Assembly (NCBI GenBank): GCA_951406725.2
Contig: OX597815.1
Span: forward strand, 106,144,001 to 106,208,000
Length of the DNA: 64,000 bases
Origin: Octopus vulgaris
Lineage: Eukaryota
Reading direction: 5' to 3'
Shown here: piece by piece, positions 1 through 64,000 of the stretch
Position numbering within the stretch: position 1 is the stretch's first letter
Layout of the letters: each line of letters opens with the position of its first letter
Notes under the pieces: generated by a model
Told to the model about the DNA's origin: nothing
Seen by the model: the letters and a program-made list of their open reading frames with translations, nothing else
The model's database searches: none
Made by a program: the position numbers and the translations under genes

Positions 1-1216
1 CTGACGCTGGAACTCAGCTCTGGGATTTCATTTCCTCTCCGGAACACCAATTCACCAGATCTATCTCTTCGCAGCTTCAGCCCCAGCACGGCTCCCCCTT
101 CAATCGACTCCGGTGGCTTAGCAATCAGTCCGAACTTCTCCAGATGTCTCACTACCTCGTCGGCTGGCACTACAGTTTCGTCCACCAAAATGTCGTCAAT
201 GTAGGAGCTGGTGGCCTTTCTAATCTTGCCGTCTTTCCCTAGGACGGACCTAAGCACTGCCGCCACGATCTTCGGAGTGGAATTTCAGCCCGAAACCCAG
301 CCTGGTTAGACAGTACGTCTGGCCCTTGTACCGCACCAGCTGATATCGCCATAGTTTGTCGCTCACATGGAGCTGCAAGTATGCCGATCTCAAGTCGACA
401 ATCGTCGCTGCCTCAGTCGACTGTCTCCACTTACGTAATGCCTCACCACAAACGTCTGTCGCCTCACCTCACCAGTCGTTGTAGGTGAATCCCTACATCA
501 TCGGGGAACCCATTCACGAACGCCAGTCGGGCTGCTCTCTCCAGTCCTTCTCCGGCAAACCCGGCCAGAGTCGCTAGCCTTCTAGCTTCCGATGCAAAAT
601 CATCCACCTGGCCTCCCGTCCACCTGATTGCACCCAGCTTAGCGAAAGCTGTGTACTCGCATTCCGTGTATGCGTCACACAAGCGCCGCTCTATATTCTC
701 ATCGCAGAGCCGTTCTTCTTCATCCATCTCTAGGTAAAGCGACAACGCACTCCCTTCCAAATACAGCACCATAAGACTCGCCACGTCGCTTATGCCCTGC
801 AGTCTCGCCACCAGCCTGATTTTCTGAATCCAGGCCACTACATCGCCTTCGCCGTTAAAAGGTCTGACGACGTCACTGGCAATCCTAATTTTTGCAGACA
901 TCGTGTTGAAAAAAAATGTGAACGCTGACGAACTGCCGAAATAGCTTGTAGTAGGGATGATGAAAGGAGCACAACAGAACAAGGAAAAGGAAATAGAAGT
1001 GCAATTAGGTCCTACCTGACCGGGGATGAAGTCGGATGGCCTTCAGCCAACTTGCTAACGTCTTGTCGTCTTCGTGTCTTCCTGGGGTCTGTCCCAACTC
1101 GTCGATGCCGCACGTGCGTTCTGTCTGTCACTTCCGCTTCTGCCGGCGCATGCGCCCTGCCAGACCTGCAAGCCCACTTCCGCTCCCCCCCATTCCGTCA
1201 CACTCCTTCATCAACA
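1..1216 (-). mobile_element. Internally deleted Ty3/Gypsy LTR retrotransposon (5' LTR 947-1216, gag fragment, RT fragment); runs off the window start
   Basis: TGTAG...CAACA-bounded 270-bp LTR-like block; gag-like ORF 464-901 (RPFNGEGDVVAWIQKIRLVARL); RT on minus strand 60-460 (VDLRSAYLQL...YCLTRLGFGL...YIDDILV) with a frameshift; GC-rich relative to host. Confidence 0.85.
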
Positions 1217-1773
1217 CACCACAATAGTAGAAGAGACAAGTGTTTAGGTGGAGATGGCACTCGACCAACCAATTCTGAAGAGCAGAAACCATTATTGCAG
1301 TGATACAAAAACAAAGAGGAGTTAGTGTGTCTATATGCCAGTCAGTCAAATATCCTAAATTTGGATGTGATTTAGAATGTCTGTATGTATATCAGCACCA
1401 CTGCTCCAGATGCAGTACTTCATGTGAGTCTTATTTGAACTTTGTAGAGGGTTAGCAGTTGTTAGTGGTTGAGACAAAGAGAACCAACCCTTGAGATGCT
1501 GTAATAAGGGATGATCTAGTGTCACATAACTGAGCCTCTATGTAGTCATTCAATCTGTTAGAAATAGTTGTAACATTTCCCTCAACTTACACCACTGGAT
1601 ATACAAAAAGATAGGATGGCCATAACTGGAACATCTATGTCAAACTGCTGGACCAGGTTTACATTGGGGTAGGGGGTTAAACAACAAAATATCCATAGCA
1701 TTCAATGCCAATGAGTGCAATCTGTCGTTTACAAATAATGAAATCTTACATTGTATCTTTATATTCTTATCAG

Positions 1774-1970
1774 ACACAGAACTGAAGCTTCATTTTGAAA
1801 TCCTTGATCATCATCTTGTCTATGGCAATGAGTTTTGTGGAAGCAACCCAAGCATTATCATGACTCCTGTTACAGAAAAATGTTTTTTATCAATATTCCT
1901 GGCCCTTCAGAATCTACAGCCAGTCTATCTCGTTGGAACACCTGATGTTGGAAAGAAGGAAACTATTAAG
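1774..1970 (+). CDS. Dynein HC exon: AAA1 start with degenerate Walker A
   Basis: tcag|ac...aag|gtgatt; [50 protein letters not shown]. Confidence 0.9.
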
Positions 1971-4526
1971 GTGATTCTTCACATGATTTCAAGTGTAATT
2001 CTCTTTCCTTTGTTGTTATAGAAATCAGCTGTGTAGTGGCAGGAAAAGTTGAGCGCCACACTAAGCATTTTGTGGTATTTGATATCATCCCTCTACAGTA
2101 TGAGTTCAAATTTTGTTTAGATCAACTTTACTTTTTGCTTTCCAGCATCAAAAGGAATAATTAATTATTTTATGTTGAAGCTAAGTGAATTAATCCTGCA
2201 TACTTTACAACTTTGGTCTTGTTATTAATACCTGTCACCTTGAAATTGATACCTAGCAGACCTTGATCTTATACCAGCTGTAATCCTTCTGTCTTTGCAA
2301 ACATAATGTATATAAATCACATTATACCAGCTGTAATCCTTTCTTTCCAAACAATGTATATAAGACCATATTATCCAGTTTCCTATTAAATTCTCTTTAC
2401 TTCTCCTATTTTCAGAGCCTTGCCAATGTCATTGCTCAATTTTACTATCTGCTGAAATGCAACCCACACTTTGATGCGTCAAGTATTCAAAGAATTATTC
2501 AAGGTTCTTCAATGGTAAACTGTTATATAAAACATTTTCACATTACATCTGTATTGCTTTGAGATTTTATTGCCCATTTGGTCCATTAATTCCTGTTTTT
2601 TATACTCTGACACTAAAAGTCATTAGGTTTCTTATGGCTTTTAACCTTACCTCATCATTCAATTTAATTCACATTTTAAATGTAAGTTTCATCATCATTA
2701 TTATTTAACATCTGTTGTCCATGCTGGCATGGGTTGGACGATGCGACCAGAGCTGGCACCAGACTCTAGTCTGGTTTGGCGTGGTTTCTATGGCTGGATG
2801 CCTTCCTAATGCCAACCACTTTACAGAGTGTGCTGGATGCTTTTACATGACACCGCAGGAGCACTTTTACGTGGCACCGTGTAGGTGCTTTTATGTGGCA
2901 CTGCACGGACGTTTTTACATGATACCATCTTGAATACATGTTTAAATAAAATGGAGATGCAAACATAAAGATATATGAAAGGAAGATTTCTGGAAGTTTT
3001 AATTTACTTAAATTATTATGCGTTCTTTAGATAACAAAGGTTGTTATAATTTTAGGTGTTGTTCAATATTAACTTTATTTAATTACAGGAAGAGGTGGGA
3101 ACTACAATGTTTTGGACTACATTTGATAGACTTGCTTTTGAAATGTTTTGCTTTTTAACAAAACAATTTCATTTTTTTTACAATTTTGCTTCAGCCTAGC
3201 GCCCACACACAATAGCTACACTGAGATGCTACAAACTTTAACGAAAATAATTTTAGTGCAAAAAAGGCTAAAGATGAAGGAGGTTTCCAAGTGGAAGTTG
3301 TGTCAATTTTTTAAAAGAGTAGTGGGATAAATGATTTACCATTTGTTGAGAGATATTTGGTTGCTATTTCTAAGGATTCGCATGATTTGCAGAAGCTGTG
3401 TAGCTAATTGCATAATAAGCAGAAATGTAAAAAAAAATCAAATCTGTAAGGTATCAAATGAATATCAGTCCTGTCAGATGAGTCTGAAATTGTATTGGCT
3501 CTGAATTGTGTGCTTTGTTCAGTCTTAAAGCAATGCCTGCAGTAACATAGTTTGAATTTATGATGAAATTATCAATAATCTACTACTTAAACATCAGAGC
3601 TAACATTATTTCCTTTCTAATTCCTAGGAAGGATGTTGGCTCTGTCTTGCTGATGGAAATAAGCTTTCACATAAATCTTTAGATGTTGTGATGGACCAAG
3701 TTGCTATGATTGTAGATGCTGTCAGAGTAAATAACAATGTGGTAGAAGATATCTTCAGGAAATTGGTAATTAATCAACATAATTTTTTTCTTTCTTTCCT
3801 TCAAAATATTTTTTTTTAAGTTTATTATATATACCCTAGTATTTTGTGATCCTACACAGACAAAAGGTATAGTTGACTGGGCATAAAGAGAGGTGACATG
3901 GAATAAAATACTACAAGAACCTGCTGGTTCTGCCATACTGCTCCATCACAGGTATACATCCTGTCGTCTTTTGTACAGTTTCTCTACACCAAATTTCATT
4001 CATTAAGAATTTGGTTAACCTGTAGTTTCGTGCCCAAGATACTATACTGTTATATCAGTGGTGGTGGTGGTGGTGCTGCTGCTGCTGCTGTTATTATTAT
4101 TATTACTGGTGAGCTAGCAGAATCATTACCATACCAGACAAAATGCTTAGTAGCATTTCTTCTAACTTTACATTCTGAGTTCAAATTCAACTGAAGTCGA
4201 CTTTGCCTTTCATCCTTTCGGGGTCTATAAATTAAGTACCAATGGAGTACTGGGATTGATGTAATTGACTAGATCCCTCCCACAAAATTGCAGGCCTTGT
4301 GCCTTTAGTAGAAAGGATTATTATTATTATTATTATTGAGTGAGAGAGCAGTGCATGTCATCAAAGTGACACTGGGGTAAAATATACGAAGCCCAGTATA
4401 CCCATCATGACTACCTGTCTGATAAGGGTACACCAGGCACATGCATCACAACCATATATGTGCAACATGGTGATCTCATATCAAAATAAACAGTGCATGA
4501 CTTTGCAGATGGGGCCCTTATTATTA

Positions 4527-4567
<41 letters not shown>

Positions 4568-5178
4568 AATTTTAAGGTTGGAAAACATTCTTTCAACTAC
4601 ATCTTGTAATTTCTGAAATGATATTCTGTCTATCTCTTCCGTATTCCAATTTGAAGAAAAATATGAGAAATAAACAATTTGATTAATGTTTCTGCCTATA
4701 AACTAGTTGTGAATAAAGAGAATTATTGTCATAGTTTTTTTTTTTAATTTTCATAATTTCAAATATTTCATTCTGCTATTATTTTCATTTTCATTCAAGA
4801 TTGATATACAAGGTACCTGTGTGTGTATGTGTGTGTGTTTGTGTGTGTGTAATCTCATCATTGCCATGGCTGTTGCTGCCATTTTTCCATCTCCAAAGTT
4901 TTACATTCTCCCTTTCACTGATTTTCTTGTAGACATATAAAGTGAATCCAAGAACTGCTTTCTTTATGACCGCAACATTCTCTGAGGAATCAAACTGGTA
5001 CTCTGCTCGGAACGTTAAATCTGTGTTTCGAACAGTGACACTCCTTAAACCGGATACTTACTATATTTTAAGAGGATATTTTATCTCTGCTGGTTTCAAG
5101 TTTGGCAATATTTTGGCAGGAAAATTACTAGAGATTGTCTCTTTAGCTGAACTTCAACTGTAAGTAAATAACAATGCA

Positions 5179-5216
<38 letters not shown>

Positions 5217-8200
5217 CTGTGTATATCATCATCATTTCATGTTCATGTTCCATACTTGCATGGGGTGGATGACTTGACAGAATCCAGCTGCATCACACTC
5301 TAATATCTACTTTGGCATTTTTTCAACAGCTGGATACCCTTCCTAATGCCAAACACTTTTCAGCATATTCTGGGTGCTCTTTTCTTTTGTGTGTGTGTGC
5401 CAGCATTAGTGAGGTCACTATGCAGCCTTCAAGACTAAGATCCCCTTTGACTGAGTAGTAGTAGTACTAGTAGTACTAGTAGTAGTACAGAGAAAGAAAA
5501 GAGAAAAGATGGACAAAAGAGTGAAAGGGAGAAGACATGGTTGTGTAGGCTGTAAGAGTATGGGACAGACATAGTGCACAGGGGGAAGGGGAGACATATA
5601 GTGATGGAGGAGAGGTAATTTGATAAATATATATATATATATATATCATCATCATCATCATCATCATCATGCTTGACTAAAACTGGTAAGCTGGAGAGTT
5701 GCACCAGGTTACAGTCTGATTTGGCATGGTTTCTACAGCTTGATGCCCTTCCTAGTGCCAACCACTCCAAGAGTGTAATGAGTACTTTTTACATGCCACC
5801 AGCACAGATGCCATTTATGTGACACCAGCAATGGCTATAATTACAATTTCACAGGTGCCTTTTACATAACACTGGCAACAGCTACAACTATGGTCTCACT
5901 TGGCTTGATGAATCTTCTCAAACACAGCATATCTCCAAGGTCTCAGTCACTTGTCATTACCTCCATAAAGCCCAACATTTGAAGATCATGCTACTGGCAA
6001 CAGCCACAATTATGATTTCACAGGTGCCATTTACATGACACCAACAATGGCCACAACAACAATTTCACTTGGCTTGATGAGTCTTCTCATATATATATGT
6101 CATCATCATCATTTAATATTCATTTTCCATGCTGGCATGCTTTGGATTGTTTGACTGGAGCTGGTAAAGCCAGGGCCTGCACCAGGCTCCATCGTCTGTT
6201 CTCGGTTTCTAACGCTGGATGCCCTTCCTAATGCTAACCATTCCACTGAGTGTACTGGACGCTTTTTATGTGGCACCAACAGAAGAATTTAAAACAGGCT
6301 GCCCCTGAGAGCTTCTCTATGCTGATGACCTTGTTCCTATAGCTGAACCACTACCCAAACTTGAGAAGAAGTTTCGGGTATGGAAGCAAGGTCTAGAATC
6401 AAAAGGTTTTAGAGTTAAACTAGCAAAAACCAAAGTCTAAGTAGGTAGGAAGGCAGACAAATCACAAATCCCTACAGGTAGGTAACCCTGCTCGATCTGT
6501 AGAAAAGGCGTAGGTTGAAACTCCATAAGATGCACCCAGTGTAAGCTTTGGACACATAAATGGTGCAGCAATATCAGAGGAAGGCTAACGGGGAAAAAAT
6601 AGCTTTTGTGTATGGAAGATGCACAGATACAATAAACACTGAAAATGTACAAAAAATAGGTTCCATCAACTGCTGGTGGGGTAAGCTAGAGGTAGTAGAT
6701 AACTTCCATTATCTAGCTGACCAAGTTAGTAGCAGAGATGGATGATCCAAGAGCATAGCTGTAAGAATAAGAATAGGCTGAGAAAAGTTCAGAGAGCTCC
6801 TACTTCTGCTAGCAACAAAGGGTCACTCCCTCAGAGTGAAAGGCAGATTGTTTGATGCCTGTGTGCAAATAGCTATGCTACATGGCAGAGAAACATGGGC
6901 TGTAACAGCCAAGGACATACATAGGCTTGACAGAAATGAAGCCAATGTTTCACTGGATGTGCAATGTCAGTGTGCATGTTCGACAGAGTGTAAGCATCAT
7001 GAGAGAAAAGTTAGGCATAAGAGACATCAGATGTGGTGTGCAAGAGAGGCGACTGCACTGATATGGTCATTTGACACATGGTCGAGGACAACTGTGTAAA
7101 GAAGTGCCAATCTCTAACTGTGGATGGAACATGTGGTAGAGGTTGACCCAGGAAGACATGGGATGAGGTGGTGAAGCATGATCTTCTGAACTTTGTGCCT
7201 TACAGAGGCAATGACTGAGAGTTTGGCAATATGCTGTGCTTGAGAAAATCTATCAAGTGAAGTGAAATTGTAGTTTTGGCCAATGCTGGTGTCACGTAAC
7301 TTGCGTCTCAGCCAGTAGCATGTAAAAAGCACCTTTCAAGTGTTGGGCCTCACACAGACAAATGGCTGATGCCAGTGGCATGTGAAAAGCTCCTTTCAAG
7401 TGTTGGGCCACATATATTTAGTATTCTTCCCTTTACTTCAGCAATGTTATCCATTCATACTGCATGTAACACACAAAATGAATGCTGATTCAAGAACATA
7501 TGTATGATGCTTTTTCTACTGTATATATGGATTACATAGTGACTTCACAAACAAAACATGAATTACAACACATTCTTATACAAATACTGGTTTTAGTAAT
7601 ATTGTGATTTGAATCTATTTTTTTCTGTATGCATTGGTAAACCTTTGGAAGAATAAAAGCTGTTAAACTACTTTGAATTATATTACCATTTGGGGATGTA
7701 AAGGTCTACTTCCGGTGATATGTAAAAAAGAAAGAAAAAACTGATGTATAAGTTTTATCAGTCCACTCGCAATATCTTTTATATTGCTTTTCATTGGTGC
7801 CCATAACTCTATGCTTCTGAGCTCTATGTAGCCATATCTTCTCACCAAAATATGGTTGAAATCTCATACTTTCTCACCTGTAATTAAAACCTCATCAGCT
7901 GTAGCATAATTGAACTCAAATTCCCTGTTGTTCAGGCTTCATCATCATTAGCACAGCTGAACTCTCATACTTTCATACTCATTAATATTCATTGGTTCAG
8001 TTTATTCTTGCTTTTTATTGGAATAAGTACTATTTGGAAATATTACCAATGAGACACTTGTATCCAAGGAATACTTTTCTTTCGTCCACTTTGTACCAGA
8101 GCTAAGCACTAACCTTCAAAAATTCCTGAGCCCTCAGGAAACATTTACACTATTATATTTCAATTCATTGCATGATTAACTGGATATAAAACAGTAAAAA

Positions 8201-11200
8201 AACAAAAATTATTTATGAAATAGTCATGTTAATGATTGTTTGATTGTTCAGGTAATATTTTATTAATATTTTAAAATGAATTCTTCAATTATTTTCTTTA
8301 GCATATCATCAGAATGTCAGATACCCAGTTTTACTTTGTCATCAATGATAGCCACCATAAGACGAGCTCAACAAATTAGAAAAACTCTTGAGGAAAAGTA
8401 TGGAGAGAAACCTAACACAGTACGACCAGAAAGTCAGGTGTCAACATCAACCAGCAAAGGCAAGGATTGTTATATCTTCTCAACTTTTATTTTATATTGA
8501 CTGTGTATTATAATACCATAGAGTGGTATTGATAATATGTGAATAACATCAATATCTATCTTTTATGGGTAGCTATTTTTTACAGATAACTTTTGAAATT
8601 TTAAAACAGCAAAACAACATCTTTGACCCTACAAACTACTAGGCTCTATCATCTCCAGTTTCTTTATTCAATAGTAGAATTTCTGTTAGTGGTTTGCTTT
8701 TTTATTGTCATATATTGCTTGCTCTTGAAATCTTGTCAAGAGCAGTTTTGTTGCACTTTGCATTAAACAAGGCTTTAAATGCCCTTGATAAAAGAACCAA
8801 TAAAATTGCCTGCTGTGAGATCCATGCATCTCTTGTATTAGAAGACCTTAACATGGCATTTCAATATGCATATAAACCAGGTTCTTTTTATACCTATTCT
8901 ATCTACTGTGATGTACCTTAACATTCACATGTATCTTCCTCACTGTTCATTATGTGTATTAATGACTTGCTTCTTCTAACTATACATATGCTCCTACACT
9001 ATCTTTCATTCCTCTTTAGACTTTCATTTACAGCTTAAGTATTTGTTGCTAAACATTCATAATGTATATGAACAGAGACTTTGAAAATGTCTTCTAATAG
9101 CAACATGAAATCTAGTGTCATCTATGTTGTTATATCACCTGTAATAAATTATAGTATTGAATAAAATAAGAATAGAATTTCACCAATTAACTGTTATCAG
9201 GAATGTTTCCAAGTTGCAATGTGTTTGTTTCATGTCAATTTTTTATAAAAGTATAAGTTAGACAAATTCATGTTACTGAGGCTTTGTTCTTCCAGCTAGA
9301 TGCTCTTCCCATCATTAACACTTGCTTGTTTTCAAATCAGGGATTTTTCATTCTATCTGTCTTTGAAAGAACAGAAGTAGCAGACAACTTGTTGACAGAA
9401 AACATCAACAAATATTGCAGTTTGTAACTCAGCACTTTTTTTTACACAAAATACAGAATGTAAACATTCACTCAGACACACAAACATCTGCACATACACA
9501 TGTGCATGCACACACTCTCACACAATATACATACTCATAGGATGGCATATAGCAGAAGTCACTTGCTCAAGATGTTTCACAAGGGAACTGAACCTGAAAC
9601 CATGCATGGAGAAATAAACTTCTTAAACACATAACTGATGGAAATGCAGATAGACACTACTTTCAGATACATCTAACACTCAGAGCTGAACTTCTGTCCC
9701 CTTCTATATAAATGTTATCAATTAAAGGTATCTATGGTCAGACTTATGATGTTATTGTCTTCTCTATTGCAGCAACACCCAGTACCACATCAAGACAGTC
9801 TCAGATCAGTTTAACAATAAAAGAGTCTTCAGAAAATCTTACTAGAGATATAGATCTGTCTACATTACTACAATCTATTGAAGAGACATTATATCCAGCT
9901 TTAGACAATAATGTAAGTATCAACTTGTTTCCTCTCAATAATTGTCTGCAGCTGTTGGTTCACTATCAAGCTGTGCCTGCTCTTTGTTTTCTCTGTTGCT
10001 ACAACATCCTAGTACTTGAACTTATTGACGCTCTCTCTTTCTCTCTCTCTCTCTCTCTTCCTTTCTCTCTCTCTCTCTTCCTTTCTCTCTCTCTCTCTCT
10101 CTCTTCCTTTCTCTCTCTCTCTCTCTTCCTTTCTCTCTCCTTCCTCTCTCTTTCTTTGTGTGTGTGTGTGTGCATACATGCATATCTGTCATTTGCCGCT
10201 AGCTTTTTTCAATGTATTTATTAAACCTCCTTTAGACTGTCTCCCAACTCATCTTCAAGATTCCATACTGAATATTCTACCTTATATTTCTTCTACACAA
10301 TTCGTCCTCTGGAGCTTCATTCTCTCTTATATTTTCATATCTACCAATCACCTTTTCAATACCAACCTACATGGGGCTACCTTTGGCTCTTTGTTACCAA
10401 CCTACTTTAAATTGTCTGTTTTAAAATAGTCATATTTATCTTAAAATCTTCATTAAAATTTATTGTTACATGTATGATGGTTTCTGACATAGGTACAAGG
10501 CACAGGAGTTTTTGAAAGGGATGTACTTGATCAGAGTGACTCCAGTATTTCATTTTATCAGCCCTTGAAGAATAAAAAGCAAATCTGAAAAGTATTAAAT
10601 CTAACACTATGAATTCTGCTAATCTAATAATTAACATAAAATTTCCAGAGGTTTTGGGAACCTTTTGTTAAATTGTGTTCCAAACAACAGATTTATGATG
10701 TTATAGCTATTTTACTATCTCTACCATCTAAATTTTGGGTCATTTGGAAAATTAATCAAAACACATAAATAGTGTATTATTGTTAGAAGAAAAATCATAA
10801 GAGGGGTTAAATTGAATATTAAATCCCAGTAGTTATCCTAATTATTCATGGCTCTTCCTGTTTAAAAGGGTCTGATAACACTATAAGATTTCCATCCCAG
10901 ATTAATGAGAAGATACATCAAGATTACAAAAGATACATAAGAAATTAAAGCTATATTTAATTTACTTTTGATATAGTTTCTACCAAGAATAGTAATGAAA
11001 TTTTTATTCCTTAACCTTTTAGCATTTAAACAAGTCATATCCAGCCCAAATATTCTACCTGTTAGATGTTTGAATTTACCAGACAACTCTACAATGGCAT
11101 TGTAAAATTAAACAATCACATCATTGAAATCTTGAAGCTTAGAGATAATGTTTGATTAATTTAAAACAAAGTGAATAAATTAGCATTACATTTGACAGTG

Positions 11201-12941
11201 TAATCTGAATGTTAAAAGGTTAAATAAAACTTATCAACTACTTTTTTTACATATAGATCTTGTTAATCTTCACTCCACAATTTCATGTTTTATCTTCTTC
11301 ACCTTTATTTCCACTACAGATTTTAAATTTATTATTTATTCTTTGTTCTTCATTTCAGATATATTTCCTCTCTGTTTTGCAATAATTTACATTAAAACAG
11401 AGCATTTCAAAATAAAATGCATGCATCAAAGAACACTCACAGATACACCTCTTAACATGTCTGCTTATATTGAGAATTTTTTTTTGGTATTGATGAGTGA
11501 TATTCATACTTTGCCCAAATATATTACTAACTTGTGTGCATGCACACATTTTAAACATATAAAGTCTTACTATAAAAGCAGCTCTTAGTATAAAGAGAAC
11601 ATTTTATCTATGAAGTTTATTTGCATTTCCATTCCTCATAGAACTATATACTTCAAAGACTATTCATCACATTTTAATGATTATTTCCAGGTATTGATTA
11701 AATTCCAAGACCTAGTGAGTGCATGCATATATGGAACTTCTTGTATACCAAACAAATCTTCTTTGAAGTCCTTAGATTTAGAAAACGTTATCTCTGAAAA
11801 AGTAAATCAAAAGAATTTGACAGTAAATGAAGAATGGCTTGCAAAATGTTTACAGTTAAATAATCTCTCCAATAACTTTGATGGTAATTTGTGCATATCA
11901 GCAACTTCTTTTTTTTAAACATTTAACTTATTTTCATTTCATTTCAAATCTAAAATGGATCTTTTCCTTCACATAGACATTAAATTCTGTTTTCAAAATA
12001 ACATTATTTTTTAAAAATAACATTAACCTTTAAACATGTTATTTTCAAACCAGTATTTTAAGCTTTTGTCACCTGTCTGTTAAATCTAGACATAAGATTT
12101 TTTTAATTACAATTCACCATATATATGTATGAATGTGTGGTGAGGTGGGTAGACAGGCTTTAGCCATATAACTATGCTTGCATCTGCTTATATTTTATAA
12201 AGTGGAGATGATTTTATGGTTTTGTCAAGAGGAAGGGACAGAGCTCATGATATTCAAAGACCTTCCAATATTGGCAAAATCAGTACTGTTTATGTTTGGC
12301 TTAATCCTTTAGCATTTAAACTGGTCATATCCAGCACAAATATTCTACTTGATTTATGTTCAAACTGGCCAGATCCAGCCTCTCACACCTACCCTAGAAT
12401 GTCATTCTAAAAATATACAATCACATCATTCAAATCTCAAAACTTCATGATAATGCATGATTAATTCAAAACAATGTGTATAAATAAGCATTACATTTGA
12501 CTGAAAAATGTGGGTGCTCTCTCAGACATTTACTTTTCCATATTTTATCAAATAATTTCATTTGACATATGCAACATCCACATACAAGTACATTTTTTCA
12601 TCATTTCATTTCTTCAGAACACCATTCCTCATACAGATTCTATTTCTATATAGGTATTTTAATGGTTGGCCCTCCTGGAAGTGGTAAGACAACATGTCTC
12701 CAAACTTTGGTTGAAGCTTTCAATGAAAGCCAGCAAATAAAAAGTATTTCCAAGAATACTATGAAAACATCACATTCTAACAATTATAAACTTACCAGAA
12801 TCAATCCAATGTCATTTGAAAGTTTGGAACCAATATTTGGTTGGATGGATTTGAATTCACAATTCATTGATGGATTTTTTATGTCATCTTTCAAGAAAGC
12901 AAGCAAGGTAGGATGTATATACCTGTGTTTCTACTTTATAA

Positions 12942-13009
<68 letters not shown>

Positions 13010-16000
13010 TTAGCCAAGTGAGAAGGGTACCAGGCAAGCAGCTTAAATGTCAATGGCTGATGTCTTGTCATTGGCACCATTGTGTCTATGGTCAACCATT
13101 CTGGACAAGCACCTACTCAGTCTACCTGTCTAGCACGAGATCTGTCAGGATCCTATAGGTCTATGATCAAGTTCGTTCCAGCTGTGACCATGCCAAGCAT
13201 TTTCTTTTTTCACCAGATATAGTGTATCTACAACATTATACATGTATATTTCTCTTTTTTACAATAGTAGAGTGTGAGATGAAGATTAATGGCTGCCATT
13301 TCTAGCAGAATGAATGTTCACATAGGGATGATCATATATGTGATGTCTTGAGTGATGAAACATAGGAAGTTTACTCAGTAGAATGCAAATTAAAATATCC
13401 TGTGACCTACCAAGTCATTGGGACTCTATTGAGACTTCAACATCAGATAATGTATCAATAGAAAGCCATCATGATAACATCCATCCTTTTCCAATATATT
13501 GTTTCAGAGCTTTCAGTATTGTGTATTTCATATTGATAACAACTTTGACTTAAGTTAAAGTTAAATATTTCGTAAATCAATTTATCTTTATTAAACTTTG
13601 TCATCAATTTCAGAACAACTTCAAAACCTGGTTTTTGATAGATTCACAACTAAATGATGACTGGCTTGACCAACTGAGCAGTGTATTCAACAACAAACAG
13701 GTATGTCTCGTGTTAACTTGGCTTTAATAGGCAATGATAGTCTTCAAACCCAGCACTGCAGAATTATCATATCACTTTGCTTTTTAGATTTAAAACATTT
13801 TTGTTACAACAAGTGTGAAGTTAGTGTTACTTTGCTGACTACAGCAATATTATGTACATCAGTAAGCTTCTAAAGAAAAAACTAAGAAGATTACATTTCC
13901 ACTTGTTTAATTTCATTAACAATAAACTGTACATCTGAAGAACTTACTATCAGATAGTGTAATCTAACAGAAAGAGGGTAGTATTCTGAGATGTAATAGT
14001 CCCATAGTGAAGCAAGCTTACAAATTATATAGAATAAATAACTTGGTGACACCATCTGCATGAAAAACTATAACTAAATTTGTGTTAATATATTTCATGC
14101 AGAAATCACATAAACTTGAAATAATTATGTGATGAAGAAAAATATACAATATTAGTAAGTGATTACTACTATTAAATTACATCTTAATTATTTGAGCAAG
14201 TACAAGAGACAAATGAGAACATGCTTTGACTATATTATAATCTCCTCAGTGAAGCATAGACTTTACTGTACATGTCAAAGTAGTGCTAAGAGAATCGCTA
14301 AATAAATGCATGAGATTGTACACTGGTTAATGTAGAAGAACAGAGTTGTTTAAAGTGGGTATAAGCAAACGTTTTTTGACCAGTGTGCTACATGAAATAT
14401 TGTTCATCATGAATCAAACCATACTACTAAAAGAAGAGTTTAACAAGCTTCATATTTAATTATTGTATACGGTTTAATTTGACTGTTTATAGTATGATCT
14501 GGGAAAATTATAAGGAAAGCAACTTTGAAATGAAACACCAAAAACTTATGATTATGAAGAAAAAATGAAAAGGAAATGAATGTGATAGGTAGAATAGGAC
14601 ATGAAGCATGCATCACAGGAAGTTGCCTCCTCATTACTAAACAAAATCTTCATCCTTAGCTCTCACAAACTTGGTTTGGGGCAATTTTTACAAGGTTTTC
14701 AATGTCTGAAGTGTCACACTTTGTTTTTGAGATGATTATCTGTCAATACTGTCCTTGTTTTAGACATAATATTCTTTAGAAAGAGTTGAATAAACTGCAA
14801 AATGATGCATCTTTAAATTTTTGCCTGAGAAGTTCATCACTCTATCATTTCCATTTTCAGTTTCTTTCATGACATATTTTCAGTATGAGCATTAAATGAA
14901 TTTACAAAAAGGGGAAATTCTATTTCTCTAACTTTGAAGTTATTAAATCTTGAGCTCAGTTTCTTGAATGAAACCCCTACTAAAGTCAAAAACAAGAGTA
15001 AAATTGACAGGTAATCATCTCAAAGACAGTTTACAACACCTCACACATTGAAACCTTGTAAAATTTCATTGTATTCAGACTCATCATTGTTATTGTTAAT
15101 GTGAGGAAATGGAAAGTATCACTGTAACTTTCCCATATTTGAAGTTTCATCTCATAAACTTTGACATAAGAATAAATTTCAAGATTTAATTGATTTTCCT
15201 TCTGCAATTTTAAATGAAGATTATTTAAATAATCAAAGTACTGCAAGATCACAAACTTAGTTATTCTTGATATCAAGGAAAAATTTGTTATTCATTTCCA
15301 AAAAGCTTTCATACCTCTCTGTGGCTATAAAAACATCAAAGCATCTTCACTTTGCTTAACAAATGAACTGCACAATAGCATACCAGACTGCTATCCTCAG
15401 ATTAAAGCTTTCTAAAGATTTAAACTGGTATGGTTAAGTGCTTGGAATTTTTTGAAATCGATGTGTAAAATGGCATGTGTAACGAACTTTAGTGTGTGAA
15501 TATATCTTCTCTTGTACTTTCGGGGTACAAGAAAGCAAATCACTAGCCATTGCTTTAATAATCCAGATTCTCTACCAGTCAGAAACAACAAGACGCAGAC
15601 GTAAAAGATATATATACTACTTTATTCTCTTTCTTGGTAACAGTAACAATAAGTGGTTATCTGATGTCCTTGGTTCTGGGCGCGCAAGGCTGAAAGTTAA
15701 TCGATTGTAATATTTACAATGTTTAGCCGCTAAAAACAGAACGGGTTAAAGATGGCGTCCGGAACAGGGAAGATGAATGTGGTCGGCAACAATTTGGTGA
15801 AAACATTCGGCCGACTGCTATCAGAGCTGGACAGCTAGAAAATATACGTCCGTCGCCTTCGTCGCTGCCGTCCCAAGTCCCCGCTGACTGCTGCTAGTGG
15901 TCAAACGTTCTACGACCCCCTTGCCTTGGCTAACTACCACGTAGGCAAAAGGGTCGTGCTTCCGGTGGTTCGCGCATGCGCGAGAGGGCCCTTCCTTTCT

Positions 16001-19000
16001 GTGCCTTGGTGAAGGCACCAACACTCGCATGCGCGAAATAGAAAATGGACGGTGCGCACGCGCACCGTTATAGGATCACTACAAGGCTCCCCTCCAGTGC
16101 TTACGCACGAAGGAAACTTATTGTAGTGACTGCAGAACTCAAGGTGGACACCAGATAACCAAATAGCACACAATATAATAAAATGGCAAAATTTATAACA
16201 TACACAAGAAATTTACTAAAGGAAAAAGAGAAAAAATACTCAATGAGCAAAAATCAAGAGTGCATGCATGAAAGTGTATACGTCACAAAGTATAAACCCT
16301 TCCGCTGAAGGGAGCGGAGGGAAAGCAAAACTCACAGTTAATGAACCTAGGCGAAATTAAATCCAACTTCTCTAAAGGTAGTTGATCCTGCAAAATAGCA
16401 GTTAAATCAATTGCTGCAGGAGAGGAAATGGAATTGACAGAAGCTCGCTAGTAACACAAAAGGCAAAAGTGCAAACATGCTGGTGTGATGCGCGACACAG
16501 ATAATTTTTCTGTTAATTACGTGACCAACAGTGGTCTAACAGGGAAAAATAATTACGCCTAAACATGGCGCAGCGCATGTGAACATCCGACGTCCTATGA
16601 GTCGGGAAAAGAACTAAGCCAACGCAAACGTGTTGCAAAAAACAAGGCAATACACGTGCGAAGCAAGGCGCATGAAATGCAATAGTGCTTGCCAGACCGA
16701 AAAAAAGCAATGAATATGCCAGTGGTTGAGCGATTATATGCCTCGTTCGTACAGGAACAAAAGTATGGCATGCCAGCGCGTTATAATGGACAAACAACCC
16801 TCTCTATGTATACGTGACCCCTAGGGTCTATAGAAATGAGGTGTGTCCACAAAAGGCAAATTTAGCATGGAACAAACAAGCGAGAAAAGCATGTGTGACG
16901 TATGTATGTGAGAGATAGCATTTATGTGTGTGTACGTGTGTGCGACAAAAATACATACAAGGTGAATGCGAGCAAAAAAATAAATACAGCGCATAGAAAA
17001 AAATGTCTCTCAAGGCTATTCCAGACAAGAGTTAATTTACCAGTCTGTAATAGCCTGATGCACAATAGCAGTTCGTTCTGTAACAGAAATGTTGAAATCA
17101 CAAAATGCAGATGCCGGTTGAACACAATGTGTAGCGGTTGTAGCTTCGATGCTGTGACAGGTTAACTGGAACAGAAGAATCTCGTAGATAGACGGTGCTG
17201 TGAATCCTTGGTGTGCATATGCACATACAGCGTGCACGCTAAAGTTCCGCGAGTTGCTATGTACATCTTGGTCGACGGTGTTGAAAGGCGACGGTGGTGG
17301 AGGAAGGCGACTGTAGTGGACTTGAGACAACATCATTCTTAGTGATGATGGCGACGAAGGTAACGACGACGTGAAGTAGTAAGACGACGATGGCGATGAC
17401 GAAGGTGGAGAAAAGGCATCGAATATATGATGGCGTTCGTCATCATGGCTGTAGAATAAGAAAGAGGCTCCTTCTACAACTGTTTGTTGTGGCCGGAAAC
17501 AAATCGTCGAAAGATGATGACTGCGTAGAGTTATATCGTGTTCCGACTTCGCAGAAAAACTGGATTTTTTTGTTGTTAAGTGATCTCTGGTTTTAGACCA
17601 GAATCACGTCGGGGGGTCACCACTGTAAGGAATATGTGAGTGTGTGAATATATCTTCTCTTGTACTTTCGGGGTACAAGAAAGCAAATCACTAGCCGTTG
17701 CTTTAATAATCCAGATTCTCTACCAGTCAGAAACAACAAGACGCAGACGTAAAAGATATATATACTACTTTATTCTCTTTCTTGGTAACAGTAACAATAA
17801 GTGGTTATCTGATGTCCTTGGTTCTGGGCGCGCAAGGCTGAAAGTTAATCGATTGTAATATTTACAATGTTTAGCCGCTAAAAACAGAACGGGTTAAAGA
17901 TGGCGTCCGGAACAGAGAAGATGAATGTGGTCGGCAACAATTTGGTGAAAACCTTCGGCTGACTGCTATCAGAGCTGGACAGCTAGAAAATATACGTCCG
18001 TCGCCTTCGTCGCTGCCATCCCAAGTCCCCGCTGACTGCTGCTAGTGGTCAAACGTTCTACGACCCCCTTGCCTTGGCTAACTACCACGTAGGCAAAAGG
18101 GTCGTGCTTCCGGTGGTTCGCGCATGCGCGAGAGGGCCCTTCCTTTCTGTGCCTTGGTGAAGGCACCAACACTCGCACACGCGAAATAGAAAATGGACGG
18201 TGCGCGCGCACGCACCGTTATAGGATCACTACACATGTATGACATTCTGAAATTGTATCAACTTAGCAAATAAATTCTCTTGATTAATTATGTAATGAAA
18301 AGTTTCTTAATCATTGTCAAATTTAGTGAAGATTATTCCAGTTCTAACTTAGTTAGAAAGCATAGCCTACAGCCAACCATTTCTGAGTCTTTATCTGGTG
18401 AAACATTAACAAGCCCTTGAAAAGAGACAGTCAGCTATGTTATTGCTTTCTTTATTTCTTCAAAGATATTGTTTCTTGTAATAGCAGTTTCATTGTTTAA
18501 ATACAAGTCATTTCCTCAGCAACATGAAAGGGTTTATCTACACCACATATAAATGTTGCAAGTTGAACTGAATCTGATGTACAATTACTTTTGTCGATAG
18601 CCAGTAACAATGAACAAATTCCAATAATTCTTCTGCTTGCATAACCTTGATGTCAGCTGTAATTTCTTCAACTTGTTTTGTTATTGTTCTTTAAGACAAG
18701 CTAATCTCTTCAACATTTTAAACTTTTCCAGTTACAAAAGTTCAGTATCTTCCACAAAGCATTCTTAGACTAATTTATCATCAGTTTGCAAGCACAATTT
18801 TTCCAAGTACTGTCTGCCTTCTTTAGAAAAGCATCTCTATCTCCTTCGAATTTTTCATGCCTAGAATATTTTGTAGTATAATAACAATTAAATTTTCTAA
18901 TTGTGGAGAGAGATTTAAAACCATATTATATTTATCAGTCTGTTTTTCACCAAAACAAAGAGATAGTAAATATTTTTCCAGAAGTTTGCTTCTCAGCCAC

Positions 19001-20302
19001 ATGATTACAAGTTTAGTCCTACTGTGGGCAATGTTTTTTACTACAGCCTTGGATCATCTAAAGCTTCTGATTGGATCTGGGAGATGGACACTGGAAAAAA
19101 AACAACCGTTGTGTGTGCGTGCATGTGTGTTACTGTCTCCATGAGATTGTTGTAAATAAGTGTCACTGTCATGCAAGTGGGTGCTTTTGGTTTCCTTTCT
19201 TCCATGAAAATGTACCTGGTCATGGAGGAAATATTACATTATTTGAAGATGTAGGTTGGCAATAGGAAGGGCATCTGGCTATAGACAGTCTGCCTCAACA
19301 AATACTGCCTAACTCATTCAAGCATGGAAAAGTGAATGTTAATATGCATGTATTAAATTAATCAATCAATGCATTGGGTTTATCAAGAATTAAAATTTTA
19401 AAAATTACAATATTTTTTTCACACTGAGAATTTGAAAGTAAATTTCACTGATAATCACATTGTTGATGATGGCAGATGTTTTCCTTTTTCTAACATGTTT
19501 ACCAACAATGCAACAAGTATTAGTAAGTAAGGAATATTATTGATATTAATAATTATTAATATCAATTGTTAATAATATTATCTAATAAAAATATATATTA
19601 ATAAAAAAAAAGGAAGATTACTCTAGCATTTATCAATTATCCTTATCTGATTTAGGTTTTATTGGCTAGATTATTTCCCTCATCTAGCTTGAACCTTCTT
19701 CCCCAGAACTCTATCATTCTGGAACTCAATTCCTGTTCATATTTTCCTTACTGACATCAACTTATTTCAACTGCATATTGTCATCATTGCCATTGTTTAA
19801 CTCTAGATCAACCCTAATAAAAAAAGCCTTTGGTAAAAATCATTCCATGATCATCTTACAAAGTTTGGTGGGGTTTATTCTAGCATAGAGTTCCTATTAT
19901 CTAATGTACTTTGTTTGAAGATTTGGCTGCTATGCTAGATGAAGCAACCATGTAGCAGCTTTCTTGTTGGCTCTTGGAAAGGCTTGTAAAGGCCATAAGC
20001 AACAATCAGCCTCATCCTTTAGACTTAATTACTTAAAGGATGTTCAGTTTTATTGATATATAGATCTTTTATCTTTTATGTTTTGCATGTTCCAGTTGTT
20101 AGACTGTGCTCATGTTGGGGCACTGCCTTGAGGAATTTTAGTTGAATTAATCAATCCCAGTATTTTTTAAAGCTTGGTACCTATTCTATCAGATCTATTC
20201 TGCCAAATCACTAAGTTACAGGGACATAAATACACTGACACTGGTTGTCGAGCAGTTATTGGCAAACAAACACACACACACTGACGCACAAACACACACA
20301 CA

Positions 20303-20347
<45 letters not shown>

Positions 20348-20528
20348 ACATATATATATATATATATATATTCACATACACACAATGGGCTTCTTTCAGT
20401 TTCTGTCAGACAAATCCACTCATAAGGTTTTGGTTGACCCAAGGCTATAGTAGAAGACACTTGCCACATAGCCACTCTTGAGCCTATTATATATATATAC
20501 ATATATATTATAGGCTTAAAAGTGGCTG

Positions 20529-20613
<85 letters not shown>

Positions 20614-20622
20614 CACACACAC

Positions 20623-20653
<31 letters not shown>

Positions 20654-23600
20654 TATATATATATACATATATGCACACGCACACACACTTTGAGGAGTTG
20701 GGTTAAAGAGGCATTATCTATGATCATTACAGGCCCTCCAAAACAAGAGAGCTTGCTGTGATTATGTTCTATTTAAATTCTTGCAGGTCAACACTTGTAA
20801 GGAAGACATAAGCCAAAAGAAGATTCCAGGAGGCTGATGTTCTCAGGGGAGAAAGAGAACTGCGTGCAGTGATGAGTGGGTTGGATGCATCAAAAGTAAC
20901 TAAAAGTGAAGAGACAAGTGGACCTAAGAGACCAGCTAGCTGTGAAGGAAAAAGGCTATTATAGTAGTGATAGAAAAGACAGAGAGAGAAAGAGTACAGT
21001 TTATCTGTGGATCAGATGCTGGAGCATGTCTATTATTGACTAAATGCCAATCCTAGACCACATTCTGAGACATGCCACTTTTGTAGATGTAGTCCAGGAT
21101 GTTTATGTGTGTAGCAAAAAGACATCCTGGACTGCTGCCAATTATCAACATGTATTTTCATCATCACCACTTAACATCCGTTTTTCATGCTGGGTTGGAC
21201 AGTTTGACAGCAGCAGGCTCCGTGTTTGTTTTGGCATGGTCTCTACAGTTGAAAAGCCTCTCTGACATCAACCACTTTACAGTGTGTACTGGGTGCTTTT
21301 ATGCAGCACCAGCATGGGTGTGTTTACATGGCACTAGTACAGGTGCGTTTTACATGGCATCACCCATGAGCCTGCAATATTTGGAATGCTCAGCTGAAAA
21401 GGGATGCAAGGACAATCATGATTTTACTTATTTTGACGTGTCTTCTCAAACACAGCAAACCACTAGGAGTCTCAGTCCCCTGTCATCCCCTCTGTGAGGT
21501 CCAACATCTGAAGATTTTTCTCACCACCTCATCCTACGTCTCCTTGGATCTACTCCTACCACAGGTTCCCTTCACAATTAGAGATCATCACTTCTTGATG
21601 CAGCTGTCCTCATCCATATGCATCACATGACCACACCAGTACAATCTTCTTTCTTGGACACTACATCTTATGCCTGGTATACCCAGTTTTTCTCTCAAAT
21701 CGCTTACACTCTGTCGTATATGCACACTGACATTATCCATCCAGTGGAGCATACTGGCTTTATTTCTTTCAAGCCTTCACATATTCTCAGCACCTATCTC
21801 TCTGCCATGTAGTATAGCTGTCTATACACAGGCATCATACAATCTGCCTTTCACTCTGAGGGAGAGGCCCTTCATTACTAACAGTGGTAGTAACTCTCTC
21901 AACTTCACCCAGACTATTGTTATTCAAGCAGCTATGCTTTCAAAACAACCTCCACCTCTAACTTGGTCACCTAAATAATGAAAACTTGTCTGTTACTTCT
22001 AAGGATCCCCTCTGACATTTAAGGGAATCTGCTTTTTTTTTTGTATATTCCTGGTGTTTAGTGTACCTGCATATCTGCCACATGTAAAGACTATTTTCTC
22101 TGTTAGTCTTCCAATGATACCACTGCACCTTTTATGTGTCTATAGCTTGCACTGGGTAACACTTTTTCTGCATATTAAACCCGACCATCTCCCTAGAGGG
22201 ATCTGTGATCTGTATCATATAAAATAAATTTTCATAAGAATTCTTGTCTGTTTTTCTGTACAGATCCAACTGAAAAATGGAGATATAGTTCCAATGAATG
22301 GCAATGTGAAAACCTTCATAGAAACAGACTCCATAGACTCAGCATCACCAATGACTATAACTAAATTGGTACGGTTTGTATCACATTAATCAGTATAGAG
22401 AATTGATTAGTTGATAAAGTAGAGGATTATCTGCTTAAAAGATCATGAATTCAAATCAACTACAGGTATTTTGTGGTGTTTCTTGACAAAACATTTTATC
22501 CTACATTGTCTTGGTTCACCTATCTTTTGGAAATTAAATATATATCTGATTAATGATTGATTAGCATATTAACCAAGCAAAGATTTATTTCTCATCAATG
22601 CATCTCTGAGTTGTTGCAATATTCTTGCAGAACTGGTAAAGCAGCAAACTAACTATTCCTTGAAGTATTTAGATACATTCATTTACATTTGAATCCTGCA
22701 CTTTTCATCTCACATATTTCAGTAACCAGTAAAACATTAGGCTAAGTATTATTCTCTCCTACCAAGTTTCTGATTTTGTACCTACTGTTGAAATCAATAT
22801 TTGTGTGAATTATTTTTCAGGGTATGATCTACTTTAGTGGCCTTGTTACATGGGAAGTCTTGACCAAGTCATGGATCAAAGCAAAGAAGCATAAAAATCC
22901 TCAAGTATGTAATCTTTAGTAGCAACTCTTTGTAATGTAAGAAGATTGGTTTCATGAATTAAAATTGCATTTTTCAAAAGCAAGAAACTCCTCTCCTCCT
23001 TTCCTCTTCATCATAATCTTGCGAGCCATCACTGAGGAGAAGACTGGCTGTCTATGGAAAATCTTATGTGCTAATGATCTAGTTCTCATAACTAAATCTA
23101 GAGTGGGATTAGAGAAGAAATTCCAGGCATGGAAGCTAAACCTGGAATTGAGGGGCCTTAAAGTAAACCTGAAAAAGACAAAGGTTTTAGTAAGTAAGAA
23201 AGAACACAGGACTCCTGTATCATCAAAGGAATGGCCTTACTCAATATATAGAAAGAGGGTAGGTATAAATTCCATATGCTGTATTCAATGTAAACCATGG
23301 GAACATAAGCAATGCAGTGGAATCATTGGCAGACTGTCAGACAGTGTAAGATTCATATGTGATAGACACACTGGAGGTGTATTTACGAATACACTGGAAA
23401 TTGAAATTGAGGATTCGTTAGAAATAGTTGAAAGATTTTGTTATCTAGGAGATGTAATTAGCAAGTGAGATGGATGCTATGAAAGTATAGTAGCTAGAGT
23501 AGGAACTGGTTGGGTAAAGTTCAGGGAGCTATTACCACAGTTGATAACAAAGGGTTTTTCCCTAAGATTGAAGGGCAGATTGTATGATCCTTGTGTAAGA

Positions 23601-24825
23601 TCTGCAGTGCTGTATGGTAGAGAGATATGGGCTTTGAATGCAGAGAACTTAAGAAATTAAGCAAACATGTTCCATGGATGTGCACTGTGAGTGTGTGTGA
23701 AAGAATCAATACAAAAGAGCTGAGTCAGATACTGGACATAAGAGAAGTCAGATGTAGTGTTCAAGAAAGAAGTCTGTGCTGATATGGACATGTGATGCAT
23801 ATGGTTAAGGACAGCTGTATAAAGTAGTACCAATCAATGTTGCTGGAACTTGCAGAAGAGGAAAACTCAGGAAGACATGGGATGATGTGGTGAAGACAAG
23901 TCTCTTTGAGAACCCCATATCTCAGGATCCTGAGTCTGATGGAGATGACAAAGGATTGGGATCTCTGCCACTTTGAGGCTTTCAAAGAGATTTGTCCTCC
24001 TCACCAAAACTGAGTTCTGAAAGTGCTATGTTTTGTGCTCCTCACCCACGTTACACTGACTCTCTCTCTTCCTCCTCTTTCATGCATCATGCCTGTCTCC
24101 CCTTACCTCCTGCCAGGTCCTACAGACTACACTACCATGTTGTCTCCCTCTCTTGTCCTCCTCTCGATAACTGTATCCTCTTACTACTCCTGCCATTGCC
24201 CCTCCCAACTCTTTTCTCCATCCCTCTATCTTCCTCAGCTCATTGTTCAGCCACCCTTCAACCTTATCTATTTTGGCAGTATGCCCCCTATCCTTATTCT
24301 CCTTTCTATAAAATCTTGCAGACCGCCCATCTCTACTCACCTTGTGCCTTTTGGGGCCACTTGGGCACCTCATCACCATTATCTATCTCTTGCAGCTGTT
24401 ACTAATCATTTTCTTTCTTTTTCCCCCTTTTCCCTATAAAATGTATGCAGCCATGCAGATCCATCTACAAGAACCTGCTCTGTCCCACTCTGCTCATAAT
24501 AATCAATTCATCCTCTAACATGAAGATGATCCCACCACCACTTCCCCTAAGGGTCACAGTCCTGCAAACTGCATGGCAGCCTCAGTAGTGCAGGCTACAT
24601 GGAAAAAGCACCCAGTCTATGCTGTTAAGTGGTTAGCATTAGAAAGGGCATCCAACTGTTGAAACCTGCCAAAGCAGACGTTGGCGCACACTACAGTCCT
24701 TGAACACGTCAGTTCCTGCCAAACCAGCATGAAAACATGGATGTTAGATGATGATGATGATGGACTCACCAAATTTTTTTTTAATATTTATAATGAAGGC
24801 AAATGTAAAATTATGAAGATGATGA

Positions 24826-24888
<63 letters not shown>

Positions 24889-25231
24889 TGATGATTTTGA
24901 TTTTTCCAGTTTCAGCTAATGAGCTGTGGCCATGCTGGGGCACCGCCATATATATATATATATATATACACACAAGTTAAACGGTTAAGTATTGAATATC
25001 ATATGCTATAAGTTCTTAGTTTAATGAAACTTACCCTCTGGGTTGGAGACGGATAACAGACATCGTAGTAATTGTTAGTAGTATTCAAAGGGAGATAATT
25101 TCAAGAAATTAAGAATAAGTTTCTCAAATTAATTTATGTCTAAGGAAAGGTTATCCGTCTCCAACCCAGAGGGTAAGTTTCATTAAACTAAGAACTTACA
25201 GCATATGATATTCAATACTTAACCATTTAAC

Positions 25232-25262
<31 letters not shown>

Positions 25263-26975
25263 ATCATCTTCATAATTTTACATTTGCCTTCATTAGGTTT
25301 GTTTGCGGGTTTGAGGGAAGTTATGAATATATGTTTCAATATATTTGACATTATCAGCACTGTACAGTTTAACTGAATTTGTAGATCAATAAAGTTTAAA
25401 AGAAAAAGAGTTATGTCTATTTTTGGCCAAGAGTAATTTGCATCATTAAAAATTAAGAGAGCTAAGGGAAATAACTCAATATGTAAACTTGAAATAAACT
25501 CGACACAAATTTTTAAAAATAAGATGTGTGTATGTAAGTGTAGTGTTTGTCTGTGAGTGTGTGAGAGAGATAATAAAAAGAATACACTATGAGAAGGCAA
25601 ACACTGCTATGGAAAGAAATAGATACACTAAACACTAATACTCAATGTATCACATGACCAATACACTAGAAAAGGAAATGCAACGTCAACTAGTTTGTTA
25701 TATGTAGTAGTAGTAGTAGTAGCAGCAGCAGCAGCAGATATTGATTTCTGATATTGGTTTCAATTTTGGCACATGGCCAGCCATTTCAGGGAAAGGGGCT
25801 AAATCAATTAGATCAACCCCAGTGCTCAACTGGTACTTATTTTATCAACCCCAAAAGGATGAAAGACAAAGTCAACCTCAGTGAAATTCAATTCAGAATG
25901 TAAAAACAAACAAAATACTTCCAAGCATTTTGCCCAGTGTGCTAACAATTCTACCAGCTTGCCGCTGTATTGATTTCTAATATTGACACTTTTGTGGAGC
26001 GAGGTTAATTCTACCCTAGTACATGACTGGTATCATTGTATCAACCACATTTTATATTAATGTTACTGATGTCATGCTTCTTTTGTTTGTTTTTTTAGAT
26101 TAATGGATCCAAGAATGGATATGATATTGCAGAGGTAAGTGTACCTTGGTTATAGTCTGTGATTTTAAAGAGTGATTGTAGCTAACTGTGCTATATAAAT
26201 TGAAATTATGTTATTGCTTTATACTCTTAGACCCAGCATATTTTTCTCTTTGCATCAATATATTTAGTGGATGATTAAATTGATAAAGCACTAGACAATA
26301 AATCAAGAGTTTAACAGTTTATTCCCTGTCAATGATGCTGATGAGAATCTGTGACTAACAACTTTAATAAACTTCTGTTAGCAGTGCCTAACTAGTTTTA
26401 TGTAATTACTACAGAATCCGTATCTCCACACCACTAATACTGATGAGTGTTTCATTGCTCTGCAAAGTGACAAGAATATTTGTAATTCACTCCTTAGTAA
26501 GAAATAGCTAACAACTTCATATAATTATATAAAAGACAAAAGACATCCACTTCAAGCAATTACTAACAGTCCTTTCAGTATAGTCTTAAAGGGCTGTTCA
26601 TCCTATCAGACTATATGTTAATATAGACGTTAAAATTTGGATTTTAATTTTGTTTCTTAATAATTTTCTCATCAAAAGAAATAAAAAACAAGATTTAGAA
26701 AGAAAAACATTTTCCTTCAATTTATTCTGTCTTTCATCAGTCTTAGGTCAATAAAATAAAGTCCCAGTCAAACACTGGAATTGATATAGTTGATTGATCC
26801 GTCACCCCCAAAACATCTTGATTTCATCCCTTTGGTATTAATAAAGTAAGTAACAACCATATACTGAGATAGAGTTATCGACTATACTCCTTATATAATT
26901 TGTCATTTTGTGCAGATATAAAAAGTCCTCATCATTTTTCTTCTCCCTTCTGTTCATACTTCCTCATTCTATTGC

Positions 26976-27017
<42 letters not shown>

Positions 27018-28409
27018 TGCAACTCTGCTGCCTTGGGGTGGAGGTCAGTAGATGATCAGAGAGTCTGTGAAGAAGGGACAATATATGAAAAAGATCATCA
27101 TGCACAGACACCAATGCAAATCTTGACAGAACTTGTAACAAATCTAGTATATGTGAAGAATTCCTCAACAGTGGGTTCTCTAACCCTAACTAGTAAAATG
27201 TTCAGTTTACTACAGGTCACAAATTCAACACCATAACATACTACATTCAATGTTCTATCACTTACTTGTCAATGTATTAGCTATAATCATCAAATATATG
27301 GTGTGATTATTATTTATTATGTCTTAATTCAAAACCAATTTTAGCTGTTTAAACTTTATTTCTTATATTTATTTTGTGAATGATAAAAGATAAAGTCAAC
27401 ATCATCATCATCATCATTGTTAAACGTCTACTTTCCATGCTAGCATGGATTAGACAGTTTGACTGAATACTGGCGAACCAGATGGCTGCACCAGGCTCCA
27501 ATCTGATCTGGCAGAGTTTAAGATTTGAACTCAGGACATAAACTAAATTTTAGAAGTAGTTTCATTCACCTCCTATTTAACAGTCATTATAATATTGATT
27601 TCAAATTTTGGTACAAGGCCAACCATGTCAGGTGAGAGAGTAAGTTGATTACATCAACCACAGTGTTGAACTCGTATTCATTTTATCGACCCCAGAAGGA
27701 TGAAAGGCAAAATTGATCATGGTGGAATTTGAACTCAGAATATAAAGACAGACAAAATGCTGCTCAGCATTTTGACCAGCATGCTAACATTTCAGTCCAC
27801 TTACTGCCTTAATAGTTCTTATAACATTTATTGCTGGTCCAAGGGTAACCAACACTATACTACTGTTCTGATATGTAGGACAAAACAGATGTTATGCTCT
27901 CAAATATTCTACATTACATTCCAAAAAAAATGAAATAGCTCTTTATTGGCTAGCAAATTTTCATTCACTAGGCCATTACAGTTGTTAGTCACCAATATAC
28001 TTTTGCAATGTTTCTTTTATAACAGCTATTATTCTTCTGAACTGTTGTGTTCCACAATCCACTTCCACTCAAAACCATTCAATACACCCACTTCACCCCC
28101 TCTTGTTATCCTTTGATTCTCAACAAAATCACTCTGCTAGACACTCCCTTCCTAGAATTGCAACCTTCTAGACTCCATCCTTTACTCTTTTACTCTTTTA
28201 CTTGTTTCAGTCAGTTGACTGTGGCCATGCTGGAGCACCACCTTTAGTCGAGCAACTTGACCCCGGGACTTATTCCTTGTAAGCCCAGTACTTATTCTAT
28301 CGGTCTCTTTTTCCGAACTGCTAAGTGACGGGGACATAAACACACCAGCATCGGTTGTCAAGCAATGCTAGGGGGACAAACACAGACACACAAACATACA
28401 CGTACACAC

Positions 28410-28442
<33 letters not shown>

Positions 28443-29086
28443 CATATATACAACGGGCTTCTTTCAGTTTCCGTCTACCAAATCCACTCACAAGGCTTTG
28501 GTCAGCCCGAGGCTATAGTAGAAGATACTTGCCCAAGGTGCCACGCAGTGGGACTGAACCCGGAACCATGTGGTTGGTAAGCAAGCTACTTACCACACAG
28601 CCACTCCTGCGCCTTATTCATATTTTCTTCACAGACCTCAAAGTCTAACAGCTCAATTTTCACAACTGTCACATCAAGCTACCTTATCTAGAACAACTTG
28701 TAAAGGTCATGGAAACCACACTCTCAATTTAAATAAAAAATGAAATAATATTAGAAATGATGATTCCTTTTCAGAGTCTTTAATGATTTTTTCAGTTCTA
28801 AAAGCTTTGCTGATTCAAGCAGACAACTCTGCTAACTTCAAAAACTCAGGCCTATAACTTTACTGACTAACTTTCATTTGAAATCTCTTACAGTTCACTT
28901 GAATAAAGATTGCATTTCTTATATCCTGGTCTTGATTTATTATTTATTCTTCCAAATACAAGAGAAATAAATTATATTTCTTTTATTGTTAGATTCTAAT
29001 GCAATGTTATCAGAACAGTATGGACCCAGTCATTCAGTACTTCAAGACAGAAATGAAGTGAGATATTTGTAATATTTTTTTAATAC

Positions 29087-29122
<36 letters not shown>

Positions 29123-32100
29123 TGTGTGGGGGGTCACAGATATGGCTCTATGGTTAAGAAGTTAATTTCACAACCAGATGGTTTCAGATTCAGTCTCACT
29201 GCATGGCACCTTGGGCAAATGCTTTCCTCTGTAACTTGATTCAACCAAAACCTTGTAACTGGACTTGATAGACAGAAACTGAAAGAAGCTTGTTACATAT
29301 GTAATCTGTGTATATATGTTTGTGTCTCCTCAACTTGACATCACATGATACTTGTAAAATGATCTTCACCATTAAATAAGTAGTGTTCATCATTGTCAAT
29401 CTTCCGCGAAAATCTGTCCATGTTGACAATGATGATGATATTATACATATAATAATAGATCATACAACCAAGTGTAGATTCTTTTACAGGCAATATATAT
29501 GAATTTCTGTATGACTGTGTTTACAAACAGAAAAAATACATAATACACACACTGTGTGTGTGTGTGCATATATATATGCATCTCGCTGGATGTACACTGT
29601 CAGTGTACATGTACAACAGAGTGTAAACGTCTTGAGAGAAAAGTTGGGCATAAGTGGCATCGATGTGGTGTGCAAGAGAGAAGACTGCATTGATATGGTC
29701 GTGTGATGCATATGGATGTGGACAGCTGTGTGAAGAAGTACTGATGGCTAACAGTGGAAGCAAGCTGTGGAAGAGGGAGACCCAGGAAGACATAGGATGT
29801 GGTGGTGAAGCATGGCTTTCAAATACTGAGCCTCAGAGAGGCAATGACTAGTCACCAAGTCCTTTGCCATTATTCCATGCTTGAGAAAACCTCTCAACCC
29901 AAGTGAAATCGTAGTTGTGGCCGTTATTGATGTCGCATAACTGATACCTGTGCCAGTGGAATGTAAAAATCACCTTTTGATTGTTGGGCCTCACGGAGGC
30001 AATGTGGCCAGTGCCAGTGTTGCATAACTAACACCTGTATTGGTGTGACATAAAAAGTACCTTTCACGGAGGCAATGTGGCCAGTGCCAGTGTTGCATAA
30101 CTAACACCTGTATTAGTGTGACATAAAAAGTACCTTTCACGGAGGCAACAAGAAATAGCTGAGACCTTTGGCAATATGTTCCATCAAGCCAAGTGAAACC
30201 ATAGTCATGGCAGATACTGGTGTCATGCAACTGGTACCCATGCCAGTGGTACATAAAAGCACCCATTACACTCTCAGGGTGGTTGGCGTTAGGAAGGACA
30301 TCCAGCCATAGAAACCATGCCAAATCAGACTGGAGTCTGGTGAAGCCCCTCAGCTTACCAGCCCTGGTCAAACCGTCCAACCCATGCCAGAAGGAAAACA
30401 GATGTTAAATGATGATGATGATGATGATGATGATGAGAAGAGAAAAAGTTAAGTTAAACTAAATAACTTTTAGAAAAATTTCTTTACCTAAGCAAATTTT
30501 CAGTTACTAAAACCAATTTTAACTATATCTGAAATTAATGAAACATTTTCAACCACTTCTTGTTTTGACAGGCACTCAATCCATTTTAATGAAGTTGGTA
30601 TGATCACTACTTCACTTCAGATACTAACAGTTCTCCTATCTAACTGCCATACAGTTTCTAGCGATACTCATATCAAGAAGCTCTTTGTATTTAGCCTTCT
30701 CTGGTCTTTTGGTGGTCATCTCTCGAGCAATGACAGACTTCACTTCAATGAGTTCCTTCAGAAAATAAGGACCAATCTGTAAGTATGAACCTCCTCCAAA
30801 AACAGAAACACGGTTGTTATGTTATTTGAAATGGTTTTTTCTGTTGCGTTTTAATCATTTTACTGAGACAGTGCTGGTGCATCATCATCATTCTAACATC
30901 CACTCTTCCATGTTTGCATGGATCAAATGGAATTCAGCAGATTTTCTTTGGTCAAGTACTCTTCCTATCATCACTCCTCACCTGTTTCCCAAGCAATTTC
31001 CCCATGGCCAGACAGGTTTTCACAGCAGACTATAAACAAGTAATCTTACTTATATGACATTGACATTCATTTATAGCTATTGCATGACTTCAAGACAAGG
31101 AATCACAGATACTCACAGAGAGAGAGAGAGAGAAAAAGAGAGAGACACGCACACACATATACACGCAATGGATTTCTTTCAGTTTCCATCTACCAAATTC
31201 ATTCGAGGTTTTGATTGACCTGGAGCTATTGTAGAAGATACTTGCTTAAGGTGACACACAGTGGAAGTAAACCTAAAATTATGTAATGGGGAAGTTAAAT
31301 TCTTAACCATGCAACCATATTTGCACCTATACTCCCTTCAAAAGTATAGTTGATTTAATTGATCCCTCTACTTGTAGACTTCTTATTTTATACTATTTAC
31401 ATGCTCTTGTTACTCAGTAGCAGCAAAACAAAACTGATTAAGTTGTTCATGTCCAAAAGGAAATCAGGATGGTGGATGGTAGATTTAGTAGTTGAACGAA
31501 ATGTCATTCTGTATTTAGTTATAAGCCTCTTCAAGGTCAAGTTTGCCTTTCATCCTTCCAGAATAAATAAAATAAGAATGAGTCAAGAATTAGTTGATCA
31601 ATCTAATCAACTAATATGTTCCCTTAAAAAGTATATGACCTTGTGCCTAGGTTAAGATTCAAATAAAGAGGAAAACCAACAATAAAATGAGAATTTTATC
31701 AGTCTCATAAAATTCATTTGTGATTTTTTTTTTGTAAGAATATTAATTAAAAAAAACTATGGAATTGATAAATTTGTTAGTTTGGGTAGTAGGCCTAACA
31801 CATCATCCAATTTAATGCAACCACTTGTTCTTTAAATACCTTTTAGGGAGTTCATTTTCTTACAAGCATTCAGACCAAACCCCACTGTCAATCCAATCCA
31901 AATTTTGCCAGTAGACATTAACTGTTCATACTGCATAAGAACACCTTTCTCACCAGTTTAGGACGACCATCAGATCTTATGCGTACTGATCTTCCTCCCT
32001 TGAATAATTTATATAATATAATTGGCTCACTTCTAGAAAGTGGTTCAAATAATAAATTGATTTTATTATGAGTTGATAAAATAAAACTGAACATGTTTTA

Positions 32101-32403
32101 TTGAGTGATTGACTCACATGTATCACATGCTTATAGTTATGCACATATAAGCATAAGCATCTTCATACTCTTTACTCTTTTACTTGTTTCAGTCATTTGA
32201 CTGCAGCCATGCTGGAGCACCGCCTTTAGTCGGGCAAATCGACCCCAGGACTTATTCTTTGTAAGCCTAGTACTTATGCTATCGGTCTCTTTTGCCGAAC
32301 CGCTAAGTTACAGGGACGTAAACACACCAGCATCGGTTGTCAAGCGATGTTGGGAGGACAAACACAGACACGCAAACATATACACACACATACATGTATA
32401 TAC

Positions 32404-32466
<63 letters not shown>

Positions 32467-35400
32467 TACGACGGGCTTCTTTCAGTTTCTGTCTACCAAA
32501 TCCACTCACAAGGCTTTGGTTGGCCCGAGGCTATAGTTGAAAACACTTGCCCAAGGTGCCATGCAGTGGGACTGAACCCGGAACCATGTGGTTGATAAGC
32601 AAGCTACTTACCACACATATATCCATACTTAATCATGCATATGTACAAATATATTTATACATATACAATATACATGCATGCATGCAAATGCTCAATACAC
32701 ACATACACATACATTATGGAAGGATTACATTCCTAAAGCTTTGCCATAATGAAAGAATTCCATCATGGAAAACTTATTTTCATATTAACTTCCAAATTAT
32801 AAATTGAGATGCATTTCAAATTTCTGAAAAATTTTTCAGAAAAAAAAAATAAATAAATACAATTACATCTTCAATCATAAGCAGAGTTTTCATAATGTAA
32901 GATGCGTGTGTATTTATGTGCACACACAAACATAGACACACACACACACATATACATGTGTGGATTATTGTATTAAAGACACAACTATCATTTTTTTTTT
33001 ATTATGAATTTTTCAGATCTTCTTCATCCTTTGTGATTCATCATCATCAGAGGAAAATTATAAAGCTGGCAAGTTCCACCATGGATATCTGAGTTTATCA
33101 GCCTGTTCATCTCTCTCTCTCTCTCTCCATATGTGTGTGATTCTGCATTCACATATGTGCACCTACATACATGTATACATAGAAAATTAATGAATGAGAT
33201 ACACACATACAGATAGATAGTTAGGTAGGTAGGTAGGTAGGCAGGCAGGCAGATTGATTGATATATGCTGATGAAATAGTTTTGATTTTAAATATCATTT
33301 TCTTCTTTTTTAATAAAATTAATAAGGAATTTTCTTTATTTCAGAATACCCGAAGATGAAAATGATGTTTATTTATTTGACTATTTTGTTGATGAATCAG
33401 GAGAATGGGAAAATTGGAACATCAAGTCGGTTTAGCAAGAAGTTTTCATTTCTTTCACTTTGTATCACTTAAAACCACTTCCTGTTTCTTGGGTGCCTTT
33501 AGCAGAGTTTATTCTGGTGCAAGCATTCAGACTAGTCCTACAGTTCTCTTTCCATTTATATTGTTTTTCTGTGGGAGTGGGAGTGGGAGTGGGAGTGGGT
33601 GGTGGTCAGCTGCTCAGGCTTAGCATAATTCTCACTCATCAGGAAGTACCTGTAAAGGCCAAGGGCAGTGCTCTCCTTCTCAGACTAAATTGTAAGAATA
33701 TCATCATCATCATCATCAACATTTAATGACCACACTTTCTATGCTGGCCTGATTTGGAAGGCTTGACAAGAACTGGCAAGGCCAAGGGCCACACCAGATT
33801 CCGTAGTCTGTTTTGGCTTGGTTTCTATGGCTGGATACTCTTCCTAACACCAATCACTCCACAGAGCACTGGGTGCTTTTTACTTGGCATCAACACCAGT
33901 GCTTTTTACATGGCATCAGCACCAGTATTTTTTATGTGGATTGGCAGAAACAATAGAGAGAGCATGAGGTATTTGGTAATGTTCTGAGTTCAGAGCTGAC
34001 CCAGGTCAATTTTGCTTTTCATTCTTCCAAGATTGACAAAAATAAAATAAGCACCAATCAACATAACTGGCTAAAACCCTTCAGGTGGGTGCCCTGGCAT
34101 CACTATTGTCCAATAACAGTAAAAGAATAAAATAATATACTCTTCACTTCATCTTAGATTATTCTCTGAGAAAAAAAGACTTAAACTTACTTCATTTTAA
34201 TTGTATTTCTGTGTTTCACATGATGTGATGAGATGAATTTATTACTTCTTTAGATAAATGCTTAGAGACAATAATTAGAAATTCACCAAAAGATATTAAT
34301 TCCTCCTTTTTGTATTAGTAAAGTTGATATGTGTCTTTTGTATTTTATTCTAATGATTTTCTGATGTTCATACTCTTCTTAAAGACATTAAGTGATGTCT
34401 TTAATTAAAATAGCCTCAAATGAGAAAAAAGAAATGAGAATACAGAGCCAGTTCACTTAGATTGATTTCTGATCTGTATTATTCACTAATGAATGCAGAG
34501 ATATTCAAATACTTATTTGAATTAAATAGTTTTTATCCTTCATGGAGAAATGTTATTAGAAAGTTGTATTTTTTTATATCTTTAGTAGATATATTAATTA
34601 GTTTTTGAACTTTTGAAAATGCATTTGACAGATTTAAAACAATTCATTTTTCTAGATCACTTGAAGAGTCTCCGGTTATACAAGATAACTTCAGCAGAGA
34701 ATTTGTATACACACAAAGAACAGTAAGTATACACACATATATTTTGCAAAAGCAGTAACTATCTTCATACACTAAGAGCAGTATGGGATATGCATATATA
34801 TTATGCAAAGAAGAGTAACTATCTACATACATTAAAAATAGTATATTTTTACTTTTAATTTTCTATTTAATATTTTATGATCAGAACCCTACAATCAGAT
34901 TTCTGTTTAGTATTTTAGTGTATTATTTAATATTCTACTTTCTATTCTTATTTAATATTTACTTTCAGATTCCTATAAAATACTTCATAAATAACTTCAT
35001 ACTTCATGGTTTTCCTTCCTTGTTAACTGGTCCCAAAGGTTCTGGTAAAACATCATTAATTAATGCTTTGATGTCGAGTTTAGGTAAGTTTCTGATTTGC
35101 AGTTGCTTTTGTTATTGCGTCATTGCTGATACAGTTACTATGACAACAGATTACTGACTACAAATCAGAGTTACCTATCCATCTCCTATAAACTGGTCTG
35201 TTCAGTCGTCTACGTATTCTATGTAGGCACCATATTATTAAAAAAAACTATGGTACAAGCAGCAGGAGCTCCATAAAATTCACAAATGTTTCTGTAACAT
35301 GCAGTGCTAATTTTAAATCCCTCTGTAGGTTTTTGTGGTACTCAGTTGGTTGAATTGACCCCAGTTCATGGATAGTGAGGTCCAAACTACCATATGGTTA

Positions 35401-38400
35401 AGGGACTCACGACATGTTGTTAGCATACTGTTTCAAAGTATTCCAGCCGAAAAGTTAAAGTGTTGATGTACCAACTATTTACCTAAAGATCACAAGTTCA
35501 AATTCCACCATGACATGATGATTGAACCCATAAGTAAGGTACGGGGTGCTTTAGCAGGCACTTTGAGGAAGGTATGATTTCTCATGAATGCCATACAAAG
35601 AAGTAAGCTCATAGTAAGCCACTCTGATTTCAATATATGTCTCTTTTGCTTTATAAAAAGGCCATAAATATTATCACATCTCCTCAACTAAATATTTCAG
35701 CCTTCAACCTATTTAGTTTGAACTCACAGATTTTCTTTTCATGCAAGATTCCAAATTTTTAATCCAACAGACAGTGATCAAGCCATTTAAATAGTAGCAT
35801 TTTATAGATCAGAAAAGGCAAAGTTTAAGTTTAACAGAAGAGGTTTGTGGTTATCAGGGGAAATTTGATGTTAACAATTTAAATTGAGATTAAATTTTAA
35901 ATTTGACATTAACAGATTAGGTTTGAAGTTAACAGATTAAATTTGAGGTTAAATGATTTGAAATGTTATTCCATCAAAATCAATAATAATCTCATTATAA
36001 AAATTTAAGTGTATAAATGGATTTTCAATATTTAGATTCAGAGGAATATGTTTTGAAAAGATTTGTGTCTAGTGGCTCATCCACAACAGTACAGCTGTTT
36101 GATTTCTTCAATTCCAGTATCATCCACAGACAAGGTAAGGTTTGATAAATTGGTTTCTTCGTTCTTTTTCCAAACATGACACTAATTAAGGCCAGTATAG
36201 TTACTACAGTTTCTATAGAATTAAGTGGAATGAGAGATAAATATTCCTTTTAGAGAGGACTCTAGTCTTCGCAATAACTTTCACAGACATCTTAATAAGT
36301 ATTGCCCAGCTGGATAAACAAAGGAATATAGAATTATGCTTAATCTTGTCCCCATCATAGAGTAGGTGAGCCAACTGAAGTATGTGAATTCTTGATCATG
36401 TACTTTATCCACCACTCTGTTATAAGATAATACCCATTTATTGGTCAAAAGTCTCTAACATCACACTAAATCCTTATGCAAAATACTTCTTGCTTTTGTC
36501 TAATTACACTTTCATTTCACTAAGTATTTTTGTACATGAAGTACTAATATCATTATTGCAGCAAAAATGGTAGACTATTGGACAAAATTCTTTGGAGTAT
36601 ATTTTTTTATGTACATTTAGATTCTGAAGTCAAATCTTGCTAACATTAAGTTTCCTTTTCACTCTTTTAAAATAAAGTGGATACCAGTCAAATGCTGAGA
36701 TCATACTAATTCCAGCATAGCTTTTTAAAGATATATGGCCTTATACCAATGTTTGAAATTATTATTAACAGCCATTGTTCTACTGCTAAAAACTGCCCCA
36801 CATACCTGGCAATAATGCCTACACCTTTTAATTACATAGTTTAACTGCAATTAGGTATGAATTGATATAAGCACTATTTTCTCTTTTGGTTACCAGAACA
36901 GGAAATAGAAAGTACAAACTACTCTACCAACTGATCAGAAACAGTGGTTTCAAAATATAAATAGCATCATCATTGTCTTCTTCATTGTCACCACTTCCAC
37001 CACCACCACTACACTGTGTGTACCCACTGTTTACACTGGACATTCAGTAACAAGTTTCTATGTAACTCACTGCCTACATATCAAGCAAAAGCACTTTGCA
37101 TATGACACAGATTCTGTACTCTGTCTTACTAACAAGTACTTTGGTGTTTAACATGTTGACCATTAGACCTTTGGATTCTAACTATATATTACAGAAAACC
37201 AAAATTTCTTAAAGACTGAGAGAACAGTTACAGTAATTTATTAATGATAGAAAAGTAACGATTTTTTCCTTTGACACAAATCTAATTTTTGAAGCAGGTT
37301 GGTATATTTATTTCAGTTTAGCTCAATATACTATGTTACATTACAACCAGATGACTGAAGTGAAATCAAAAATCAAAATCAAATTCGATGACTGGCATCC
37401 ATGCTAGCGGGGTGCAAAGAGCACCATATGAGTGTGATCGTTGACAGAGCGGCTAACCGGCTTCCATGCCAGTGGCACTTAAAAGGCACCATTCGAGCGT
37501 GATCGTTACCAGCATTGCACTACTGGCACTCAAGCCCCGTGCTTGTAAGGTATTAAGAGCACCATCCAAGCATGATTGTTGCCAGAGCGGCTATCTGGCC
37601 TCTGTGCCGGTGGCACATAAAAAACACCATTCGAGCGTGTTCGTTACCAGCATCGCCTTACTGGTACCCGCACCGGTGGCATGTGTAAAGATTCGAGTGA
37701 GGTCGTTGCCAGTGCCGCTTGACTGGCCCTGTGCCGGTGGCACGTAAAAGCACCCACTACACTCTCGGAGTGGTTGGCGTTAGGAAGGGCATCCAGCTGT
37801 AGAAACTCTGCCAGATCAAAATTGAAGCCTGGTGCAGCCATCTGGTTTGCCAGCCCTCAGTCATACATCCAATCCATGCTAGCATGAAAAGCGACATTAA
37901 ACGATGATGATGATGATAGCAGCTTATAAGAGAAAAAGACAAAACTTAGTTTTTCTTTTATTATTAGCATCACAGTTTTGGAATTTGTTTAATCCACACT
38001 TTTTATATCAATATCTGTTATTTTCTGTCCAATGCTTTCCTTTAACCATAATTAGCACTCTGTTGCTGGAGTCACATCACTGGCTTTATTGGCAGAGAAC
38101 TAATGATTACTGGTGTTCTCAGAAAGTTATTGATGAAATGATATTATGTAATGTCCCACTGGAGTAATATTGAAGACTTTGTCATCAGTGTATTTAGAGA
38201 AGATGCAGTAGTGTGCTCCTCTTAGTAGCAGGACAGCATAGCTATTGCAATATAGTAACTAAGTCTTTACATTCATTTATGTGACATTCCTGACAATTAT
38301 GCTTGTTAATTCTGAGTTTTCCTTTCTTTTTGTTTGAGTGTCAGCTAATAGGAAAAGATACAGAAGTATTTCTTTCCATTGGGGTAGGTAATATCAATAC

Positions 38401-41400
38401 ATTACAAATCTACGGTAAGACTAGAAATTGTTCTTTTCATAGGTTTCATCCATGGAGCTAAAGACAAGAAGAAGCTTGCAGTATTCATTGAAGATATCAA
38501 TATTCCCAAAAAGGACCAATTTGGTATCCAAAGATGTAACGAGGTAATCAGTTAATTTAATTAATAATGTATGTGTCAATGTTAAGATAATCTCTAGAAT
38601 AACCAGGGTCTGAAGTCCTGCTCTGGATCCTAGTACACATAATATCATTTCAACTAGAAAAAACTAATATATTTAAGAAATGCATGAATGTCACGTAACC
38701 TTTTTACATATATTCTATAATTGCAAGGTTTTTTTCTTAAAGGAGAAATGATTTTTATATATCATCGTCAACATCATCATCATTGCTTAACATCCATTTT
38801 CCATTCTTGCATGGGTTGGATGGTTTGAAATCAAGTGAGGTGAGGGTAAAATATACTTTATGAATATAGTAATACTAAATATCCTATATTATGGTTATTT
38901 TAAAATACATACATGTTCAGTGTTGTACCAACAAGGAGAACCTTTGTGAAAATGACTCAATCAGGAATTGATTCATTGAAAATAGATAAAAAATATCATT
39001 GAAAATATATATAAAAAATTAATGTCAACAGATCAATATTGATCTGTTGACATTAATTTTTTTATATTGATTTTCAGTGATATAGTACACCATCAGAATT
39101 CAGCAATTTTGAATTGTGATTTCTAATTTCAGTTTCTACGTCAACTACTAGATGGAAAAATAATTTATGACCCAAGTTCACCTTTTGAGATGAAATTTAT
39201 TGAAGATCTTTGTTTGATTGCTGAAATGACACATCCTGAGCCTCGTCTAGAACAGTTAAATCAAAGACTTTTGGTAAAAAAAAAATCCCTTAAGAAATTA
39301 TACACATTTTAGTATTTTGAAAGTTGAGCAAAAATTGATGTCTTAGACTATTGCACGTACATATGTCTGCCACACCAACCTCTTCCCATCATCATCATCA
39401 TTTTTACATCTACTTTCCATCCTGCTATGATCTGGAGGTTTTGGCAGAATCCAGCAGGGAGGAGGACCATGTCTTACTCCAGTGTCTCAATTTTAGCATA
39501 GTTTCAATGGTTGGATGCCTTCCTAACACCTACAGCTTTACAAAATGTATCATCATCATCATCATCATCATCGTTTAATGTCTGTTTTCCAAGCTGGCAT
39601 GTGTTGGATGGTTTGACAGGAGCTGGTAAGCCAGAGTGCTGCACTGACTCCAATTGTCTGTTTTGGCATGGCTTCTACAACTAAATGCCCTTCCTAATGC
39701 CAACCACTTTACATAGTGTACCAGGTGCTTTTTACATGGCACTAGCACAGGTTCTTTTTTACATAGCACCAGCACCAATGGGGTTGCCAAGTAACTTGCA
39801 AGACAAAAACCTTTTAGTTGAAAGAGGGAGTGGAATTGAAGGAAGTGGCAGTATGCAAAGAGAAGATTGAGTATAATAGAGGGACAGAGATAGTTGTCTT
39901 ACTATAGTGGAGGTACTTGGCTACCCCATAGAACAAGGAAAGAGAAGGAAGCTGGACGAGGGTTAGGGAGAAAGATAGAGAGATACTCAGAGTGAGAGAG
40001 AAAGAGAAATAGGTGTTGGAAATGAATGACAGTCTACCCAGATGGAACAGTGGTGGTGGGGATTATAAATTGTACAGAGGAGATAGATGAGGGTGTTCTA
40101 TGAGAGTATGATAGGATATATTTAGAGATGGAGAAGGCATGACTGTAGCAAGTGATGGTGAGATAAATTGGAGAGGTGGCAGAGGGTAGGGAAGATCTAT
40201 AAGGGCATGGAGAGTGTGCAAATAGGCATGTAAGGGAGAGATGAGGGGTTTGCAGTAGGTTGTCGGGAAGATGAGAGAGTTTTGACAGGTTAAATAATGT
40301 GTTAGGAGAGGAGGCACGGCCATAAAGGATATACACATATATGTGGATGGCCACAATTTCACTTAGCCCAACATATTTTCTTAAGCACAGTAAATTGCCA
40401 CAAGTCTCAGTCATTTGTCATCTCCTCTGTGAGGCTCAGAATCCAAAGATCATTGCTCACCACTTTGTCCCACATCTTGCTGGGTTTACCCCTTCCACAG
40501 GTTTTCTCCACAATTAAAGATTGGCACTTCTTTATACAACTGTCTGCATCCATATGCATCACATGACCATACCAGCACTGTCTTCTCCCTTGCACACTAC
40601 ATTTGATGCTTCTTATATGCAATTTTTCTCTCAAAACACACTTTGTCATACATGCACACTGATATTGTACATCCAATAGAGCATGCTAGCTTCATTTCTT
40701 CCAGTCACAGTCCATGTTTCACTGCCATGTAGTATGGCTATTTATATACAGGCATCATACAATCTGCCTTTCACTCTGTCAGAGAATCTCTGTGTTACCA
40801 ACAAAAGTAGCAGCTCTCTGAACTTTGCCCAGCCCATTCTTATTCTAGCAGCTATACTCTCAGAGCATCCTCTTCCACTGCTGACTTGGTTACCTTGGTA
40901 ACAAAAGCTATCTAATACTTCTAAGGATCCCAACCAGACATTTAAGGTCATCAGCATAGAAGAGCTCCCAAGGCAGTCAGTCTTAAATTACTCTGTTATG
41001 GTCTGGAGGATTATGATAAACAAGAGTAGGCTGAGAACCAATCTTTGGTGAACTCCTACTTATACTCTGAAATTATTGCTATACTCATTGATATCTTTCA
41101 CTTTACTGATAGCATCCCTGTACATGACTTGTACAGCTCTCATCAGCCACTCATCTATTTCTAGGGTACGTTTTTCATAGCATAAGCACTAGCGTGGTTG
41201 CCTTAACCATCAATATGCATGCAAAGATAGGACTTCTTACTTACCAGAATACCATCATTGAAAAGAGGAAATAATACTCATAGATGAGGAATAACTAATA
41301 TCATCATCATCATCATACAAATCTTCTGTCAGCTATCAATTCTAAAAAAAACTATTTCACATCAAACATCATTCACAATGTGTCAGTTGTCAACTCTACG

Positions 41401-44400
41401 CTATTTCAGATAAACTATTATCTGTAGCCTATGTCAGTTGTCTCACCAATGAATCTAGAATTACCATGACATTTAAGGAATCTAACCTGAAATTGAGAAC
41501 TCTAGCAGTTTCTTATTATATTCTTCATGTCCTTAGTATTGCATACTGACAAAATACTTGCTAATTGTCTAGTGACATTCTATTTCTTATATCAGTGAGT
41601 TGTGTTTATCTCATGGTAGCTAATTACTACTGGATGCTCTGGACCATTTGAGAGTCCAGTGCTAATGACAGGATACAGACCAATAATTCTTTCATTGGAT
41701 GTTTCACATTTTATCAACTTCACTGTCAACTATCATTCTCTGATTAAATATTACAATAAAGCATTTCACTTTAATAATAATATTTTAGACTTATTTTTTT
41801 CTTTATTGCAGCGTCAATTTGCAATATTCAATTTGCCAGAACCTGAAGAAAATGATCTTTCAATAATTTTGGGGAAAAAACTTGAGGTAGATGTTTCACA
41901 GTTACATTCCTTTTATATTAGAGTGTTGGAGTGTGATAGGGAGTAACAATCTCACAATTCATATTTACAGAGAGAGATAGGGTATAAATATGAATTGCAA
42001 TCAAACTAATGTGGGATACAGGAGTATCAAATTAAGAAAGTTTGTTGTGATCAAACAAACATAGAGTAGTCAATTAAACAGTAGGTAATGACTTATAAAT
42101 ATGGGATATAGAAATACCAAGTTGGACAGTTGGTGATGACAGATAAATTAAAATAAGTAAAAAGTGTAGCGAACTTGACAGTGAGAATTTGTAATCCAAT
42201 ATGCAATGCAAGAACAACTTAGATAGTTGGTAATGACAATTTAAACACAAATGAAATGTGTGTTTAATGATTTGCTCGTTCATTTTTTTTAACAGTTTCT
42301 TGAACCAATGAGAGTATGATATCTCTTAATAGTATAAGGGCTTTATAAAATAGAACTCAACCTCTCTTTCCTCTGAAAATGCAGATAGAGTAGATGTTCT
42401 TATTTCGTCAAGATACCAGAAGGGCATTATATTAAAAAGACTGATTTTATAAGATTTAGAATGAGGAAAAACTTTTAAGAGTTCTGAACTTAGCTTTATG
42501 AAAGATAAAACTTAAGTATATAAAATATTTTGTCCAATGTTCCACTGTCTCAATCATTTACCATAGTATAGAAATAAAAGTTGGTCTATATACAGCCAGT
42601 AGTTAATTCAGTTTCTGAATGAGAGATAACTCTCTTGAGCTGATATCACACACTCTGATATATCAATTGAAAAAAGATATAATCTACTGAATCTGTCAGC
42701 AGCTGTGGCAAAAGCCAACTCTAAGTTTAACTTAGAATCTAATTGAATTAAACTAAGTGCTGAATGATTCTATGAGCATCACCAATACCTTCCTATCAGA
42801 TAATTAGTTTCTTATCATAAAGAGTTCATATAAAGCAGTAAATTTTTCAGTTTTTGAATATTTTGTTACAGACAGCTGTGAATGGAGAGAACCTACCAAA
42901 TATTGACACAAAACTATTCAATAACCTTGTTGAAGCTTCCTACCAACTACTGTCTGGTTTACAATCAACATTAAAGCTGTCCTCTTTACCAGGTTCCACA
43001 CATTACATGTTCACCATTCAAAGTTTAGAACACTGTTTTAAGGTTGGTAATACTGTATAAAAATATTTGATTTTTCTAAAGAACTATAGTGGCATCAAGT
43101 AGCTAGAGTAGTTACCAAGTAAAGTAGTTACTAGAATTGGTAGCTTTGGTTTCCTTGCAGTGGTCTTTGTACTGACCAAATAGTTAAGAGACAGACGGTG
43201 GTCTCTAGTGACATGAATCTGGTTGGAAATATAAGCAGAAGAGGTACTGTATGATTGTATGCTATGAAAGAGAAGCGAATATTTTATATGCTTTTTATCA
43301 GAGATGAAGGTTTTGACATAAAATGTCAGCCTCTACATTTGTTACTGACCAAATACTCATGAGTTCAAATCATTACTACAGTCGATTATGTTCTATCTCT
43401 AGTTTAAGACACATAACACAGCTTATCTCAGTCTGTTTGAAAAATAGGTTCAGCTCTTACATGACTGGCAGAGACATTTTACAGTTTCCCTACAAATATA
43501 TAAATTCTTAAGAAAAAACATCCATCCCATGATGAAAGGGAAAATGTTGTTGTTATGAATAGTAACAGAAGCAATATCATATCAATGTAGCACTAGAATC
43601 TTTGGATTTCTTAATTCCACTTTCTTGGCAATAACATCTGTTAATTCCTCTCCACACCTTATTTAATTGTAATTAAACTTCATGTAAAAAATGATTTTGT
43701 TTCCTTCTTAATGCCAGAATATGAAAATGTTTTCAGTAAGAGGGAACAGCAGTCTAGCTTAATGTACTACATTGAAAAAAAGCATTGACTCAGAATCACT
43801 TTTCTTAGAACCAAAAATATTTAAATACTCATGATAATAATTGTTTTTATTATGAATCTAATATTGATGAAATATTTTCCTAGGGATTGACTAAACTTCC
43901 TTTGAAGGAAAGGACCAATGAAAATTTTATCATCTTGTTATTGATCCATGACATCCAGAATGTACTGCTGGACTCAGTGTGCAGAAATGAAGATCACAAC
44001 TTCTTCAAGCAGTTATTAAGAACAGTTGTAAATGATGTATGTAGTATTTTATCATTTCACTTATTCAGTTAACCTTACATTTTATGATAATCTGTATGTT
44101 GATGGTAGTGGTGTCAACTATTAATGATGACAACAATAGAGTATAATTCTTATCTGTTGCTGTGCAGCTATCTGCAGAACATGAAATTTGTGGAATTGTT
44201 ATCTACTTTCTACATTGCCACAGCAATGTGGTGGTATTATTTGTAATTGAAATCCAACATTGAAATAAAAGTGTCGGTTTCATTTACTATATTACATTAT
44301 CATTTGCATCTCCTTACATTATCTTACACTAAGTTGTTCTTGCTACGCTATCTTGCATCATCATCAAATATAGATTATCATAAAATGGAAGTTGAACTTA

Positions 44401-47400
44401 ATACATACAGTACTGTGCAAAAGTCTTTGGCCACTTTAAACTATTGTAAATTTCTACTAATTGCCAACTTATAAATGGATGTTCCACATTGCATTTTTTA
44501 CAGATGAAACATTGGCCCTGTTGGAGTTATTTCCATACATAATCATTATATTTTGTAGCAGGGGTTCTGAATGAGAGGAGAAGATGCAAGTCGACCACTA
44601 AAAATGGTCATGCAAAAGTTTTTGGCCACCTCACATAAACCAATCAAAATACAGTGTTGTAAAACAGAAAAATGTCTATAATGAAAATTTATTGCATAAT
44701 GTTCTTTGAAGAAGTTACTGCACATTGTTAATATTTCATGTGGCTTCCCTTAGCTTGAATAATTGCTTCAATGTACCTGGGAAGACATGTGTACAAATCC
44801 TTCATCATTTTTACCATCTTCACAGGTATGAGCTGCCATTCTCTGTGGCTGAACTCGCACAACTCTTCAAGATTGTGTAGATTCTTCTGAAGAACTCTTC
44901 TCTTTAGTTCTGTCCACATTTGCTCATTGGTATTTAAGTCAGGGTTCTGAGCTAGCTAATCTTTCAATATGGTAACACCTTCATCAGCCAGACTCTGTTG
45001 TATTGCACATGATCTGTGGCATGGGGCTCCACCATGCTGAAAAATCACACCTTCATTCAAGTCTAGTATCAAATTGTCCTTCAGTAACTGGATGTATTTG
45101 GCACTATTTACTGTCAATTTTAACCAACTTTCCTGAACGATTACCCAAAGCATCAGACTCTTACCCCCAAACTTCACTATTTTTGTCATGTAATATGGGT
45201 CCTTTCACTTTCCTGGAGGCCTTCTGACAAATTTATGAGAAAGTGAAACTTTTGCACGGTACTGTATTCATGCATTGCATTATACTTAGTGCACTGTCTT
45301 ACACTATTTGTGCATACTACATTGTTTTACACTAAATGTAGCTGTCAACAATGTTGAACTATCTGTACTTAGTAAACTTTCATACATTGTCTTGTATTTA
45401 GTACAGTCTTATATATCTTGTACTTTGTACATTGTCTTATATGATCTGCACTTAGTACACTATCCTACACTACTGTCTTGTGCTTAGTACACTATCTTAC
45501 ACTTAGTTCTCCAAGAGCTGTCTTTTGATCTATTTTCATTGTCAGTTGTAACTATTTCAATTACACTACTTTAGAAAAGCATGAATATCACACAATCCTC
45601 CTTTATCTTGTCATTTATATATCTAAATTTCATGCCTCTGCAAGAATTTTTTGCTTTATTACTAATTTTCTATTCTCTTCAATTTTTTTCTGTTTAGAAA
45701 TGGCCTGACATTGTTATCACCACAAAAAATATTGGATATTTTATCACAGTTCCTTCAAGAAATAGACCCTCTTCACATTCTCCTCTGCTCGGTAAACCAA
45801 TAAATGTAAGAACCTTTTTTTATTATTCCTTCAGTATTTCATATTTAACCCTTTTGTTACCAAATTTCTGTTGAGATGCTCTATGTTTCTATCAATTTAT
45901 TTTAAATATAAGATCTTCGAATTGAAATCACAAAAATGTGTAAGCTTAGTATTACGATAATACTAGTAGTAATTGGTGCATTTGGGAATGATAAAGAAGG
46001 GAGCTGAGAAGTATATTAAGCAACTCCTTGGTAACTCCAATCTCTATGAACTTCAAAAGATAACCTTGATGGGTACATCCCATATACTATGGAAAGTACT
46101 CTTCATCTAAAATGAAATAAATGTTGTGATAATTTTAGCATGCACAGCAAAACAAAAGTGCCCTTGCTACTGTTGGCCTTTGGAGAAGCCCGGTACTAAG
46201 GCACTGAGATAAAGTTATAATGAAAGGAAACCATAAATCATCCTCATTTAACATCCTTTTTCCATGCTGACATGGGTTGGACAGTTTGACTGAGGTCTGG
46301 AAAGCCAGCAGCTGCACCAGTCTCCAATCTGATCTGGCAATGTTTCTACAGCTGGATGCCCTTCCTAACACCAACCACTCCAAGAGTGTAGTGGGTGCAT
46401 TTTACATGCCACTGGCACGGGAGCCAGTCAGGGGCCACTGGCATCGACCATGTTTGGATGGTGCTTTTTATGTGCCACCGGTACAGGAGCCAGTCAGGTG
46501 GACTTGGCATCAACACGTTTGGATAGTGCTTTTTACGTGCCACCAGCACAAGAGCCAGTCAGGTGGACCTGGCATCGACCATGTTCAGATGGTGCATTTT
46601 ACATGCCACCAGTATGGGAGCCAGCCAGGGGGCACTGGTATCAACTACATTTGGATGTTGCATTTTAATAATGATAATAACTTTGGTACAAGATCAGCAG
46701 CTTTTATGCAACTGCTACTTATTTTATCAACCTTAAAAGGACAAATGGCAAATCTGACCTCAATGACATTTGAACTCAGAATGTAAAGAGCTGGAAGAAA
46801 TGCTGATAAACATCTTGTTTCACACACTAATGATTCTGCCAGCTTGCTACCTTAATAATAATAATTCTTTCTGTTATAGACACAATGCCCAAAATTTGAG
46901 AGGAAAGAGGCTAGTTGATTATATTGATCCTAGTGCTCAACTGGTACTTATTTTATCAACCCTGGAATGATAAATGGCAAAGCCAACCATGATAGTACTT
47001 GAACTCAAAATATAAAGGTTCTTAATAATAATGAGCCTTGCTACTATAGACACAAGGCCTGAAATTTAGTGGAGGGGGTTCATTGATTACATTGACCCTA
47101 GTGCTTAACTCTGGAAAGATGAAAGGCAAAGTCGACCTCAGCAGAATTTTAATAATAATAATAATAATAATAATAACAATAACAATAATAATAATAATAA
47201 TTAATAATAATAATAATGACAATATAACATTGTCCTATTGTTGTTTCTTCAGAATGTTTTATATCAGACTGAAGGTCTGTACTCACTTGAAGCTACCATT
47301 CAAAGACATATTGACATATATAATTCGGATCATCCTAAGAGACCCCTTCAAATAATCCCTTCTGAACATGTAATTTCCCAAATTACAAAAGTTCATCGAG

Positions 47401-50400
47401 TCCTTACATGTTCTGACAGGTAAATATTTTATTTAATTCTACCCTTTTTCAATAGTCATAAAAATAACATATATACAAAATATTTGGAACATTAAAGGGA
47501 GCAAGTTGTCTCTGAAAATTGAACTTAGAACTTTGTGGCAACTAATTATGGTTTAAGAGTCAGCTAAGTTTAATGAGATTCAATAATAGATTTACTGTGG
47601 CCTTTCTCAATATTATTTTTTTTAAATATATAGGCACAGGTGTGGTTGTGTGGTAAGAAGTTTGCATCACAATCACTTGGTTTCATGTTCAGTCCCACTG
47701 TGTGGACCTTGGACAAATGTCTTCAGCAATAGCCTCAGGCCAAACAAAGCCTTGTGAGTGGATATGGTAGACTGAAACTGAAAGTAACCCATCGTGTGTG
47801 TGTGTGTCTGTCTGTCTGTGTCTGTGTGTCTTTGTGTCCGTGTTTGTCCCCCACCACTGCTTGACAATCAGTGTTGATGTGTTTACATCCCTGAAACTTT
47901 GCAGTTTGACAAAAGAGACTAATAGAATAAGTACCAGACTTTATAAAAATATAAGTACTGAGGTTGATTCATTCGAGTAAAAATACTTCAAGGCAGTGTC
48001 CCAGCACAACTGCCGTCCAATGACTGAAACAAGATGAAAGATAAAAGATATATATATTACAATTTGTAAACAATAGCATTGTTGGTTACAGGTTTCCAAT
48101 GGACAAATCACGGATCCACTATTATGGCAAGATTGACATTGTCATGTCTATAACTCAATGTAGAGGGTGTCATTCTTGCAAAGGACTTCATTTGAGGAGT
48201 AGTTTTTTTACTTTGCTTTTTATTTCATTAATATTTACATCCTTTATCAATATACGTCGTTGAAAGATATACACACACAAGTGTGTGTGTGTGTGTGTAT
48301 GTGTACAAATTCATGTAGATACAATGGGCTCCCATTTAGTTTCCTAAATCCTCTCACAAGATATTGATCAACCCAAAGCTATAGTGAAAGTTACCAGTGA
48401 TAACCAGTAAGATTGAACTTTGAACCATATGGTTGTGAAGCAACACAACACTACACACCACTACCTGCATCCATGTAAAAAGGAAGTACATAGTAATTCA
48501 ATTTTGTGTACTCGGTGTAAAAAATAAGTACACAAAAAAAAAATGACCGCAAAGCAGAACTTGATATGTGATCAACGTATATGAGTAGTTCACGATAAGA
48601 GTACCAATAAAATAAAGTTATAAACTGCTTGGTAGGTACAGCCAACATGGTTACCTAACTACCTAGTTGATTAAGCAATCTAATTGGTGCTTCAGATGGT
48701 TGTAGTGATAGTATAGTAGCTAAATTATAGAAAGGGTGGAAGAAGCTTTGAGAACTGTTGTCTCTGTTGGTAGCAAAGTGTTCCTCTCTTCATGTAGAAA
48801 GCAAGTTGTATGAGCCAGCAAGAAAATCTCTGTGCAACCACTCAACCTGCCAGACATATCAAGCAATTTTTGCTCATATCACATTTTACTATCTTAAAAA
48901 AGTACAACTTAGATCATGTAGTCCTAGATACACAATAACTCAACAAAGCACAGAATAATCATAACTGGAGCACCTTTGATCATAGGTCTGGCAATTCTCA
49001 GCTGATGTGGGACTAACTAAACAACAAGCAAACTGTATTATTTGTAAGAAGTTTAATGCTACATGTTAGTGAGATATGGATTATTATGCATAGAAGATCT
49101 GTGAAGGTTAGAGAGAAATAAGATGAATATAATTTAATGGCTCTGTAGTGTTAACCTACTTGAAAAGCAGTGCACAATTAAACTGAGAGAGTAATTGGGT
49201 ATCAAAGCTCTTAGTTGAGAGATGACTACCATGGATGGTTATGTGGTGTGTATCAGATGATGGGTGCTGAGTAATAAAGTATTGTTTCCAGTGGAAGATA
49301 CTTGAACTGAATAAAAGATAAGAGAGATAGGGAAGAGTGAATAATTACTGTTGTCAGTAACATGATGTTGATCAGAGATTTCAGTGTGGTTTTGATCATT
49401 GACCATTAGGGTTGAGAATCCAAAGCGACACCAGATTCAACAGCTGACCTCCTGTTTAAGAGATTTTTGAAGCTCTACAAAAGCACATCATCAAAGAAAA
49501 TAGATGTGCGCATGAAAAATTACAACTAAACATGAAGATAAAGTTTTGAATGAATCTCTGAAGTATGATAATTCACACAAAATGGTATTTATTCTGAAGT
49601 ATCATTTTGTGCATGAACAATTTGTTTGTTTGCTTAGATTGTGATTACAATAAGTTTCTCATTTAAACAATATTGTGTCAGACTGCTTCTATTATTTTAT
49701 GCAAAATTTCTATCACAGGGTTTTTCTATAAAATTGCCTAATACTCAAAACCCTGTGTGCATGCACACACCCACCCACACAGCAAGTATTTATTAATCCT
49801 AAGTTCTACTATTTATTGTATTATATCACCTGTACAGAAGTCACCTCCTCTCAGTCAGTAGTGTAGTCAGTGACATAGTTGACATTTATATGTTAACATG
49901 TGAAATGACCAACACTACAACTATACAGATGGACTGGTTTACTGGCAATGATCTGTTTGAAGTTCTGAAAACTGCAGTCAAACAAGCTGGCAGTTTGAAC
50001 ACTCCTGTTGCCTTCATACTTAAAGTAAGTTTATTATTGCAAAATTAGGAAAATGATACATTATTATTGTTGCTGTTATTATCTCAACCATTGTTATTAC
50101 AGCTGTCTCTTTATTTTTGTTGTTATTGTTTCTACTATGTTGATGCTCAGTAGTTTATAATTTATATCATATCATATCACTTCACTGACAGCTTGAAGAA
50201 TTCTGATGCTAAATTAATATAAACGTTTCAAATTTACCGGCAAAATTAGTTTAAGACCGTATCATTATAATTTTGTAGCAAAAATGAGCAACAAGAGCAA
50301 GATACATATTTGTACTTTGTGCCAAAACCTTTATTCTTCATAACAGCTGAACAATGCCCCGGCATTGAATTCGCTAAGTGAGTACAAAATTCTATGGGAA

Positions 50401-53400
50401 TCTTTTGCCATATTTCATTAATATAATCAAATAATTGTTTTAGATTAGATAGTTTTTTAGCATGAACTTTTTTGGAAGCATAATTCCACAAGTTCTCAAT
50501 TGGATTCAGGTCCAAGCTCTGGGGAGGTCATTCGATTATGTCAATATTATGATAATCAAAAAATTCCATAACCTTTTTGGCTTTGTGCACAGGACTATTG
50601 TCCTTCTGATAAACAGCCCCAGAGGCATTTGGTAAGACAAATATGGCACAACATTATCCTTTAGTAGATTCATATAACCTACACTATTTAGCTTTCCATC
50701 AGCTTTAACTAGAGGGCCAACACCAAAGCTACTAAATGCCGCCCACACCATCACACCCCACCCCCACTTGCACTGTTCTGTTTTTTTCACGCATTTCGAA
50801 TGGAATTCCTCAGTTGGGCAACATCTGACGTATGTTTTACCATCTGATCTAAATATACAGAAACGTGACTTGTCACTCTAAAGGACCCTGCACCAATCTT
50901 CGGCAGTCCATTGAGCATGGCTTTTTGCGAAATTAAGGTGTTTGAGTCGATTTCTTTCGGATATTATTGGCTTTTTTCTTAGCGATTCGTCCATGTAGTC
51001 CAAATTCTCTCAAATGGTTGCAGACGGTTTGTGGTGTAAAAATAACACCATTCTTGTTGGACAATTGTTTACAAATGTCAATGGCTGTCAGCATTCGGTT
51101 GCCTTCCAAAAGTTGGTAGATTCGACAGCCCAACTGCGCCATTGTTTTTCTTGGGGCGCCAGTCCTTTGCCGATTGTTATATTGACCAGTCTCTGAGTAT
51201 AACTTTCACACTTGCACGCAAGCCATTTTACTGCACTTTAGTTGCTTGCTGATGTTCGAAAATTTTTGCTCTCATGACTGGACTGAGGCTACGTTGTTTT
51301 CCCATTATTAATCAATTGTATAATAACGTTAAATTATAACACTATATAGTGCAGTTAGGCTAGTTGTGTGACCACCCATTTTGGCAAAAAAATTTGCATA
51401 CATATTACATAGTCTTTAACTAATTTTGCCAGTAAATTTGAAACATCTGTATTAATTTAGCATTAGAATTCTTCAAGTTGTATAAAAATAGGTATTGTCT
51501 GCATCATTTGAAAGAGAAATAAATTCTGCATAAGGTGTAAAAGATAAAAATAATTTGTATGGTGTTAGTAACAAAATATTTTGTAAAAAATAGAACTTTC
51601 ATCATCGGTCTTAAATTTATTTTCACCAGTGTATATACACCATAAACATGCACACAAAATTCAGACTGTCCTTCCTCCAAGAATGTGAATTCAACTTTGA
51701 AAGATTAATTTTTAATTTCTTGAAATCATCTCCTCTGACAATTTATCAGACTAAAAAGCAAATTTCAGTTAATTAAAAAAAAATGCTTGCATTGGCCCTT
51801 TTCAGTTATTTCTCTAAGCTTTTTTTTTTAATATGCTTCATATTCAATATTCAGATTGCCTTTCCAGTCTTTGCCATATTCATGACAAAATTTACTTTAT
51901 CTTTTTTCTCAAATCTTTACTAAATACTTTTCAGACTTTAGGAAGGTGTATTTATTAGTTATATCAACTATTCTTTTACTGGTTCCAACCATTTCACTGT
52001 GATTATACTTCGTAAATAAAAGCTGTTTTGTTTCCATTTTATAATTTGATCTATTTTTTCTGCCACACAGGAAAGCAATTTATTAGATCCTCTTCATCTG
52101 GATTGTATTAACAATTTCCTTGTTATTGAAGATTACACAACACTTTACTCTACTGAAGAACTTTCCACACTGCTCCAGGTTTGGTTTTTCTTATGGAAAT
52201 TGATGGCAAATATTTGTTAATAAATCACTAAGTCCTGAATTTGCTCAGCATAAACATTTGTATTGAACTAGGAAGATATGTATCTTGTCAACAGATACCC
52301 CTGTAGCTCATCAACATATATCTCTATGTCTAATAAGAACAAACTAATGTTTCATTATCTCATACAAATATAAAAATTACACTCACAGAAAATAGGCAGT
52401 TTTCCTCATCTCTGACCAAGATCTATGATCTTAATCAAAAGCATTCCAGCTATGATCATCCTGTCTTTCATACATCTATAACTACTTTGTCCATAAGTGC
52501 CATTTTTTGATACATCAGGGTGTGATTTGAGGGAGACTTAGTGGCTGTTTCTAGCAGATACAATATAATATCTGTTGTAAAGTTATTAACTCATGACCAT
52601 GTGGGCATGTGTTATCCATGTGATCTCACAAAAGTTGCAGATAGAGAACAAGTATAAGAAATTTCTTTAAAGAAAATTCAGTTTTTTTACATTTTTGGTT
52701 CCAACCTTGCTAAGATCAGCTTTGTCTTTCAACTTTTCAGGGTTCATAAAATAAAGTACCAATCAAGTTCCAGAGTTGATTTAATTGTTTGTTCCCTCCC
52801 ACAAAATTTGTAGCATGTGCCTGTATCAGAAATTATTTCACAAACCTACACATACAATCTATATAAATTTTACAATCAAATTAAACTTAATTAATAGTTA
52901 ACCCATAACAGAACATCAAATACAGTTATATTTAGATAAGTCATTGGTGAAGATGTAAAATGTATTTATGAAATACAATAAAAAGAATGCAAGCATTTTG
53001 TAAAGCCTCAACCTACATGTTTTTGTCAATGACACTTCCTTGTAAATTGTTTTTATAGTTCAAAATATCAACTTTATTTAACAATGTATCCTTTTATTTA
53101 TCAAATGCATTTATTTTTTTAAGAACTTCACTCTTCTCTATTTGTTCATTTCTATTTCAATCATTGTTGAATTTCGTCTATTTTAGTCACTTGAACTGCA
53201 GTTGAAAAAAGACCATCTGGAGCGAGCAATCAAGCCAGTGACTTATTTCTGCAACAATGTAAAGAGAAACCTTCACATTCTTATCCATTTAACCCCCTCA
53301 AACCCTTTATTATCCAATATATACAGGTAAACTATTTGCATCTAATTAAGAGGATTACTAACATTAAGAGCTTTTGTAATAATCTGTAATGAAACCAAAA

Positions 53401-56400
53401 CATTAGTGATTGTTGTTGTAGTCCTTGTTGCTAGATGAAAAACAACACCCATGATCTTTGCAAAATGTCCAAGACTAGCAAGAAGTAAAAGAGAAGAAGG
53501 AACTATGATTCATGCGTAGCTGCTAATCACGGTTTCAATCTCTAAAATAAACCCAACTTGAAGTCAGTGGATGCTGATGGACCAGCCAGCATATAGAGCA
53601 GCCTCCCAAATGCTGCTCTATATGCTGTGTTCCAGTTGTATATGGCAGCAGCCCTTTGCTGGACAACCACTTCCACCTTAACCCTCAAACAGTGACACTA
53701 CACAAAGGTTTTAGTACAGAAGTAGTGCATCAAAATATAAAGTCAAGCTCAGAACTAGAAAACCTGATATGAATACTTACACTAAAGTGGACTCTACTAA
53801 AGGAACCCAAGATACTATAATTTATTTCTATATAAAGATTCCTTTCACTCCTACCTCTCTACATAACAATTTTTATATGCTCTACATCATCATGATCATT
53901 ATGTTGTTGTCCCTACGTGTCCACATAACAATTCAGTTAAGTCCAAATGTCTACAATGACTATTTTATTAATCTCTCCAATGTCTGCATTACATATCTGT
54001 TAAGTCCATTACAATTTTAGGTTGAGCCAAATCAGATATCATTATGTGGCTGTTTGACCTGCTAGAATTAATCAAATCTCCTCAAAATACATCTTACTGT
54101 CTTAAAAATAAATTACCTATTCATTAAAATAGTCTGGGATATATTATGCTTGACAAAAGGTAAGGTGATCATGAATGGAATGTCTTTGATCATCTTTCTG
54201 CTTAATCATTGTTGACTTCAGATTTAACAACAACAAATCTATTAAGTTTTTGACATCTACATTACAATTCTAAATCCTATATGTCTGAAAATAATTATGT
54301 TGTTAAATTCTACATGTTTACATTATATTTCATGTTTATTCCACATTTCTGAAGTTATTTACATGCAAATTGTACAACTTCACTGTGGACAGTTAAAGTG
54401 GGATCAACTGGTTACCATTGTTTCTGGTTTATTATGCCTTCATCAACAATCAAATACCTTATATAGCCACTGCAAAATTCTGTTTTAAAGCTACTGCTAT
54501 TATGTTTATAACTAAATCAAGTAGACTGATTTGAATATTAGTTCTGTTATGTAAATATTGGTTTCAAATTTTGGGACAAGACCAGTAATGTTTTTGGTTG
54601 TTTTTTTTTGGGGGGGGGGGGTTAGGGTTAAATCAATTACATTAACCCCAGTGTTCAACTGGTACTTATTTTATCGAACCCAAATGGGATGAAAGGTAAA
54701 GTTTGCCTCAACAGAATTTGAACGCAGAACACAAAGACAGATGAAATGCTGCTAAGCATTTTGCCTAGTATGCTAATGATTCAGCCAGCTCACTACCTTA
54801 ATATTAATATTAAAAAAAAAATCGTTATGATAATCCAGTATGACATGTCTGTATCACTATAAGTCTTATATGTTTTCATTCCTGCTAAGTGTTATATGTC
54901 TATATTACTGTTAAATCTTACATATTTATACTACTTTCAGTCCTACACATCTACATTACTGCTGTCAAGGTTTACAAGTCTGCACTATTGAGTTTTGTTA
55001 CCACATGTTTGTATTACCTCTAGATCCTACATGTCTATATTATTTTTAAATATTACATGTTCACGTGCAAATCATAAATTTGGTATTTTTTTTATTCTCT
55101 CTGTATGTTTTAATTATGTCTTCACTTTTATTTGTTCTGTTGTTCTTGCTCAGAGAATACCCAGGAATCTTGAAAAGTTGCCAGATAAATTGGTTGCTTG
55201 AATGGTCAGAAGAGACCCTTGTTTCTATGACACCTCGTTACTTAAATGAATCTGGAATGTTCCATGAGAACAATTTAAGGTAACAATATTGATAAAGTAA
55301 TATCATTTAACCTTTTTGTGTCTCTGAATGTCGCCTCTCTTGCTCACAAAAGGGAGATGTACCTAGTCATAGCCAACTGTGAGTGTCAAGACATTTTTGT
55401 CCATACCAACCACTAATCTGTTTGTATCACTTATTGCTGCTACTGTTGTCGTTGTTAACCCCAGAGCAATCCTGATCCAACTGACATATGATCAAAAGTG
55501 TTTTCACTTTGATCATCCTTACTTCAGACATATATAGGTCTACATTACTTCATGTATCCTTCTTTTATTAAGATATTAGGATGTTGTTTGAAGTAGATTT
55601 GGTTACTATTTCTAACAAGCCAAGTGATCACTTAGATGGTCCTTTATTTACTCATATATAACGCTGTGTAACTTTTTTTTTTTGTCTTTAGTCAGTAAGT
55701 GTTATTTCCTATTTGCTTCTATCTAGAAATCAGAGGAAATGACTACTATTCCCGTCAAACTTTGCTTTTGTTACTTGGACAATGTTTTGAAACTGACCTA
55801 TTTTCCATTTCATTTCAGACAGATTCAGCACTGAGTTGCTAAAGCAGAAAAATTATCATAGCTCATTGCCACAAATTTGCTTGTTAGTTGCCTAACCTTA
55901 ACCGCTTAAGCATGTCCCTTAGTGGCTGACAGTATGTGCATCTCTGACCAAGGGCTGGAGTAGTGGGAGTGCATCATAACCTTGTGTTGTGAGAATTCTT
56001 TAAAGTTTAAATAAATGTAACAAAGCAAAGTTTGAATGAAATATTAGCCATTTTTCTTACTTTCTAGGGATAAACAAATAAGAAATAACAGTTGCTACCC
56101 AAGGACAAAACTCATGTTATGCAGTTTAATTTATTTACTCATATATAATATATATATAATGTTTGTATATATGTTGTGTGCTTATGTGTATGTTTGTGTA
56201 TGTGCCAACACTGAGGAAAAATTTGGTTAAGAGCAGGTTTGGAAGTTTTGATTTTAGCTACAAAAACTACCAACATGAAGTAACTTAAGAAGCAAATATC
56301 AGCTCACTACTTGATTTCTGGCCAATTAAACTTCACAAATGCTGACTATGTCCTCAGACATGACCAGATAAATGATTATACCTGTTGGGAAATGGCAGAC

Positions 56401-59400
56401 ACTTCCACATTAAAAACAAGATATGAATGGCATGTAACAGTTAGTGGTATTATGAAAGTCAAATAAAAACATTGACATTACACAATAATAATGATGATTT
56501 CGTTTCAGGAACCGAATTATTAAATGCCTGACAAATATTCATAAATTCATGTTTAAAGAATATAACAAAGCACCTTGGACTGGAAACCTTGCCTCACATA
56601 CTGAAATTGTACAAGTAGAATCTTCAGATTGCAAGACAGATCCAGTAAAAGTATTTAATGAAACTGTCGATAATTTACCATATACTCAAAGGCTACTTCT
56701 AGATCATATTGGGTAATTTTTCTTATAATTTATAGTTCTATTTTACGATTACTTGTTTGCATAACTTTGGTATATCAGTGGAGGCACCGTTATGATTGTA
56801 TAATTTGTCTTCATCTTACCATCATGTTCTTTAATGTTTCCTGGAGATTATTGAAGTCTAATTCTGTGTATTCATGTTGTCCCACCATTATCTCTTCTTT
56901 TGGAGATACCAAATGGTTTCACTGCTAATCTCTTTTCATTCTGTACATTATAGATTATAGACATTTTGATTTCACAGAAATCCTACTCTACTCTATTTCA
57001 TATTGTTAACTATTTCTTCTTTTGTTTACTTTGCTATATTCTACCATGAATTGTGTCTTGTAAGATGGCCTTTGTAAAAAAGATTGGATGATCTGGCGAT
57101 AAGAGTAGCTCAGTTATTTCAGTTTTTGCTTCATTGATGAGTGAATATATACCTCCAGGGGACCAATTACTTGTAAGATCTTTCAACAAAATTCATTTCA
57201 GGGTCTATGATATATAGGCTGATAGCACCTTATTTCTACAGCTTTGGTTTCTCTTCACCGTTCTGCTGTGATGACCCATTTTTCACCACTATTAAAATAT
57301 TTAACTGTTTCACAGTCATAGCTAACAGTATCATTAGTTACTGAGGATTCACCAATGCATATGCCATCATGAATACAATACTATGTTCCTAACAGGATTA
57401 TTTATGTCTCAACAACCCTGTCTTTCTGTAAATGGGTATCACAGTCTAATGCTGTAAGCACTACAATTTACTGTGCAATTCCATTAGATTTCAATAAATT
57501 CATATTTTAACAAATGTTTCTGGAATAGGATGCAAGCCTATTATAGATTGACAGATCTGGTACCTATTTTCCAATGAAATGATCAGTGACAAAACTTGAA
57601 CTTGCCTTTTGTGTCAGGGATCTCAGCATAATGTCAGCAACTGGATACCAACAATTTTGTTACCAGATTTTTTGTTGGAACACTCTGCCTTGAAAATAAT
57701 AATGAAGAATTTAGTAAAATAACTTTGCCATTAATAAGCTGGTGTTTGAAACATGAAATTTTGATGAAGGGTTTTAATTTATATCAGTTTAAAACAGAAA
57801 GTTTGTATCATAGAACCTGGGACAATCTCAGGTAGATTGGTATCAAAAGAGTTAAGTTACCAACTAATTGCTAAAATATGTTAGAATTACCAACAAAACA
57901 CTAAAACATGTTACACTCATTAACTAAACACAAATAATTGTTACACTTACAGTGCAAACACTATACTAATATATTACACTTAACACTTTGATACTAATAC
58001 ATAGTGTGCCTACTCAACTAGATATTAATAAATATATTACATTTGCTAAGGTTTATGAATCAGCTCCTCACATGTGAAATCTATGCTACCTCATCACAGC
58101 AAATTTTTTACATAACTGAAATTATATTTTGTTTGTAAAATAGTATTAGACACAGGTGTGGCTGTGTAGGTATAAGTTTGCTTCTCAACCATAAGGTTTC
58201 AGGATCAGTCCCACTGCACAGCACCTTGAGCAAGTGTCTTCTATGTCCTTGGCTGACCAAAGCCTTGTGAGTGGATTTGGTGGACAGAAACTGAAAGAAG
58301 CCTGTTGTATATGTGTTTGCATGCATGTGTGTATGAGTGTTGGTGTCTCCTTGTCTTAACACTGCATGATAATTGTAAATGAGCATCACCATTCTTCATT
58401 TCCAACCTTCTGTAAAAACATACCTGGTCATGGTGAAATATTTACCTTATTTGGAAATAGGTGAGGGTTTGGTAACAGGAAGGGCATCTAGTTGTAGAAT
58501 ATCTGCCTCTACAAATTTCATCCAACCCAGGCAAGCATGGAAAGGTGGATGCTACAACAATGATGATGATAATGATGATATTACTGTTATTCTGTTGTAT
58601 CTTGAGCAATACACTTAACTCTTTCTCTTGTTTGACTGAATTAAGAAAAATAGGCTCTACTTCTTAAAACAGCTTTAAAAAAAGTTGGGTTTTTTTAATG
58701 ATGTTTAGTTCAAGTCATCCCTAATCAAACAGGAATATGGAATTCAAAAGCATTCTAGCTGTGACTTTCCATCATTTTTTTCCCCGCTCTAGATGTTATT
58801 GTGTCCTAGAATAGCTTTCGAAAGAAATTTAGCCAAAGGTTTTAACAAGTTGAGCAACACTTTGATGCTTTTTCTTTGACTTTTAAAACTTTTTAAAAAA
58901 TCTAATGTACTTCATACTGACAACTATTTTGTTTTGATATGATGCTCTAGATATATACTAGTATATTTCATATAACATGGTTAATAAGGGTTAATGACAA
59001 CTCCAAAATATTATCAGCGACTCTTGTCTGTCTATGCAGAATGAATACTTTTACTTTTGAAACAAAGTTAGAATAATAATCATGATTCCAGAATTTAGGG
59101 TCACTGCTATCACCTCAGATTTTAGAGTCACTACCATCATTCCAGAGTTTAGAGCCCTTTTGTCACTCCACAGTTTATTACCAGGTCATTGTTACTTTGA
59201 ATTAGTCGAGAACATTCTAAACACTATATATATGTTCATAATATAAATTGTTTAAAGAAAGCCAGATTGTCTTATAATTTCAAAATGTCTAATTTGTTCT
59301 TTTCTATTTTCTTTGAACTACAGCATAAGACTGAGAGAACAAAAACAAGCTATTAAAATACATTCATATTTATTTTATGTGTAAAATAAAGAAATGTAAA

Positions 59401-60172
59401 CATTTTAATGAAATAATTTCATTAATTTTGTTTTATATTTTCGTTTTCATTCAATCTTCAGTTTATATTTTTACCCATAAAATTCCTTATAATTCAAATA
59501 TTAATATTAATATGAATTTATAGCAAACTTAACATTCCTTATGATTAAAATATTTTATGTTATATTATTTCCACTTGATTAAGCTTTGTTAAAATTACTT
59601 CAAATGAAACTAACTATATAAAAAATTGCTTTTGCTTAGGCTACAACAAGAAGTATCTTCTTCCTCAACTAATCAAGCAAATTTCATATCTACAAAGACT
59701 TATGAACAGCTACTTCACTGTTTTCAATACCTCATTAATTTGAAAAATAATGAACAGAAAGAAAAAATGGCAAAAATCAAGTAAGTTAAAATGTAAATAA
59801 ATGTTGCTGTTGTGGTTGTGCCACTGCTTGTTGTTGTTTTTAGTCTGTAGTCAACCCTGATTGAGCAGACCTTGATCTAAAACATTCTAGATATCATCAT
59901 TTCATGTTTGCATTTTATCAGAGGATATGTAGTCAAATGCGTCTTTTTTGTAATGACAGGGTGTGAATTGAGCCAGATTTCAATTATATTTAAACTACAT
60001 TAAGTAACCACATAGAAGCTCAATCTTATTTAAATGAGGTGCCAAAGATTCTAGTAAGAATCAAAACTTTTTTACCTCTAGTTACTAATCAAATACTCCC
60101 CATGATATGTTTTTATTCAGAGATTAGACATCTTTACATACACACATATATCCTGCACACTTTCTCTTACAT

Positions 60173-60247
<75 letters not shown>

Positions 60248-60348
60248 GTTCCCACTTCTGTCATTTTATCTCCCCTTTTATCAACTTGGTCTTTCCCCAT
60301 CATACCATTCATGCTGTTTTTATCTCCTTACCAATAGTCATTGTGTAG

Positions 60349-60399
<51 letters not shown>

Positions 60400-61311
60400 T
60401 CTCACCCTCTATTTACTCTCTCCTCTGTCACCCTTTCATTCTCTTTCATCATTCCCTAATTCTTTCTATTTGCTGAGGATGAGACAATCCTCTTGTGATA
60501 AAGAATGAATAGAGACAACATAAGGTAGGAAAGACTTTTTAGTTTTGCCAAGGACAAGGCTACCTCTTTAGTTTAAGTGCTTCAGTAAAATTCACCTAGT
60601 ACACCCACTGAAGTGGCTGGCAAACAGAGACAGCATAAAGAGGACACTTTAGTTTTGCCAAGGATATGTGAACTTGAGTGTTGTTGCCATAATGAAGTAC
60701 ACTTCATAAAATAGTTGATGATAGAAAAGGCATCCAGCCAGAGGATACTTGCCAAAAATAGAACATATGAGCAAGGTGTGATCCCCATCCCATTTAGGAA
60801 GACGTCAACTCCAAATAAGAACTAACAAGGTCTGTGACAACCTTTCTAACCCATCCCAACATACATGTGTGCACAAGTACATTGTGTGTGTGTGAGAGAG
60901 AGAAAGGATTGATTAAATATTACATAGTATTTTCCATAATTACTTTCTTTGAATATATTCTTAAAATCCAAATCCATCAAATTAGCTGCTTATTGTATGG
61001 TGTCTAATGTACAAGTCATATAATCTTTCTACTTACTCTTTCATTATGAACTAGTAAGACAATTACGAAATTGAAAGACACCAGAGAAAGATTGCAAAAT
61101 GTGACAAAAGTTGTGAAGTTCAAAACGGCAGAATACAACACTGCTAAGATTAAATCCGAGGAATATCTTGAAGAAATCATACACAAAGCAACCCAAGTTG
61201 AAAGCTTGAAGACACAAATTGGACAGAACTTAGCAATCAAAGCTATTCTAGACAACCACCAGTTTACCAACTTTCTTGACCAAGCAGACACTAAAGAACT
61301 CTTGACAAATG
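1774..61311 (+). CDS. Divergent axonemal dynein heavy chain (DNAH5/DNAH8-like), partial multi-exon gene covering AAA1-AAA4 and start of stalk; continues beyond both window ends
   Basis: 32 hand-assembled exons with canonical-type splice sites (one GC donor) join into one open frame of about 1476 codons. Dynein motifs occur in the right order: [92 protein letters not shown], coiled-coil. Confidence 0.93.
2416..2514 (+). CDS. Dynein HC exon (AAA1)
   Basis: ttcag|...atg|gtaaac; [33 protein letters not shown] aligns to [27 protein letters not shown]. Confidence 0.88.
3628..3765 (+). CDS. Dynein HC exon: AAA1 degenerate Walker B
   Basis: cctag|...ttg|gtaatt; [25 protein letters not shown] vs canonical [25 protein letters not shown]. 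Confidence 0.88.
4108..4320 (+). mobile_element. tRNA-derived SINE, family B (other copies near 25755-25965, 27600-27810, 46860-47150, 54560-54800 on -)
   Basis: Recurrent ggtgagct.gcagaatc...ttctgagttcaaatt (B-box)...gcctttcatcc...aagtacca...(att)n tail. Confidence 0.7.
4933..5159 (+). CDS. Dynein HC exon (AAA1 sensor I region)
   Basis: tgtag|...ct|gtaagt; [10 protein letters not shown]...[15 protein letters not shown]...SAGF...LAGK...AELQL. Confidence 0.9.
6100..7410. mobile_element. RTE-clade LINE fragment: + strand RT C-terminus and 3'UTR (6283-7410) joined head-to-head with a minus-strand 3' tail (6100-6280)
   Basis: [38 protein letters not shown], with stops and frameshifts; (CAT)n tail on the left. 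Confidence 0.8.
8302..8459 (+). CDS. Dynein HC exon (AAA1 small domain), probable GC donor
   Basis: tttag|c...aaag|gcaagg; [27 protein letters not shown]; phase 1 end matches next acceptor. Confidence 0.78.
8605..9110 (+). mobile_element. Highly decayed CR1/Jockey-like LINE RT relic
   Basis: Traces of [21 protein letters not shown] motifs in order; heavily disrupted. Confidence 0.45.
9773..9912 (+). CDS. Dynein HC exon
   Basis: ctctattgcag|...aat|gtaagt; ..[20 protein letters not shown]. Confidence 0.82.
10031..10172. repeat. (TC)n/(TG)n compound microsatellite
   Basis: Direct inspection. Confidence 0.9.
11011..11223. mobile_element. TTAA-flanked piggyBac-type MITE (second truncated copy at 12301-12500)
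   Basis: ttaa-ccttttagcatt...aatgttaaaagg-ttaa terminal inverted repeat; internal sequence shared with the 12301 copy. Confidence 0.7.
11691..11883 (+). CDS. Dynein HC exon
   Basis: ttccag|...g|gtaatt; FQDLVSAC...[13 protein letters not shown]. Confidence 0.88.
12654..12907 (+). CDS. Dynein HC exon: AAA2 intact Walker A
   Basis: atag|gt...aag|gtagga; [16 protein letters not shown]...RINPMS..PIFGWMD..FIDGFF..FKKA. Confidence 0.93.
13614..13700 (+). CDS. Dynein HC exon: AAA2 Walker B region
   Basis: ttcag|...cag|gtatgt; [25 protein letters not shown] (cf. [24 protein letters not shown]). Confidence 0.88.
15478..18233 (-). mobile_element. Young non-autonomous LTR retrotransposon (CsRn1-like Gypsy derivative)
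   Basis: Two near-identical LTRs of about 606-610 bp (15478-16083, 17624-18233), TG...CA ends, CATG TSD (15474-77, 18234-37), tRNA-Trp PBS, PPT GGAGGGGAG next to 16084, 1.54-kb interior with no recognisable pol. Confidence 0.92.
17602..17622 (-). promoter_or_regulatory. Primer-binding site complementary to the tRNA-Trp 3' end
   Basis: Minus strand TGGTGACCCCCCGACGTGATT vs tRNA-Trp 3' end AUCACGUCGGGGUCACCA (two extra C), 1 nt from the LTR. Confidence 0.85.
20075..20470 (-). mobile_element. tRNA-derived SINE family A, 5'-truncated, with internal (TA)/(CA) microsatellite
   Basis: Homologous to the 28183-28613 copy. Confidence 0.7.
20770..21130 (-). mobile_element. Decayed CR1/Jockey-like LINE 3' end
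   Basis: Minus-strand LQHLIHR...[10 protein letters not shown]...SQLAGL resembles the LQPL.HRR.VASL.LFYRYY C-terminal motif. Confidence 0.5.
21160..22200 (-). mobile_element. RTE LINE 3' fragment
   Basis: Reverse complement similar to 6500-7250 ([11 protein letters not shown]); CAT-rich tail at left. Confidence 0.8.
22264..22368 (+). CDS. Dynein HC exon: AAA2 with Arg finger replaced by Lys
   Basis: tacag|...ttg|gtacgg; [11 protein letters not shown]...[18 protein letters not shown] (cf. ASPATVSR). Confidence 0.9.
22821..22904 (+). CDS. Dynein HC exon
   Basis: ttttcag|...caa|gtatgt; [19 protein letters not shown]. Confidence 0.9.
22995..23975 (+). mobile_element. RTE LINE fragment
   Basis: [26 protein letters not shown]...[11 protein letters not shown]...FCYLGD. 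Confidence 0.82.
24791..25295. repeat. Long inverted repeat (arms 24791-25057 and 25150-25295, 92-bp spacer)
   Basis: Core of about 86 bp with 2 mismatches, then (TA)n and a further matching block of about 35 bp; left arm carries a SINE-tail insert in its TA run. Confidence 0.9.
26099..26134 (+). CDS. Candidate symmetric 36-nt micro-exon ([12 protein letters not shown])
   Basis: Long T tract + ag acceptor, gag|gtaagt donor, phase 0-0; not needed to keep the frame. Confidence 0.5.
28183..28613 (-). mobile_element. Full-length tRNA-derived SINE family A with internal microsatellite
   Basis: Minus strand GGCGCAGGAGTGGCTGTGTGGTAAG (A box)...GGGTTCAGTCCC (B box)...central (TA/TG)n...(GTAAAAGA)n tail; near-identical copy at 32166-32615. 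Confidence 0.82.
28993..29057 (+). CDS. Dynein HC exon
   Basis: gttag|...aa|gtgaga; [22 protein letters not shown]; phase fits both neighbours. Confidence 0.78.
29580..30435 (+). mobile_element. RTE LINE 3' end with 73-bp tandem duplication (29991-30148) and (GAT)n tail
   Basis: Homology to other RTE copies; repeat units start at 29991, 30064 and 30137. Confidence 0.8.
30572..30778 (+). CDS. Dynein HC exon (AAA2 small domain)
   Basis: gacag|...ct|gtaagt; [27 protein letters not shown]. Confidence 0.9.
32166..32615 (-). mobile_element. tRNA-derived SINE family A
   Basis: High identity to 28183-28613; long internal (TA)n. Confidence 0.82.
33345..33425 (+). CDS. Dynein HC exon
   Basis: tttcag|...aa|gtcggt; [24 protein letters not shown]. 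Confidence 0.85.
34656..34722 (+). CDS. Dynein HC exon
   Basis: tctag|...aca|gtaagt; [22 protein letters not shown]; phases fit. Confidence 0.78.
34969..35083 (+). CDS. Dynein HC exon: AAA3 intact Walker A
   Basis: ttcag|...g|gtaagt; [16 protein letters not shown]. Confidence 0.92.
36036..36134 (+). CDS. Dynein HC exon (AAA3)
   Basis: tttag|...g|gtaagg; [27 protein letters not shown]. Confidence 0.82.
37355..37917 (+). mobile_element. RTE-type 3'UTR fragment with degenerate internal tandem repeats and (GAT)n tail
   Basis: Repeated caccatt.gagcgtgatcgttaccag / gtgcc.gtggcac.taaaag units; shared terminal block gttggcgttaggaagggcatccagc. Confidence 0.75.
38443..38543 (+). CDS. Dynein HC exon: AAA3 Walker B
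   Basis: catag|...gag|gtaatc; [25 protein letters not shown]. Confidence 0.92.
39013..39062. repeat. Perfect 50-bp spacerless palindrome
   Basis: aaaaaattaatgtcaacagatcaat|attgatctgttgacattaattttttt; extends imperfectly to about 38994-39082. Confidence 0.9.
39133..39273 (+). CDS. Dynein HC exon (AAA3)
   Basis: ttcag|...ttg|gtaaaa; [13 protein letters not shown]...IAEMTHP...NQRLL. Confidence 0.9.
40400..41165 (-). mobile_element. RTE LINE fragment with internal deletion
   Basis: Minus-strand [43 protein letters not shown]. Confidence 0.82.
41812..41886 (+). CDS. Dynein HC exon
   Basis: ttgcag|...gag|gtagat; [16 protein letters not shown]. Confidence 0.88.
42872..43042 (+). CDS. Dynein HC exon (AAA3 lid)
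   Basis: ttacag|...aag|gttggt; [19 protein letters not shown] (cf. PAKFHYVFNLRDLSRVWQ). Confidence 0.88.
43884..44036 (+). CDS. Dynein HC exon
   Basis: cctag|...gat|gtatgt; GL...[23 protein letters not shown]. Confidence 0.86.
44408..45264 (-). mobile_element. Internally deleted Tc1-like DNA transposon
   Basis: TA|CAGTACTGTGCAAAAGT...ACTTTTGCACGGTACTG|TA; inner direct repeat near 44611; transposase relic [29 protein letters not shown]. Confidence 0.88.
45698..45805 (+). CDS. Dynein HC exon
   Basis: gtttag|...aat|gtaaga; [19 protein letters not shown]...; phase 0-0, strong splice sites. Confidence 0.75.
45960..46235 (+). mobile_element. 3' fragment of an R4/Dong-like (RLE) non-LTR retrotransposon
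   Basis: [43 protein letters not shown] matches the recalled R4-type C-terminus (VIGALG...IQK.ALLGTAHILRKVL). Confidence 0.6.
46237..46665 (-). mobile_element. RTE-type 3'UTR fragment with about 4 tandem ~65-bp repeats
   Basis: ggtgc.tttta.(a/g)tgccacc.gcac..gagccagtcagg..g.actggcatc.ac repeated over 46393-46660. Confidence 0.75.
47253..47419 (+). CDS. Dynein HC exon (AAA4 start)
   Basis: cttcag|...ag|gtaaat; [26 protein letters not shown]. Confidence 0.87.
47630..48050 (+). mobile_element. tRNA-derived SINE family A (older copy); related heads near 29135 and 58150
   Basis: ggcacaggtgtggttgtgtggtaag...gttcagtccc...gtgagtggat.tggtagac.gaaactgaaag. Confidence 0.72.
49838..50024 (+). CDS. Dynein HC exon: AAA4 with Walker A lost
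   Basis: tacag|...aaa|gtaagt; [20 protein letters not shown]...[24 protein letters not shown]. Confidence 0.85.
50183..51631 (-). mobile_element. Defective Tc1 (DD34E-type) transposon with long TIRs
   Basis: 50188-50258 is the inverted match of 51411-51482; right end ...TTTTCACCAGTG|TA; transposase relic [46 protein letters not shown], with frameshifts. Confidence 0.88.
52071..52178 (+). CDS. Dynein HC exon (AAA4)
   Basis: cacag|...cag|gtttgg; [17 protein letters not shown]...LYSTEEL. Confidence 0.87.
53187..53326 (+). CDS. Dynein HC exon (AAA4)
   Basis: tttag|...ag|gtaaac; [18 protein letters not shown]. Confidence 0.9.
55154..55279 (+). CDS. Dynein HC exon (AAA4)
   Basis: ctcag|...ag|gtaaca; [21 protein letters not shown]. 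Confidence 0.9.
56509..56712 (+). CDS. Dynein HC exon (AAA4 small domain plus insertion)
   Basis: tttcag|...gg|gtaatt; [17 protein letters not shown]...; open, phase 2-2. Confidence 0.82.
56800..57600 (-). mobile_element. Old RTE/BovB-like LINE 3' relic
   Basis: Minus-strand [16 protein letters not shown] resembles K.ILQGTV.G.RRRG; boundaries approximate. Confidence 0.45.
59640..59780 (+). CDS. Dynein HC exon (pre-stalk)
   Basis: cttag|...aa|gtaagt; [21 protein letters not shown] (cf. VTPKSYL.FI..YK.IY..K). Confidence 0.86.
60176..60245. repeat. (CT)n microsatellite
   Basis: Direct inspection; a second run lies at about 60352-60388. Confidence 0.92.
61055..61311 (+). CDS. Dynein HC exon: stalk coiled-coil 1
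   Basis: actag|...g|gtaata; [15 protein letters not shown]...[18 protein letters not shown] (cf. GLEKLKEASESV...LKEVTMKAQAAEKVKAEV). Confidence 0.87.
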
Positions 61312-62429
61312 GTAATACAATCAGTCTCTTTTACATTAACTGTCAAACTGTGTATTTTTAGAGGAGATATATGAAGTTGTCTTGTTTGCTTGTGTATTAA
61401 TGTTGTAAATGAAAGAAAACTAGAAACCTCAATCTCAGCTTGCCATCAGCTTTTAGTTTTGTTGTGATGCAGTTAATGAATAATCAATGATTAACATCAT
61501 TTGTGTTCAATTCATAAATCACACTGAATTAAGTATAATTTTTCATTCTGTCCCCAGACACAATAAAACATTCTGGTTTATTTAACCAGGAATGTAATAT
61601 ATACATTTCTACAACAGTTGAATAAATAATAGCCTTTGAAAATTAATGGATAAAAACACATTTGGTCATTGCAACACGCTGATATATGATACCACAGTGA
61701 TTCATAATTAGATAAAAATAACTTTTTGTGAGATTTAGTTACATAACTCAATGGAGAACTTTCAGCCATTATTAATACTGAAGAGAGAATAACTGAGAAG
61801 ATATCACATAGAAATGCTCTCTTTTTAATTAGATTTCTAACCTTTTTATATACCATTGGCAAAAGGTTTCGTAACATTTTATTAACCATTTGGCATTCCA
61901 ACTGATGTGATCGGCTGAGACATAATCACATGAGGTTAATGCATTTTATGGTAGCTGTGATCTAAAGCTGGGAAATATGAACATGATGGTTCAGAACACA
62001 GTCTCTGGCACAAGCTATTATTTCATTTAACATTAAATAATCAAGCTGACAGAAGAGAATTAGCCTGAATATCTTACAGTATTTAATTTTGCCCTCCAAT
62101 CCTATGTTCGAAACATGGCAGGATTGACTTGACTTTTTATTTCTCTCAAGTTAACAAAAAGAGAACACTAAGAAAATACTGGTTTTAATTTCATCAACTA
62201 TACCTGACTCTTCAGAATGTTTTGCCTGATGCCTATGTAAGAAACCATTAATTAAATAAAGTTTTAATAGTTTAATTTCTCTACCCATCTCATTCCAATA
62301 ATCAAAGAAATTTAATTGCATGTAAAATTCACTGATAACAATTCATTGACCAGCAATTTGCCATTTAGCAAAATCCTCCTTCAAAGAGATGAAAATATTG
62401 TGACTATGTCAAAAGAATAAAGATTTGTT

Positions 62430-63080
62430 CATCATCATCATCGTCATTTAATGTTCGCTTTCCATGCTGGCATGGGAAGGATGGTTTGACTGAGGACTGG
62501 CAAGCCAGAAGGCTGTATCAGGCTCCAATCTGATCTGGCAAAGTTTCTACAGCTGGATGCCCTTCCTAACACCATCTACTCCAAGAGTAGATGGTAGTGG
62601 GTGCTTTTTATGTGCCACCAACACGAGGGCCAGTCAGACAGTACTCTGGCAACAACCACGCTCAAATGGTGCTCAAATGGTACTTCTCAAGCACAGTATA
62701 TCTCCAAAGATATCTTCTCAAGCACAGCATATCTCCAAAGGTCTCAGTCACTCGTCATCACCTCTGTGAGGCCCAACGTTTGAAGGTTGTGCTTCACCAA
62801 CTCATCCCAGGTTTTCTTGGGTCTACTTCTTCCACAGGTTCCCTCTACTGCTAGGGTGTGACACTTTTTCAAACAGCTGTCCTCATCCATACACAACACA
62901 TGACCATACCAGTGCAGTCGTCTCTCTTGCACACCACATCTGATGCTTCTTATATCCAACTTTTCTCTCAGGGCACTTATACTCTGTCATGCATGCACAC
63001 TGACATTACACATCCAACGGAGCATACTAGCTTCATTTCTTGCAAACTTACGCATATCCTCAGTAGTCACAGCCCAAATA
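62430..63080 (-). mobile_element. RTE LINE 3' fragment
   Basis: Minus-strand VQERRLHWYGHVLCMDEDSCLKKC...GTCGRSRPKKTW; CAT-rich tail. Confidence 0.82.
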
Positions 63081-64000
63081 CAAACCGAAGGGTCTATCAA
63101 TCCATATTTTAAGGACTTAGTTCATGTCATCTCATTTTAGAAATCCTTCCAAAGTTTTGTCAATGTTTTCACTGTTTTAAAATAAATTTTGGGAGTAATA
63201 AGTATTTTTATTTTTATTTTTTTAACCCTTGATTATATTATGATATTAGTATTTATTAATTTGCCCCTGTTGAGTATATGGATCATTCATTTACTTGTAT
63301 ATGAATTTGCTAGTTGGTGAATTGTTGATTGGTAAATTGCCATTGGTGAATTGGCATCAGTGAATTACTGTCTGCAGAATTTTCCTTGACTTACAAAGGT
63401 CATAGGGACTATCTCTACTCCTCACACAGTCTGATTAATATTGATAAAAATAATAATAAAAAGTACATTATCTTACATTTCATTTATTTTCTGTCTCAAT
63501 ATGAATTAGAAACTTTTGGCCTGACTATTCGATAAAGCATGAAGTAAATGCAATAATGTTTTCATTATATAATGGTTTCATATAGAATATTATGAGGGAA
63601 AAGTAGGAGCCAGATTTATTAACTCTGTTAAATAAGAAACAATCTTGATTTGTTTTGTCTTTGATGATTTCTATAAACAGAAACAGTTACAACCATTAAA
63701 TCCTATTCTAGTTTCTGCTCTTATCCCATATCTTCATCTTGGTGTAATATTATAAGATATAAAAAAAAACAGAGGGGTTAGATCACCATATGCAATATTA
63801 CTAGCTTTCTTCCTTTGATGTTCCCATCAAGGTATAAAGCTCAGTTCACATTAACAGAAGTACAGAGCAGTAGTTTGAGGAGTTTTCTTACATGAAATAG
63901 CCTGGTGAAGCAATCCTGTTCTATTGTCAATATGCAATCTTTGGGAAGGAATGGATGTCTACAGAAATGGCAGTTGTCTGTCTAATCTATTGATAAACTC

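Follow-up and report, generated by a model that had tools for sequence, protein, structure and literature searches.

DNAHX, a subfamily of non-motile dynein heavy chains derived from DNAH5/8, was described from a cryo-EM study of sea-urchin sperm dynein (Chai et al., bioRxiv 2025, PMC11785096). According to the text of that preprint, the sea-urchin protein was obtained by salt extraction from mature sperm axonemes, holds ATP trapped at AAA1, is seen in the pre-powerstroke state only, and forms a heterodimer, in part as the autoinhibited phi form, with a heavy chain that is not named there, the authors leaning to DNAH6/7 as the partner. Its traits are a diagnostic insert within the small domain of AAA4 (AAA4S) and further insertions in the stalk and MTBD, and a link with external fertilisation is suggested (PMC11785096). 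The main text of the preprint does not mention octopus or other cephalopods, and a literature search for 'DNAHX', with most subscription journals outside its scope, returned that preprint alone. Class 12 (DHC12) has been described as having a class-3 (DNAH5/8)-like tail and an abnormal stalk, and as bona fide rather than 'ghost genes' (PMC5100056). DNHD1, as summarised in the preprint, has a poorly conserved AAA1 and is reported to be important for flagella and nodal cilia (PMC11785096).

Here we describe a dynein heavy chain gene that crosses a 64,000-nucleotide stretch of Octopus vulgaris DNA (the window, C2:106144001-106208000; positions are counted from its first base, negative numbers lying upstream). 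A preprint has already reported a conserved dynein, derived from DNAH5/8, that is motor-dead, and the octopus copy is a new and unusually eroded example of it.

Results

The window holds exons 36-67 of a 94-exon gene on the plus strand (1774..61311), which cover AAA1 through the beginning of the stalk. The homology-guided model was built on the window plus 200 kb of DNA on each side, with the O. sinensis orthologue XP_036354691 as guide, and runs from window -85,250 to +130,148, overhanging the window by ~85 kb upstream and ~66 kb downstream and encoding 5,027 residues plus a stop. Exons 36-43 lie at 1774-1970, 2416-2514, 3628-3765, 4933-5159, 8302-8459, 9773-9912, 11691-11883 and 12654-12907; exons 44-51 at 13614-13700, 22264-22368, 22821-22904, 26099-26134, 28993-29057, 30572-30778, 33345-33425 and 34656-34722; exons 52-59 at 34969-35083, 36036-36134, 38443-38543, 39133-39273, 41812-41886, 42872-43042, 43884-44036 and 45698-45805; and exons 60-67 at 47253-47419, 49838-50024, 52071-52178, 53187-53326 (the acceptor at 53187 was placed by hand, following O. 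bimaculoides), 55154-55279, 56509-56712, 59640-59780 and 61055-61311. These 32 exons comprise 1,477 codons, in close agreement with the initial annotation of this DNA, which had read an uninterrupted frame of about 1476 codons over 31-32 exons. That annotation had also held that stops or frameshifts elsewhere in the gene would mark a pseudogene; across the 5,027 codons of the 94-exon model there are none.

The predicted introns are of GT-AG type in 91 cases and GC-AG in two, at window 8459 (after exon 40) and -77636. Two spliced contigs, each from one of four runs and each without mismatches, match the model. Contig X13 (172 bases, from a probable RNA run) joins 1970 to 2416 and 2514 to 3628 at the predicted GT-AG junctions and so runs from the Walker A exon through the one after it into the Walker B exon, and contig X14 joins exon 40 to exon 41 across the GC donor. 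Both are low-depth contigs from a single study with no tissue label, their RNA status is guessed, and read matches in the run set that gave X14 are dominated by intronic repeats. A search of sequencing runs listed none with the gene that is recorded as RNA, which says nothing either way, and the other three runs of the X13 set gave no cover of the exons, which is likewise uninformative. The genomic copy number is one for each of two exons tested. The public O. vulgaris protein agrees with the window gene exon by exon, and the gene is under-annotated in this model (CAI9717935.1), since it stops at 4,268 aa and skips the two exons at 11691-12907, which carry the Walker A of AAA2. Within the introns, a 192-codon open frame on the minus strand (464-1042, before exon 36) looks retrotransposon gag-like by eye, and an 8.5-kb intron contains a 99% identical direct repeat (15491-15790 and 17639-17938, 2,148 bases apart) that probably reflects either recent local duplication or paired terminal repeats.

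Orthologues are full-length in two other Octopus species and present as a long open model in Argonauta, with whole-protein identities of 99.7% (O. sinensis), 96% (O. bimaculoides) and 66% (Argonauta). The relatives next after the octopods are long 'DNAH5/8-like' proteins from bivalves, frogs and fishes, and a search from one of these uncovers a family spanning sponge and Trichoplax to amphibians. Its member P0159 is XP_041462850.1 of Lytechinus variegatus, which carries the V2221, S2322 and K2393 named in the preprint and is referred to below as the DNAHX type.

We placed the octopus protein in this family by two trees. Under LG+C20 (24 of 67 rows; 1,296 columns, every second well-filled column; support as SH-aLRT only), the window protein and Argonauta fall inside mollusc DNAHX (96), lophotrochozoan DNAHX (100) and DNAHX as a whole (100), and DNAHX is sister to DNAH5 (98). 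A tree constrained to group the octopods with only DNAH5 is rejected by the AU test (p-AU 8.3e-8). FastTree (67 rows x 2,668 columns) also recovers the octopods in DNAHX (0.942), near its base with a local support of 0.0, and gives beta-tailed orphans, not DNAH5, as the sister of DNAHX. This basal position and the attraction of the orphans indicate that long branches matter here. The octopod stem measures 1.39 changes per site, about five times longer than other mollusc tips (0.12-0.27), and is compositionally deviant, while only short branches (0.1 and 0.29) separate the octopods from each other; because this branch is so long and deviant, function in octopods may have drifted from the sea-urchin role. 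Over trimmed motor columns the identity of the octopus protein to the 30 DNAHX rows is 25-35%, whereas none of the 33 other rows exceeds 23%, and its tail scores highest, among non-DNAHX tails, with the four DNAH5 rows (summed BLAST scores).

As judged from its sequence, the window gene is the octopus orthologue of DNAHX, the non-motile DNAH5/8-derived subfamily. The trees, the frame and the splicing bear out the proposal in the initial annotation of an intact DNAH5/8-derived dynein. Its suggestion of a new kind of dynein does not survive, since the octopus chain is the orthologue of DNAHX, which has already been described; clean orthology to a characterised degenerate dynein, the finding said there to remove the novelty, is what we observe (PMC11785096). 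Other searches add little. A word-index search with the first exon gave no match among proteins of up to 2,000 aa, single exons give weak dynein matches to PDB sequences that are uninformative on class, and a PDB search with a sea-urchin DNAHX-type protein returned no DNAHX-length chain among the best 60 of 83. An 89-aa fragment, P0002, is 59% identical to exon 39 and has a similarly eroded sensor I, which suggests an orthologue from another cephalopod lineage.

The initial annotation had singled out five motifs acting at AAA1, and all five lie where it had located them. Walker A reads GTPDVGKK (1935..1958; this and all features below are on the plus strand) and retains the G-x4-G-K pattern and the lysine; the Thr after the lysine is Lys, and its Val position is also Val in the DNAHX type. 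This Thr-to-Val swap within Walker A is shared by 46 of 77 non-cephalopod DNAHX-type records in addition to the type protein. Walker B reads CLADGNK in place of the canonical CFDEFNR (3643..3663), with Asp changed to Ala and the catalytic Glu, retained in Argonauta, to Asp. In the sensor I loop, MTATFSEES for TMNPGYAGR (4966..4992), Asn is replaced by Thr, the loop being degenerate DNAHX-wide. Sensor II reads FTLSSM (8330..8347), with Arg changed to Ser and a DNAHX-type insertion following, and the AAA2 arginine finger that acts on AAA1 reads ASPMTITK (22342..22365), with Arg changed to Lys. Thus six of the seven scored residues are changed (the Thr after the lysine, Walker B Asp and Glu, sensor I Asn, sensor II Arg and the arginine finger), and the claim that all AAA1 catalytic residues are replaced was overstated, the Walker A lysine being the one retained.

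We then compared these positions across the 77 records (78 less P0188, in which AAA1 was not located; isoforms and close species are included). Part of them stand in the FastTree tree, which has 30 DNAHX rows, and the remainder were assigned by a search-score gap. The lysine is retained in 76 records, the post-lysine Thr in 69, Walker B Asp in 62, the arginine finger in 44 (17 of the others have Lys there), Walker B Glu in 40, sensor I Asn in 35 and sensor II Arg in 0, the two sensor counts being approximate because their columns adjoin indels. Sensor II Arg is thus missing from 77 of 77 records, sensor I Asn from 42 and the arginine finger from 33, and the idea of five independent events in octopus fails because the same losses are widespread among non-cephalopod relatives. 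The loss of six residues in the three Octopus proteins is equalled by four of the 77 records, two from sponges and two from acoels; Argonauta has lost four of seven, the DNAHX type one, and 48 of the 77 records between one and three. On these alignments, the octopus AAA1 losses appear largely inherited from DNAHX, and its AAA1 is among the most eroded in the set.

The other nucleotide sites differ in their fate. The P-loops of AAA2 (GPPGSGKT, 12668..12691) and AAA3 (GPKGSGKT, 35029..35052) are intact, and FIEDIN (38484-38501) aligns as the AAA3 Walker B. At AAA4 the 11 residues in the P-loop position (49848..49880) no longer form a P-loop, a more eroded state than in other DNAHX (GAVGSHL), where the GK is already missing.

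The chain also carries the insertions of DNAHX, counted here relative to DNAH5, and the inserted octopus and type sequences can be aligned. The AAA4S insertion (PS2i of DNAHX; 56531..59640, ~53 residues, mostly within exon 56509-56712) measures +53 in octopus and +52 in the type, as against 0 in canonical dyneins and -1 and -3 in two beta-tailed orphans; by this alignment the diagnostic feature of DNAHX is present in octopus. The stalk CC1 exon at 61055..61311 begins the DNAHX CC1 insertion (+45; type +44; canonical 0), and the insertion after AAA1 sensor II is +48 (type +76; canonical 0). Those in the MTBD (pre-H3 and H5) and CC2 are +9, +29 and +19, versus +39, +37 and +23 in the type, the first being strongly reduced, and smaller ones lie in AAA2 (+16; type +17) and near the C terminus (+22; type +26). 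The whole chain is 5,027 aa long, compared with 5,272 aa in the type, ~5,200-5,500 in most DNAHX and ~4,500 in ordinary heavy chains.

Purifying selection on octopus DNAHX persists. In a neutral simulation of the 202 protein differences from O. bimaculoides, runs acquired a mean of 11.8 stops and 0 of 200 were stop-free, and the observed differences are milder than in every neutral run (BLOSUM +0.27 versus -0.29 +/- 0.12). Argonauta differs at 74 of 466 DNAHX-conserved columns (16%) versus 507 of 1,309 variable ones (39%). These tests work on protein differences and column conservation, not on codon-level dN/dS. The stop-free frame, the conservative substitutions and the constraint at family-conserved sites argue against a pseudogene and, with the spliced contigs, support the view in the initial annotation that the AAA1 changes are not pseudogene decay.

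Two other divergent dyneins are encoded in the octopus genome. At C17:59.31-59.53 Mb on the minus strand (L085-L087, L111-L130), a many-exon gene has an AAA1 P-loop that looks degenerate and matches the beta-tailed orphans P0114 and P0118 (Xenopus, Ambystoma), whose bits sum to 1,097 and 904, with none of the other 16 queries above 253; it is probably Kollmar's class 13 and a candidate partner of DNAHX. The other, at C27:34.22-34.36 Mb on the plus strand (L081-L084, L090-L110), combines an ordinary stalk with a changed AAA1 P-loop, matches inner-arm-like dyneins best and may be the DNHD1/class-11 gene; atlas look-ups with two of its exons gave generic dynein clusters only. A PF12774 search of the genome yields ~16 further strong AAA1 loci (counted by eye), as expected if the genome has its complete complement of ordinary dyneins. 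A PF12774 match 430 kb upstream (C2:105,715,128-105,715,256, plus strand) was considered as a nearby paralogue and rejected, being a lone 38-codon fragment in 70 kb. Further away, C2:101,272,852-101,273,277 (minus strand) holds a lone 122-codon dynein AAA1 fragment in 50 kb. Both isolated fragments are likely pseudogene scraps.

Discussion

The octopus has a single DNAHX orthologue that most likely serves as a non-motile partner, pairing with another dynein of the axoneme and keeping it inhibited. Hydrolysis and motility in dyneins require the Walker B Glu of AAA1 and the arginine finger, and with both lost, AAA1 hydrolysis and the powerstroke would stop. Lacking the Walker B Asp and sensor II Arg as well, the octopus site is not expected to hydrolyse ATP, and with the post-lysine Thr gone along with the Walker B Asp it would bind Mg-ATP poorly. 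By analogy, octopus DNAHX is probably motor-dead. Some weak ATP binding or turnover at AAA1 may persist, given the retained Walker A lysine and, in Argonauta, the retained catalytic Glu. On the model of the sea-urchin structure, the C-terminal cap would be held in place by the AAA4S insertion, and the stalk, being kinked, would fail to bind microtubules. Dimerisation and the uptake of accessory chains would still proceed through the DNAH5-like tail, and the intact AAA2 and AAA3 P-loops could bind nucleotide structurally. The non-motile partner would then inhibit the other dynein while the cilium or sperm tail assembles, with transport, or a 'phi template', as the model set out in the preprint's text (PMC11785096).

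It is possible, if doubtful, that the protein is half of a passive class 12 and class 13 heterodimer fixed in the axoneme at outer-arm positions, and damps or shapes the beat instead of being recycled as a transport template. Kollmar (2016) proposed such a heterodimer there from the DNAH5-like and beta-like tails (PMC5100056), the separate C17 dynein that best matches the beta-tailed amphibian orphans could supply the second chain, and the salt extract that yielded sea-urchin DNAHX came from mature sperm axonemes (PMC11785096). Against this, the text of the preprint has no such chain among its mass-spectrometry heavy chains and favours DNAH6/7 (PMC11785096). Taken further, DNAHX would be class 12 and its partner in dynein-X the class-13 chain, the two forming, from sponges to amphibians, a second and wholly motor-dead 'ghost outer arm' pair; octopods would keep both, with AAA1 stripped in a burst to a nucleotide-indifferent scaffold, for stored, internally fertilising sperm or for somatic cilia. 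We offer this scheme as a speculation. In either case, the co-occurring class-13-like gene is a concrete partner candidate where the cryo-EM study named none.

The gene could also be DNAHX by descent and yet an octopod relic under relaxed selection, its sea-urchin job gone and heading for loss as in amniotes. The long octopod stem, an AAA1 short of six residues where 48 of the 77 other records have lost one to three, the further erosion of the AAA4 P-loop, the shortened MTBD insertion and the low depth of the spliced contigs all point that way. We nevertheless regard a relic as improbable in view of the 5,027 codons free of stops and frameshifts, the full-length proteins in two Octopus species and the long open Argonauta model, the conservative substitutions and remaining constraint at family-conserved sites, and the short branches within octopods.

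A slow yet active motor or ATPase is very unlikely. The retained Walker A lysine, the conservative E to D and R to K changes and the intact AAA2 and AAA3 P-loops would suit one, but dynein enzymology needs the AAA1 Walker B Glu and the arginine finger, and the stalk bears the DNAHX insertions. Moreover, the less degenerate sea-urchin DNAHX holds unhydrolysed ATP, with no post-powerstroke class in the preprint's text (PMC11785096). We give next to no credence to a cephalopod-specific dead DNAH5/8 duplicate or a DNHD1 orthologue: public annotations do read 'dynein heavy chain 5/8-like' and the tail is DNAH5-like, but exclusive placement with DNAH5 fails the AU test, several large insertions match DNAHX in length, and the degenerate C27 dynein, with its ordinary stalk and inner-arm-like best matches, is the better DNHD1 candidate.

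O. vulgaris is described as an internal fertiliser (PMC11753710). The association with external fertilisation, a correlate and not a definition of DNAHX, does not hold in this species, and DNAHX-type records also come from pulmonate and land snails, salamanders and bdelloid rotifers. The snails and salamanders we take to be internal fertilisers. By adding cephalopods, and an internal fertiliser, to the range of DNAHX, the octopus gene weakens the link. Bdelloid rotifers, which are not known to have males, retain long DNAHX-type proteins (P0190-P0192), and this hints at a role for DNAHX in somatic cilia and not in sperm alone.

How does the octopus chain compare with the described dyneins? DNHD1 (class 11) has, by the preprint's account, a separate origin and insertions at other sites (PMC11785096); a DNHD1 identity for the window gene is unlikely from its positive placement in DNAHX, in trees built without a DNHD1 sequence. 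With the DNAH5 and DNAH8 outer-arm chains the octopus protein shares a sister-clade relationship, domain order and tail type; motor identity is ~22-23%, and DNAH5/8 have invariant AAA1 motifs and lack the DNAHX insertions. Kollmar's class 12 (2016), as described in the text of that study, shares the DNAH5/8-like tail, the abnormal stalk and microtubule-binding region and the holozoan and metazoan range, ATPase sites not being part of his analysis (PMC5100056). DNAHX is probably this class 12, matched by descriptions and not by his sequences. The closest counterpart is the DNAHX type XP_041462850 of Lytechinus variegatus, which shares with the octopus protein the clade sister to DNAH5/8, a length above 5,000 aa, the Walker A Thr-to-Val swap, degenerate sensors I and II, PS2i in AAA4S and the CC1, MTBD and CC2 insertions. 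The octopus motor is 32% identical to the type over trimmed columns, whereas that of abalone is 57% identical, and the type retains the Walker A KT, the Walker B DE, the sensor I Asn and the arginine finger where octopus lacks six of the seven scored residues. With those residues gone and the AAA4S and stalk insertions kept, octopus DNAHX is a natural test of whether the role of the family needs ATP binding at AAA1 at all.
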